A stretch of DNA of 64,000 nt from contig NW_027362764.1 in assembly GCF_046119375.1 (NCBI RefSeq), forward strand, positions 134,478,001 to 134,542,000, in the 5' to 3' direction. The notes below the pieces were generated by a model. That model was not told the origin of the DNA and ran no database searches. It saw only the letters and a program-made list of their open reading frames with translations. Positions within the stretch are counted from its first letter, which is position 1; each line of letters starts with the position of its first letter. This stretch comes from Phyllobates terribilis. Taxonomy: Eukaryota. Both the position numbers and the translations under genes were made by a program. Below, in pieces: positions 1 through 64,000 of the stretch.

Positions 1-1385
1 AATCAATAAAGTTTTCTCAAAGCCAAATATCAGGATGTATTAAAAACAAAAGCAGCTTAATTTAAAACATGACATACAGAAAAGAGACAAAAAAACGCAG
101 TGCCAAAACCAAAATAAAAAAAGCACGTAAAAAATACATTATTTTACTGTATTTTTACGTGCGGCTCTATCATGTTTTTGAAGCTGCAGTTTTTGTCGTT
201 TTTTGGTGTGTCATGTTTTAAGTAAAACTTTTTTGTTTTTGATACTTCCTGATAGTTGGCTTTGACAAAACTTTATTGATATTGTCCTGTGTGGATTACA
301 TGCATTTTTAGTGCATTTCCACAGCATAAATGCACTAAAAACACATATGATTTCTTTTTTTCTGCAGATATTCCGCATCTAATGCAATGCTATGGGGAAC
401 GTCCACATATAAAATGCAGCATACCGGCGAGAGAAATTGACATGTAGATTTCAAACATGCACCTCAAACCATATACGCAGATTAAAAAAAAAGCACAGTG
501 GGTAGGAGATTTCTATAAATCCCATCCACTTTGCTGGAACTGTAAGATGCTGCGTTTTTTGCACAACGAAAATACACAGCGACAATAACTCACCAAAAAC
601 TCATGGTGAGAATATTAGATGAATTAGTCACCCGGTTTATGCTGCCACATCTAGAGGCAACATTCAGGATTTCAGGATTTAATATATCTTTAGGACCCAG
701 TTTTATTTTATTTTTTCCTGCCAACCATCCTTTTTCCTGAAGATAAAATGATTGATAAAATGACCGTTCCGACTAGTCCTCAGCATTTATCTTGTTTAGC
801 AATTAATCAGCCAGGACTACGTATTGACACTTCATACTATCTAACACATTTTTTGCAGGTGTATCCAATGAAATGTTGGCAAATATTTGCCGTTCAGGTG
901 TGAGACATAATCTAGGTTTCACTCTGTTCTTTTCTTCCCCTGGCAGAGCGTGGGAATAAGTACAATAAAGCGTTTGGCCAAGCTGGAGCTGGCAGTGATT
1001 TCTTCAGCATACTATATGTGTGATCCCACGATTGTGTGTGATTGAATCTTAAAAAAGATGATTCCCTAGTTTCCACCATTTAGGAATCTATTCTACCAGC
1101 ATATTTTGGTGTTCTGAAGAAGTTTACAACTAAAGTCATAGCAGCCATAGGAGATGCAGTGGGCTCTGGAGGATGAGGAGCCAAGTCAGGTGAAGGACCA
1201 CCAGCCCAATAGAAGATAAAAATAATGCGTGGCATTTATGGGTGACTCTTTGTGTAGAAGATTTTTTATGTGACCTGACTATCCATCCCTTGCTTGTTGC
1301 TGTGTACTGTCAGCCAAGTGTTGGGGAACCATCCTGGACCTCACTGTGGGTCTCCTAGAATTCTAGCTAGGGTCCCTTGTTGTAA

Positions 1386-1722
1386 GGCTGTGTGCCCACG
1401 TAGCATTTTTCAAGCGTATATGCTGCGGAATTTCAATGGGATTCCGCAAGTTCTATGCACATGCTGCGGATTTTTCCGCAGCGTTTATGCCGCGTTCAAA
1501 AATCCTCAGCATGTCATTTAATTTTGCGTTTCCGCAAGCGGAATTGCCTTTGTCCAATGCATAAAAAACGCAAGGCAATTCCGCATGTGGAAAAAGCATG
1601 ATAAACGCGCGAAAAATGCGCGATAAACGCGTGCGGAATTCCGCATGCGTTTTTCCGGGAGAGGACTTGCATTTATGCAGCAGAAATTTTCTGCTTCATA
1701 AATGCAACGTGGGCACATAGCC
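1386..1722. mobile_element. PIF/Harbinger-like MITE
   Basis: TIRs GGCTGTGTGCCCACGT / ACGTGGGCACATAGCC, TAA on both flanks (3-bp TSD), internal GCGGAAT/ATTCCGC repeats. Confidence 0.8.
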
Positions 1723-2048
1723 TAAGACTGAGGCTACACCCCATCTTTTTGTAACACATGAATCACATTTTATAGGACGTCAAAGGGTTTCACAATATAA
1801 GCATTTCAACCCACAGCATATTGTATAATGATTGGGCATTCAGAACATTGGAGTTGCTCAGCTAGCCCCTTCTTTTTTTATCTATTCTTGGTCCATCAGG
1901 AACAACAGGGGTTAATGCACAAAAAGGAGATTGTGTGATAGTAAACAACCATTTTCAATATCTTTGCTTTGCAAGTAAAAGGGTTTTACCGCTAGAGTAA
2001 CTTGAAGCTTTTTGGACTTAAAGGGCCATGTTTGAGATTTTGCATTAA

Positions 2049-4403
2049 AGGGACTCTGTCAGTGCAGAATTACTGTGCAAACCAAGTACAGGCACTCGGT
2101 GCACTAAGGCGTGGCCAAATGTTTAAGTGCATCTTCCCACCTGCTTGTTTTCCCTCAATCTCTGCCCCCCTCCTTCTTTGATTGACAACTCTGGCTTCTT
2201 ATAGTCAAAGATGGGCAGAGAAAGATGTAAAACAAATTGGTGGGAAGGTGCACTTAAACGATTGGGTCTGCCATAGGAATGTGGACTGTCTTACCCTGTT
2301 CCTGCCCCTGAAGACAACAATCACATTGTGTGAATAATGTCATGCAGTTTTACATGTAATAGTGATGTGGGTCTTATATAATGTGTTACGGTAATGTGCA
2401 GCATATAAATGTGTTATATAGCATGTAAAGTGTTAATGTATAATGTGAGTAGTTTATAGTGCATGTGACGCGCCCCTGGGCCTGTGTCGCGCTGCGTTGC
2501 GCATGCGGGAGCTTACCCGGAGCCGGATCTCTTGAGGGTTGTAGTCTCGTGGCGGTGATCCGGTCCATGCCCAGGGAGTCAGACTAAGTGGCGCTGTATT
2601 AGCGGTAGATGTTGGACGACTACGCCACCCGTTGAGTACAGCTAAGGAGCTGCTGCTGCAGGGCAGACCACTGAGGCCGGTGGTAGGATTGTGCAGCGTG
2701 ATAGTATAACCCCCAACGGGAGGGGTATGGCCTCAGGGCAGCCGACGTGGATGATGGGGGTAGCAGGAACCACTCAGAGACGGTACGGTGTAGTTCAGGG
2801 TCTTTACTGGTGACAACGATAGACCCTCCCGGAGTACTGGCTAGCGATTGGGGCCTGGTCAGTCCTTGAGCAAATGGGATCTCCCCTGGCCAGGCGGAGT
2901 TGTAGGCCTCCCAAAACTAACGATACTCTTCTGGCTACCTTGCTAGAAGCGGGTATAAGTAGCCCACGTCCCTGAGTGTACCGTGTGGTGCTCACCCGTA
3001 TGACCGGTGACTCGGGGCCTTCTAGTAGCTTCCGCTCCACGACGGCGGTGCTGGTCCCACGCGTGTGACCGTGCCTTCGGGTTTCTGGGCCAGAGGACCT
3101 GAAATCCCCTGCCTGACGGATTCTGCTGCTGGGTAGGAGTTAGTCCCCACAGCCTCGGACTCCGGGTCCGGTAAGAAATCTTCTCAGTCAGGGCGAGCTC
3201 TGCAGCTGCCAGCCCCTGACTCCTTGTAACACTGCTCCCACAGAGCTCCTGTTGGTTCTTCCCATAGCTGCTTCTCTTCTCTGTCTCTACTTCTGGCATG
3301 GCCCAGGAGCTGGGCCCAGCCGGGGCCACAGCTCCCTGTCAGCCCTCCTGGCTGAACTCTCCCTCTGAACTTCCTAACCCTGCCTCAGCCCCAGGTTTAT
3401 ATAGGGGACGTTCTTCCCCTCCCAGGACTGGGCAGGAGGTGTGGCATGCATAGGATTCCTGACCAAGAGACCTCCCACCTGCTCTCAGACATAACATTGC
3501 TGTTACTGTGGAAACCAGACCCCTGGGGTGCCACACATGGTAAGCATAGGATTAGCTTTAGGATAGCATAAGTACGGTTTATATAGTAAGTGGTTTAGCA
3601 ACAGTATAGGACATAGGATAAGAACAATAGGTTTAGTCTGTAGGAGAGGAAATAGTTAATGATAGCACTAGACCAGTGGGTGGGAACTAGTGTTAATAAA
3701 GGGGGGCACTTCCTGCTAGTTTGTGGTTAGAGAAGTACAGTGTCAAGGTCAAGTTCAGGTGCAGTGGGCTGCTAGGGGCAGCATGGGCCAATCGTTTGAG
3801 GCAGTTGGAGGCCATACTGATATCCCTGATGAACATTCCTGTAACGTCTGAAGCCTAGGGCTCGGGACAGGTACCAAGCAGCGGGCCTGGTCTTCTGACA
3901 TCTCGAGGTCAGTTGACGTGGAATTATGTGGGGGGCAGGTGGTCAGTCCTGGGTGCACTGCTGATGTGGACAGGAAATCCCTGAGGCTGATGGAGTCAGC
4001 GGGATTAGGGGTAGTCCAGGACAAATGAGTAACAGGGCTGAAGAGGTACTATACTAAGGAAGGAACAAATATGAAATGTTGTGCTCTATCCCACATCACC
4101 ACCTGATGCACTTGAATTGACTAGTAAACGTTTGCCTGTTGTAAAGAGCTAGGTGTCCCCTGAATTGTGTGGGGTGGTTCCTGAGGATGGAAGCCTAGAG
4201 GCAGCGGAGGCCTGTGGCCTACAAGTGAGTGTGATGCACCGCATACCCGACAGCACACTGGGACTGGGACACTGTTTGTCTGGAAAGTGCTAGAGTGAAA
4301 CCGGACAGCAGCTCGGTCATGACTACCGCTCTGCTGCACTTTACACTGCCATGATGCACCGACCGCATGTACTTGGTTTGAACTTTCTTTCTGTGCTGAC
4401 AGA
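2049..4403. mobile_element. T2/Kolobok-like MITE split by ~2 kb of younger insertions
   Basis: TTAA+AGGGACTCTGTCAG...CAAACCAAGTACAGGCACTCGGTGCA at left; inverse arm TGCACCGACCGCATGTACTTGGTTTGAAC...CTGACAG at ~4355-4403. Confidence 0.6.
2466..3535 (-). mobile_element. Solo LTR, family X
   Basis: Reverse strand TGTGGCACCCC...GGGGCGCGTCA; TSD CATG at 2462-2465 and 3536-3539. Confidence 0.9.
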
Positions 4404-5969
4404 ATGGAATGTCCTATGGATGCGCCATTTCTGGGGCGGCTGACGGCTGGTGTTTCTAGCCTGGGAGGGGGCCAATATTCATGGCACCCTTCCTGGGCTA
4501 TTAATATCAGCCCCCAGCTGTCTGCCTAGCCTTTGTTAGCTATTAAAATAGGGGGGACCCCACGTCATTTTTTTTTTGCTTCCCCCATTTTAATAGTTAG
4601 CAAAGGCAAGGTATTCAGCTGGGGGCTGATATTAGTAGCCTGGGAAGCTCCATGGGTATTATCCCCTTCCCAGGCTTCAAACATCTGCCCCAGCCGTCTG
4701 CTTAACCTCCGCTAGAGACTAAAATTATCGGGAACCCCACGCCAATTTTTTTTTAAATAAATCCTTTATTTTAACACTAAATGACAAGTACAGTAACCAA
4801 CACTGTCACTGTACTTATTATATATGTGACTGACATGTTTCTATTAGTGTTGAGCGAGCATGCTCGACACTGCTCGGTACTCGCCCGAGCATCTCACTAC
4901 TTGGGATGCTCGGTGAGCACCGAGCATTTTCGGTTTACTCGGGTGGGAGCTCGGGTCTCCGCCCTGCATCTTTGGCGCTCTTTACAGAGCCAATGAACAT
5001 GCAGGCATTGCCAGCCAGTCACTGTAATGCCGCAGCCATGTTGGTTGTGGGCATTACAGTGATTGGCTGGCCGCACAGCGTCACCTCGAGTATTTAAAAC
5101 CGGGTACCGCCATCTTGGACACAGTCGCTCCGGATCAGACAGTGTAGGGAGAGTGCTGCTGAGCTAGGGACAGATTTATAATGCGAAATAGGTAGTGCAG
5201 GGTCTCTAAGGCCTGCAAAATCAAACAAACAGTCCTTCTAATATCCATCCCATATAGACAAGGACTTGCACGGGGATAGTTGCAAGTCTGCATCTTCTGA
5301 TGTGGCAAGGATCACTTGATCACTTGTGATGGGCACACTTTTAGGCAGTGACCTGGGTGTCAGAGATGCTTCCAGGGGTCTTCCCCACGCTGTTCCCATG
5401 TCTTTTCAGCACTGTATGCATGTGTCACACAGCACATGGCCAGATAAGGTTGTAAAATGTTAAAATGACATTTCCCGGGGAATGCACTTGTCACGGGTTG
5501 AAAGCAATACAAAAGTGCAAAAATGCATAAAAAATGCTACTTGTGAACATAGCCCAAGGTGTTGAGGAGTATTTTTGTTTTTGGTTATTTATTTTACCTT
5601 ATACACAAGTCTTTACCCTGGAAAGGAAGTTCCTTAACATATTTCACAGGAAAACAGTTTCAGTTTCGTTTTTGAATGTTTTATTGTGGGCCCGTAAAAG
5701 TGTCTTAATACCTCTGACCACGTTGTTGACCTCAGTGACCTGGGGGTCAGAAATGCTTCCTGGGGCGATCCCCATGTCATTTGAGCACTGTCACTATCGT
5801 TTTGGGCACTTTTAGGCTTTCTACAGACTGCCGGGGGTGCCACCGCAAAAATGCTCGGGTCTCCCATAGACTAACATTGGGCTCGTTGCTCGGGTCGAGC
5901 ACCCGAGTATCACGGTGAGCTCGGCCCGAGCTTTGAGCACCCGAGCATTTTAGTGCTTGCTCAACACTA

Positions 5970-6736
5970 CTGGCAACGTCCCTCGTGTTGGTGTTACGGG
6001 GAACGGTTGCCCGCCTTCTGTCTGCGTCCACCACACTGCTTCTTCCTTCCTGTTGGGGTACTCTGCCTCCCTCCTCCTGTGTGCTGCTGGCCTCTCTCTG
6101 CGTGTCCTCCTGCCACGTTGGGTCAGTTACTAGATCATCCACCACCTCCTCCTCTTCCACTTCCGCACCACGGTCCTCCTCCTCACTTCGTGGCAATTGT
6201 GTCTCGTCATCGTTCACCTCTTGTGACAAATTGCCAGCATCGCCTTCCGGTGGCCGTGGCTGTTCAAATATTTGGCCATCGCTACATGGGATCTCCTCTT
6301 CCACCACTTCAAGCGGAGCAGGCGAGGGGCCCAAATATGGAAATGGACCAGTGAACAGCTCTTCAGAGTGTCCAACTGGGGGATCAGTTGCTGTCTGACG
6401 ACACTCGGCATGGTGGAAGGAAGGAGCATCAGGGTGAGGAGGAGTATGCGGTCAAGACTCACGGCTACTAAGACTTGACCGTGCGGAAGACAGACCGAAG
6501 GTGGTGGTGCCCAGGTGACTGGAAGTATTATCTGCTATCCAATTAATAACCTGTTCACACTGATCAGTTGGCAATAGTGGTGTTGTGTGCTTCCCTAGTA
6601 ATTCGGTCAAGAACTGGAAGCGAGAAGATGTGGCTGTTGGCTGTGGCACATTTTCACCTTGGCCACGGCACCGTCCTCTGCACGCACCATCACCAGAACG
6701 TCCAGTTCTACGTCCCTTGCCACGCGCCTTGGCCAT
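5970..6736 (-). pseudogene. N-terminal fragment of a hAT transposase
   Basis: Basic MAKARGKGRR start and acidic EEEEVVDDLVTDPTW segment resemble the N-terminus of the intact transposase (DDDEVGDPTY); broken frames; truncated at the 5969 terminus. Confidence 0.6.
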
Positions 6737-6789
6737 TGTAAATGAAGTAAAATAGCTTACACTCGCACTATCAATGGCAAAAGGGTAAT

Positions 6790-9085
6790 AGAAAGGAGAT
6801 TAGAACCGAGGAAGAGGAAAACCACAGTTCTAGTTCTCTGGCCTACACCAGAATCTTTTAAACAGATATATTTGTGTCTGAACAATCAGCGAGACACTCA
6901 AACTGTTTTTTTTTATGTAAAAAAGGGCAAAAAGGTGGATTACACCCAGATTTGAACCGTGGAAGAGGAAAACCACAGTTCTAGTTCTCTGGCCTACACC
7001 AGAATCTTTTAAACAGATATATTTGTGTCTGAACAGTCAGTGAGACACTCAAACTGTTTTTTTTATGTAAAAAAGGCAAAAAGGTGGATTACACCCAGAT
7101 TTGAACCATGGAAGAGGAAAACCACAGTTCTAGTTCTCTCGCCTACACCAGACTCTTTTAACCCTTTTCCAACCCATGACGTCTTAGTACGCACATTTGC
7201 GTACCCCCCATTCAGTGAGGGCTGCTGCGATGAGCCCTCACTGAACCGAGCACATGTCAGCTGATTCTTACAGCTGACATGTGCCCGCAACAGCCGCGGT
7301 TGGAATCGCGATCCACTCGCGGCTGTTAACATGTTAAATGCCGCTGTCAATCTCCGACAGCGGCATTTAACGCGCGCTTCCGGGTTGCGCGTCATAAGCC
7401 CCGCCCATCGGCGACCCCGTCACGTGATCGCGGGTCACCGATGGGTGGGCATGACAACCCAGGGTCTGCAGCAGACGCCTGTGGTTGTCATGATCTGGTC
7501 GCTATGAGCGCCACCTAGTGGTCGGCGCTCATATCACAGGACCATTTCTGCTGCATGCAGGGGATCTGCTCGTCCCCTGTATGTAGCAGAGACGATCAGA
7601 CAACTGCTGCTTCTAGTCTCCTAAGGAGACTATTGAAGCATGCAGTAAGTGAAAAAAAAATAAAATTTTTAAATATAAAAAAAATTAAAAAATATAAAAG
7701 TTTAAATCACCCCCCTTTCACCCCATTCAAAATAAAATATATATATATAAAAAAAACCTACATAGACATATATGGTATCGCCGCGTTCAGAATCGCCCCA
7801 TCTATCAATATAAAAAAAGAATTAATCCGATCGGTAAACGGTGTAACGAGAAAAAAATTCTACACGCCAGAATTACGTTTTTTGGTCGCCGCAAAATTGC
7901 AATAAAATGCAATAACGGGCGATCAAAACATCGGATCTACCCCAAAATATTATCAATAAAAACGTCAGCCAGGCGCGCAAAAAATAAGCCCTCACCTAGC
8001 CCCAGATCACGAAAAATGGAGACGATACAGGTCTCGGAAAATGGTGCTATTTTTTTTTACCAAATTTTGGAATTTTTTTTCACCACTTAAATATAAAAGA
8101 ACCTATACATGTTTGGTGTCTACAAACTCGTAATGACCTGGAGAATAAGAATGGCAGGTCAGTTTTAGCATTCAGTGAACGTGGTAAAAAAAATAAATAA
8201 AAAACAACTGTTGTATTGCATTTTTTTTGCAATTTTACAGCACTTGGAATTTTTTCCCCGTTTTACCGTACACGATATGGTAAAACTAGTAAAGGCGTTG
8301 AAAAGTTCAACTCGTCCCGCAAAAAATAAGCCCTCACACGGCCATATTGACCAAAAAATAAAAACGCTATGGCTCTGGGAACAAGGGGAGCAAAAAACGA
8401 AAAAGCAAAAACGACAAAACCCAAGGTTGCGAAGGGGTTAAACAGATATATTTGTGTCTGAACAGTCAGCGAGACATTCAAACTGTTTTTTTTTTATGTA
8501 AAAAAGGCAAAAAAGTGGATTACACCCAGATTTGAACCGTGGAAGAGGAAAACCACAGTTCTAGTTCTCTGGCCTACACCAGAATCTTTTAAACAGATAT
8601 ATTTGTGTCTGAACAGTCAGCGAGACGCTCAAACTGTTTTTTTTTTATGGAAAAAAGGCAAAAAGGTGGATAACACCCAGATTTGAACCGTGGAAGAGGT
8701 AAACCACAGTTCTAATTTCCTTGCGTCTACCAGACTTTTTTAAATAGATATATTTGTGTCTGAACAGTCACCGAGACACTCAAACTGTTTTTTTTTATTG
8801 AAAAAAGGCAAAAAGTTGGATAACACCCAGATTTGAACCGTGGAAGAGGAAAACTACAGTTCTAATTTCCTGGGGTATACCAGACTTTTTTAAATAGATA
8901 TATTTGTGTCTGAGCAGTCAGCGAGACACTCAAACTGTTTTTTTTTTTTATGGAAAAAAGGCAAAAAAGTGGATAGTACAGAGATTTGAACCGTGGAACT
9001 GCAAAACCACAGTTCTAGTTATCTGGCCAAAACCAGACTCTTTTAAACAGATATATTTGTGTCTGAACACTCACAGACACACTCA
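6790..9085. repeat. ~151-bp tandem repeat inside the defective hAT (about 2.4 + 4.3 copies)
   Basis: GTCTGA unit starts at 6876, 7027, then 8456, 8607, 8758, 8908, 9061. Confidence 0.85.
7162..8437. mobile_element. Non-autonomous piggyBac-like element
   Basis: TTAA|CCCTT...AAGGGG|TTAA, inserted at the TTAA of a 151-bp unit; no transposase ORF. Confidence 0.75.
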
Positions 9086-10409
9086 ATTTTTTTTTGGGGG
9101 GGGGGGGGGATACCAAAAGGTTAATAAGACGGGTATTTGTACAGTCTGACTGAGGACAAAAAAAAAAGAGGATTTAGATGAAAAAAAAGGATTTTTCCTG
9201 GCCCCTGAGACCTGGGGCTAAGTCTAGCAGCCGCAGCAGCACACAGGACTGTAATGCAGTTTTTGTTGGTATAACCACTGTGTCTCCTATACAGCCTGCC
9301 TTCCTGATATCTGAGATGGATACTAGTCCTCAGAAGGACTGTTTGTTTGATTTTGCAGGCTTTAGAGACCCTACACTACCTATTTTGCAGTATAAATCTC
9401 TCCCTAGCTCAGCAGCACTCTCCCTACACTGTCTGATCCGGAGCGACTGTGTCCAAGATGGCGGAGCCCGGTTTTAAATACTCGAGGTGACGCTGTGCGG
9501 CCAGCCAATCACTGTAATGCCCACAACCAACATGGCTGCGGCATTACAGTGACTGGCTGGCAATCCCTGCATGTTCATTGGCTCTGTAAAGAGCGCCAAA
9601 CATGCAGGGCGAAGACCCGAGCTCCCGCCCGAGTAACCCGAAAATGCTCGGTGCTGGCCGAGCATCCCGAGTAGTGAGATGCTCTGGCGAATACCGAGCA
9701 GTGTCGAGCATGCTCGCTCAAAACTAGTCGTTAATAGAATTCGTCTTATCAAAGGTACATTTTGGACTTCAGGTACATTTGCACCCCTACACCAATTCTA
9801 ATTATATTCCTGGAATTTATAAAAAATGGGGCCCTCCACTGATTATAAAAGAGTTGGATCTGAGGCCCTCTGTCTTCCTTGGCTCTGAATTCACCAGCAG
9901 TTGACAATGTTGGCTGCCACTTCATTCAAAGTTTATGGGGTTGATGAAAACAGTTCTGATGTTCGATGGGGGTTCAGGGATGGAGCCCCAAGTGAGCAGA
10001 CATTAACTACCTATCCTGTAGGCTAATGAGTAAATATAGGGTTACATTTTAAAGTGAAGCTCAATGGTCAATAGCTTAAAGGGGTTGTCCAATATAATAA
10101 AAACATGGCTGCGTTCCTCTAAAAACAGTGCCACTGCTATCCACAGGTTGTATTTGTGATTGTGCATTACTCCTATTTAGTTCAGTGTAGTTAAAATGCA
10201 ATACCAAACACAATCTGTGGGAGGGAGTGGCGCTGTTCCTAAATTAAAGCAGCTACGTCTTTCTCATCCTGTACAGTTACCTAGTATTATCATAATCACT
10301 ATCATTAAGTGACTGGAATGAGCCCCAAGCAAACCTAGGAAAATTAGAGTTTCCTGCTGATGCCCTGCAGATCACAGACAATTACATGGCCATGAGATGT
10401 CGGGATTAC

Positions 10410-10532
10410 CAAATGCTGCAAGCAAGGAAAAACGCTGACTGCCCTATAGTATTAGCCTCATGGTATTGTAGATCAGATAAGAAGCTCCTACATACACAAT
10501 CCAAGCGGATCACTGCAAAGTCACTGAATACT
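10410..10532 (-). CDS. Candidate host-gene exon (123 nt, phase 2-2), product unknown
   Basis: TATATAACAG acceptor, TTG|GTAATC donor, one open frame VFSDFAVIRLDCVCRSFLSDLQYHEANTIGQSAFFLACSI, non-repeat context. Confidence 0.35.
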
Positions 10533-10583
10533 CTGTTATATAGAACAATCTAGTCATCAAAGATTACTTCTCGCTTTTACAAG

Positions 10584-11427
10584 ATTATGTGCCCACGATG
10601 CAGAAATGAAGCAGAAAATTTCTGCAGCATTTCTGCATCTCCCTGGCAGAAAAAACGCATGCAGATTGTACATGCGTTTTTCCTGCAGAATACATGCGGA
10701 ATACATGCGGATTCACATGCGTACCCACATGCGTTAACGCACGTGTTTCCGCATGCGGACTGACAAGCACTTTCCAGGCGATAGCATCACTTGGAAAGTG
10801 CTTGACAACTAGGTCACACTATATAAATCCATGCAAACAGCATGGATTTATATAGTGTGACCGTAAAAATAAAAAAATAAAGCTATACTTACCCCCGATC
10901 CCCCGCCGCGTGTGCTGTCGCACTCGTCCTGGCTTCTTCCGGGTTGCCGGCATCTCGCGAGACAGCCTGCGGTCACATGACCGCGACATCATCTCAGGTC
11001 CTGAAAGGTAAGCGCTGCAGGGGCCGCCGGACAGGTGAATATAAACTTTATTTATTATTTTATTCTTTTTTTTTACAGGTACAATGGTACCCAGGTCTGG
11101 ATGAGAGTCTCCTCTCCTCCAGAACTGGGTACCATCCGCACATAGAGACGCATAAAATCCGCTTGTACAAATGTACAGACACGGATTCTATGCGTCTCAA
11201 TGCAAGTCAATGGCGGAGCTTCCGCTGCGCTTCCGCAAAATTAATGAACATGCTGCGGATTTATTTGCGCTGCAGAAACACTGCGGAAAAATCCGCAGCA
11301 TGTGCATTGACATTGCGGAATGCCATTGGGGACCATGGGGTGCGGATTACCATGCATTTTTGATGCGTTTCTGCTGCGGAAATTCCGCAGCATAAACGCA
11401 TGAAAAACGCATCATGTGCACGCAGCC
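10584..11427. mobile_element. PIF/Harbinger-like MITE, same family as 30052-30945
   Basis: Degenerate TIRs (..TATGTGCCCACGATGCAG / ATGTGCACGCAGCC); strong similarity to the 30-kb copy. Confidence 0.7.
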
Positions 11428-11683
11428 TATAGGACATCAGGTGAAATTAAAAGGGCAGGATTAGCTTTTGATGATGAATTAGTACAATCCCAAATAAATC
11501 AAAATTTCAAGTGCCAAAGAAAAATAAACACCTTTTGTGCCATAATCATAAACAGAATTGATGATATTTAATAATATATGCAGAAAGTTAATAAAATATA
11601 GATTGCCACCATTTTTGGGAGAAAATCAAGAAATGTGATAGCATGAAATCATCACCATAGAGTGATGCTCTCGCCACCTACTG

Positions 11684-12455
11684 TTGCTTCCAACTCAAAA
11701 ATATTTCCAGAATCCGTCCTTTCTTCACTCTACTAAAATGTTAGTGTATGCCCTCAACATCTCCTGCCTTGACTACTGCAATATCCTCCTCTGTGGCCTT
11801 CCTGCTAACACTCTTGGACCTCTCCTGTCCGTCATTAACTCTGCAGCCCGACTAATCAACCTCTCTCCTCGGTATTCCTCCACTTGTCCCCTCTGCAAAT
11901 CCCTTCACTGGCTCCCAATTCCCCATCACATCCAGTTCATACTACTAACACTGACCTCTACATCCATCCATAATCTGTCTCCTCCCTGTGTCTCTGAGCT
12001 AATCTCCCCATATCTTCCAACACGTAACCTCCGGTCCTCGCAAGACCTCCTTCTCTCCTCCACACTTATTAGTTCCTCATCCAATTGCCTCCAAAACTAC
12101 TCCCAAATGTCCCCCGTCCTCTGGAATTCTGTGCCTCAACACGTTCGATTATCCACCACATTGTGAACTTTCAGTCGGAACTTGAAAACCCATCTCTTCA
12201 AGAAAGCTTACAACCTGCCATGACCACACTGCCACCTCACCACCACCGGAGCTGCCACAACCCCCCAACTTACTGTCTCCTTCCCCATTATCCTGTAGAA
12301 TGTAAGGCCGCAAGAGCAGGGTCCTCTTCCCTCAGTACCAGTCTATCATTGTTAGTTTGTTCACCATATTTTATATTTGTATTCTGTATGTAACCCCTTT
12401 TTTATGTACAGCACCATGGAATCAATAGTGCTCTAAAAAGAAATAATAATAATAA
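11684..12455 (+). mobile_element. L2-type LINE 3' fragment
   Basis: ORF with SCLDYCN...NSAARL...LHWLP C-terminal motifs and (AAT)n tail. Confidence 0.8.
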
Positions 12456-13469
12456 TGTGGCGCCCCTGAGGGTTCGGTCGCCACAGAGATATTGCATCTC
12501 ACCCAGAGGTGTGGTATCTCACTCTCAGGTAAGGAAGGAGTATGGCTCAGGACTAGAGATGAGCGTTGTTCTACTCGAACTGTTCGCCAATCTCAAATTC
12601 GAGCTGTTTTGGGCGGTGTTCGAGCCGTTCGGCGAGCACGAACAATTTGAGAAAAATTCGGCTGTTCGAGGTTATGTTCGATAACTGTTCGTGCACCAAA
12701 ATCATAACTGGATTTTTTCTCAGTAATGATGAAAATTAATGTTAATACGCAGTTTGAGTGTACAGCGGGGTGGGGGGAGGGGCAGGGGATGGATCTCTGC
12801 AGGAACAATGAAGATCTCCATTTTTTTTTCTCTTTCCCACATTTACAGTGGGGAGGTGCAATCTGTCAGCCTATCAACAGCGCACACACGGAGCGAAGTG
12901 CTTTTTTTCACACAAGCAAGGGCATGTGTCATTGGCAGTGTATGTCACATGTCCTTGCCCTATAAGACCAAGCCATTTTCCCCGTCGCCACCATTTTCTC
13001 ACTGCTGCAGCTGCGTGTTAGACGGCACCGCTGTTGCTGTGTGCGCTATACCTTGTTAATTTCAAGCCAATTTTCGCACAAATATACAGATAGCTTGGGA
13101 GTAGGGAATAGTTGTGATTGCAGTCCTTTTAAGGACTAGGTTACAGCATTTCCTACGACTTTTATCAGGGAGGTCTGTGCTCTTAAATAGATAGGTTGTG
13201 GGAGTAAAGACTAATTGTAATTGGAGTCCTTTTCAGGACTAGGTTACATGAGTTCCTATCAGTTTTTGCCAGGCAGGTCTGTGCCAGTGCTGTGCAAGTT
13301 TTTTCACAGCATTTGGCTGAATCTAGCAAAGCTAATCCTTTTTGGCCTATTGCAGAGTGTGTTAGTCAGTGGAGTAGCCTATCTGTGTTGCAAGATATAC
13401 CACCTGTGTATAGAATACCAATTTTTTTACTGCACCTAGTGAAGTAAAATCTTTTGGGCATAGCATCAT

Positions 13470-15990
13470 TCTATTAGTCCATCTATACTGACCTCCATCA
13501 GGTTGCAAATTAAAACTAATTTTTATCTGCATCTACAGTACCTCTGAAAAAATATTTGGGCTTCTAGCAGTGTGTGGGACTTGTTCTATTAGTCCATCTA
13601 TACTGACCTCCATCAGGTTGCAAACTGAATATATTTTTTTCTGCATCTACCTCTGAAAAAATATTGGGCTTCTAGCTGTGTGTGGGTCTTGTTCTATTAA
13701 TCCATCTATACTGACCTCCATCAGGTTGCAAACTGAATATAATTTTTTTCTGCATCTAGCTCTGAAAAAATATTTGGCCTTCTAGTAGTGTGTCGGACTT
13801 TCTCTATTAGTCCATCTATACTGACCTCCATCAGGTTGCAAATTAAAACTAATTTTTATCTGCATCTACAGTACCTCTGAAAAAATATTTGGGCTTCTAG
13901 CTGTGTGTGGGACTTGTTGTATTAGTCCATCTATACTGACCTCCATCAGGTTGCAAACTGAATATATTTTTTTCTGCATCTACCTCTGAAAAAATATTTG
14001 GCCTTCTAGTAGTGTGTCGGACTTTCTCTATTAGTCCATCTATACTGACCTCCATCAGGTTGCAAATTAAAAATAATTTTTATCTGCATCTACAGTACCT
14101 CTGAAAAAATATTTGGGCTTCTAGCTGTGTGCGGGACTTGTTGTATTAGTCCATCTATACTGACCTCCATCAGGTTGCAAACTGAATATATTTTTTTCTG
14201 CATCTACCTCTGAAAAAATATTTGGCCTTCTAGTAGTGTGTCGGACTTTCTCTATTAGTCCATCTATACTGACCTCCATCAGGTTGCAAATTAAAACTAA
14301 TTTTTATCTGCATCTACAGTACCTCTGAAAAAATATTTGGGCTTCTAGTAGTGTGTCGGACTTTCTCTATTAGTCCATCTATACTGACCTCCATCAGGTT
14401 GCAAACTGAATATAATTTTTTTCTGCATCTAGCTCTGAAAAAATATTTGGCCTTCTAGTAGTGTGTCGGACTTTCTCTATTAGTCCATCTATACTGACCT
14501 CCATCAGGTTGCAAATTAAAACTAATTTTTATCTGCATCTACAGTACCTCTGAAAAAATATTTGGGCTTCTAGCAGTGTGTGGGACTTGTTCTATTAGTC
14601 CATCTATACTGACCTCCATCAGGTTGCAAACTGAATATATTTTTTTCTGCATCTACCTCTGAAAAAATATTGGGCTTCTAGCTGTGTGTGGGTCTTGTTC
14701 TATTAATCCATCTATACTGACCTCCATCTGGTTGCAAACTGAATATATTTTTCTGCATCTACCTCTGAAAAAATATTTGGCCTTCTAGTAGTGTGTCGGA
14801 CTTTCTCTATTAGTCCATCTATACTGACCTCCATCAGGTTGCAAATTAAAACTAATTTTTATCTGCATCTACAGTACCTCTGAAAAAATATTTGGGCTTT
14901 TAGCAGTGTGTGGGACTTGTTCTATTAGTCCATCTATACTGACCTCCATCAGGTTGCAAACTGAATATATTTTTTTCTGCATCTACCTCTGAAAAAATAT
15001 TGGGCTTCTAGCTGTGTGTGGGTCTTGTTCTATTAATCCATCTATACTGACCTCCATCAGGTTGCAAACTGAATATATTTTTTTCTGCATCTACCTCTGA
15101 AAAAATATTTGGCCTTCTAGTAGTGTGTCGGACTTTCTCTATTAGTCCATCTATACTGACCTCCATCAGGTTGCAAATTAAAACTAATTTTTATCTGCAT
15201 CTACAGTACCTCTGAAAAAATATTTGGGCTTCTAGCAGTGTGTGGGACTTGTTCTATTAGTCCATCTATACTGACCTCCATCAGGTTGCAAACTGAATAT
15301 AGTTTTTTCTGCATCTACCTCTGAAAAAATATTGGGCTTCTAGCTGTGTGTGGGTCTTGTTCTATTAATCCATCTATACTGACCTCCATCAGGTTGCAAA
15401 CTGAATATATTTTTTTCTGCATCTACCTCTGAAAAAATATTTGGCCTTCTAGTAGTGTGTCGGACTTTCTCTATTAGTCCATCTATACTGACCTCCATCA
15501 GGTTGCAAATTAAAACTAATTTTTATCTACATCTACAGTACCTCTGAAAAAATATTTGGGCTTCTAGCTGTGTGTGGGACTTGTTGTATTAGTCCATCTA
15601 TACTGACCTCCATCAGGTTGCAAACTGAATATATTTTTTTCTGCATCTACCTCTGAAAAAATATTTGGCCTTCTAGTAGTGTGTCGTACTTTCTCTATTA
15701 GTCCATCTATACTGACCTCCATCAGGTTGCAAATTAAAAATAATTTTTATCTGCATCTACAGTACCTCTGAAAAAATATTTGGGCTTCTAGCTGTGTGCG
15801 GGACTTGTTGTATTAGTCCATCTATACTGACCTCCATCAGGTTGCAAACTGAATATGTTTTTTTCTGCATCTACCTCTGAAAAAATATTTGGCCTTCTAG
15901 TAGTGTGTCGGACTTTCTCTATTAGTCCATCTATACTGACCTCCATCAGGTTGCAAATTCAAAATAATTTTTTTCTGCATCTAACCCAGC
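13470..15990. repeat. Tandem array of ~22 units (107-115 bp) with higher-order organisation
   Basis: CCATCAGGTTGCA recurs every 107-115 bp; three unit variants alternate. Confidence 0.95.
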
Positions 15991-16099
15991 CAATAGTTTT
16001 GGCCTAATACCACAGTTTGGCCACTCAGCTCTGCTCGGTTACCATCCATTGTTTTTTTGTGCAAACAACTCCAGAGTTGTGAATTAGTTAACCACCAAA

Positions 16100-19000
16100 A
16101 TGAGTGGAAAAAGGCCTGCTGCTGGTGGAAAGGGGAATAGGCGTGTTGGGAAGGGGAAAAAAGGTTGTGTCCGTGGGGTAGGTGTTAAAGCAACAGTAAC
16201 ATCTGCAGAAGAAAGACCATCTTCCAGCCAAACTAAAATGTCTACTTCTTTTAGCGGACAATGTGATAAGATCCCTTTCTTACGGCCACGCCAATCGCTA
16301 CAAATTCCAGATGAGTCACAAAAACAGCAGGTGCTTCAACGGATATCAAGTGCTCCTTTAAGTGGGCTCTCCTCCACATCAACTTCAACATCACAAATAC
16401 TCCAGTCCTCAAAGGTGTCACCCAAATCGCACTTGCTTCCTCACAGCTCCCAAATCTCCAGCTGCCCGTCTGAGTATGAGGTAGAACAGATGGTTGAGTC
16501 TGCAGAGCTGTTTACTCATACTATAGCCTGGGAATCAGAGGTCGACTCCAGCGCTTCTGTGAATCCAGACGAGGAAATGATCTGCACTGATGCCCAGAAT
16601 CTTTATGAGTCGGATCCAGGACCAGACGCAGAAGGTTCTGACCATAATGTAGACCCTCATTCCCAAACTGTAACTCCTGTTGGTGGAGACAATGAGGAAG
16701 ACGATGATAAGACTCAAATACCTGATTGGAGCGACAACTTTAGTTTTTTGTCAGGGCAGGAACAGGTTGGCTCTGAGGACGACGGGTGTGATAACGCACA
16801 GGGTGATGATGATGAGGTCGGAGATCCCACTTACTGTCAACCCACAGTCAGCCAAGAGATGAGGTCAGCAGAGGAGGTGGAGGAAGATGCTAGTGACGAC
16901 GAGGTCAGGTTGCGCCTTCCTGGACAGAGACGTAGTACTGGAAGCACGTCAACAACTGCATCCTCAAACACAACTCTGCCTCTCACCACAAGTCGTGGTG
17001 GCTCTTCAGGTCGCATGGGTGCTAAGCCTTGCATAGCCTGGGCATTTTTTCAGATCGATAAAGATGACCCAACTCGTGTTATCTGTAACATTTGTCAGCA
17101 AAAGCTAAGTAGAGGCCAAAAAATACATAGTTTGAGTACTTCATGCATGAACCGGCACATGGACATGAAGCATAAGTTGCAGTGGGAAGCTCAGTGTGCT
17201 ACAATGCGGCCTAGCCGGCCGGGCCAACCACCGTCTGCCATATCTTGTGCATCCGCGGCCTCTTCATCCTCTGTGACTGGGGGGACAGCAGTCACACCTG
17301 TTTTGGGGCGCAGACCTGCCACCTCTTTACCCGCAACAGCCAGCGTGATTGGCAGGTCATCATTTTCTTTGGAGGTGGTAACACCAGCTGGTGTTGAGCG
17401 CTGTCCGACATCGATAGCACCACCTTTGGATGAAGGCAACCTAACATGTCCGCCTGCATCTTCCTCACAGACCGGCAGTTTGCCGGGGACACCCTTATCA
17501 ACCCCGTCTAAGCACAATAGCCAGCCCTCGGTCCCTCAGATGTGGACAAGTAAAAGACCATTTCCTCCTAGCCATGATAAAGCTAAGAGGTTGAATTTCA
17601 CCATCTGCAAGCTCTTGGCTACAGAAATGATGCCTTTCCGCCTGGTGGACACAGAGGATTTTCGAGACCTTATGTCCGTCGCAGTGCCCCAGTACCAGAT
17701 GCCCAGTCGGCACTACTTCTCAAAGAAAGGTGTGCCTGCGCTCCACCAGCATGTCGCACACAACATCACCGCTTCTTTGAGAAACTCTGTGTGTGACAGG
17801 GTGCATTTCACCACAGACACTTGGACGAGTAGGCATGGACAGGGGCGTTACATGTCGCTGACTGGGCACTGGGTAACTATGGTGACAGCAGGACAAGGGG
17901 CTGCTGTCCAAGTCTTGCCGTCCCCACGAGTTGTGCGTCAATCCTCTTTATGTCAAAGTTCCTCCACTGCTTCTGCCTCCTCAACCTCCTCTCGGTCTTC
18001 CACCTGCACCCAAAGCCTGTCTGGTCATGCCACAAGCTTTCTAACTGCGCAGAAGGGATCCTGCACACCTCCTTACTATGCTGGCAGTAGGGCTCAACGT
18101 CATCAGGCGGTTTTTACATTGAAATGTCTGGGAAATGTGAGTCACACAGCTGAGGAGTTGTGGTCAGCTCTGGAGAACCAATTTCATGAATGGTTGTCTC
18201 CACTGGACCTGAAACCAGGGAAGGCCGTGTGCGACAATGCTGCAAACCTGGGTGCGGCCCTTCGCCGGGGCAATGTCACACACGTGCCTTGTATGGCTCA
18301 CGTGTTGAACCTGGTTGTCCAGCAATTTTTAGCCCACTATCCCAGACTAGATGGCCTTCTGCAGAGGGCACGGTCGCTGTGTGCTCACTTCCGCCGTTCG
18401 CATCCCGCAGCTCAGCGACTTACATCTCTACAGAAGTCGTTGGGCCTGCCACTTCACCGGCTAAAATGCGATGTGCCTACCCGGTGGAATTCAACTCTGC
18501 ACATATTGCAGCGACTGTGGCAGCACCGACAAGCCCTGGTGCAATACGTTCTGACGTATAGCCTGGGCCAACGAGATTCAGAGGTGGGGCAAATCACGCT
18601 GGAGGAGTGGTCTCAGATCAGGGACCTATGCACCCTTCTGCACAGTTTTGAAATGGCGACGAAGATGTTTAGTGCTGACGATGCCATTATCAGCATGACT
18701 ATTCCGGTGATTTACATGCTGGAGCACATGTTAAACAGAATTCGGAGTCAGGTGGTGGCACAAGAGGAGGTGGAGGAAGTAGAGGAGGAGGAGTTGTATG
18801 CGGAAGGGCTAACATCTGCAAGGTCCAGAAGGTCGGCAGCACCAAGGCGGCAGGCATGTGAGGGTGGGGGAGATGGTTTTACCAGGGCGCATGGTAGCAG
18901 CCAAACTAGTGAGGAAGGTGCAGGAGCCCAGGAAGAAGTGGAGGACGAACTGATGGAAGACTCATCAGATGAGGGAGACCTTGATCACATTTCTGTTGTG

Positions 19001-19801
19001 CGAGGTTGGGGGGAGAGGACAGAGGAAGGAAGCATGATTGTTACCTCGCCACCAACACAACAGGGACTTGGTGCTCCTGGATGCGCAACACACATGAGTG
19101 CCTTCTTGCTGCACTACCTGCAACATGACCCTCGAATTGTGAGAATTAGAAATAATCCTGACTACTGGGTTGCCACACTGTTAGATCCCCGGTACAAAAG
19201 TAAATTTGCAGAAATTATTCCTGCCATAGAAAGGGATGCACGCATGCAGGAGTATCAGCAGAGACTGTTGCAGAATCTTACATGTGCTTTTCCACAAAAT
19301 ACCAGTGGTGCACGTAGTGAATCTCACAGTTCCAACTTGCCAACCGTGGGACCGTCAAGTGTTCAGCACTCAAACCGTAACAGAACCACAGTATCTGCTG
19401 GTAACATCAATTTTGCGGAATCATTTCACCACTTTTTTAGCCCATCCTTTGCAAGGCCACAGGAGACAAGAAGTCTGACACATAGTCAACGCCTAGAGAC
19501 GATGGTACAGGAGTATCTCCAAGTAAACATTGAAGCCACGACTGTGTCACTGGACCCTTGCTCTTTTTGGGCTTCCAATCTGGATAAATGGCCGGAGCTA
19601 GCCACTTACGCCTTGGAGATCTTGTCATGCCCCGCAGCCAGCGTTCTGTCTGAACGTGTGTTCAGCGCTGCTGGTGGTGTGCTGACAGATAAGCGCACGC
19701 GGCTCTCCACTGATAATGTAGACAGACTCACGTTCATAAAGATGAACAAATCATGGATCCGAAACGACTTTTCTACCCCTGTGTCATCCTGGGGAGAGTA
19801 A
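16100..19801 (+). CDS. hAT (ZBED-like) transposase, 1233 aa, uninterrupted
   Basis: BED finger (WAFF..CNIC..HMDMKH), TTDTWTS, CDNAANL, CMAHVLNL, PTRWNST, C-terminal dimerisation motif SCPAASVLSERVFSAAG. Confidence 0.95.
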   Translation: MSGKRPAAGGKGNRRVGKGKKGCVRGVGVKATVTSAEERPSSSQTKMSTSFSGQCDKIPFLRPRQSLQIPDESQKQQVLQRISSAPLSGLSSTSTSTSQILQSSKVSPKSHLLPHSSQISSCPSEYEVEQMVESAELFTHTIAWESEVDSSASVNPDEEMICTDAQNLYESDPGPDAEGSDHNVDPHSQTVTPVGGDNEEDDDKTQIPDWSDNFSFLSGQEQVGSEDDGCDNAQGDDDEVGDPTYCQPTVSQEMRSAEEVEEDASDDEVRLRLPGQRRSTGSTSTTASSNTTLPLTTSRGGSSGRMGAKPCIAWAFFQIDKDDPTRVICNICQQKLSRGQKIHSLSTSCMNRHMDMKHKLQWEAQCATMRPSRPGQPPSAISCASAASSSSVTGGTAVTPVLGRRPATSLPATASVIGRSSFSLEVVTPAGVERCPTSIAPPLDEGNLTCPPASSSQTGSLPGTPLSTPSKHNSQPSVPQMWTSKRPFPPSHDKAKRLNFTICKLLATEMMPFRLVDTEDFRDLMSVAVPQYQMPSRHYFSKKGVPALHQHVAHNITASLRNSVCDRVHFTTDTWTSRHGQGRYMSLTGHWVTMVTAGQGAAVQVLPSPRVVRQSSLCQSSSTASASSTSSRSSTCTQSLSGHATSFLTAQKGSCTPPYYAGSRAQRHQAVFTLKCLGNVSHTAEELWSALENQFHEWLSPLDLKPGKAVCDNAANLGAALRRGNVTHVPCMAHVLNLVVQQFLAHYPRLDGLLQRARSLCAHFRRSHPAAQRLTSLQKSLGLPLHRLKCDVPTRWNSTLHILQRLWQHRQALVQYVLTYSLGQRDSEVGQITLEEWSQIRDLCTLLHSFEMATKMFSADDAIISMTIPVIYMLEHMLNRIRSQVVAQEEVEEVEEEELYAEGLTSARSRRSAAPRRQACEGGGDGFTRAHGSSQTSEEGAGAQEEVEDELMEDSSDEGDLDHISVVRGWGERTEEGSMIVTSPPTQQGLGAPGCATHMSAFLLHYLQHDPRIVRIRNNPDYWVATLLDPRYKSKFAEIIPAIERDARMQEYQQRLLQNLTCAFPQNTSGARSESHSSNLPTVGPSSVQHSNRNRTTVSAGNINFAESFHHFFSPSFARPQETRSLTHSQRLETMVQEYLQVNIEATTVSLDPCSFWASNLDKWPELATYALEILSCPAASVLSERVFSAAGGVLTDKRTRLSTDNVDRLTFIKMNKSWIRNDFSTPVSSWGE

Positions 19802-20127
19802 AAGCTTGATGATTGGTTAAAATCACCCTACCAAACGTTTTAAGCTTTCAAATTACTAATCATGTTTATCTGTATCTTGACTGGAAAATAATTTGGGCTT
19901 TGTAGCAGTGTGCAGCACTGATCCTATTAGGCCATCTATAATAAGCTCCACCAGATTTAAAATTAAAAATAATTTTTAGCTGCATCTAGCCCGGAAAATA
20001 ATTTTGGGGCTCCGAGATGCGCAAGACACATAAGTGCCTTCTTGCTGCACTACCTGCAGCATGACCCTCATATTGTCAGAATTCGAAGTAATCATGACTA
20101 CTGGGTTGCCACACTCTTAGATCCCCC

Positions 20128-21500
20128 AAACTTTTCGATCAACCTTTTCATTTTAATAAAGACCAAAAAAATGGTCATTTTTGAAATTATAAGCATTAGC
20201 AGGTTGTTAGAAACTGAAATCAAACAGTTTTCAACTCAAAACTTTATTCTAGGTGATGTTACATTTTCACATAGGACCCCTTGTTCGAAAGGAGCTTCTG
20301 AACTCTCTCGTCCATTGAATTTGTCAGGTTTTGGATGGTTTCTGCTTCAATTGTTTTGCATGAGGACAGAATACCCTCCCAGAGCTGTTGCTTAGATGTG
20401 AACTGCCTCCCGCCATCATAGACACTCCTTTTAATGATGCTCCAAAGGTTCTGAATGGGGTAGAGGTCAGGGGAGCATGGGGGTCACACCATAAGTTTGT
20501 CCCCTTTTATGCCCATATCAGCCAGAGATGCAGATGTTTTATGTGCAGCATGAGATGGTGCATTATCATGCAGAAAAATGATCTTGCTGTGAAATACACG
20601 GTTCTTCTTCTTGAACCATGGCAGGAAGTGCTGTTTGAGAAAATCCACATACATTATGGAGTTCATCTTTAGCGCCTTCAGGGATCCTAAAGGGGCCGAC
20701 AATCTCTCTCCCCATGATTCCAGCCCAAAACATTACTCCACCTCCTCCTTGTTGGCGCTGTAGCCGTGTTTGCGTGGGGTGTCCATCAACCAGCCATCCT
20801 CCACTCCATCCATCTGGACCATCGAGCGCTGCACGGCACTCATCCGTGAACAAAACAGTTTTGAAATCAGTCTTCATGTAATGTTTGGCCCACTGGAGCC
20901 GTTTCTGCTTGTGTGAAGTGGATAGAGGAGGTCGACAGGATGGCGTATGCACAGCTGCAAACCTCTGAAGGACCCTGCATCTTGTTGTTCGGGGGACGTT
21001 GGAGGCACAAGCAGCTTCAAAAACTTGTCTGCTGCTATGACAAGGCTTTTTTGCCGCTGCTCTTTCAACCTGACGTAATTGCCTGTAGGAAAGAGTCCTC
21101 AATTTGCCCTTATCAGCACGCACACGTGTGTACTGTGAATCAGCTACATACTTCTTGATTGCCAAGACACTTCATCCTGATCATCGCACAATGTTGATTG
21201 TAGTCATGCCTTGACCTAAACACTTCACAATTTGTTGCTTCTCAGCAGCCGACACATCCTTTTTCTTTCCCATTTTGGCAGAAAATGTAGGCTGCTTAAT
21301 AATGTGAGAGAGCCTTCTTAAGTAGTCTTGCCTTTCATTGGACACACCTGCCAAACTAATTAGCACAGGTGTCTGCAATTGCTTACAGTGATATAAAGAG
21401 CCCTGACACACATCACCATCAATGAGTTTAACTGACAAACAAACAAATTCTTCCCTTATCACTCCTAAACACTTTTTGCATAATAATTTGGAACGCGGTG
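20128..21500 (-). mobile_element. Tc1/mariner relic inside the hAT, frameshifted transposase
   Basis: MGKKKD start, VLFTDEC, GGGGVMFWAGI, FLHDNAPSH in shifting frames; terminus CACCGCGTTCCAAATTATTATGCA next to TA at 21501-21502. Confidence 0.85.
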
Positions 21501-21599
21501 TACATGTGCTTTTCCACAAAACACCAGCGGTTCACGTAGTGAATCTTACAGTTCTAACTTGCCAACCGTGGTCTGTATGGAATTGTTCAATAAAGGGCC

Positions 21600-23398
21600 C
21601 AAAATTAAGATAACATAGATGGGAGAGGTCTCTATGAATAGGAATTCCTAAGTATTTGATACCCTGTGAGGGCCAGGCAAAGGGAAAGTTGGACTGGATG
21701 GAATCCTATATGGATTTGGGGAGGGAGACATCGAGGGCCTCAGACTTCGCTGCATTGATTTTAAAATTTTACCATGTAACAAAGTGATCTATTTCAGCCA
21801 TAACAGCATGGATGGATATATGTGATTGAGTGATATATACTAGGACATCATCAGCAAATAGAGAGCACTTGTACTCGGTGCCTCCCACCTCAATCCACCT
21901 AATATTGGGGTTATGGCGAATTGATGAGAGCAGGTGCTCCGTCACTAGGATGTATAAGAGAGGGGACAGAGGACATCCCTGCCTTGTCCCATTGGTGATT
22001 GTGAAAGGTGATGAAAATGTTCTGACGCACCCCCTGGGCCTTGGGACACCCGGAGCGGACCCTTTTTGGTGGATGCTGGTGGTTGTAGTCTTCGTGGCGG
22101 CGAACCGGTTCCGTGGCTCAGGGCGGTCAAACCAGTGGCGGAACTATTTATGTGGTTTTGATGTTTAAATGTCCGACTACGCCACCCGTGGATTGCGGTC
22201 AGAGTGAACCGCCGCTACAGGTCAGACCGCTGAGGCTGGTGTTGTGGGTGCAGCAGAGCGTAGCATAACTCCCCACAGGAGGAGTATAGCCTCAGGGCAG
22301 TGTATGCGGAGGATGGGGGTGATGGTGCAGGGCAGCAGCAGTAACGACACGGAGTCAGTGATGCAGTCCAGGGCCTTTACTCACAGTTCTTATTATCCAG
22401 ACCACGTCTGCAGGTAACGGCTGCCCACGTCGTACTGTGCTCACCAGGTGAGGGGCTCAGACAACTCCCAGATAACTTTGGAGCACTTCACAGGACCCCC
22501 TTTGTGTGTCCTTTGTCTGGCCTTTCTTACCAACACTTCTGTCCGGCTGCCTCGGTCCTCCTCTTGGTAAACTTGGCGCCAGTTTCCCTGACCCTATGTG
22601 GTGCTTTCCTAGCGGGTGTAGCGAGGGGCTGCGCCACATAAAATGTCAGTGCCTCCGGTTTCTAGCTGAGGGTCGTTTCCTGCCTCCACTAGTTTGGGGA
22701 CCGGTCTCCCCCTTTGGCCTGACCCCTCCACGCAGGTGGATTCGGGCGTGCGGTGGCGACTCGCCCGTCCGCACCCCTGGGATCCCTTCATTCCTCGTTC
22801 CTGGAGCCTTCTCCGCTCCTCTTCCTTCCTTCTCCCTCTTCCAGGCCTGGGCCTCTGTTACTAGGCCCGCCTCCGGAGCAGAGCTCATGCAGAGCCCCTG
22901 CTCCCTGCCACTTCTGCTCAGACTTCTCTGCACTGAACTAAGATGGTGCCCACCTTTTATACTCCCTTCTCAATGCACCCAGGAACTGCTTCCTCCCTGC
23001 TCCTGCACTACAGGGTTCCCCTTCCTCAGTGTTCCCTCCCCCCACTCCAGCCAGGGACAGGGACTGTCGTGCCCATCTCAGGGGCATATTGGTCGCCCTG
23101 CCCCACGGCAATGTGGTGTAATGCATGCAGGTGTCGGGTCCTGATCCACACTCCATCCTTACCTGAGAGTGAGATATCACACCTCTGGGTGAGGTGCAAT
23201 ACGTCTGTAGCAACCGAGCCCTCAGGGTGCTACAGTTCCATTTATCTTCAGCCTAGGTGACGTATTGCGATACAGGGCCGTGATTTTGGCTATAAAAGGG
23301 TCCCCTAGACCCCTACCCCAAGCTTTTTAAGAGAATCATATATGGCGTGCCAGGAGACTCTATGGAATGCTTTCTCAGCATCCAACGAGAGTATCTAA
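21600..23398 (-). pseudogene. L1-clade reverse transcriptase fragment split by a solo LTR
   Basis: Minus-strand LSLDAEKAFHRVSW (right part) joins KINGT|FSSPFTITNGTRQGCPLSPLLY...LFADDV across the LTR. Confidence 0.85.
22023..23234 (-). mobile_element. Solo LTR, family X
   Basis: Family termini on the minus strand; TSD GTTC at 22019-22022 and 23235-23238. Confidence 0.9.
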
Positions 23399-23504
23399 TT
23401 ACAAATTTTTAACTGCATCTAGCCCAGGAAATACTTTGTGCCTAGTAGCAGTGTCTGCTAGTCAGCGGATTATCCCGGCTGTTAAGCAAGCTACACCACC
23501 TGTA

Positions 23505-23775
23505 GTTTAGACACTTAATTTTTTCAAAGGAAATGCTTCGGGACCATGGGATACTCAGTGAAGAGCATCAGGAGGCACCCCAAGGCATAGGGGCTGGGAC
23601 TGGCAGTAGGATGCCATGCGGTGGACAGCCGAGCTCGATCCTTATAAAAGCTTTTTAACTGCAGCAGCTTTAGTGGACGCTACTGGAGCTGGAATTACGC
23701 GGCTGCTGGCATGAGACTTGCCCTCCAATAGATCCTTGTAAATGGATTTAAAGTGTATTCATTCAAATTAGAGAG
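23505..23775 (-). pseudogene. Diverged 18S rRNA fragment (helix-18/V4 region)
   Basis: GCTTTTTAACTGCAGC...GGAGCTGGAATTAC(C)GCGGCTGCTGGC..AGACTTGCCCTCCAAT.GATCCT...GGATTTAAAGTG is the reverse complement of a conserved eukaryotic 18S segment; similarity continues to TAATTTTTTCAAAG.AAA.GCTTCGGG. Confidence 0.85.
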
Positions 23776-26700
23776 ACAATTTAAATTAAAAAGCTTAGAG
23801 CTGCCTCCACCACAGGGGGGCTCGCTCGACCCACCAGCGGACAGGCACCAGTATTGGGAGAGGGGGGCTGGCCATCAGGGTTCACCGCGGCTCTGGCACA
23901 AACCCGGCGACACGGAGGTGGCACGGGCAGGAGCGGACTGGCCGTGTCGGCTTCTCACTTTTTGGATTTTAGAAGGGCATCACATGCCTATATCTGTGTC
24001 TCCCCCTCCTTTTACTCCTCCACCTCTTTTATTTTCGCATGACTATATGTACTTGTCACTTTTCCATGTGTTAGTTGTGTCTTCTGAGCAGTTTGTCAGC
24101 TTTTGGACACCTTTGAAGGTGTTTTCTATGTGTTTCTATGTGTTTTTGTTTGCCTGCCATTGGTTTTAACGGTGTTCGAAGGTGTTCGACGAACAGTTCG
24201 ACGAACAGTTCGGCGAACACACGGGTGTTCGACGAACCGAACCGAACTCGAACACTACGGGGGTGGCTCAACACTACTCAGGACCCTAACACTACATCCA
24301 CTACACCACATTTCCGGGGGACAGGGCGACAATGCTCCTACGGGAGAGCACAACTGTCCCTGATCCCTGGCTGGAGTGGGGGGGCGACCACCTAGAGAGG
24401 GGGAACTAGGTAGTGGATGGGGTGGAGGACGTAGATCCTGGGAGCACTGAGTAAGAGGTATAAAAGTAAGGAACCATTTTGGTTCAAAGAGAGAAGTGAG
24501 TTCAGTCAGAGGAGGAGAGTGACAGGAGCTGGGGCTCTGTACGAGCTCTGCTCCACAGGCAGGCCGAGTCGCTAGGCCTGAGCCTGAAGGAGAAGGAAGG
24601 GGAGCAGGAAGGCTCCAGGACAGGAACCGAAGGGACCCTAGGGGTACGGGCCGTGCAGCTGGCACCCATATGCCCGCCGCTGCCAGGAGGTGGGGGGGTC
24701 AGGCCAGAAGAAGGGAACCGGATCCCTCAACCAGCAGAGACTACAGGGCTCAACTGGGAACCGGAGGCTGCAGCACTTCAAGTACAGCAAGCCGTCCACA
24801 CCAGCCACCAGGAAGGTAGCCACATAGGGCCAGGGGACGGAACAAACGTCGCCCGCCAAGGCCCGAGGACACTGGACAGAGGTGCCGCTAGGTGTGAGGT
24901 ACAAGAAGAGAGGCCAGAGAGGACACACTGAAGGGGGTCCTGCTAAATGCTCCAGAGATACCTGAGGGTCGACCGAGCTGCTTACTGCGTGAGCACAGGA
25001 CGCCGTGGGCTCTTACACTGGCCCTGTAAGTGGAACTGCTTAACTGTGAGTATAAGATCTGGGACTGCATCATCTGGACTCTGTGATTCTTCTTACACCG
25101 CTACACCTTGCACCATCACCCCCATCATCCATACCCACTGCCCTGAAGCTACACTCTTCCTGTGGGAAGTTACACTACCTTGCTGCGCATATCACCAGCT
25201 TCAGTGGACTGCTCCGCAGAGGCGGTTCCCAATAACCGCATTCCACAGGTGGCATAGTCGGACTATTTAAACCAGACACACATAGACTACCCTGGTTTGA
25301 CCGCCCTGGGTCACGGACCAGGTCACCGCCACAGTGACTACAACCCCCAGCATTTACAAGGCCCGGCTCCGGGTATCCCCACGGCCTAGGGGGCGCGTCA
25401 ATAATAGATAATGATACATGGTCATCCTATGCTATGATCGGGAATGCGTCCATGGGTAATGTGAGTGGCAACCCCGACTGCAAAAGCAGTCACTAGCCTG
25501 AGAGAATACAGGCAGAAATAACTAAGGTTTTTAAAGCTGTCTGACCATCAGTGATCACAATGTTACGCCATGTCCTAATGATAGTATTGTCCCCGAGGGC
25601 GAGGAGACTTGTGAAGACCATGCCATAACAGGTCCACCATCAATGAGCTGCCCTGTGGTGATCAGCTGTTATTGAAGAGTCAGCTGATGACAAGTCCTAA
25701 GGGAAGGTCAATGCAGAGAAAACAAAGCATTGCACACCGAGTTGTCTCGATAATGTATGAATAAACCAAGTCCTTCAGGGGCCCAGTGGTTTACTGCTCT
25801 GCTTAATATCTTACATAACCTAACATGGATTTTCTTAACTGACAACCCCTTTAAGAACATGTGCATAATGGAAAGACTTCACCTCTCCCTACATGTCTAT
25901 TCTTGTAAATCAAGTAAATATTATATAGTAATACAGAAATTTTATTATATAAATATTATAGTAAATGTTTAATAAAATATAGTAAATTTTGTAAATATTT
26001 TCCATGAAATAATTCTGCATCATCTTTTCTGAAAACTCCGCATTCTGTGGCTCTTCTGTTACTTCTAGAAATGTATGAATACATTAACTAGCTGTTACTA
26101 TGGTATTTGTCAAAGGGGTGTGTCCCTACAGAGTCTGAGGCTGCAGACACATCCGTGTGTCACGGTGCGTAATGCATGGACCCTCCGTAGATCTCCTGAC
26201 CCAGACTCAACAATCTCATAGGCTTATATCAGGCTGTCAAATTTGGGTCAGGAAACCTGCATCCAGTCTGTGCATCAGTCAGTTCTTGGACCGCCAAACG
26301 CTCTGCACTGATTGAGGTGTCAAGGCCCGCTCCCATGGCCATATTTTATGCTATGAGTGCGATCCGACAAAACATCAAATTGCGCTGGGACCAATGTTAA
26401 TCTATGGGGCCGTGCATATGTTCGATTTTTTTTCTTTGGACAGATCCAGTCCGAGGAAAAATTTTCTTCATGTCCGAATTTAATCTGATATTCAGAACAC
26501 ACTCAGCCATTCAAGTCAATGAGTTCATGGAAAGCATTGGACTACACTCGGATGACATCTGACTGAGTGCAGTCCGATTTCCATGGATGGACAGAATGGA
26601 GAGACTATATGCTCATATGCTTCTAGCAGGGTAACACCTTCAATTGGTTATACCTAGTTATCAATTTATTCAGAAACTACAAGAAGGATTTACAGAAGAA

Positions 26701-27747
26701 GGGTAAAACTACTATCAAGAAATTTTATTTTAAGTTGAATGCATTTTTTTTAAATAAAACAGACATGTCACGAGATCTGGTGGATTAAAGACATTCTAGG
26801 ACTAATTTGTTGGATATATCAGTTTTATGGCTCGCTCAGATGAGTACAATCTGATAAAAAGTGCACTCATACCAATGTTTTCAATGAGGCGGTGCAGATC
26901 TGGGTATTTTTTCTCAGCTGTATTCGGCAAGAGACAAAAAATTGCAGCATGCTTCAATTTCAATCTGAAATCTAATGGGTGCGAGAGAAAAATCGCAAGT
27001 TATACGGACCATCCATATGGCATCCAATTTTTACATATATATTACAATTCTGTAATATGGGAAACTGTAAATGGTCCTGTAAATGATTACTAGCTGCTGC
27101 CGTAAAAAATACGGATTGTATATAGATGACAAGTGAGAAAAAAACTGTCCCACTTTTCTGGATGAGAATGGGACTGATTTTTGTGCGCTCGTATGACCTC
27201 AGCCTTATACGTGTATATACTGTAGAGGGAATAATTACTGTACATGTAGAGTTTGCACTGACCGTACATTTGAAGCAAAAGCCTGACTCCTGGATGCGCC
27301 TTTAACTATATATTATAATATGTAGATCACAAGTCAGCAATAGCTCCCTTTAATAAGGGAATAAACTGTTTTTCTTGACATCCTACTCAAGGTGACTGCA
27401 ATGAATGTGATGAATAGTCGGTTAATGTGTAACAGCCGGAAGCTTTGCTTTCAGTCCCCACGACTCACTATTTTGTATTGGGAAGTATAACTCATTAGTT
27501 TTATTAAGTTTCTTTAGCTAGCTTTCAAGGGAAGACGTTCTTTCTCTTGTAATGTGACGACAGCTGTTACCTTGAATACCGTTATAAAAATAGTCACTCC
27601 TTGCATCAAGGCGGGAGGAGGAGGAAAAATAATTGTTTAGAAATGTTCAGCTTTGACTTTGCCAAACTCAGCTGGGTGTGTACAGGCCTGACATGTTCTT
27701 GAACACATTTACTTGTTCTGTTACCAGCAGTTAAAACTTTGTATTAC

Positions 27748-29326
27748 AGGGGTTGTCTGGCCTTGGGATACAAGTCTACAGTCTCTCTATGTGACTGCAG
27801 GCTTGTGAATCCTCACAGAGTGCAGTGTGCTTGCTGTCAGGATTCTCCAGTGCCAGAACCAAGAGCGGGCAGTCATGTGATGGCAAGAATGTGAATTGCA
27901 TATGTGGCGCCCCTGCTGGTTCAGTCGCCACAGAGGTACTGCATCTCACCCAGAGGTGTGGTATCTCACTCTCAGGTAAGGAAGGAGTACTGCCCGGGAC
28001 CCTAACACCTGCATCCAACACTACACTACTCCAGACCAGTAGGAGGGGCAAGATGTGTCGCTTTCCTGCTGAGCCCTGTCCCTGGCTGGAGTGGGGGGAA
28101 CCAAAGTAGGGGGAACCATGTAGTGGGTGTGGGTGGACTAAGTAAATCAGGGGAGCACTTGTTAGGAATAGTATAAAGAGGGAAGCCATCTTGGGTGTGG
28201 GAGTTCAGTCAGAGGAGGACAGTGAGAGGAGCAGGAGCTCTGTAGGAGCTCTGCTGAGGAGGAGGGCCTAGCCCGAGAGGCCCAAGACTGAAGAGAGAGA
28301 GGAGCAGGAGAAAGGCTCCAGGAGTGAAGAAAGGATCCCAGGGGTACGGGCAGTGCTGGAGGCCACCCATATGCCCGAGTCTACCAGGCGGTGGAGGGAT
28401 CAGGTCGCAGAGGGGACCGGCCCCTAACTAGTGAGAATTACAATATTCAACTAGGTAACCGGAGGCTGCAGCATTTCAGGTACTGCAGCCTCAAGCCACA
28501 TCTATCTCACCAAGAAGGTGGCCATAGAGGACCCAGGGGACAGAGAAGACGTCGTCCGGCAAGGTCCGCGGTCACTGGATTGGGACACTAGGTGTGAGGT
28601 GCAGGGAGACGGCCAGAAGGAACACACAGAAGGGGGTCCCGTTATGTACTCTGGAGGTACCTGAGGGTTGGCTGAGCCCCTGCCCGGTGAACGCAGCACG
28701 ATGTGGGAAGTTATGATCTGCAGTTGTAACCAGGAGCAAAGTAAGAACTGTGAGTAAATCCGGAAGACTGCACCCCACTGTCTCCGTCAATTATTACTGC
28801 TGCGCCATCACCCCCTCCACTACACTGCACCACGAGTGCTACTTCTATAACAGCAACATCTACACTGCCCTGGAGCTAAGCTCTACATGTGGAGAGCTAA
28901 ACCAACTCTGCTGCATTAACACCAGCTCCAGAGGACCTGCTCCGCAGCGGCGGCTCCCTATAGCCGCATACCACAGGTGGCGTCACAAACTGTATATAAG
29001 AACTTTAATTCCCCTGTAAATATCCCCTTTTTATTGACCGCCCTGGGTCACGGACCGGGTCACCGCCACTGTGACATCTCCCCTAGCAACGACCGGCTCG
29101 ACACCGAGTACCCCAGGGCCCAGGGGGCGCGTCACATACTTCCAGCCACATTCTGACTTGATGTATCCGGCCTCTCTCATTTCATTTGTGTTGAATGATG
29201 CAACGCACATCTAGTCGGCACTTGATCGTATATATGCGCATGCACCCGCCAGATCCCAGAGAATCCTAACAGTGAGGGCACTGCGCACTGTGAGGATTCA
29301 CAGTACCTCAAGGCCAGACAACCCCT
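27748..29326. mobile_element. T2/Kolobok-like MITE interrupted by a solo LTR
   Basis: AGGGGTTGTCTGGCC / GGCCAGACAACCCCT+TTAA. Confidence 0.75.
27903..29134 (+). mobile_element. Solo LTR, family X
   Basis: TGTGGCGCCCC...GGGGCGCGTCA; TSD CATA at 27899-27902 and 29135-29138. Confidence 0.9.
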
Positions 29327-29809
29327 TTAAATTACATGGTATTTTAGTATATCTGTTTAAAGGGAACCTCCAACGTTAGAGACATTACACATATGCACAT
29401 TGGACACATGCTCCCCGATACACCTTTATAGAGCACAGTACGGTTTTGGATTGGGTGCATAATCGTGGAGATTTAGGCTCTGGCTGCATGGCGATTTTGG
29501 CTGTGACATCGGTTAAGTAGCCAAAAATCTCGCTATGCTGCTGCTATATCCCAGTGTAATGCAGGCAAACAGGTTTGCATTGTGACCCCAGGCTACTGTG
29601 GTAAGCAAAGCACAAAAATCCAACTGGTTCTGACTTTCTCTGCCATGGTCGCAGTACAGGCTGCAATGTGACCCCTTTTCCTTGTGTATAATGTAGCAGC
29701 TGCACAGAGCAATATTTGGCCATATGACCTGTGCTGCAAACAAATTCACCTTATAGCATAAGCCTTGCTAATTTAAGGTCCATGTATGGATTGGCAAGAG
29801 AGGCAACAA

Positions 29810-31004
29810 CAGAAAATACGTTCTTAAGAAAAACTAAGTACACCCTCTTTAAGTTCTATAGTTTTAAGTATCTGAACATAGTGAAAAAAAATGATCTGGT
29901 TCTTAGAAAGCCTTAAAATTAGGTAAATATAACCTCAGATGACAAACTACAGGGTCATTATTTATTTAACAAAAAATAGGCCAAAATGCAGAAGACGGGC
30001 ATGAAAAATTAAGTACACTCCATGAATCAATAGCTTGTAGAACCACGTTAAGGCTATGTGCCCACGATGCAGAAATGCTCCGGATTTTTCCTGAGCGTTT
30101 CTGCATCTCCCTGGCATAAAAAAGCGCATGCGGATTGTACATGCGGATTGTACATGTGTTTTTCCTGCCAGGGACATGAAGATGTGAAGCGTTCTTCACA
30201 TGCATTTCCGCATGCGGGTTGACAATCGCTTTCCAAGCGATTTTAGCATCACTTGGAATGTGCTTGACAACTTGGTCACACTATATAAATCCATGCAACC
30301 GGCATGGATTTATATAGTGTGACCCGAGACAATGTAAAAAAATAAAAAATAAATCTATACTTGCCTTCCGATGGTCCCCGCAGTCTTACTTCGCTTGGTG
30401 CTGACTGCCGGCAGATCGCAGTACACTGCACTGAAGGACCTGCCGACGTCAGCGTCGCGTGACCCGTCACATGACTATGACGTCAGCGCAGGTCCTTCAG
30501 TCCATTGCGATTTGCCGGCAAGGGAGGACGAGCGTACCGGGGGCAATCAGAAGGTAAGTATCATATTTATTTTTTATTTTATTCTTTTTTTTACAGGTTC
30601 TATGGTACCCAGGTCCAGAGGAGAGTCTCCTCTCCTCTAGATCTGGGTACCATCCGCACATTAGAACGCATGGAATGCGCATCTATATATACAGTGATAC
30701 GTAATCCATGCGATCTAATGCAAGTCAATGGTGGCGAAAACGCAGCACTTCCGCAAAATAATTGGTAGTGCTGTGTTTTTTTCCGCAATGATAATCCGCA
30801 GCGGAAATTTCCGCAGCATGTGCACAGCACATGCGGATTATCATTGGGGAACATGGCAGGCCTTCTACCATGCGGTTTTAAGCGTTTCTGCAGCGTTTTT
30901 GCTGCTGCGGAAACGCTTAAAAAAATGCATCGTGGGCACACAGCCTAACAGCAATAACTGAATGTAATCAGATTCAGTATGACTTTATCAGTCTCTCACA
31001 TTGT
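29810..31004 (+). mobile_element. Tc1 5'-end relic interrupted by a Harbinger MITE
   Basis: AAGTACACCC and AATAGCTTGTAGAACCAC..|CAGCAATAACT..TATGACTTTATCAGTCTCTCACA are Tc1-like leader sequences continuous across the MITE. Confidence 0.55.
30052..30945. mobile_element. PIF/Harbinger-like MITE
   Basis: TAA|GGCTATGTGCCCACGATGC ... GCATCGTGGGCACACAGCC|TAA. Confidence 0.85.
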
Positions 31005-31439
31005 CCCGCAAACGCCCAACTTCAGGCTAAACTTGCATCCAACCTACATATCGAGCTAGAGATCTGCCTGTACGATATACATCTCCTAGGGCAATAGGGT
31101 GGCGGTTCTTCTACATGCTTCAGCAAGGAGTCACATACGGAAACACCCTTCATATCTATCTCCCCATTGCAAATGATAGTTGGCCAAACGACCAGCAAAC
31201 CTTACAATTCACTTATCATTTCTCATGACAGTCCTTATAGTTATTCCTATTACTTTCTGTCTATGTAATATAGCAAAATATCCTTGATTATGCTGCAAAA
31301 CTTTTATGGAAAGATTGTGTTCACAGGGCAGAGGCTCATGGAAGGAGAAGGATGATGCTTCTCATTAACCAGTCACAGCTCGGCAGCGGAGAACACTACA
31401 ACTAATAATAATGTAACAAGGAAAGTAGGAAATTCTTAC

Positions 31440-31529
31440 CTTAGTTACACAATGAATATAATTTAGTCTCTGCGAGGTCTCTCTGTCGGGACCAATGTTG
31501 TCACCTTTACTTGTCACAGTTTCCCAAAC
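31440..31529 (-). CDS. Candidate host-gene exon (90 nt, phase 0-0), product unknown
   Basis: CTCATGTTACAG acceptor, strong AAG|GTAAGA donor, open frame VWETVTSKGDNIGPDRETSQRLNYIHCVTK. Confidence 0.4.
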
Positions 31530-31959
31530 CTGTAACATGAGCGCAGGCTCACCTGCAGTGATCCTCCTACCTGCTGGGCCAACCCACCCAGAATTCTCCT
31601 GCCGAGCAGCCTACCCACAGGACAGGGGGAGAATGTGCTGCTCAGCGAGTCAATCAGTAATTTGTATTCCTTAAGTTAGAATGCGAAGGTTGCACTGTTA
31701 AAATGATATGAAGTAGTTAACTGCGTTAGTAAATGATATACAAGAAGATGGAAAAATCACAGCTCGCAATACTACATGAAGGTTAGACTCTGCTAAATAT
31801 GGGAAGTGTATTGTTTCCAAAGCTGTAAATTTGTTGGATTATTACTACATTAGTGCTTGTCTGTCATTTACATGAAGCAATTGTTCCAAATGATAACTTA
31901 GAATTCCCTTGTAAATTACATAAGCAATTAAACCATATTGTGTCAGAGGATTAACCTTA

Positions 31960-32154
31960 GGGAAGAGTCACACAACCATATAACTCAGACAAGGATCGCA
32001 ACGCAATTCTCGGACTGGCCGTCGGCTCTCCCAACTTGAACATGGCAGCATGTGTTTCTATGCCGCTGTCACGTTCGGGTTGGGAGAGCCGACGTCCAGT
32101 CCAAGCATTACGTTGTGATCCTCACCCAAGCCATACGGCCGTGTGAGTCTTCCC
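31960..32154. mobile_element. Small palindromic Harbinger-like MITE
   Basis: GGGAAGAGTCACAC / GTGTGAGTCTTCCC ends, TTA/TGA flanks, hairpin interior. Confidence 0.7.
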
Positions 32155-32235
32155 TGAGGGATAAATCATCAAGTTTGTAACAAGGATTGAAAGGAACTTT
32201 GTGGTCGAGGTCTGGCACCTTTCATAACAGTGAAA

Positions 32236-32500
32236 GCACGGTGGCTCAGTGGTTAGCACTGAAGCCTTGCAGCACTGGGGTTCTGGTTTCAAATCCAACC
32301 AAGGACAACATCTGCAAAGAGTTTGTATGTTCTCCCCGTGTTTGCGAGGGTTTCCTCCAGGTTCTCCGGTTTCCTCCCACATTCTAAAGACATACTAATA
32401 GGGAATTTAGATTGTGAGCCCCAATGGGGACAATGCCGATAATGTCTGTAATGAGATGTGGAATTAATGGTGCTAAATAAGTGAGTAAAATAAATAAATA
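32236..32500 (+). mobile_element. tRNA-derived SINE (V-SINE-like)
   Basis: Box A GTGGCTCAGTGG, box B GGTTTCAAATCC, core GGTTTCCTCC.GG.TCTCCGGTTTCCTCCCACA, (TAAA)n tail. Confidence 0.8.
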
Positions 32501-33628
32501 TGGTATGCCCCCACAGGGAGGCAACCAGCTTGATGGTTACACAGTCTTACATGAGGCTACAAGTTTAATGGTTTTCAGTCTTACATGAGGTAATATGTTG
32601 ACTTGAACAGAGGTAGCCAATTGATATTGCAAAGGGTGAGTTACGCTTGTAATTTGTACAATTTGCTGACACTTGGAAAGGTCTTTGTGACGTCTATAAG
32701 AGGCCACTGGCTCAAAAAGGCTGCCTTGGACATACTTGGCACAAGCCACTTCATCTGGCAGATTCCAGAGGTAAATTGACCTACACCCTTTTAACCCTTG
32801 TTACTGGGATCTGGTCCAACAATGGGGTCCAATGGATTGCTTCCATGGAAGGGCTGCTGTCTGAAGGAGCGAACCAGAGGCAGGGACGGTCGCCAAGTAG
32901 GGTCAGAACAAAGAGGTCACGTCAGGAACAGAATCATAAGACAAGTCAGAAAACAGGAGGAATCAGGAAACCAGCAGAAGCGAGGACTAGCGCACAAGTC
33001 AGGTAGCGAAGACTAATTGATTGGCAGTGGATGTCAGAGACCCAGGCTTTCAAAAGTGCCCCATTCTGTCGATCAGCTGGGGTCTCAGCAGTTGGACCCC
33101 CCAACTGATCTAGAAGTTATCACCTATTCTAATGGAATAATAACCAGAATACCTCTTTAACAACTTATTATCCCTCTACTATGTCCCTCATATATGTACA
33201 AAAAAAATAGCCCTGTACTGGGTAATAATAGTACATTGTGTAAAAAAAGTATATCATGAAGTGATACAAGGATACACATATTTGAAGTTACCAATATGTC
33301 ATCATATTTTTTAATAAATAATGCTGAGAAAACATTTAAAGCAGAAATAAGCAGTCTAGCAACAAAGTAATGCACAAATATACTGATCAGCTGGTTTTCT
33401 ATGCAATATATGTGTAATTATAAGTATACAATGTAATTTTGACATCATACCACATTGCTCCTATCTATCCAGCAGCCGCAGTGCAGACATCACAATCGTC
33501 TAGCTGAATAAGGCGTAACCACATATTACGTGTGACATATAAGCTGGGATGGAGAGTGAAATGCATAATAATGCCTCAGGGAGTGAGAAAGTATGGCTAA
33601 AGAAAAACATATTAACTAATTGCATGTG

Positions 33629-34631
33629 TGACGCGCCCCTGGGCCTTCTGTGTCGTGCGGCATCGCGTGCACGGGGGCTTACCCGGAGCCGGATCAGATG
33701 GGGGTAGTAGTCTCGTGGCGGTGACCCGGGTCCGTGCCCAGGGAGTCAAACTAAGTGGCGAGTCTATTAGCAGTAGATGTTGGATGACTACGCCACCCGT
33801 TGAATGCAGCTTTGGAGCTGCCGCTGCAGGGCAGACCGCTGAGGCCGGTGGAAGGATGGTGCAGCGGGGATGGTATAACCCCCAACGGGAGGGGTATGGC
33901 CTCAGGGCAGCCGACGTGGATGATGGGGGTAGCAGGAACCACTCAGAGACGATGCGTGTAGTTCAGGGTCTTTACTGGTGACAAAGATAGACCCTCCCGG
34001 AGTACTTGCTAGCGATCGGGGCCTGGTCAGTCCTTGAGCAGATGGGATCTCCCCTGGCCAGGCGGAGTTGTAGGCCTTCCCAGCTAACTGTACTCTTCTG
34101 GCTACCTTGCTAGAGGCGGGTAAAAGTAGCCCACGTCCCTGAGTGTACCGTGTGGTGCTCACCCGTATGGCCGGTGACTCGGGGCCTTCTAATGGCTTCC
34201 GCTCCACGATGGCGGTGCTGGTCCCACGCGTGTGACCGTGCCTTTGGGTTTCTGGGCCAGAGGACCTGCAATCCCCTGCCGGTCGGTTTCTGCTGCTGGG
34301 TCTGGGTTAATCCCCACAGCCTCGGACTCCGGGTCCGGTGGTAACTCTTCAATCAGGGCGAGCTCTTCAGCTGCCAGCCCCTGATTCCTTTTAGCACTGC
34401 TCCCACTGAGCTCCTGATCTTTCTTTCCTATGCTGCTTCTCTTCTTCTCTCTGTACCCTTTTCCCTCTCTTAACCCTGCCTCAGCCCCAGGTTTATATAG
34501 GGGAAGTTCTTCCCCTCCCAGGACTGGGCAGGAGGTGTGGCATGCATAAGATCCCTGACCAAGAGACCTCCCACCTGCTCTCAGACATAATATTGCTATT
34601 ATTGTGGAGACCAGACCCCTGGGGTGCCACA
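33629..34631 (-). mobile_element. Solo LTR, family X (same subfamily as 2466-3535)
   Basis: Family termini; TSD TGTG at 33625-33628 and 34632-34635. Confidence 0.9.
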
Positions 34632-36648
34632 TGTGCATGCAAGTGTTAACATGATTTCTTACTTTTACATTTGTGTTCTTTTACTTTATAGGGTTTTCGG
34701 GTTTTAAAAAAAAATTGATGGCTATGAATGTATAATTGGTAATGGCCCCTTCCACTAAAATACTGCAGGTAAGGATCAGCTGCTCTGATGGATATACAAT
34801 AAAAGGGCTGTGGCACTCCAATACTGCTGATCTGTGGGGGTCCATCCAAGGACAGCTACAGCTTCAATCTGATTTACCTCACTCCATTGCTGGAATCACA
34901 GTCACACAGCTCAGTACTGCTGTATAGTGTCTTCCATGCTGTTGCTTCTGTCTGTTTTGCTCACCAAAAAAGTAATTTCCCAAATTCAATCAAGATGATT
35001 TTGCAAAAAATAAGTACAGCCCATTAAAAGTCTTAAGAGCAAAGTGAAAGTTTAGACTACAAAATTCAAATGAACAAGAATTCAACCACGGGTCAGTATT
35101 ATTTTTTATTAAACTGGTCTTCAGCAGACAGGTGACTATAAAATGGTGTTACTTAACAAAGAAAAACATTTCACGCTGTCAGCAATGGCACCACATAGAA
35201 GAGAAGTGCCATAAGACCTGAGAAAGAAAATAATTTCTTTACACAAGAAAAAAGTGATACAAAAATGTTAAAAAGATAGAACTGCATCCATTTCATAGAG
35301 ACATCCAGGCCTACCACGGAAGTTAACACCTAAACAGGAACGTCTTCTGATGAGAAGGATTGAAGAAAAGCAACATTTCATTGATGATATCATGAATTCA
35401 CAGATGTATTTGTGGCGCCCCTGAGGGTTCGGTCGCCACAGAGGTACTGCACCTCACCCAGAGGTGTGGTGTCTCCATTCTCTCAGGTAAGGAAGGAGTG
35501 CTGCACGGAACCCCAACACCTACATCCAACACTACACTACCCCAGGCCAGCAGGAGGAGCAAGACGCAATGTAGTTTTCTGCTGAGCTCTGACCCTGGCT
35601 GGGGTGGGGGGAACCCAAAGTCAGGGGGAACCAGTAGTGGGTGTGGGTGGAGGAAGAAGTTCATGGGAGCACTCATACAGTAAAGATATAAAATAGGGAA
35701 GCCATCTTAGGGTGGCAGTCTAGTAGTTGTTGAACAGCTTGGGAGCAGAGTCTCTCTAGGAGCTCTGCTCCATTTCAAGGGCCCAGGACTGAGGCCCAGG
35801 AGGGGAGCAGGGAGTAGGCTCCGATCTACTGAAGGGATCCTAGGGGGTACGGCGAGTGCAGATGGCACCCGTACACCCCGAACCTGCCAAGTGTCAGCAG
35901 GATCTAGGCCGCAAGAAGGGGATCGGCCCCTGGCCCAGTCGTGCAGCTTCAAGCCTCGGCTGGAAAAACCGGAGGCTTCAGACTTCTATAGCAGAAGCCA
36001 AACTCTCACTTCAATCCAAAGAAAGGTCAAGCAGGTCTGTGCAACTCCAACGGACAGGGGGGACCCCGCAGCACCCAAATAGGATTCACAGTGAGAAGCG
36101 CAGGGCAGGAGGGAGTAAAGACCCAGCGTGAAGTCGGTCTAGGAAGGTACATATGAAAGTGGGGTTCTGCCAGGCACACCTGAGCTGCCTGAGGAAGGAC
36201 TGAACCCCTGCCCTGTGAACGCAGTGTGACGCGGGAGGCTTGCACCAGTACTGTGCACCTGAGGAACTTGAACAGAACTGTGAGTAAACTCGGATGACTG
36301 CACTGAACTGCCTCCGCTCCTTCATTTCGACGGTACCTTTTCCCTCCCTGCACTACTACGCCCAGCACACCTCCTCCATCTTTCCTTACACTGCCCTGAG
36401 GCCTGCTCCACCTCTGGGGAGCCATTCCATCTTAAGCTGCCCTATCATCTGCCTCAGAGGACTGCCGCAATGCTGGTGATCCTCACCAGACACCACAGGT
36501 GGCGTCACGACAATTTTCCCCAACCAAAATATTCCCCCTTTTTGAGTGACCGCCCTGGGCCACGGACCGGGCCAGCCACCGTGATATCCCCCAGCAACCA
36601 GAGGCCCGGCTACCGAGCACGCCACGGCCCTGGGGGCGCGTCATCTTC

Positions 36649-36666
36649 TGGCGTCACGAGCAGGAT
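36649..36666 (+). promoter_or_regulatory. Primer-binding site, tRNA-Ser(CGA)-type
   Basis: TGGCGTCACGAGCAGGAT, 5 nt after the LTR; complementary (about 1 mismatch) to the vertebrate tRNA-Ser(CGA) 3' end as recalled. Confidence 0.8.
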
Positions 36667-37321
36667 GCGTGACCAGCCCGTTATCAGTGGGTATTGTGTG
36701 CCTAAGGACTGTTTTACTACATTAAATGTGGTGCCCACCCCAGAAGAACGGGCGCCATTATGTGCGTGTTCAGAGACAACAATATGGAACCTCCCATCGT
36801 GGGTCGGGTGCCAGAATGGCGCCAAAAGCATACCCTGCCCCTTGCACCAGTGGCCGTCACAGGGAGTGACCGACAGCAAATCGCCATGGGACCGCCCCCA
36901 AAAGAGGAGAGGAGGAGGAGGAGAAAAGGAATGGCGACAGGGTGTGGTCTCGACCCGTCTAGCCAGACCGCATCCGGCAGCCAAGATGGAAGGGAGCAAA
37001 AACCAAGCCTCTGCCTCTGGCCTGCCACTGCACCGAGCCACCCCCTCCACCATGGAGGAAAATATGGAGAAGCTGTCCCCGGAGGACGTGGAGTTCCTCG
37101 AGAGCGAGGTCCTCGAGCTGGGCCAGCAAGTGGAGCGAGCCCAGCAGGCAGCGGTCACCCGGTGGAAAAGTGAGCTGCTGGAGAAACTAGCCGCCCGCCG
37201 GAAAGTGAGACCGGATGCCAGCAGCCGCACACCAGCCCCGGCGGAGCTCGCAGGAAACCAGGAGGCCGTGTGGGACACAGGAGCAGGTAGGAGAGAATCC
37301 CCAGCCCCGACCTGCTCCTGA
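36665..37321 (+). CDS. Internal ORF, 5' part (218 aa from the ATG; predicted coiled coil)
   Basis: MEENMEKLSPEDVEFLESEVLELGQQVERAQQAAVTRWKSELLEKLAARRK heptad-like segment; same frame as the downstream ORF. Confidence 0.5.
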   Translation: MRDQPVISGYCVPKDCFTTLNVVPTPEERAPLCACSETTIWNLPSWVGCQNGAKSIPCPLHQWPSQGVTDSKSPWDRPQKRRGGGGEKEWRQGVVSTRLARPHPAAKMEGSKNQASASGLPLHRATPSTMEENMEKLSPEDVEFLESEVLELGQQVERAQQAAVTRWKSELLEKLAARRKVRPDASSRTPAPAELAGNQEAVWDTGAGRRESPAPTCS

Positions 37322-37345
37322 GCCTCCTGCCCCAGCCCCCGCCAT

Positions 37346-38191
37346 ATGCTGCCACACTCTGGCCGGAACCGTTATGCAGCCCGGAACCTCCACCCCCGGG
37401 CGCGGAACCCCGAAAAACCCCCACCAAGGGCCTTCCTGGAACCCTCGCCTCTGAGCGCTGCACCGGAGGGTTCCCCATACAGCGTCCTTCCGGAACCTCT
37501 GGTCCAGGGCGCTGAAGCTACGGGCCTGTTGCTGGGAGCCCTCCCGCCGCCTCCGTCATTTGAGTGGATCTACGGCGCGCCGGTCTTCGACTGGTCCGCC
37601 CGTTACGAGGATCAGCAGCCGTGCCCGCTCCTCCCAATACCAGCGCCCCCGGTTGCCTGCCCCGGCGGAGAGGAGTTCTGCTGGGACAACCGGGGGGGGA
37701 ATCTGATGGGATTCTCCCAGGAGACAGAGGCCACCGCCCAGCAGAGTAAGGAATTCTGCCGGCGGGAGCTCCGGCAATTGAAGAGGGAGCGACGCGCGCG
37801 GGAAGCGCGCAATGAATGCCTGGAGGCCCGTGACAAGGCCGCCAAGGCACAAGTCCGCCAGGCGGAGACAGCCAACCCCAGCCCCCGTGAGGAGGGCCTC
37901 ATTGTCAAATTTAATCTCAAGGCTGGGTGGGGCTTCATCCGTAGTCCCGAGTTCAACAGGGACATTTTCGTCAACCGGCGGGATGTGGAGCCTGAGCTGG
38001 AGGAAGGCCATCCTGACCGGAACCTGTATCCGGGAGACCAAGTCACGTTCACCCGGCATCATGGTGAGCGTGGCTGGTATGCCCTGCAAGTGTACCATGC
38101 CAACAAGGATGAACTGCTGCAGGAAGTCCCTCGTGACCCGGCTGGGTCAGGGAAGAACGAAGAGTACCCTAGGAGGGGTCCCCAGTACTAG
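37346..38191 (+). CDS. Internal ORF with a C-terminal cold-shock domain
   Basis: EGLIVKFNLKAGWGFIRSPEFNRDIFVNRRDV...LYPGDQVTFTRHHGERGWYALQV (37889-38092) aligns by eye with Y-box CSD; RNP1-like GWGFI, RNP2-like DIFVN. Confidence 0.85.
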   Translation: MLPHSGRNRYAARNLHPRARNPEKPPPRAFLEPSPLSAAPEGSPYSVLPEPLVQGAEATGLLLGALPPPPSFEWIYGAPVFDWSARYEDQQPCPLLPIPAPPVACPGGEEFCWDNRGGNLMGFSQETEATAQQSKEFCRRELRQLKRERRAREARNECLEARDKAAKAQVRQAETANPSPREEGLIVKFNLKAGWGFIRSPEFNRDIFVNRRDVEPELEEGHPDRNLYPGDQVTFTRHHGERGWYALQVYHANKDELLQEVPRDPAGSGKNEEYPRRGPQY

Positions 38192-38754
38192 GGTAGTACT
38201 GGACTGCACATAACTGAATATAGTCACCCGTCCGGGTGCTGAGTTTATCATGTTGTTTTTTTATAATATGTTTCCTTAGGTACCTGTAAGGGTATAGAGA
38301 CAATAGGGTAGAGGACAGTGATCTCCCTACAAACTTTCCATTGTAAATAAGTTTAGCACTTCTTAAAGTGCATCCTATTGGTTTTATAAGTGCAATCCAT
38401 ACTTCAGAACAAAAACCCGTTTGGCGTGGCGGAAGACGAGGTCCAGTATCTGGATCATCTATGCCCTGCAGCCATGCCCAGGGCCTACGTTGAGGGTTTG
38501 CGGACGGGTCCCTCATTCTGCTGCTGTTGCACCCTGGTGCAGAAACTCGCTTGAAAATGTTTTATATGAAAATTGTTTTATAGGAATAAGTGCTCTTAAG
38601 ATATTTTATATTCCATAATGTAACATTTAAAGTGATGTGCCTCCCAAAAAGGGAAGAATGTTTTTACAGTCTTATATGCGAATGCATTCTAAAAACTTTG
38701 CATGTCATATATCCCTGTTTTTGCTTTGTTCCAGCCCGCGGACGTGCTGTGTTT

Positions 38755-38767
38755 TACCGGGGGGGAA
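38755..38767 (+). promoter_or_regulatory. Polypurine tract
   Basis: ACCGGGGGGGAA abutting the 3' LTR TGT. Confidence 0.75.
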
Positions 38768-40854
38768 TGTGGCACCCCTGAGGGTTCGGTCGCCACAGAG
38801 GTGCTGCACCTCACCCAGAGGTGTTGTGTCTCCCTTCTCTCAGGTAAGGAAGGAGTGCTGCACGGAACCACAACACCTACATCCAACACTACACTACCCC
38901 AGGCCAGCAGTTGGAGCAAGACGCAATGTAGTTTTCTGCTGCGCTCTGACCCTGGCTGGGGTGGGGGGAACCCAAAGTCAGGGGGAACCAGTAGTGGGTG
39001 TGGGTGGAGGAAGAAGTTCATGGGAGCACTCATACAGTAAAGATATAGAATAGGGAAGCCATCTTAGGGTGGCAGTCTAGTAGTTGGTGAACAGCTTGGG
39101 AGCAGAGTCTCTCTAGGAGCTCTGCTCCATTTCAAGGGCCCAGGACTGAGGCCCAGGAGGGGAGCAGGGAGTAGGCTCCGATCTACTGAAGGGATCCTAG
39201 GGGGTACGGCGAGTGCAGGTGGCACCCGTACACCCCAAACCTGCCAGGTGTCAGGAGGATCTAGGCCGCAAGAAGGGGACCGGCCCCTAGCTCAGTCGTG
39301 CAGCTTCAAGCCTCGGCTGGAAAAACCGGAGGCTTCAGACTTCTATAGCAGAAGCCAAACTCTCACTTCATTCCAAAGTAAGGTCAAGCAGGTCTGTGCA
39401 ACTCCGACGGACAGGGGGGACCCCTCAGCACCCGAATAGGATTCACAGTGAGAAGCAGGAGGGAGTAAAGACCCAGCGTGAAGTCGGTCTAGGAAGGTAC
39501 ATATGAAAGTGGGGTTCTGCCAGGCACACCCGAGCTGCATGAGGAAGGACTGAACCCCTGCCCGGTGAACGCAGTGTGACGTGGGAGGCTTGCACCAGTA
39601 CTGTGCACCTGAGGAACTTGAACAGAACTGTGAGTAAACTCGGATGACTACACTGAACTGCCTCCGCTCCTTCATTTCGCCGGTACCTTTTCCCTCCATG
39701 CACTACTACGCCCAGTGCACCTCCTCCATCTTTCCTTACACTGCCCTGAGGCCTGCTCCACCTGTGGGGAGCCGTTCCATCTTAAGATGCCCTATCATCT
39801 GCCTCAGAGGACTGCCGCAGCGCTGGTGATCCTCACCAGACACCACAGGTGGCGTCACGACAATTTTCCCCAACCAAAATATTCCCCCTTTTTGAGTGAC
39901 CGCCCTGGGCCACGGACCGGGCCAGCCACCGTGATATCCCCCGGCAACCAGAGCCCCGGCTGCCGAGTACCCCACGGCCCTGGGGGCGCGTCATATTGCT
40001 CTTTATTGAAAGAGAAGATGCTACCATCACTCCATGCCCTTGGTAGACGTGCACTTTTAAAACATGACAATGAACCAAAACACACATTTACGGCCACTGT
40101 TACATTTCTGAAGAAGAAAGTGTGAAAGTGATTCAGTGGCCAAGTATGTCTGCTAATATGAACCCAATTGAACACCTATTGGGAATTCTGAAGAGAAAAG
40201 TTGAGCCTCACTCTCCATCCAGCATCCAGGCTCTAAAAGAGGTCATTCTTGAAGAACAGAAAAAGATAGATGTTGCAGTATGTCACCAAATTGTTAATAG
40301 CATGTCTAGAATACTTGGTGCTTTCCTTAAAAATCATGGAGGAATACTAGATGTAGCATTATTTGGTGTAGGGTGTATTCATTTTTGCATCAACTAATTT
40401 GAGTAAAACTTTCTATACTGAAAGTTATATTATTAACTTTACTTTCATGTTGTATGTTAAAAAAAGTGTTCTATGTAACTTAGTCTTGTCAAAATTTTGG
40501 AAACAGTTCTTGTGTTCAGTGACATATTGATTAAAATCTTATTTTTCATAGGGGGTGTACTCATTTATGCTGAGCACTGTATGTATCCTCTTGAGGTTTG
40601 GAAATGTACTCCTACTATATGGTTGTCTTTCCATTTATCTTCACAATTTCTTCTTGCATTACAAAAGTAGATCATAATCTAAACTTTAGTTAGAACCTGT
40701 GATTCTTACTATGCCATATGAAAACCTACATGCACTCAAGTCTCCTTGTGTGTTTTCCCTGCATGTGAGTTTCCTAAACCCCTATTACATGCACAATTGC
40801 ATTCTATCATAATCTTCACCGAACGTCCACAAATAATATGACAAGTGGCAGCAA

Positions 40855-42096
40855 ATCCCTGTGGGATCTCCTCCCAGACCTGGACTAAAGCATCCGCCAA
40901 CTCCTGGACAGTCTGTGGTGCAACATGACGTTGGTGGCTGGAGCGAGATATGATGTCCCAGATGTGCTCAATCGGATTCAGGTCTGGGGAACGGGCGGGC
41001 CAGTCCATGGCTTCAATGCCTTCATCTTGTAGGAACTGCTGACACACTCCAGCCACATGAGGTCTGGCATTGTCCTGCATTAGGAGGAACCCAGGGCCAA
41101 CCGCACCAGCATATGGTCTCACAAGGGGTCTGAGGATCTCATCTCGGTACCTAATGGCAGTCAGGCTACCTCTAGCGAGCACATGGAGGACTGTGCGGCC
41201 CTCCAAAGAAATGCCACTCCACACCATTACCGACCCACAGCCAAACCGGTCATGCTGAAGGATGTTGCAGGCAGCAGATCGTTCTCCACGGCGTCTCCAG
41301 ACTCTGTCACGTCTGTCACATGTGTTCAGTGTGAACCTGCTTTCATCTGTGAAGAGCAAAGGGCGCCAGTGGCGACTTTGCCAGTCCTGGTGTTCTGTGG
41401 CAAATGCCAAGCATCCTGCACGGTGTTGGGCTGTGAGCACAACCCCCATCTGTGGACGTCGGGCCCTCATACCGCCCTCATGGAGTCGGTTTCTAACCGT
41501 TTGTACAGACACATGCACATTTGTGGCCTGCTGGAGGTCATTTTGCAGGGCTCTGCCAGTGCTCCTCCTGTTCATCCTTGCATAAAGGCGGAGGTAGCGG
41601 TCCTGCTGCTGGGTTGTTGCCCTCCTATGGCCCCTCCACGTCTCCTGGTGTACTGGCCTGTCTCCTGGTAGCGGCTCTAGCCTCTGCACACTACGCTGAC
41701 AGACACAGCAAACCTTCTTGCCACAGCTCGCATTGATGTGCCATCCTGGATGAGCTGCACTACCTGAGCAACTTCTGTGGGTTGTAGAGTCCGTCTCATG
41801 CTACCACGAGTGTGAAAGCACAACCAACATTCAAAAGTGACCAAAACATCAGCCAGAAAGCATTGGTACTGAGATGTGGTCTGTGGTCCCCACCTGCAGA
41901 ACCACTCCTTTATTGAGGGTGTCTTGATAATTGCCAATAATTTCCATCTATTTTCTACTCCATTTGCACAACAGCATGTGAAATTGATTGTCAATCAGTG
42001 TTGCTTCCTAAGTGGACAGTTTGATTTAACAGAAGTTTGATTCACTTGGAGTTATATTCTGTTGTTTAAGTGTTCCCTTTATTTTTTTGAGCAGTG
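40855..42096 (-). mobile_element. Tc1 element, 3'-truncated, frameshifted transposase
   Basis: TIR CACTGCTCAAAAAAATAAAGGGAACAC+TA; [27 protein letters not shown]; N-terminus in another frame. Confidence 0.9.
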
Positions 42097-43406
42097 TATT
42101 ATAATTCTAGCAAAGAGCAGATACATTGTAATAATTGATTTTCTGTGTCTGTTAAACAAACACTGCCTGTCAATCTTGGAAAAGTAAGTATTTCTCAAGA
42201 TGCTTCTTTGTTCCTTTCTGTTCGGCAAACTTGTCCTCCAGTGTCCTCTATGAATAAATGTTTACTTTATATATCCATCATCTGCTATAAAACAAGCAGA
42301 AAAGAAAAGCCATATTGATCAAAGCAGCCTCCCAGTACAGCAGGATAATATAAGTCCTAACACTGAGAGTTTGCATAGTTGACATAAGATATTAAAACTA
42401 ACCGACCTATCATTTGTGGACTTATGAAATACGTGTCCATAAATGTCACGGTAAGCTATGAATAAAGAATAAAGCCGTGTTAAAGTAATATTCATGGCAG
42501 GTTCAGGCTTTCTTTGAATACAGCATTATCTTTATACAGTACTTGTGGAGCGAGATTTCTGTATTATCACACACTCCCTAATATTACTTCGTAACTTTTT
42601 AGTAGTTGGTGGGAAAAACACTAATTCTAACATAGGAATGCTGTTGCTTTAAATTTCTCAGTGGTTTATTAATGCAGGCATAAACCACTGTAAAGTCCAT
42701 GAAAACAAACAGGCCTTCCTTGGCAAAAATGATAAACAAAAGAAAACAGCACAGTCCAGTTGCCTGTGGGAATTCGTCCACACAAGGTTAACAGAACACC
42801 CACGGTTCAGGCTAGCACAAGCAGCTCTTTCCTCTGGAGTTAGCCTCTCCAGATACACTGAACTCCTAATGCCTCAGCAGGCTGTGTATTTAAACCCCAG
42901 ACCACATCCTGACTTCCCACCTGTTAGAATCTTGCTGTTAGTTTTTTTTTCCTTTGCTGGTCACATGACCTTGTTGGCCTATTTAATCCTGCTCCGCCCT
43001 TCTGGCTTTGCTGGACTTCATTGTATATCTACTTTCTAGCTAGCCTGTGCTCTGTATCTAACTCTGTTAGTTTGCTTGGTCTACGGACCTCTATGTTCTA
43101 TCTATTTTGTTTGTTCGTCTGTCTGCTACTATTTCTGTTAGGAGGTGTCCCATATTCCTCCCAGTCCTTAGTACTTGTAGGGATTCCCTCCTCACATCTA
43201 TAGGTCTCCGTACAGACTAGATTAGGACTTTAGCAGGTCTGATCGCAGGATCAGGTTCCCTGTTACATCGTAGGGATTCAGCTGAGTCTTATAGTAGGGA
43301 CAGATCTCCTCTCTTTCCTTAGCTTTGGTAGCAGAACATAACAGTAAGTCCAGCCTGCAAATTCTCTAAGGAAAGATTTTTTTTTTTTTTTTTTTTGTGT
43401 TCCATC

Positions 43407-44318
43407 ATGGTGTCGGTTCAGGATTTGGCTAAACACCTGCAGGGACTCTCTCTGGAAGTGGCCGAGCTCCGTCAGCACGTGAGTAACTGTCCTGGAGCAT
43501 ATTTCTTGGAGCCTAAGGTATGTTTGCCGGATTTATTTTTTGGTGAACATCGAGAATTTTTTTCATTTAAAAATGCTTGCTTATTGTATTTTCGTTTGAG
43601 ACCCAAGTCCTCTGGGGATGAATCCCAGCGCGTAGGGTTCATAATGTCACTTTTGCGCAAAGAGCCTCAGGAGTGGGCCTTTTCTTTGCAACCTAGTGAT
43701 ACATGCTTCAGATCAGTGGATAGTTTTTTTTCTGCTTTAGGACTATTATATGATGATCCTGACCGTGTGGCATCAGCTGAGACTGAGTTGAGACGTTTAA
43801 AACAAGGATCAGGTAATGTCGAAAAATATTGTACTCATTTTCGTCGTTGGTCCACTCAAACAGGGTGGAACGATTCTGCTCTGAAAAGTCTATTTCTTGC
43901 TGGGCTCAGTGAAAGGGTTAAAGACCTGCTAATTGCTTATCCTACACCTGAGGATTTGCAACAGGCTATGCAATTAGCTATACGGGTGGATAGAAGACTG
44001 CGTGCTAGGGTTAATGAGAGCAAATCCTCTGCTATGTCAGTTTCTGGTTATGATAATGTGTGTACTAACAGTGGTGAACCGATGGAGATTGGATCGGTGG
44101 CACCTCGCTCTCAAGAAAAAGACCGTCGTTTTTCAGAAGGCTTGTGTTTCTATTGCGGAAAATCTGGTCATTTGATTAAAGGCTGTGAGCTTCGTATGAA
44201 GAAAGAAAAAAAAAATGGTCAGTCACGCCCGTATTGCCTGTTTAAATTCCAAGGGTATATTTTTAGCTGCTTCCACGATTGCTCAGGAAAAATTAATGGA
44301 ATTTCGGGTGTTTGTTGA
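43407..44318 (+). CDS. gag: Gag (retrotransposon gag domain + CCHC knuckle)
   Basis: EPKVCLPDLFFGEHREF, LKQGSGNVEKYCTHF, EPMEIG, CFYCGKSGHLIKGC. Confidence 0.92.
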   Translation: MVSVQDLAKHLQGLSLEVAELRQHVSNCPGAYFLEPKVCLPDLFFGEHREFFSFKNACLLYFRLRPKSSGDESQRVGFIMSLLRKEPQEWAFSLQPSDTCFRSVDSFFSALGLLYDDPDRVASAETELRRLKQGSGNVEKYCTHFRRWSTQTGWNDSALKSLFLAGLSERVKDLLIAYPTPEDLQQAMQLAIRVDRRLRARVNESKSSAMSVSGYDNVCTNSGEPMEIGSVAPRSQEKDRRFSEGLCFYCGKSGHLIKGCELRMKKEKKNGQSRPYCLFKFQGYIFSCFHDCSGKINGISGVC

Positions 44319-47300
44319 TTGCGGGTCTACACTGAATGTAATTGATGGGGGATTCGTGGAAAAACTTAATTTAAAACCTGAACCTTTATCATCCCCCATT
44401 GCTGTGGTTTCTGTGGATGGCTCCCCTTTGAAGAATATTTCTCTCAAGGTCAGTGAATTTCCTCTCACTATTAATGGTGTTCACCATGAGAAATTGGATT
44501 TGGTAGTGTTGAATAACTTGCCTTCTCCAGTAATATTGGGTTTGCCCTGGTTAAAATTTCACAATCCTGTACTGGATTGGTCTACCAGTGAAATTAAATC
44601 CTGGAGCCATAAATGTTATGACAAGTGTTGTAACGGGCGTATTGCAGCTTTGGATAGGGGAGAATTGCCTGTTCCTATTCAGGATTTTTGGAGAGTTTTT
44701 TCTGAGAAGGAATCGCAGGTTTTGCCTCCCCATAGAGACTATGATTGTTCTATTGAATTTGTCCCTGGAGCGACTCTTCCTAAAAGTCGTTTATTTAACC
44801 TTACCATTCCTGAGAGGAAAGCTTTGGAGGAATACATACAGACAAGTTTGGCCGCCGGTCACATTAGGCCCTCTAAGTCTCCTGTGGCGGTTGGATTTTT
44901 TTTTGTAAAAAAAAAGGACGGCGGTTTACGTCCTTGTCTGGATTTTCGTGAGATTAACAAAATTACGGTACGCAATCCTTACCCACTGCCATTGATTCCT
45001 GATCTGTTTAACCAGTTATTGGGGGCCAAGTGGTTCTCTAAAATTGACCTTAAGGGGGCATACAATCTGTTGCGCATGAAGGAGGGTGATGAATGGAAGA
45101 CTGCTTTTAACACTCCTGTGGGTCATTTTGAGAATCTGGTTATGCCTTTTGGTCTTACTAATGCTCCTGCATTTTTTCAGAATCTGATTAATGACATCCT
45201 TAGACCTTTGATCGGTAAAAATGTGGTTGTGTATTTGGATGACATTTTGATTTATTCGCCAGATCTGGAGTCTCATTGGCGGAGCGTGCGTGAGGTATTA
45301 CAGTTATTAATGGACAATTCGCTTTTTGCTAAGCTGGAGAAATGTGAGTTCGTTGTACAGAGAATTAGTTTTTTGGGCTACATTATCTCCAGCAAAGGTT
45401 TTGAGATGGATCCGGTTAAGGTTCAGGCTGTGCAGGAATGGCCTAGGCCTATTGGTTTGAAATCGATACAGAGGTTTTTGGGTTTCGCCAATTACTACAG
45501 AAAATTCATAAAAAAATTTTCTAGTATTGTCAAACCTCTGACTGATTTCACCAGGAAAGGTGCTGATGCGGTTCAGTGGTCTTCTGAGGCCATTGAAGCT
45601 TTTGTGTATCTCAAGGAGAGGTTCACCTCTGCTCCCATCCTTATGCAGCCTGATGTTACTAGGCCGTTTTTGGTTGAGGTTGATGCTTCCTCTGTGGAGG
45701 TTGGCGCAGTATTGTCTCAGGATAACGGGGATGGATTACATCCCTGTGCCTTTTTTTCAAAAAAATTTTCGGAGACTGAACTGAATTACGATATTGGTAA
45801 TCGGGAATTATTGGCTATTAAACTCGCATTTGAACACTGGCGCCACTTCTTGGAAGGTGCGGAATTTCCCATTCAGGTTCTTACGGATCATAAAAATCTG
45901 ATATATCTTGATGCTGCCAAGCGCCTGAATGCCCGTCAGGCTAGGTGGGCACTGTTTTTCTCGCGGTTTAATTTCTCCGTTACTTACATCCCTGGTACTA
46001 AGAATGTTAAGGCGGATGCCTTGTCTCGCAGTTTTTCTCCCATAGTCGGTGCTGAGAAAGAGGAAAACATTTTACAAGAAGGTGTTGTGATAGCTGCTTT
46101 AGACTCCGTTTTGGAAGATGAGATTCTTAAAGCTCAGGAGAATGCCCCATCTAACACTCCTCATGGGAGGTTGTTTGTGCCTGGGACCTTTAGGAGAGAT
46201 TTGTTTGTTGAGTGTCACGAATCTCGGTTGGCAGGTCATCCCGGAATCTCTGAGACCAAGAGACTGGTGGGTCGCAGTTTTTGGTGGCCTGGATGGCAGA
46301 AGGAAGTCATTAAGTGGGTGCGCCAATGTACTATATGTGCTAGATCTAAGTCCTCACATACTCCTGCTGCGGGGTTGCTTTGTCCTTTGGAGGTCCCCAG
46401 TGCTCCTTGGACACATTTGGCTATGGACTTTATAACTGACCTTCCCTCCTCTGAGGGTTTTACTGTCATCTGGGTGGTCGTGGACCGTTTTAGCAAGATG
46501 TGTCACTTGGTTCCCTTCGTCAAACTGCCCTGCGCTAAAACTCTCGCTAAGGCCTTTGTCAAGGAAATTGTCAGACTTCATGGCGTTCCTACTGACATTG
46601 TTTCTGATAGGGGTCCTCAGTTCGTGGCTCGTTTTTGGCGTGCCTTTTGTGACAGGTTGGGAATTCATTTGTCGTTTTCGTCCGGATATCATCCTGAATC
46701 TAATGGCCAGACAGAAAGGAAAAACCAGGATGTTGAGCAGTTCTTGCGTTGTTTTGTGGCAGACAATCAAGAGGGGTGGTCTGAGTTTCTGCCACTTGCC
46801 GAATTTGCTCTGAACAATCATACATCTTCTTCTGCTGGTTGTTCGCCTTTTTTTTGTTGTTCTGGGAGACATCCGTCGTTTGGGTCGTTCTCCAAGTTGG
46901 GATCTGCCGTGCCTGAGGAGGAGAATTTTTCCGGTGATTTGGAAAGAGTTTGGACGGATGTGCGTGGTAATCTTCAGGAGGCCAACAGAAAATCTAAAGA
47001 CTACTTTGATAGGAAACGACAGGAGGTTTTGTTCGCTGTTGGTGACATGGTTTGGTTGTCCTCTAGGAATCTGCGGTTGAGGATTCCTTCTAAGAAATTG
47101 GGTCCCAAGTTTGTAGGGCCCTTTAAGGTGCTTCAGGTTGTCAACCAATCTGCTGTTAGGTTGGAGGTTCCTACCTCCTGGAGAATTAATCCGGTCTTTC
47201 ATGTCTCTCTGTTAAAAAAAGCTGTTGTGTCGGATGGTGACGCCTCTGCCTCTGTTCCTCCGGTGGTGGAGGACGGGGAATATGAAATTTCTCGCATCCT

Positions 47301-47475
47301 TGACTCTAGACGGTATAGAGGTAGTTTGCAGTATCTTGTGGCCTGGAAAGGTTTCGGACCCGAGGATAACTCTTGGGTTAGGTCAGATGATGTTTCCGCG
47401 TCCAGACTTATCAGAGCGTTTCACAGGAGATTTCCTGATAAGCCTGGTCCTAGGGGATCCGGAGGATCCTCTTAG
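44215..47475 (+). CDS. pol: Pol: protease, RT, RNase H, integrase, chromodomain (1086 aa, uninterrupted)
   Basis: VDCGS, YLDD, EVDAS, GHPG..C..C, MDFITDLP/SDRGPQF/ESNGQTER, YEISRILDSR..QYLVAWKGFGPEDNSW. Confidence 0.97.
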   Translation: MVSHARIACLNSKGIFLAASTIAQEKLMEFRVFVDCGSTLNVIDGGFVEKLNLKPEPLSSPIAVVSVDGSPLKNISLKVSEFPLTINGVHHEKLDLVVLNNLPSPVILGLPWLKFHNPVLDWSTSEIKSWSHKCYDKCCNGRIAALDRGELPVPIQDFWRVFSEKESQVLPPHRDYDCSIEFVPGATLPKSRLFNLTIPERKALEEYIQTSLAAGHIRPSKSPVAVGFFFVKKKDGGLRPCLDFREINKITVRNPYPLPLIPDLFNQLLGAKWFSKIDLKGAYNLLRMKEGDEWKTAFNTPVGHFENLVMPFGLTNAPAFFQNLINDILRPLIGKNVVVYLDDILIYSPDLESHWRSVREVLQLLMDNSLFAKLEKCEFVVQRISFLGYIISSKGFEMDPVKVQAVQEWPRPIGLKSIQRFLGFANYYRKFIKKFSSIVKPLTDFTRKGADAVQWSSEAIEAFVYLKERFTSAPILMQPDVTRPFLVEVDASSVEVGAVLSQDNGDGLHPCAFFSKKFSETELNYDIGNRELLAIKLAFEHWRHFLEGAEFPIQVLTDHKNLIYLDAAKRLNARQARWALFFSRFNFSVTYIPGTKNVKADALSRSFSPIVGAEKEENILQEGVVIAALDSVLEDEILKAQENAPSNTPHGRLFVPGTFRRDLFVECHESRLAGHPGISETKRLVGRSFWWPGWQKEVIKWVRQCTICARSKSSHTPAAGLLCPLEVPSAPWTHLAMDFITDLPSSEGFTVIWVVVDRFSKMCHLVPFVKLPCAKTLAKAFVKEIVRLHGVPTDIVSDRGPQFVARFWRAFCDRLGIHLSFSSGYHPESNGQTERKNQDVEQFLRCFVADNQEGWSEFLPLAEFALNNHTSSSAGCSPFFCCSGRHPSFGSFSKLGSAVPEEENFSGDLERVWTDVRGNLQEANRKSKDYFDRKRQEVLFAVGDMVWLSSRNLRLRIPSKKLGPKFVGPFKVLQVVNQSAVRLEVPTSWRINPVFHVSLLKKAVVSDGDASASVPPVVEDGEYEISRILDSRRYRGSLQYLVAWKGFGPEDNSWVRSDDVSASRLIRAFHRRFPDKPGPRGSGGSS

Positions 47476-49605
47476 AAGGGGGGGTACTGTTAGAACCTTG
47501 CTGTTAGGTTTTTTTTCCTTTGCTGGTCACATGACCTTGTTGGCCTATTTAATCCTGCTCCGCCCTTCTGGCTTTGCTGGACTTCATTGTATATCTACTT
47601 TCTAGCTAGCCTGTGCTCTGTATCTAACTCTGTTAGTTTGCTTGGTCTACGGACCTCTATGTTCTATCTATTTTGTTTGTTCGTCTGTCTGCTACTATTT
47701 CTGTTAGGAGGTGTCCCATATTCCTCCCAGTCCTTAGTACTTGTAGGGATTCCCTCCTCACATCTATAGGTCTCCGTACAGACTAGATTAGGACTTTAGC
47801 AGGTCTGATCGCAGGATCAGGTTCCCTGTTACATCGTAGGGATTCAGCTGAGTCTTATAGTAGGGACAGATCTCCTCTCTTTCCTTAGTTTTGGTAGCAG
47901 AACATAACACCACCCTTCACAATGGTCATTAACAAAAATCACTCCCTTTTAAAATGGAGGTTTAACTCCTCTCAGCAAATAACATGCTGGAGCAAACTTC
48001 ATGGTTTCAATTCAAGCTAATAGCCTCCGTGAAACATATCTTTCCTCCATTACTTTACCAGTGACTTTGTTACAACACGTACATGCATAGAAGACAGTAA
48101 GGTCCAGAGCAATTATCAAAATTGTCTCCCCATTCTGGTGTCTTATTTTGCCATCCAGGACATAAGGGTCTTGTATTTGTTTTGTTGATGTGCAGTTTTG
48201 ACCAAGACTTGGTTACCTAAACCATTAGGATCTCCACCCAAATGCAAATTTTGCCGAGAGCAAATGGGACCGAATCATTGTTGCATTTGTGCCTTGTTTC
48301 TGGCATAGTTCTAATAGTGTTCATTTTTATTTCATTTGTACTCCATTTATTATTTAGTTTCCCCTTTGTTAAATAACTTTACTTGGTTTTGGAAGTTTTT
48401 TTTCCGGGATTATGGGTGTGGGTTTTGGTTATCTAGATATTTTTCACACAATTTATCATTTATGACCTTTTTAAAATGTTGCAATTTTTTTGCACAATTG
48501 CCCAAAATCTGTCTGGGTTTTTTTTAGTTAAAGACTAATGCACAACATTTTAAAGCTTCCTAAAGAATCTTACTACTTTCTTCTCTAAAAAGGCACAAAA
48601 AAGAGCCAAAAATAAGCATCTGTGAATTTGTAGAAATTTAATAAACATTGAGCACCCATTTTGATTAATTTGGTGCAATATCCACCAGCACAGAAAGAAT
48701 GACAATACGAAAAATTACTTAGAAAATGCAAAAGATGAATTGAGACCTTGAAGTTCACAGGTTGCTGTTTGACTTAGTCATAATCAGCCAAAATATCAAG
48801 GGAAGAAGTGCCCTTTTTTTATAGATTTTATATTTTTTTATAGAATTTTCTGGTTCCTCCTTATGAAATGTAATATTATATAAACCAATAACATAAATTA
48901 TACTACACAGAGAGAACAGAGTATAACTAATGGTACTGCATCATGTCACAAGAGGATGTTTAACAGGATCTTGGTAATTCCTTGCTTAATTTCATTACTC
49001 TTTCAACTGTTCTTATAAAACCTGGATCACTCTGACAATTGAAGCTACAGCACAAAAGGAGGGAATCTAGAAGTAACTAAATATAAGGAAATACGCATGG
49101 TATTTCTGTGAAGCTATGACAATTTATTTCTAAGACATTTAGAACATGTCTTTTGTGCCGCAGACCAAGTATGTGCCCAACGGCCCTTCTTGACAACTTC
49201 CCCGTGACCACGAGGAGGTTGTATGGTAATGTGTATGGACAGTCTAGTTTAGTCTGTAGTGTTATATAATTATAATATGCTTAGCTATTTTTTGGGGGGG
49301 GATTTATATCCAATCTGTGGGAAATTGTGGCAAGTCATGTTCACTGTGTACAATAATAAATGTTCATAGAAAAGTTACCGTAATTCAAATCTGAAAGATT
49401 TCCCAACATAAAAATTGGAGAGCAGGCTCTGACACATACCGCTACATAGGCATGCAGTAGCATATATTGCAGATTCCATGCAATATAGTATGTCTTTATT
49501 TTGAGTAGTCTAAAATAATATTTGAGTGAACAGAATTGAATTTTCACTGCATATATGTACAATAAAAAATTATATTGTGGTACCGTGTTAGCCAGAAAAA
49601 TCAAT

Positions 49606-49843
49606 GTAAATACTTTTCATGTCCAAAGATGACAAAAGTATTCTCGGAGTGATACTTTTATTGGCTAACCAGAACAAAACACTGTATATATTTGAAAGCT
49701 TTCAGAGCACAGACGTTATTTCTTTAGGCAGATTTTCAAGAAGGAGCCTCTGTGCGCTGAAAGCTTATTTTGTTCTGGTTAGCCAATAAACGTATCACTC
49801 CGAGAATACTTTTGTCATCTTTGGGCATAAAAAGTATTTACAT
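49606..49843. repeat. Palindromic element with ~75-bp arms (possible Penelope-like terminal repeat)
   Basis: AAAGATGACAAAAGTATTCTCGGAGTGATAC..TTATTGGCTAACCAGAACAA mirrored at 49768-49843. Confidence 0.55.
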
Positions 49844-52800
49844 CGACCATGCATATATAAAAATTGTAAGGTGAACAGAGCCTAAAATGTCCTTATGTTG
49901 GAGAATTGGCACCCGTAGCTAAATACTAACTGTATGAGAATTATTTCTCAACAGTTCTCAACAGTTCAGAAGAACAGATCCCATTGTCTTATCACATTAA
50001 TGCAGTATTTTGTAGTAAAATAAATTATTAGGAGACACAATAATTAACTGATGAAAGCTCCTTGGTTTCCTGCAAACTGGACAACTTCCAAGAGGCAAGG
50101 AGTCATGGTATACTGTACAGTGTTGGAGTGTTTAGGGGGCATTGAGACAGTTTCCTAGACCGCCAAAGTTAATTGTGGTGTAAGGGGATAGTTTAACCTG
50201 CCATGCCACAACTATCAAAGAATCCAGGAGACTTCGAATACACTGAGCGGGGTCGGCAAGCATCGTTTTTTCACTGGCATAGTGAGTACCTGACAGGTGG
50301 TTGGCAAGCTAAATTATAAGCATCCAGCGGCTGCATTACCATCTGACTCACTGACGTCACTTCAAATGCAGAGTGCAACAGTCAAAATGATTTTGACTTT
50401 GGCTGCTGAGCTTTGCACAGACAGCAATCGAGATGACAAAGCTCTCAGTATAATGATGTGAGCTTGATTATCTCTGTCTCTGCCTATGCAGAGAGCAACA
50501 GCCGAAGACAAACTCATTTAGACTACTGCACTCTGCATAGGCAATAACCGAGATTACAGAGGCGGAATCATCTCTTTCACTCTTCTCTGCCTCTACTCTC
50601 ACTCTCATTCTAATGAGACCTGCTGGGAGAGCTGTCCCAAATTTAGTAAAGTTTCCCCTGTAAAAATAAAAGTTAGAATATATTTTACAATTTTGCACAC
50701 TTTTTCTGACCCTGTTCAGGGTTAGTGCTAACGTTAGGGTTAGGACTTGCGTAATTAAAATAATTGCATTAAAAAAAAACACAAAAATGTAAGAAAAAAA
50801 GAAAAAGTAAAAAATGTATAATGCATATTATTTTATTTTTAAGATTCGATGTTGAATTTCAGCAAAAAACAGAAATTAACAACAGGGCCAAAGGCCAAAC
50901 ATGTGATTGGAAGATAAGAGGTTTAATACTCTACTAGTGGAAAGGACTCAGAGATCTAAGGGTGCATGAGTAAGGAAGCACAAATACTTGTGCCCATTCT
51001 ACGTCAGTTATGGTACATATAACATGAGGAAGATTCAATAAATGGGTTATCCCAACAAACAAAATATAAAATAAATACATCACACAATCTGTTTCAGTGT
51101 TTCTCCCTGCTCTGGATTGGTGCTGTGCAGAGACATACCACAGGGATGTAGCTTGTACATTTTCTCCAAATGCAGCGGAGGAGGAGCAGAGCATGAGCAT
51201 CAAAAGTTTACTTCTCTCACATGCTGAGAGGGTGAATGCTCTATGGCTATGTGTCTATGCTGTCAAAAGGATCCTTTTCCTCTTCTAGCATTGGAAACTG
51301 CACTAATAGTGCAGGATTGGAATTATCAGCGCAGTTCCTGCTTTGTGAAGTTAGTCAACCCTTGGACTGAGTGGCCTATTGGGGATCTGCCCGGCCTGAC
51401 AGATGACCAGTTTGGGGCTGTGCCTGGGAAAGAAAGACTACAGATTGAAGCTTCACCAGAACTGTGAGGATCTTCTGGGTGGAGTGACACATAAGCTTTT
51501 CTGCCATGTGCCAGCCCACAAGCCACCAACAGAGCAGGAAAAAAAATGTGAAGGACAAGATATAGAAAGAAATTGAAAAATTTGAGTGGAAAAATGCTGT
51601 TCAGGCACTATTGTCATTAGATAGATATATACTTTAGACTCTGTTTTTGTGTATGAGGGTAAAACATTGCACAGAATGAACTCAAGTTTTATGATCATAA
51701 TTGTTGTATTGAAAGACACATATAAAACTATGTTTAGACTTTGCCAAAGTGTGCATAGTGCTGTATACACTTGCCTACACCGTAAAACATCATATACTAA
51801 CATTGGAAAGGACACTTATAAGCTTATTCACAATACAGTAAGTGGAACAGGGCATCTTTTGTTCTTAGAATAGGTAAATGAGTCAGTGACTTATAATCAA
51901 ATTAGAACACGGAAATGTAACAGACAAATTTAATCTGGAGATATATTTTCAATCCAGTGATGGAAATACTTTTTATTTTAGATAATATTGAATTATTGAC
52001 CATCATAGATGGAAAAAAAAGTCACAACAACTGATCAAAAAGTCTCAAATTGCTCCAAATTGATGTAGGATGTGAACTATTAAATTTGGTGCAACTCGCT
52101 AAACACTTTAAACACATTTGTGATTTTTCTGTCTCTATTAAATTTCAAACATACTGGCCAAAGAGTAGAATAACTTCTATGGAAATGTTTCTCCTATGTT
52201 CTAGCCCAGTTCACTACCATGAATAAGGAAATGTACTGTGCTTTCCCAGATATATAATGAGGTGTGGTAGTGTTGCATAAGAATCCAGATGCTGAGATAA
52301 ACTAGGCTAAGAAATATATTTTGGCTATCCACAATACACTTGTATTACACAGAGGACAAGTCCACTGGATTATTAGTTCATACGTTCATTATTGTGCATT
52401 TGGTAAACAGTAGCTGGGAAAGAATACAAAAAGCAAAAATCTATAAAAATGTTTGGCTTACCTCACACAAGTAATTCTTGGATAAAATCAATAAAGAGGA
52501 TAGCCATGATTCATCAAGACCAGAGTTGTTCATGCAAGTCTTGGTGAGTAAAGAGGGCGTTGGAGTGAGACTTGCCCAATTGATTAATAGATGCACGTCT
52601 TTTAATGAATCAATCACGTCTTATGACTCGCCACAAATCTTACTTCGGCCAGGGAGTGGAGTAAGATTTGTGGTGTAAGGTAGCCACAGATCCTCATTGT
52701 TTCAGCTCACCTGGTGAGGTCCAGGTGGGCACACGGGTCAAGAGCGTCAGTGCACAGTAAGGTAAGTCACGTGGAAAACAAGGACTAGAAGCACTGGAGG

Positions 52801-54112
52801 CCACAGGCAGACAGCACAGGAAAACTAAGAGTTAATACCAAGACACAGGTGTGCATCTTGGTGAGCCTTATATAGGCAGATTATCACATAGGAGCATGAC
52901 TGGCCACTTGCAAAGCCAACATGGAGCAACACAGAGTTCAGAGGATCGAGGTGAGGGGAGAAGAGCCCGGACCCAGGACAGGTGTATTACAGTCAAGAAT
53001 TAGACAGGTGGACTTGACCATGTCCTGTCTACCCCCATTCCGTCCCAGCTCCAGCCAACATTTTGAAATCTTTAAGAGCCTTCACATCATGCAAACTGAA
53101 CGCTGTGAGGATTCTCTGGTGCCTGCACTGGGAGCGGTCGGTCATGTGACTGAGTGTGTGATTTGCATACTTACTGTAACATTCCGACTGGACATGTCTG
53201 GCCTCACTCAATACACTTGCATTGAGTGAGGCTGTGCAAGTCTAGTCAGCACATGACCTAATGTATGCAAACCACAGACTTGTGGTCATGCGTCTGCCGC
53301 TCTCGGCACCAGAGAATCCTCACAGTTCGCAATGTGTGCATTGTCAGGATTCACAAGCATTCACAAGTATGCGTCACATAGAGTGTCTGCAGACTTGTAC
53401 CCTAAGGACGGACAACCCATTTAAGGCTGGATTTACTATCCGTGTGTAAGGTGCCCCAGCGAGGTAGTCATGGGCGAGTTATGGCCCCTGCTCGCTCTGG
53501 CACCCTACAGACAAGGTGTGTCCTCCCTCTGATGTGCTGTGGTGTATGTAGTGCTCTCCACTTTTTTTCCTAATGTGCCCACCCTCTGTGAGCTGTCATC
53601 ACACACCATTAACCCCTTCACTGTCTGCAATACTGCTGGCAGACTCAACCTGGCATCTGCACCCGGGACAGTGGCATCTTGTGGCTGGTTACCAATACTA
53701 CAGCCCACAAGGAAATATATCAGAAACAAAGCTTTACACACATTCTATGCTTGATCATGGTACTAGGTTCCCCTCTACTCTACTGGCTGGATTATCACAG
53801 CTAACCCCTTAACTGGACCCAAGGGCAGCTCAGAGAGATCTAACTACTGGGAACATTCTATTTTAACTATTTCAGTGCCACAAGGAAGCTACATCCTTCT
53901 CCAATACTACATGTGCACTGGTTTTCTGGCATAAAATTTACCAAATTTGTTCATAGAACAAAGCAATTTTTTTTTTCAGAAACAAACATTTTTGTAGCTT
54001 TTCTTTGCAATTTTTAGTATCTGCTAGCTTTTTTAAGAGCCCCAATAATTTACTGTGCAATTTTATTGACTTGGTTAATGTAAGTAAATAACTCACATAT
54101 GTATTTCATTAA

Positions 54113-54556
54113 AGGGGTTGTCCGGTTAAAAGTGATAAGTCTGCAGTCACTCTGTGTGACTGCAAACTTATGAATCCCCCCAGTGCACATACCGTGCACT
54201 GCGGGGATTCGCCGGTTTCAGACCCGGTAACGGAGAGTATGTATGAGTTACACATACCCCTAGCCATTCAGCGCCGCCACACTCCATACACTTGTATGGA
54301 GCGAGGCCACGTCCCATTTAGTGGTGTGGACAGCGAGTGGTCGTGTCCGACTAGAAGGCGCGGCCTCGCTCCATACAAGTGTATGGAGAGTGAGGCCACG
54401 CCCACTGGTCGGAGGTATGTGTAACTAATACATTGCCTCTGGTCCCAGGTCTCATACCAGAAAATCCCTCCAGCGCACAGTGCGTTCGCTGGGGGGATTC
54501 ATAAGTCTGCAGTCACACAGAGTGACTGAAGACATCACTTTAACCGGACAACCCCT
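54113..54556. mobile_element. T2/Kolobok-like MITE
   Basis: TTAA|AGGGGTTGTCCGGTTAAA ... TTTAACCGGACAACCCCT|TTAA. Confidence 0.85.
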
Positions 54557-57241
54557 TTAAGTATCTGGACTGAATGGGAGGATTTGGCTTAAGCTGTTCA
54601 TAATTCTATTGAGCTAACTATTTTGCTGCACAAAGAGATTCAGAAGTTTTTAGACCTACCACAGAAATACCTACCAGGGAAGACTGAGAATAGTGGACCC
54701 CATTTATCAAAAATGGTGTAACTAGCAGCAAATCTTTAGTGTAGTCACTTCATTTCCAATATTATCATTGTCAAATACTGCACTTTAATAATAAATTTGG
54801 CGCAAGTTATGCCAACGCAACTTTTTGAGCATTGTCTTCCTAATGATAAAACCCTGAGACCAATGTGTCAAAAGTTGCAAAATTTTCAACAAATTGCAAC
54901 TTGCATGTTAGAAATGAGCAAAAGTCCAGATGTTTCAAATGACGCATTGTAATATAGAATTTTGCACTAATTGTGACTTTTTATATGTTAAAAATGATTA
55001 CAATTTAAATGTATTTGTCCTATGTCCTTTTTAAGACAGCTATGACCTGTATAGAATATGCAACTTTTTTTAGAACTGAATCATAAGTTTGTAGTACTTC
55101 ACGCCAAAAGGTAAGAAGAGCACCCTTTTCTCATTTTTTTTTAAGTTTTGGCACAGGTACTAAAGACTACTGTAATAAATGGTATAAAGCATTGATAAAT
55201 TTGGTTTATGCATTTGCAATAATGAAATATTGCAATTTGCGCAAAAATGGTGCAAGCATTATGATAAATGTTACCTGGTATGTCGGATGTATCACAATTA
55301 CTGTTTTGTTTTTAAAACATTTTTAATCTTTTATTATTTTATGATGTATCACATTTTTTAACATTACATTTTCTACATGTAAATCCATTATTTTACACAG
55401 ACTAAACTATCTGACATACTGCTCCATATATACATACCGTCAGCTGAGAACCGAGGATCTTAGAAATAATAAGAATTTTCCATGACATTACAGGGAGCGT
55501 GTGGTGCTTAGCAGCCAGGTGTGGCTACAGAAAGTAATATGTGGGTTTTATGTGCTGTTTACTGTTGACTCCTACAGAGAAACCGGAATTACAGGTTGCG
55601 GTTTAAGAACGCAGTATTCTCCAGCCATATGTTACTTACAGTATTACCAAATATGGCAGTACAAATGTCTTAACGCCCAACAAGCACAAAAAGTTTAAGC
55701 AATGTCTGTATGTTCAAGTTTTTGGGTTTCTGGACACATAGAAAACCTAACATAGTGTCAAAATAATCGATTATGGCCAGCACTAACCAGTGGTTCTCTG
55801 TAAGGTCTAAACATCTCTCACTGTATATAGTGTTATTGCCAAGAGGTTCACAAAGTTCAAGACCAGGCAATTTACCTCCGTTCCTGACCAGGCAGTTTAA
55901 AGAAGTGTACTTTTTTTTATCGTTCTGATATTCTAGTAATATTTGCATATTATTTTCATGATACATGGGGCTTCATTTTTATGTTTCTGTCATATTCTCC
56001 CTTTCTTTTGCTGATATTGGTCTCTTTTTCACATTTTTATGACCACAAAGAATGACTAAAATACATTTAAGATGTGTTCCCCATTCTGTGACAAATATTT
56101 GTGTGTGTCAAATGTGTTTTTTTTTATGGAGGCAGGGCTAGTAACAGCAATTTAGATTGGCAGTGGCATTTTAGTTTACCGTTATTTATTTTTTACCTGT
56201 TATTTTTTATTTATTTATGTTTCATTTATTTTACACATTGTGCCACAACAAAAGGTTTTTTGTATAATTTAAGACTTGTTCACACAACCGTATTTTTGGT
56301 CAAAGTGACAGCAATTGGCAAAATACTTGTGTCCATTGTGAGAAAAATAAGTATTCTTGTTTCTTGTGCATCAAGAAGTGTCTGTGATATTCTAGTGGGA
56401 GCAAATGCTCCTCTCGAGAGACCGGATTCCATTCTGCAAGTGCTGATCAATGCTGGACTATCATTTGTTCTGGCTCTTGTAAGAATAACAAAGTAAGGTA
56501 TGAGTGATTCATTTTAGCTCAGAGATATAAACGAGATGGAATTACACACCGTGCATTTTCTAGTGCTCAAAACAGAGAGTTGTGGTACTGAAAACAGGTT
56601 TTTCATATGTCCCCAACAAAAGATATGCATAAAGGGCTGTAAAATACTGTCACATCACAGTGGGTGAAGGGCTATGATTTGGTAGTTGAGATCTGTATTG
56701 AAAAGTTTTAGGTTTTTTTTTGGTATTAAAAATCAGGAAGGATGAAGTGGAGTTCAATAGTGACATCAGAAGTAGGTATCAACCAGATTCTACTCTTGTT
56801 ACTCCATGGAGATCAATATAGCATGCATGTCAGCAATAAATCGGGGACTGATGCTATAGAATAGGGATACAAAGTCAGAATACAAGGGGTTTACTTGTCT
56901 GAAACCCTGGACTCACATATATAGAGGTATAAGATCCAGCGATGTAGGCTGTGAGTCTTGGTATAATAAAATATAGCTTTTATTGAGCCATATAAAAAGC
57001 AAATCCAATCCACTTATTGGCACATATTGGCGTAGATGTAAATTAGGAACTAGTGATAGGACCTACGCGTTTTGACTTGCGTCTTACCCATGGAATCACA
57101 CAAACTTGCAAATGAGCTATATACACAAATGATGATATTGTAAACCTCTTCTCTAACCCTACTCATAGAATCATAGAATGGTAGAGTTGGAAGGGACCTC
57201 CTGGGTCATCTGGTCCAACCCCCTGCTCAAAGCAGGATTCA

Positions 57242-61608
<4,367 letters not shown>

Positions 61609-61730
61609 ATTTTTATTATTTAAATTGTTTTGTCTTTGTTCTTCCTTTCCACTTCCAGTAGCAGAGATCTCAATAGTATTTGTCAGCTGTATGGCTTTTT
61701 CTGGCCTTTTGCTTCCCTTCCCACATTGTT

Positions 61731-62693
61731 CTAGTTTAAAGCTCTTCTGATGAGTGTAGCAAGGCGACTTCTAAATACATGTTTTCCAGTCTTCGTAAGG
61801 TGCACCCCATCTCTAGCAAGTAGTCCATCGTATAGGTAATTCATTCCGTGATCCAGAAATCCAAATCCTTGTTGACGGCACCATCGACGTAGCCAGTTGT
61901 TCACCTGTAGAATCTTATTCCACCTCATTGTTCCATGGCCATCCACTGGGAGGATGGATGAGAAGACCACCTGTGCTCCCAATTCTTTCACTTTCTTGCC
62001 TAAGTCTTCAAAGTCACTGCAGATGGTTTCCAGGTCCTTTCTTGCGGTGTCATTTGTCCCCACATGTATTAGCAGGAATGGGTAGTGATCTGTAGGTCTG
62101 AAGAGTCTTGATATCCTATCAGACACATCTTTAATTTTTGCTCCTGGAAGACAACACATTTCTCTTGAGGTTATGTCTGGTCTGCAGATAGCGGCCTCTG
62201 TTCCTCTTAACAGGGAATCCCCCATGACCACCACTCTCCGTTTTTTCTTCACAACATTCTTCTTTCTCCATCCAGGAGGATTCTGAGGGCTTACAAGGTT
62301 ATTCATTGCTGGCAAAGTCTTATTTTGCTGTATTTCTTCATGGTTCTCCTGCGTGAGAGCCTGGTACTGGTTCCTGAGCAGTATGGGTGCTGACTGCCTC
62401 TCGATCCTCCTGCTTCTGTGGGTCACATGCTTCCATTCCTCTGTTTCGTCAGGTGCAGTTCGAATTTCTTCTCTTTCTGAATCATGAAGAGATAATTCTG
62501 CTCTGTCTAAGAACTCTTCACCTTCCTTAATGATTTTCAAGGTAGTTAACCTCTCTTCTAGATTTCGCAACTTTTCCTCCAACAGGGACACAAGCTTGCA
62601 TTTCTGGCATGTGAAGTTTGGCTTTTCCACTGGCAAGTCTGTGAACAAGTAGCAGGATATGCAGCTCACCAAATGGCTCCTGGACTCTTCCAT
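61731..62693 (-). CDS. CR1 ORF1: zinc finger/leucine zipper + SGNH esterase (320 aa)
   Basis: CISC..CQKC, LLEEKLRNLEERL, GDSLLRG, HVGTND, DGVH. Confidence 0.92.
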   Translation of the reverse strand: MEESRSHLVSCISCYLFTDLPVEKPNFTCQKCKLVSLLEEKLRNLEERLTTLKIIKEGEEFLDRAELSLHDSEREEIRTAPDETEEWKHVTHRSRRIERQSAPILLRNQYQALTQENHEEIQQNKTLPAMNNLVSPQNPPGWRKKNVVKKKRRVVVMGDSLLRGTEAAICRPDITSREMCCLPGAKIKDVSDRISRLFRPTDHYPFLLIHVGTNDTARKDLETICSDFEDLGKKVKELGAQVVFSSILPVDGHGTMRWNKILQVNNWLRRWCRQQGFGFLDHGMNYLYDGLLARDGVHLTKTGKHVFRSRLATLIRRALN

Positions 62694-62772
62694 GTTCTTT
62701 TTGTTAATGTTCTGAAAACAGTGAAAAAAGCTTAAAAAAAAATCTTCAAAATGCGCGCGCCGGTAGGCGCGC

Positions 62773-64000
62773 GGTTTACCGATGTCCTCTTTTCAGCCCC
62801 AACAGCCAAAATCCAGTGTTCTTTGAGCTCGCGGAGACTCTTCACTTACCCCAAAATGCAGTGGGAATATGCAAATTATCTCCTCAGGACTCCTTCCCTG
62901 GTTTACCGATGTCCTCTTTTCAGCCCCAACAGCCAAAATCCAGTGTTCTTTGAGCTCGCGGAGACTCTTCACTTACCCCAAAATGCAGTGGGAATATGCA
63001 AATTATCTCCTCAGGACTCCTTCCCTGGTTTACCGATGTCCTCTTTTCAGCCCCAACAGCCAAAATCCAGTGTTCTTTGAGCTCGCGGAGACTCTTCACT
63101 TACCCCAAAATGCAGTGGGAATATGCAAATTATCTCCTCAGGACTCCTTCCCTGGTTTACCGATGTCCTCTTTTCAGCCCCAACAGCCAAAATCCAGTGT
63201 TCTTTGAGCTCGCGGAGACTCTTCACTTACCCCAAAATGCAGTGGGAATATGCAAATTATCTCCTCAGGACTCCTTCCCTGGTTTACCGATGTCCTCTTT
63301 TCAGCCCCAACAGCCAAAATCCAGTGTTCTTTGAGCTCGCGGAGACTCTTCACTTACCCCAAAATGCAGTGGGAATATGCAAATTATCTCCTCAGGACTC
63401 CTTCCCTGGTTTACCGATGTCCTCTTTTCAGCCCCAACAGCCAAAATCCAGTGTTCTTTGAGCTCGCGGAGACTCTTCACTTACCCCAAAATGCAGTGGG
63501 AATATGCAAATTATCTCCTCAGGACTCCTTCCCTGGTTTACCGATGTCCTCTTTTCAGCCCCAACAGCCAAAATCCAGTGTTCTTTGAGCTCGCGGAGAC
63601 TCTTCACTTACCCCAAAATGCAGTGGGAATATGCAAATTATCTCCTCAGGACTCCTTCCCTGGTTTACCGATGTCCTCTTTTCAGCCCCAACAGCCAAAA
63701 TCCAGTGTTCTTTGAGCTCGCGGAGACTCTTCACTTACCCCAAAATGCAGTGGGAATATGCAAATTATCTCCTCAGGACTCCTTCCCTGGTTTACCGATG
63801 TCCTCTTTTCAGCCCCAACAGCCAAAATCCAGTGTTCTTTGAGCTCGCGGAGACTCTTCACTTACCCCAAAATGCAGTGGGAATATGCAAATTATCTCCT
63901 CAGGACTCCTTCCCTGGTTTACCGATGTCCTCTTTTCAGCCCCAACAGCCAAAATCCAGTGTTCTTTGAGCTCGCGGAGACTCTTCACTTACCCCAAAAT
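62773..64000. repeat. 127-bp near-perfect tandem array (>=9.6 copies, runs off the window) at the CR1 5' end
   Basis: Unit starts 62773, 62900, ...; identical translations in seven successive ORFs. Confidence 0.97.

Follow-up and report, generated by a model that had tools for sequence, protein, structure and literature searches.

The question raised by this locus, a window (the whole stretch of DNA analysed) of 64,000 nt from Phyllobates terribilis, is why the LTRs of one retrotransposon family carry an internal motif resembling the primer binding site (PBS) for tRNA-Ser, and why that motif occurs in two isoacceptor versions. The seven copies reported in a first-pass annotation were all recovered, in place and in orientation, and M1, as the motif is called here, is present in 7/7 LTR ends of the window. 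It is a 10- to 14-nt copy of the PBS start and lies 144 to 167 nt upstream of the LTR end, slightly further out than the approximately 135 to 150 nt first estimated.

The CGA type is found in a full non-autonomous element on the plus strand (35411-39993; all its features are on this strand), which is bounded by a 4-bp target duplication (TATT) and has LTRs (35411-36643 and 38768-39993) that are 96% identical. M1 lies at 36500-36510 in the 5' LTR, directly preceded by CA and two G, and at 39850-39860 in the 3' LTR. The true PBS (36649-36666) starts five bases past the LTR end and matches tRNA-Ser(CGA) at 17/18 positions (one mismatch), confirming that PBS and LTR motif are of one type. A polypurine tract (38757-38767) is shared with relatives. 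The internal region contains an open frame (37322-38191) with a cold-shock domain (approximately 37892-38095; PF00313, E 1.4e-7), split from an upstream frame by an in-frame stop near 37320. A TATA-like box, the putative promoter (35685-35693), has the same relative place in other subfamilies, and AGTAAA, the putative poly(A) signal (36283-36288), lies 340 to 390 nt upstream of the LTR end in 9/9 LTRs examined; these two signals are all that places M1, and a second motif, M2, provisionally in U5 of the RNA. M2 is at 36575-36585 and 39925-39935, again of the CGA type.

The remaining LTRs are solo. Those with AGA-type M1 and M2 on the minus strand are at 2466-3535 (duplication CATG; M1 2617-2627, M2 2541-2553), 22023-23234 (GAAC; M1 22173-22184, M2 22085-22098) and 33629-34631 (CACA; M1 33785-33795, M2 33707-33719). 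On the plus strand, the solo LTR at 12456-25400 (ATAA) is interrupted by approximately 12 kb of later insertions and has an AGA-type M1 (25250-25261), with both hexamer types overlapped in its M2 (25328-25341), while that at 27903-29134 (CATA) is of the CGA type (M1 28978-28990, M2 29065-29075).

The family is large, with about 50,000 primed Ty3/gypsy copies genome-wide, and M1 is a family-wide, conserved feature within its LTRs. Among 174 distinct LTR ends collected by an anchor that ignores M1, 168 have M1 at ≥ 9/11 letters, compared with 2/174 for a reversed-motif control. It is this position in LTR ends that makes M1 non-random and not the pattern count across the window, where a loose pattern with one mismatch allowed gave a borderline excess (27 matches, 18.4 expected; 4/100 shuffles as high). 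M1 is 97% identical across 8 AGA and 86% across 19 CGA subfamily representatives, while the next 30 nt are 63 to 65% identical.

The proposed match to the 3' ends of tRNA-Ser(AGA) and tRNA-Ser(CGA) is borne out by the host genes. ARAGORN called no tRNA in the window but elsewhere called tRNA-Ser(AGA) genes (L128-L132) and one tRNA-Ser(CGA) gene (L136), from which the two 18-nt PBS types follow exactly. PBS sites of other serine types were rejected as main families (293 matches, mostly point mutants among the 100 listed). M1 co-varies with PBS type: the types agree in 85/89 AGA or CGA junction rows, four have no scorable M1 and none cross. Genome-wide, cross-type matches number 3 and 0 beside 48,803 and 2,344 junctions, and the three are all rearranged (one deletion, two chimeras). 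The type of M1 reveals the primer type of solo LTRs. The match to the tRNA ends sharply, at base 11 (AGA) or 14 (CGA), with 1 to 6% matching at base 15; in the AGA type it covers exactly CCA, the discriminator and the acceptor strand. From the 3'-end match together with the co-variation, pairing of the motif with the primer tRNA, as originally suggested, is the likely, predicted reading. A splice acceptor at M1 was rejected, as AG is missing in 42/43 AGA copies.

M2, not reported in the first-pass annotation, points to the 5' strand of the intact tRNA. It complements bases 1-12 of the tRNA and is positioned in a predicted U5 loop. In the full element it lies in the inner loop of a predicted terminal stem-loop (36547-36643; arms taken from sequence and tallied per copy) and has 11 contiguous predicted pairs with bases 1-11 of tRNA-Ser(CGA), one of them G-U. 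The window copy of this stem-loop has another predicted fold, with stability no greater than that of shuffles; in nested folds M2 is unpaired at 72% (AGA) and 42% (CGA). M1 and M2 types are concordant in 150/174 LTR ends, one crosses and 23 are unscored or mixed. When 19 tRNA windows were tested against U5, bases 1-12 gave the strongest duplex in all three groups and at a tight position. Computed duplexes of M2 are stronger with the cognate than with the non-cognate tRNA in 41/43, 26/35 and 5/6 copies of the three groups, the AGA gain being small (-16.3 versus -15.1). In subfamily Y1, 12 contiguous pairs are kept via two G-U. In one AGA subfamily (13/45 AGA rows) M2 is also predicted to pair with tRNA bases 11-18, a contact offered by neither M1 nor the PBS. 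Bases 69-84 also exceed shuffles in the CGA group, but the relic of an entire tRNA, lying in antisense between the two motifs, was rejected, as only bases 1-12 stand out in all three groups and ARAGORN calls nothing in the window.

The reading favoured here, with about an even chance of being correct, is that M1 and M2 together would form a docking site in the RNA leader that holds the tRNA-Ser acceptor stem by its two strands until the 3' end moves to the 18-nt PBS. A G-poor tether would carry M1 on the 5' side of a stem-loop, and the PBS would form the 3' foot of that stem-loop. As long as no tRNA is bound, either M2 (in a pseudoknot) or a local hairpin may keep M1 paired, at about -11 to -13 kcal/mol, comparable to the acceptor stem's own -10. 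A strand swap with the tRNA would yield about -20 (M1) plus -17 to -23 (M2), after which the PBS (-32 to -35) would take the 3' end and M2 retain the 5' strand. Being shorter than the full PBS, M1 would not compete for priming. More tentatively, and with the balance of probability against it, several Ser-primed Ty3/gypsy lineages may have evolved an RNA-only primer loader, in which M1 and M2 form an acceptor-stem mimic in U5 that opens the tRNA through exchange of both strands and delivers the tRNA 3' end to the PBS, and rare priming at M1 rewrites M1 from the tRNA. Such a loader would have built-in retuning after a primer switch.

An unlikely alternative, though the best placed of the others, is that M2 is a true contact with the tRNA 5' strand, while M1 acts within the RNA only, where it would pair with M2 or with a nearby complementary stretch and prevent M2 from occupying the PBS; its likeness to the PBS would be due to descent. 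Bases 8-11 of tRNA-Ser are identical to the opening four letters of the PBS, which lets each M1 half pair with an M2 half. Intramolecular pairing may thus explain some of the conservation, a point against docking; the M1-M2 duplex reaches about -11 kcal/mol in all groups, and M1 lies in a predicted local hairpin in 33/43 AGA copies. Descent is consistent with the CA plus two bases that precede M1, resembling an old LTR end, in 27/35 CGA and 6/6 Y1 copies, and with the Y1 LTR end, which resembles a captured CGA PBS start. However, M1 has the order of the PBS, whereas the tRNA 5' order would bind M2 better, and the match of CGA-type M1 runs three to four bases past any M2 complement. Nested folds, which are blind to pseudoknots, lent no support to the idea that M1, acting as a sink, frees the PBS: predicted PBS access is unchanged when M1 is held unpaired (0.26 to 0.25 and 0.40 to 0.39). 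Among 168 copies no joint drift of M1 and M2 away from the tRNA was found, and in one element (L213) M1 has been rewritten.

Slightly less probable than this is binding of M1 to another tRNA molecule or to a fragment from a tRNA 3' end. M1 would then be a decoy or sponge, shielding the PBS, increasing the primer supply nearby or linking the two RNAs of the dimer. A seed-match argument against targeting by tRNA fragments was discarded, because silencing can be seed-independent. Nevertheless, a 10- to 14-bp site is weak beside an 18-bp PBS (-20 versus -32 to -35), and M2 and the spacing are left unexplained.

M1 probably goes back to an earlier LTR end with its PBS that became part of U5; it has no duplicated flanks and is shortened relative to a full PBS, and is thus not a tandem PBS duplication. 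M1 is inherited with the LTR and not rewritten in every cycle. The idea that the primer templates the motif is not supported as a rule, since elements with a third serine tRNA primer (L155, L156) retain CGA-type M1 and in only one match genome-wide (about 1 in 50,000) does M1 extend over all 18 nt. This is L213, in which the full 18-nt tRNA complement is present in the 5' LTR only; the case stands alone, and DNA-level conversion by the PBS close by could account for it. Use of M1 as a productive second priming site looks very rare, with three exact fusions and no 3' LTR cut at M1 in the two readable as single elements. All three sites, M1, M2 and PBS, fall inside 200 nt and can therefore move as one block. 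Two trees hint at several independent type switches, which are not proven, as monophyly of AGA-type M1 was not rejected in AU tests (P = 0.06 and 0.91, run with 5 and 7 of the 91 rows omitted). Subfamily Y2 (CGA M1 and M2, AGA PBS) was rejected as an evolutionary intermediate, because in L219 and L220 the 3' LTR belongs to a different subfamily, which makes them chimeras.

The old-end context, the one rare rewrite and the possibility of a single switch would all suit a view of M1 as the neutral remnant of a former PBS, sometimes rewritten by mis-priming and carried along in the U5 block. This is very improbable, since M1 is conserved far above its flanks, its match has a sharp cut-off unlike decayed 18-mers, rewrites are about 1 in 50,000, four unrelated families share M1, and M2 has changed too. 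Least probable of all is a DNA element, either a host-factor site or a site for a factor that also reads the PBS: M1 does occur in both LTRs and in solo LTRs, PBS-binding zinc-finger proteins exist and CGA-type M1 is presumably CRE-like, but the CRE-like letters are lost in the AGA type, the G-U-tolerant changes in M2 point to RNA, and M1 lies far downstream of the TATA-like box.

The docking reading has partial parallels. Contacts of tRNA outside the PBS are common in retroelements (PMC5371799). In Ty3 and Drosophila gypsy (PMC5371799, PMC1635307), the T or anticodon arm is bound by a second site, located at the 3' end of the RNA (bipartite PBS in Ty3, 5' and 3' PBSs in gypsy); these elements likewise have more than one primer-tRNA site, the extra site being about 11 nt. 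In contrast, M1 repeats the CCA-end site and does not address another part of the tRNA, whereas M2 is predicted to do so, targeting the 5' acceptor strand, and both probably lie in U5. M2 resembles the Ty1 multipartite PBS and the HIV-1 and RSV contacts (PMC5371799), being a U5 site for the tRNA strand predicted to be freed by annealing, but here there are two natural isoacceptor versions and tens of thousands of copies. In the literature searched, including the available part of PMC5371799, no same-end PBS copy in U5 was found. Self-priming of the Tf1 type, in which the RNA 5' end is complementary to the PBS and no tRNA is used, was rejected because M1 is same-sense and tRNA read-through copies, which prove tRNA priming, are present. 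FIV reportedly has a contact with the tRNA 5' end outside the PBS. By computed duplexes, M2 belongs with such extended primer-template contacts (Ty1, FIV, HIV-1 and RSV), as it complements a non-PBS part of the tRNA in U5 and is cognate-specific. To our knowledge, what is known of tRNA capture and opening at the PBS, and of primer choice, comes mostly from experiments that forced a few laboratory elements to swap primers. Here nature offers two isoacceptor versions of a three-site leader, along with unrelated families that have the extra site and others that lack it, and the short natural RNAs make the question of capture directly testable.

The family has the features of Ty3/gypsy elements (TG...CA LTRs, target duplication, PBS and polypurine tract). 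An autonomous relative (L175) encodes gag followed by PR-RT-RH-IN, and the best solved match of its RT is Ty3 RT (E 3e-82). Membership of the Gmr1 clade was rejected, as integrase does not precede RT in L175, and no Chromo match, such as chromoviruses have after integrase, was found in its pol. Weak PNMA (below the curated cut-off) and CCHC matches and the PR-RT-RH-IN order of L175 loosely recall vertebrate Ty3/gypsy elements with PNMA-like gag (PMC11011659), but the non-autonomous partners here bear a cold-shock domain.

Viral contigs gave 0 and 1 PBS matches. Among 22 LTR-like, Ser-primed families on metagenome contigs, M1 is missing from 18, including the closest by gag (L234, L277), and is thus dispensable elsewhere. 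It is present in four unrelated gypsy-like families, 37 to 86 nt before the PBS, and one of these four has a clear M2-like site.

The seven PBS-like motifs that the first-pass annotation claimed for the window were all present as stated. This motif (M1), which resembles the start of the 18-nt primer-binding site (PBS), occurs in 7/7 LTR ends of the window and begins 144 to 167 nt before the end. It was also found in 168 of 174 distinct LTR ends (224 sequences; reversed control, 2), a non-random sample because loci were mostly chosen by PBS or U5 patterns. Ends were located by an anchor blind to M1, to the PBS and to a second LTR motif, M2; 60 of the 174 have no PBS behind them. The match of M1 to tRNA stops at base 11 in the version corresponding to tRNA-Ser(AGA) (AGA type) and at base 14 in that corresponding to tRNA-Ser(CGA) (CGA type), with 1 to 6% matching at base 15. 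M1 is real, conserved, recurrent and co-varies with PBS type.

Host tRNA-Ser ends had been proposed as the counterparts of M1, and ARAGORN indeed calls Ser(AGA) and Ser(CGA) genes. Across 32 loci with a tRNA-end pattern match (12 taken from 71 and 20 from 222), there were five Ser(AGA), one Ser(CGA) and one doubtful Ala call. Most of the others are PBSs in which tRNA, CCA included, has been copied beyond base 18 (for example, L125, L127, L134 and L144), showing that tRNA-Ser(AGA) and tRNA-Ser(CGA) are the primers. The PBSs of these four loci and of L150 run on into the T-loop and variable arm and are records of plus-strand read-through beyond the usual stop, base 58. The AGA label was taken from tRNA genes L128-L132; other isoacceptors may have the same end. 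A third serine tRNA type lies within a cluster whose genes are called as Ser(TGA) and Ser(CGA). The tandem array L153 (G000:C11, about 604.84 Mb onward) contains Ser(TGA), Ser(CGA) and Asp genes, and the family rarely primes from it.

When M1 type was compared with PBS type, the two co-varied, with no crossed row among 95 junction rows, which include duplicates (L097 = L158; near-copies L061-62, L104-105 and L111-118). AGA-type M1 accompanied 44/45 AGA PBSs and CGA-type M1 41/44 CGA PBSs, the remainder being unscorable. Searched across the genome, the two crossed patterns had 3 and 0 matches; the three are one small deletion and two chimeras, each with LTRs from different subfamilies. In chimeras L219 and L220, a 5' LTR of the CGA family and a 3' LTR of Y1, a small subfamily with AGA-type M1, join at shared PBS-like letters.

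The motif had been suggested to be templated by, or to pair with, the primer tRNA. Pairing survives as a prediction; rewriting in every cycle does not, since of six rows (five loci) whose PBS is nearest the third serine tRNA, five retain a CGA-type M1 and the sixth has lost this region. M1 is thus not rewritten each cycle. Exact M1 context followed by a full PBS occurs three times. L214 has a 5' LTR deleted from M1 to PBS and a full 3' LTR, and L215 is not readable as a single element. In the 5' LTR of L213, M1 is longer and covers all 18 nt of the tRNA complement, followed by normal U5 and the true PBS; its 3' LTR has an ordinary M1 and its target duplication matches. L213 was the sole exact match to this extended form in a genome-wide pattern search. 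It would be explained by priming at M1 and transfer of the plus strand from one cDNA to another; alternatively, it may reflect DNA conversion from the nearby PBS.

M2 lies about 60 to 100 nt before the LTR end and is complementary to tRNA bases 1-12 (reaching bases 11-18 in one subfamily). M1 and M2 types agree in 150/174 ends, cross in 1 and are mixed or unscored in 23. Among 19 tRNA windows, bases 1-12 form the strongest duplex in each of the three groups, with M2-tRNA energies of -16.3 (AGA), -20.4 (CGA) and -21.4 (Y1) versus -12.8, -13.1 and -12.9 for shuffled sequences. The cognate tRNA was better at M2 in 41/43 AGA, 26/35 CGA and 5/6 Y1 copies, the AGA margin over the non-cognate being small. 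A TATA-like box and AGTAAA keep constant positions in the LTRs, which suggests that M1 and M2 are both within U5. At window 36280-36288 a splice-donor-like GTGAGT (GTAAGT in L160) overlaps AGTAAA, an arrangement by which polyadenylation at the 5' LTR may be suppressed.

On average, the calculated duplex energy is about -10 for the acceptor stem and -10 to -12 when M1 pairs with M2. Against the tRNA, M1 reaches -19 to -21 at the 3' end and M2 -17 to -23 at the 5' end, while the PBS reaches -32 to -35. From the predicted pairing, M1 and M2 would dock the tRNA by strand swap and the docked tRNA would be handed on to the PBS, an account that we give an even chance. An intramolecular role for M1 is a doubtful alternative. 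In nested folds, which are blind to pseudoknots, the AGA M1 is tied in a local hairpin in 33/43 copies, M1 pairs with M2 in 0/43 AGA, 7/33 CGA and 0/5 Y1 copies, M2 never pairs with the PBS and M2 is mostly open in AGA copies. That M1 is a decoy for a second tRNA or a tRNA fragment is rather unlikely.

The FIV contact outside the PBS reportedly involves the tRNA 5' end. The docking arrangement, its mechanism predicted, is a variant of multipartite primer contact that is new as far as found. PMC1635307 describes an additional 11-nt site in fly gypsy, close to the 3' end of the RNA, for the anticodon and T stems, without which cDNA synthesis proceeds; PMC5371799 describes bipartite sites in Ty1 and Ty3 and contacts outside the PBS in HIV-1, FIV and RSV. 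No published report was found in which U5 carries a same-end copy of the PBS that changes with the primer, or of a cold-shock family like that described below; subscription papers, repeat libraries and supplements, outside the search, may describe either.

CA and two G directly precede M1 in 27/35 CGA and 6/6 Y1 copies, resembling an old LTR end, and the present Y1 end looks like the start of a CGA PBS that has been captured; an internalised old PBS is therefore the likely origin of M1. As a neutral relic of such an event M1 is improbable; across subfamily representatives it is more conserved than its flanks. A role as a DNA site is about as improbable. In trees of sequence upstream of M1, Y1 falls among CGA copies; a single origin of the AGA M1 was not rejected (p 0.06 and p 0.91), the leader tree is a mosaic and one to three type switches are possible. 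In Y1 members L216, L217 and L221-L223 the LTR end carries the first nine letters of a CGA PBS and is followed by an AGA PBS, as though an old PBS had been captured to form the new integrase end; target duplications confirm this LTR end in L216, L217, L222 and L223.

Five solo LTRs and a single full element lie in the window, and all six have a 4-bp target duplication. In the 10.6-Gb P. terribilis genome, exact patterns gave 48,803 AGA-type and 2,344 CGA-type junctions of LTR end and PBS. When 40 elements were read, each over 9.9 kb, the interior was 5.3 to 6 kb in some and 2 to 2.6 kb in others. The autonomous element examined (L175) encodes a gag with weak PNMA and CCHC matches, then PR-RT-RH-IN, and no chromodomain. 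This order, with an RT closest to that of Ty3, places the family in Ty3/gypsy and rules out Gmr1. Short elements, the window's included, encode a cold-shock domain, at the end of a long low-complexity protein (window 37892-38095; L176, a non-autonomous relative, 1733-3541). Young copies keep its frame open over 600 codons, and the protein is possibly an RNA chaperone.

A metagenome scan with the AGA PBS yielded at least 115 loci. Among the matches listed, six loci in four families have an M1 of 10 to 12 nt, 37 to 86 nt upstream of the PBS; at any other locus the best match is 8, and the reversed control goes no higher than 7. These four families, in which gag-like frames begin, have no DNA similarity to the window. 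Also among the matches listed, M1 is absent from 18/22 LTR-like families (44 loci), among them the two with the closest gag; some of the families have short upstream sequence. A strong M2-like site occurs in 1/4 families with M1 and in some that lack it. In other Ser-primed families (L228, L234, L239 and L308) the LTR termini themselves show partial complementarity to the 5' end of the tRNA, equalled in strength by 1 to 12 of 200 shuffles.

Elsewhere in the window, a young chromodomain Ty3/gypsy element (42921-47909) has 99.3% identical LTRs and open gag and pol frames. A long open frame for a hAT transposase with a BED finger (16088-19801) lies inside the split solo LTR. A GDSL/OSK-like esterase frame (61731-62792, minus strand) and an endonuclease-RT frame (57242-59800, minus strand) of a LINE have a Tc1 copy between them and are followed by a 127-nt tandem array that continues to the window end.

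Follow-up and report, generated by a model that had tools for sequence, protein, structure and literature searches.

The stretch of Phyllobates terribilis DNA that was analysed (the window, 64,000 nucleotides) carries on its forward strand, at 35411-39993, a 4.6-kb element that interrupts a Tc1-type transposase remnant and is bounded by a complete pair of long terminal repeats (LTRs). The 5' LTR (35411-36643; 1,233 bp, TG...CA) and the 3' LTR (38768-39993) are 96.1% identical by alignment, with 41 substitutions at 1,226 aligned sites (K2P 0.034), and the target-site duplication TATT stands on the left at 35407-35410 and on the right at 39994-39997. The 18-nt primer-binding site (36649-36666), of tRNA-Ser(CGA) type, pairs at 17 of 18 positions with the 3' end, CCA included, of a tRNA-Ser(CGA) gene of the same genome (locus L158), and a polypurine tract lies at 38759-38767. 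Within U5, the final ~270 bp of the 5' LTR, are an 11-nt repeat of the 5' end of the primer site (36500-36510) and a stretch complementary to both the primer site and this copy (36581-36586); between subfamilies all three switch type jointly. The 3' UTR contains a motif (38331-38390) that is common to old and young members of the family, and partly to the old helpers considered below, and a 110-nt block (38407-38516) that is a candidate double pseudoknot. The layout of the block does not fit a hammerhead or HDV-like ribozyme by inspection, folded as a single sequence it does not stand out (z -0.6 to -1.9), and Rfam returned three chance-level matches on the element, none at threshold. A GCAC/GTGC to GCGC/GCGC change in a 3' UTR hairpin was dropped as covariation because CpG decay accounts for it. 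Four sequencing runs (contigs, not on record as RNA) cover the element and are mute on transcription.

This cis layout is the one that the original prediction had described, and its reading of the element as non-autonomous is borne out as well: a Pfam scan of four frames inside the element finds no gag, protease, reverse transcriptase, integrase or CCHC family, and a cold-shock domain (CSD) is the sole family retained in the window's copy and in natural open-frame copies. LARD elements have a non-coding interior and TRIM elements are very short; membership in either class is ruled out by the 4.6-kb length and by a coding gene under purifying selection.

That single gene, of about 400 codons, occupies 36986-38191, with a likely start at ATG 36986 and a stop at 38189-38191. 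A CSD gene had been correctly predicted in the interior, while the break in this copy had gone unmentioned: a TGA (37319-37321) falls between about 37,300 and 37,415, where the reading frame is shifted from that of other copies. The segments predicted to precede the CSD could all be located on the gene, their helices by prediction. An N-terminal helical or coiled-coil segment of no known family (37055-37204; dN/dS 0.23) has invariant D, L, W and E residues; a Pro-rich linker with conserved Trp-containing motifs follows (37478-37672; dN/dS 0.29), and then a conserved WD-x-x-G-x-[DN]-LMGF motif and a predicted 49-residue Arg/Glu helix (37682-37873). Profile comparison of the protein with Gag gave no significant match (best E 0.012) and no capsid homology, the N-terminal helix having a faint hhalign match to the helix that follows the capsid in Gag (probability 3.4%, E 0.013). 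An overlapping 155-aa frame (36706-37173) was rejected as a gene, with no Pfam match and no clear third-position excess in transversions. A word-indexed protein search with the window frame found no match, and other queries found one and two Phyllobates-labelled gene models, which possibly come from the same genome and are not independent.

The CSD itself (37886-38098) is genuine, as predicted, and closest by sequence profile to YBX1/2. PF00313 matches at 37892-38095 with E 1.4e-7 and 31.7 bits against a cut-off of 27; the young copy L121 scores 39.5 bits, above the cut-off, and L083 (17.8) and the second-family copy L148 (21.0) fall below it. The AlphaFold model is a five-stranded OB barrel with a Y-box-like loop length (pLDDT 80-92 across the domain), which Foldseek matches to CspA (E 3e-6, TM 0.85 on target, rmsd 1.9-2.2 A) and also to YB-1/YBX2. 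In a family profile search YBX1/YBX2 come first at 51-53 bits, the best bacterial Csp scoring 39. The prediction that the aromatic RNP residues are present holds in part, RNP1 and the RNP2 Phe being kept and the counterparts of the YB-1 beta-1 Trp and RNP2 His being replaced, within a family signature FVxRR. The family lacks the complete set of aromatic RNA-binding residues (beta-1 Trp, RNP1, and both Phe and His of RNP2), so that binding may differ from that of YB-1 or be weaker; host CSDE1 domains of the same genome likewise lack the beta-1 Trp.

The domain is not restricted to this copy, which is a dead member of a large non-autonomous LTR family ranging from old to very young; the youngest members have LTRs 99-100% alike and open frames. 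LTR identity is 99.7-100% in all nine LTR-paired young copies among L121-L130, whose internal frames run to 676-695 codons, and young copies too have 4-bp target-site duplications. The CSD is under strong purifying selection, dN/dS being 0.08 in seven old and 0.09 in nine young copies (0.08-0.13 for the domain), values obtained by pairwise Nei-Gojobori comparison in which pairs are non-independent and many are near saturation. A ratio of about 0.1, far from 1, is thus maintained across saturated synonymous distances in samples chosen via the primer site and not via the protein. The third-position excess in the CSD persists with transversions alone. For comparison, dN/dS is 0.4-0.7 in the sequence ahead of the ATG, and shifted frames give 0.9-2.2. 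A stop lies inside the C-terminal block in 10 of 74 aligned copies.

A source for the missing functions is suggested by autonomous Ty3/gypsy elements that share U5 (76-84% identity by alignment), the primer site and a portion of the 3' UTR with the CSD elements. Old CSD elements and their old autonomous partners have the 110-nt block at 84-96% identity; it is missing from the young wave, and so is not a universal packaging signal. The candidate helper encodes a PNMA-like Gag with its own zinc knuckle, followed by the order PR-RT-RH-IN. Of twenty young-type primer sites, 10 belonged to CSD elements and 8 to gag-pol elements, LTR identity being 98.5-100% in either group, and 2 to non-coding or chimeric derivatives; the 40 old sites included 5 chimeras and 3 without a coding match. 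Non-coding and chimeric derivatives, therefore, do get copied. The U5 copy of the primer site is of CGA type in 33 of 40 old sites and of AGA type in all 20 young ones, never crossed, in passengers and helpers alike, and primer site, U5 copy and U5 complement have switched type jointly in both partners, whose U3 regions, like those of the subfamilies, are entirely different. Helper and CSD passenger co-amplified, jointly switched their primer tRNA and recombined with each other; capsid, reverse transcriptase and integrase probably come from the autonomous family. Chimeras at three loci have one common junction, joining helper leader and gag start to the passenger 3' half; they may stem from DNA-level deletion between neighbouring insertions and so do not prove co-packaging. 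The chromovirus at 43332-47475 was rejected as helper, being of a different family with a chromodomain and without an LTR match to the element. Scaling 10 of 20 sampled sites to 42,177 sites gives a rough estimate of ~21,000 young-wave copies (binomial range ~11,000-31,000, from a sample drawn from one chromosome end), or roughly 1% of the assembly, all of which escape pol-based surveys.

A second LTR family, unrelated at the DNA level, bears a related CSD, and further relatives turn up among the proteins of other poison frogs and of a toad, with matches in Ranitomeya, Anomaloglossus and Bufo (XP_077147014, XP_075187427, XP_075194515, CAJ0923454, XP_040278526), so that relatives span three frog families. 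The fold is retained in these and across lineages less than 40% identical. In a CSD tree of 27 rows, with long branches and no intact host YBX among them, the first family forms one group (support 80/97), a pattern compatible with a single capture or with several. The evidence supports an old capture of the domain rather than a recent retrocopy, as had been proposed.

By analogy with YB-1, the role of the protein is best read as a private RNA coat. An ancestor in the helper lineage would have had its gag-pol swapped for a CSD gene after the old capture. Through its helices the protein would form oligomers, whose multiple CSDs would coat the RNA in the manner of host YB-1 in stabilising the genomic RNA of HIV and MLV; in the available part of the study concerned, YB-1 aids production of HIV, MLV and MMTV in a way that depends on RNA (PMC6040738). 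The protein would thus likely bind and protect the RNA of its own element. The benefit would act chiefly in cis, on the RNA that encodes the protein; were it not so, non-coding derivatives should displace the coding copies and constraint on the gene should weaken. That non-coding and chimeric derivatives are copied at all counts against such a cis preference. Protected RNA may then survive in germ cells or early embryos and compete for helper particles via the common cis signals. The whole of this reading, namely a dead copy of a family whose sole gene is a CSD gene, a protein that protects its own RNA, and a Ty3/gypsy helper that supplies the machinery, seems to us about evenly balanced between right and wrong. 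A role as nucleocapsid substitute, also raised originally, is unlikely, since the helper provides a zinc knuckle on its own Gag, and no capsid or Gag homology is seen in the passenger protein.

The protein might instead act in trans, to the benefit of helper and passenger both, which would then form a cooperative system of two parts. It could, for instance, sequester tRNA fragments or piRNAs that target the primer site, or refold the U5/primer-site switch. Recent co-amplification near 1:1 (10 and 8 of 20 sites) and the joint switch of the three cis signals are consistent with this, as are the cooperative complexes proposed, in the available text, for wheat Wilma/Sabrina/WHAM (PMC9744471). However, any passenger would be expected to co-switch cis signals, and under a benefit purely in trans the gene should be lost to non-coding cheaters, whereas dN/dS holds at ~0.1; a trans role is accordingly unlikely. 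In an extended form, which we consider unlikely, both partners would need the Y-box chaperone, either for RNA protection or to keep silencing small RNAs off the primer site. A single capture in an early hyloid frog would have been followed by spread to two or more unrelated LTR backbones, and the domain would have helped to drive the multi-gigabase expansion of poison-frog genomes.

The conserved N-terminal helix, with its dN/dS of 0.23 and invariant D, L, W and E, could also mark a packaging adaptor that docks on helper Gag while the CSD grips passenger RNA, redirecting particles in satellite fashion. The faint hhalign match to the Gag helix points the same way, but it is at the level of a generic coiled coil, with no significant Gag homology besides, and a helper Gag with its own zinc knuckle and a passenger that already bears the helper's cis signals make an adaptor quite doubtful. 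A transcriptional role, in which the CSD would raise element transcription by binding LTR DNA, single-stranded or Y-box, is very improbable: basic stretches are present in the frame, and YB-1 promoter effects on viral LTRs are reported in the available part of PMC6040738, yet the same text favours RNA stabilisation, with affinity much higher for RNA than for DNA. A nuclear activator would, moreover, act in trans, and the U3 regions of subfamilies and helpers are wholly different. That the CSD is functionless, passive cargo or a mere open frame keeping the RNA translated and stable, is barely credible; many copies are broken, including the one at 35411-39993 and those with C-terminal-block stops, but the idea is largely refuted by purifying selection focused on the CSD, as against the pre-ATG and shifted-frame ratios, and by a fold kept across diverged lineages and other frog families.

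Non-autonomous LTR elements are usually viewed as non-coding or Gag-only parasites. In the CSD family the only gene encodes an RNA-binding domain of host origin, held at a selection strength like that of host genes and retained across synonymous-saturated subfamilies; the domain sits on two unrelated backbones and has relatives in three frog families. The family links the dependence of retroviruses on host YB-1 to an element that appears to own the factor, and it offers a concrete candidate for the means by which Ty3/gypsy elements evade control in giant frog genomes. A literature search, with Repbase and Dfam outside it, found no published account of such a CSD-only LTR family.

Host YBX1/YBX2 (PDB 6a6j, 6ktc, 7f3i) are the closest solved relatives by profile, with the same fold, loop length, RNP1 and RNP2 Phe; the element CSD differs in its replaced beta-1 Trp and RNP2 His, and in lying at most about 30 residues from the C-terminus, behind two helices, whereas the Y-box CSD precedes a long charged (basic/acidic) tail. 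Identity of only ~25-30%, together with this position, rules out membership in the Y-box protein family. LINE-1 ORF1p is an element-encoded protein with a coiled coil and an RRM that acts on its own RNA in cis, in an autonomous non-LTR element; with an RRM in place of a CSD the analogy is functional only, no homology being expected. Xenopus 1A11/Xretpos are, like the CSD family, frog LTR elements without pol homology, a long open frame being present in 1A11 and Xretpos(L). The available descriptions call the 71-kDa 1A11 protein Gag-like and mention no CSD; they give tens of ORF copies, as against thousands for the CSD family, and describe no helper.

The available text on wheat RLG_Sabrina/WHAM and the autonomous RLG_Wilma describes high-copy Ty3/gypsy passengers that, like the CSD family, share only LTR ends and primer site with their helper, some Sabrina variants having gag-pro replaced by unrelated short proteins in the course of long co-evolution in waves (PMC9744471). 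The replacement proteins of this plant system are, in that text, orphan or capsid-like, with no host RNA-binding domain and no test of selection. Bird endogenous retroviruses (ERVs) likewise carry PF00313 within LTR-bounded elements, in 46 ERVs and through several captures, for which their authors propose adaptive convergence (PMC12287698). As the available part of that report has it, these are retroviral gag-pol-env backbones with scattered CSD positions and few copies, and no selection is shown; in the frog family, by contrast, the CSD gene stands as the sole gene, with no gag or pol around it, in a high-copy element that appears to depend on Ty3.

The element at 35411-39993 is an LTR retroelement that bears a cold-shock domain (CSD, PF00313) and is devoid of gag and pol, an assignment that leaves little doubt. 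The LTR pair, TATT duplication, tRNA-Ser primer site and purine tract named in the original prediction were all seen in the sequence and alignments. Pairwise alignment delimits a 5' LTR (35411-36643) and a 3' LTR (38768-39993) of 96.1% identity (K2P 0.034); TATT flanks the element on both sides within a Tc1-type transposase remnant, 17 of the 18 positions of the primer site (36649-36666) agree with a tRNA-Ser(CGA) gene of the same genome, and a purine tract directly precedes the 3' LTR. The predicted absence of gag and pol also held, as a Pfam scan of the element returned zero retroelement domains and the CSD. The same superfamily is also represented by solo or partial LTRs at 27903-29134, 22269-23227, 25101-25400 and 12456-12541, which share 67-91% identity with the element LTR. 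Other residents of the window are a Ty3/gypsy element (43332-47475) that encodes a chromodomain, has its gag and pol frames open and recurs elsewhere in near-identical copies, an open 1,237-aa hAT transposase with a BED finger (16088-19801), and a CR1-type LINE ORF2 and esterase-bearing (GDSL/OSK-like) ORF1 separated by a Tc1 insertion (57242-59800 and 61731-62792, minus strand).

The CSD (37892-38095) scores above the Pfam cut-off, as predicted (E 1.4e-7; 31.7 bits against 27). An AlphaFold model built from 22 natural copies (mean pLDDT 78.8) predicts a helix of 49 residues and, after it, a five-stranded barrel; in Foldseek the best matches are the CSDs of CspA, YB-1, YBX2, Unr and Lin28. When the sequence profile was compared with solved structures, the top eight were all YBX1/YBX2 (E 3e-13 to 2e-12, 51-53 bits), the best bacterial Csp reaching 39 bits, and loop length equals that of YBX1/YBX2. 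The expected aromatic residues are only partly there: RNP1 and the Phe of RNP2 are retained, whereas the RNP2 His and the beta-1 Trp of YB-1 are substituted. The window copy's gene is disrupted by a TGA (37319-37321) within a short out-of-frame stretch, missed in the original prediction, unlike other natural copies, where the frame is uninterrupted over ~500 codons.

Searching the 10.6-Gb genome with the C-terminal 121 residues of the window protein gave 37,974 first-look candidates, and all 150 of those scored matched (83-100%). At least one window-type LTR adjoins the gene in 20/20 of these fetched with flanks, 13 of which have a long repeat pair of 94-98% identity; the element belongs to a multi-copy family. 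A PF00313 genome scan revealed subfamilies in a graded series, down to 46% protein identity to the window copy. In the youngest copies (sampled loci L121-L130) LTR identity is 99.7-100% in all nine with a pair, 4-bp duplications and frames of 676-695 codons are present, and gag and pol are absent. These copies use a different primer site, which we take to be of tRNA-Ser(AGA/UGA) type. Exact LTR-end and primer patterns number 1,854 for the window type and 42,177 for the young type, with 0 matches in reversed-pattern controls. At three loci (L156, L157, L159) tRNA-Ser 3' halves with CCA lie inside other DNA, as expected from reverse-transcribed primer tRNA.

The gene is under purifying selection by pairwise Nei-Gojobori estimates, made on non-independent pairs and with no codon model. 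Among 74 copies, CSD dN/dS is 0.12-0.17 inside three subfamily groups, synonymous sites being saturated between most groups. Because this set was chosen partly by protein score, the analysis was repeated on copies chosen by primer site alone, giving 0.08 (7 old), 0.09 (9 young) and 0.10 (window versus old). Third positions take 58% and 56% of the CSD transversions in these copies, so CpG decay is not the cause. None of these CSD values is near 1; the climb to 0.20-0.35 in the closest pairs is expected where post-insertion decay dominates. Elsewhere dN/dS is 0.23 (N-terminal helix), 0.29 (Pro-rich linker) and 0.28 (tail), with 0.37-0.68 upstream of the ATG at 36986 and 0.9-2.2 in shifted frames.

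The primer sites also lead to gag-pol partners. Forty window-type (old) sites were taken from chromosome C1 so as to cover the spacer variants. They yielded 10 CSD elements, 2 partial CSD elements and 4 chimeras by rule (5 counting L077); at 14 sites gag was followed downstream by pol (part of the pol matches coming from nested insertions), at 7 gag stood alone, and 3 gave no coding match. Of the first 100 young-type sites listed, every fifth was taken; these 20 led to a CSD element in 10 cases (1 of them partial), to a gag-pol element in 8 and to neither in 2. The partners, or helpers, are Ty3/gypsy elements with a PNMA-like capsid, zinc knuckle, protease, RT, RNase H and integrase. They share U5, primer site and leader start (70-84%) with the CSD-bearing passengers, and in the old wave also a 110-nt 3' UTR block (87-89%) and neighbouring hairpins; U3 is not shared. 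LTR identity is 98.5-100% in young helpers and young passengers alike. The 110-nt block (38407-38516; L078, L085, L090), which has no Rfam match and occupies the position of retroviral export elements, has four possible stems as two pseudoknots (57 sequences, some duplicates), two stems being kept by compensatory changes in a divergent helper subfamily.

Helpers and passengers have jointly switched the primer site, a U5 copy of it and a complementary U5 segment (36500-36510, 36581-36586 and 36649-36666, compared across loci L051-L090 and L160-L179). The 11-nt sense copy, ~150 nt upstream, is CGA-type at 33/40 old and AGA-type at 20/20 young sites, and the complementary segment follows suit at 29/40 old against 18/20 young sites. 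This co-switch is one evolutionary event, for which CpG decay is no explanation; it suggests an RNA switch that may hide or free the primer site. Amplified helper/passenger chimeras are of two kinds (L064, L067, L077; L056, L081), the first having a single junction with an 8-nt overlap, from helper leader/gag start to passenger 3' half, that recurs at three loci.

It is proposed, at about even confidence, that the helper would copy the passenger, whose protein would form an oligomeric coat on RNA. What the data show is an element without gag and pol whose CSD gene is under selection, and a helper linked to it by cis signals, timing and recombinants. Because HIV genomic RNA is stabilised by host YB-1, which also supports the production of MLV and MMTV (PMC6040738), a private Y-box domain might let the passenger RNA last longer and win a larger share of helper particles. 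The benefit would fall in cis, since such strong selection on the gene of a passenger is most readily maintained that way; action in trans, as cooperation or anti-silencing, is unlikely. In Oophaga pumilio, another poison frog, Gypsy elements are highly expressed in ova (PMC6278860), a report concerning Gypsy rather than the CSD family itself.

The original suggestion of a nucleocapsid substitute is weak, for the zinc knuckle is supplied by helper Gag and the passenger has no capsid. An adaptor that docks on Gag is decidedly unlikely, profile comparison finding no significant Gag homology in the passenger protein. That the YBX-like domain serves a transcriptional role is very improbable, and that a gene with such low CSD dN/dS is passive cargo is hardly credible.

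A second LTR family of unrelated DNA likewise has a CSD gene (~600 codons) in place of gag-pol (L147-L155, L180-L197): its LTR is ~1,030 bp, with a 4-bp duplication and a tRNA-Ser primer site, the one stretch of its DNA that resembles the window family. The family has 519 exact LTR-end/primer sites and is often in tandem; among 18 sites sampled the CSD was found at 13, none opened directly into gag-pol, and no helper was found. At C4:791.48-791.52 Mb (L101, L144-L146, L153) ~3 CSD copies, kin to both families and with the RNP2 His kept, have no LTR seen around them, which suggests an older relic or domesticated gene. The three CSD groups of this genome score 58-145 with one another, but 22-62 when set against host CSDE1 or a Y-box copy in decay; these scores fit one old capture, which the tree does not settle. 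A CSDE1/Unr retrocopy at C1:734.44 Mb (L091-L096) is intronless, partly duplicated and broken by other insertions.

A protein profile search covered 1.84 billion representatives, and 10 of 150 listed matches were looked up. The single-domain matches among them come from Ranitomeya variabilis, R. imitator, Anomaloglossus baeobatrachus (2), Bufo bufo, one further record, and Phyllobates terribilis, possibly the same genome and hence not independent. On a CSD-only profile these matches, seen as protein records, reach 67-124 bits, whereas ordinary Y-box or bacterial CSDs do not exceed 45 among the 158 proteins scored. The Bufo bufo 'Y-box-binding protein 2-A-like' (XP_040278526.1) bears the element-family signature (70.8 bits versus <=45) and is possibly a mis-annotated element or domesticated copy.

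The combination of features was not found among the papers listed by full-text searches of openly accessible literature, and a Repbase or Dfam entry may exist; three papers on frog genomes, queried by term (PMC6278860, PMC12822217, PMC12208295), gave no such combination either. PNMA-type metaviruses carry a different RNA-binding domain (PMC11011659). There is precedent in Xenopus for coding LTR elements without pol (PMC4585706), in wheat for passengers whose genes have been replaced and that have a helper of their own (PMC9744471), and in birds for CSD capture, in 46 ERVs (PMC12287698). Every single ingredient is precedented; the element is real and the combination apparently new.
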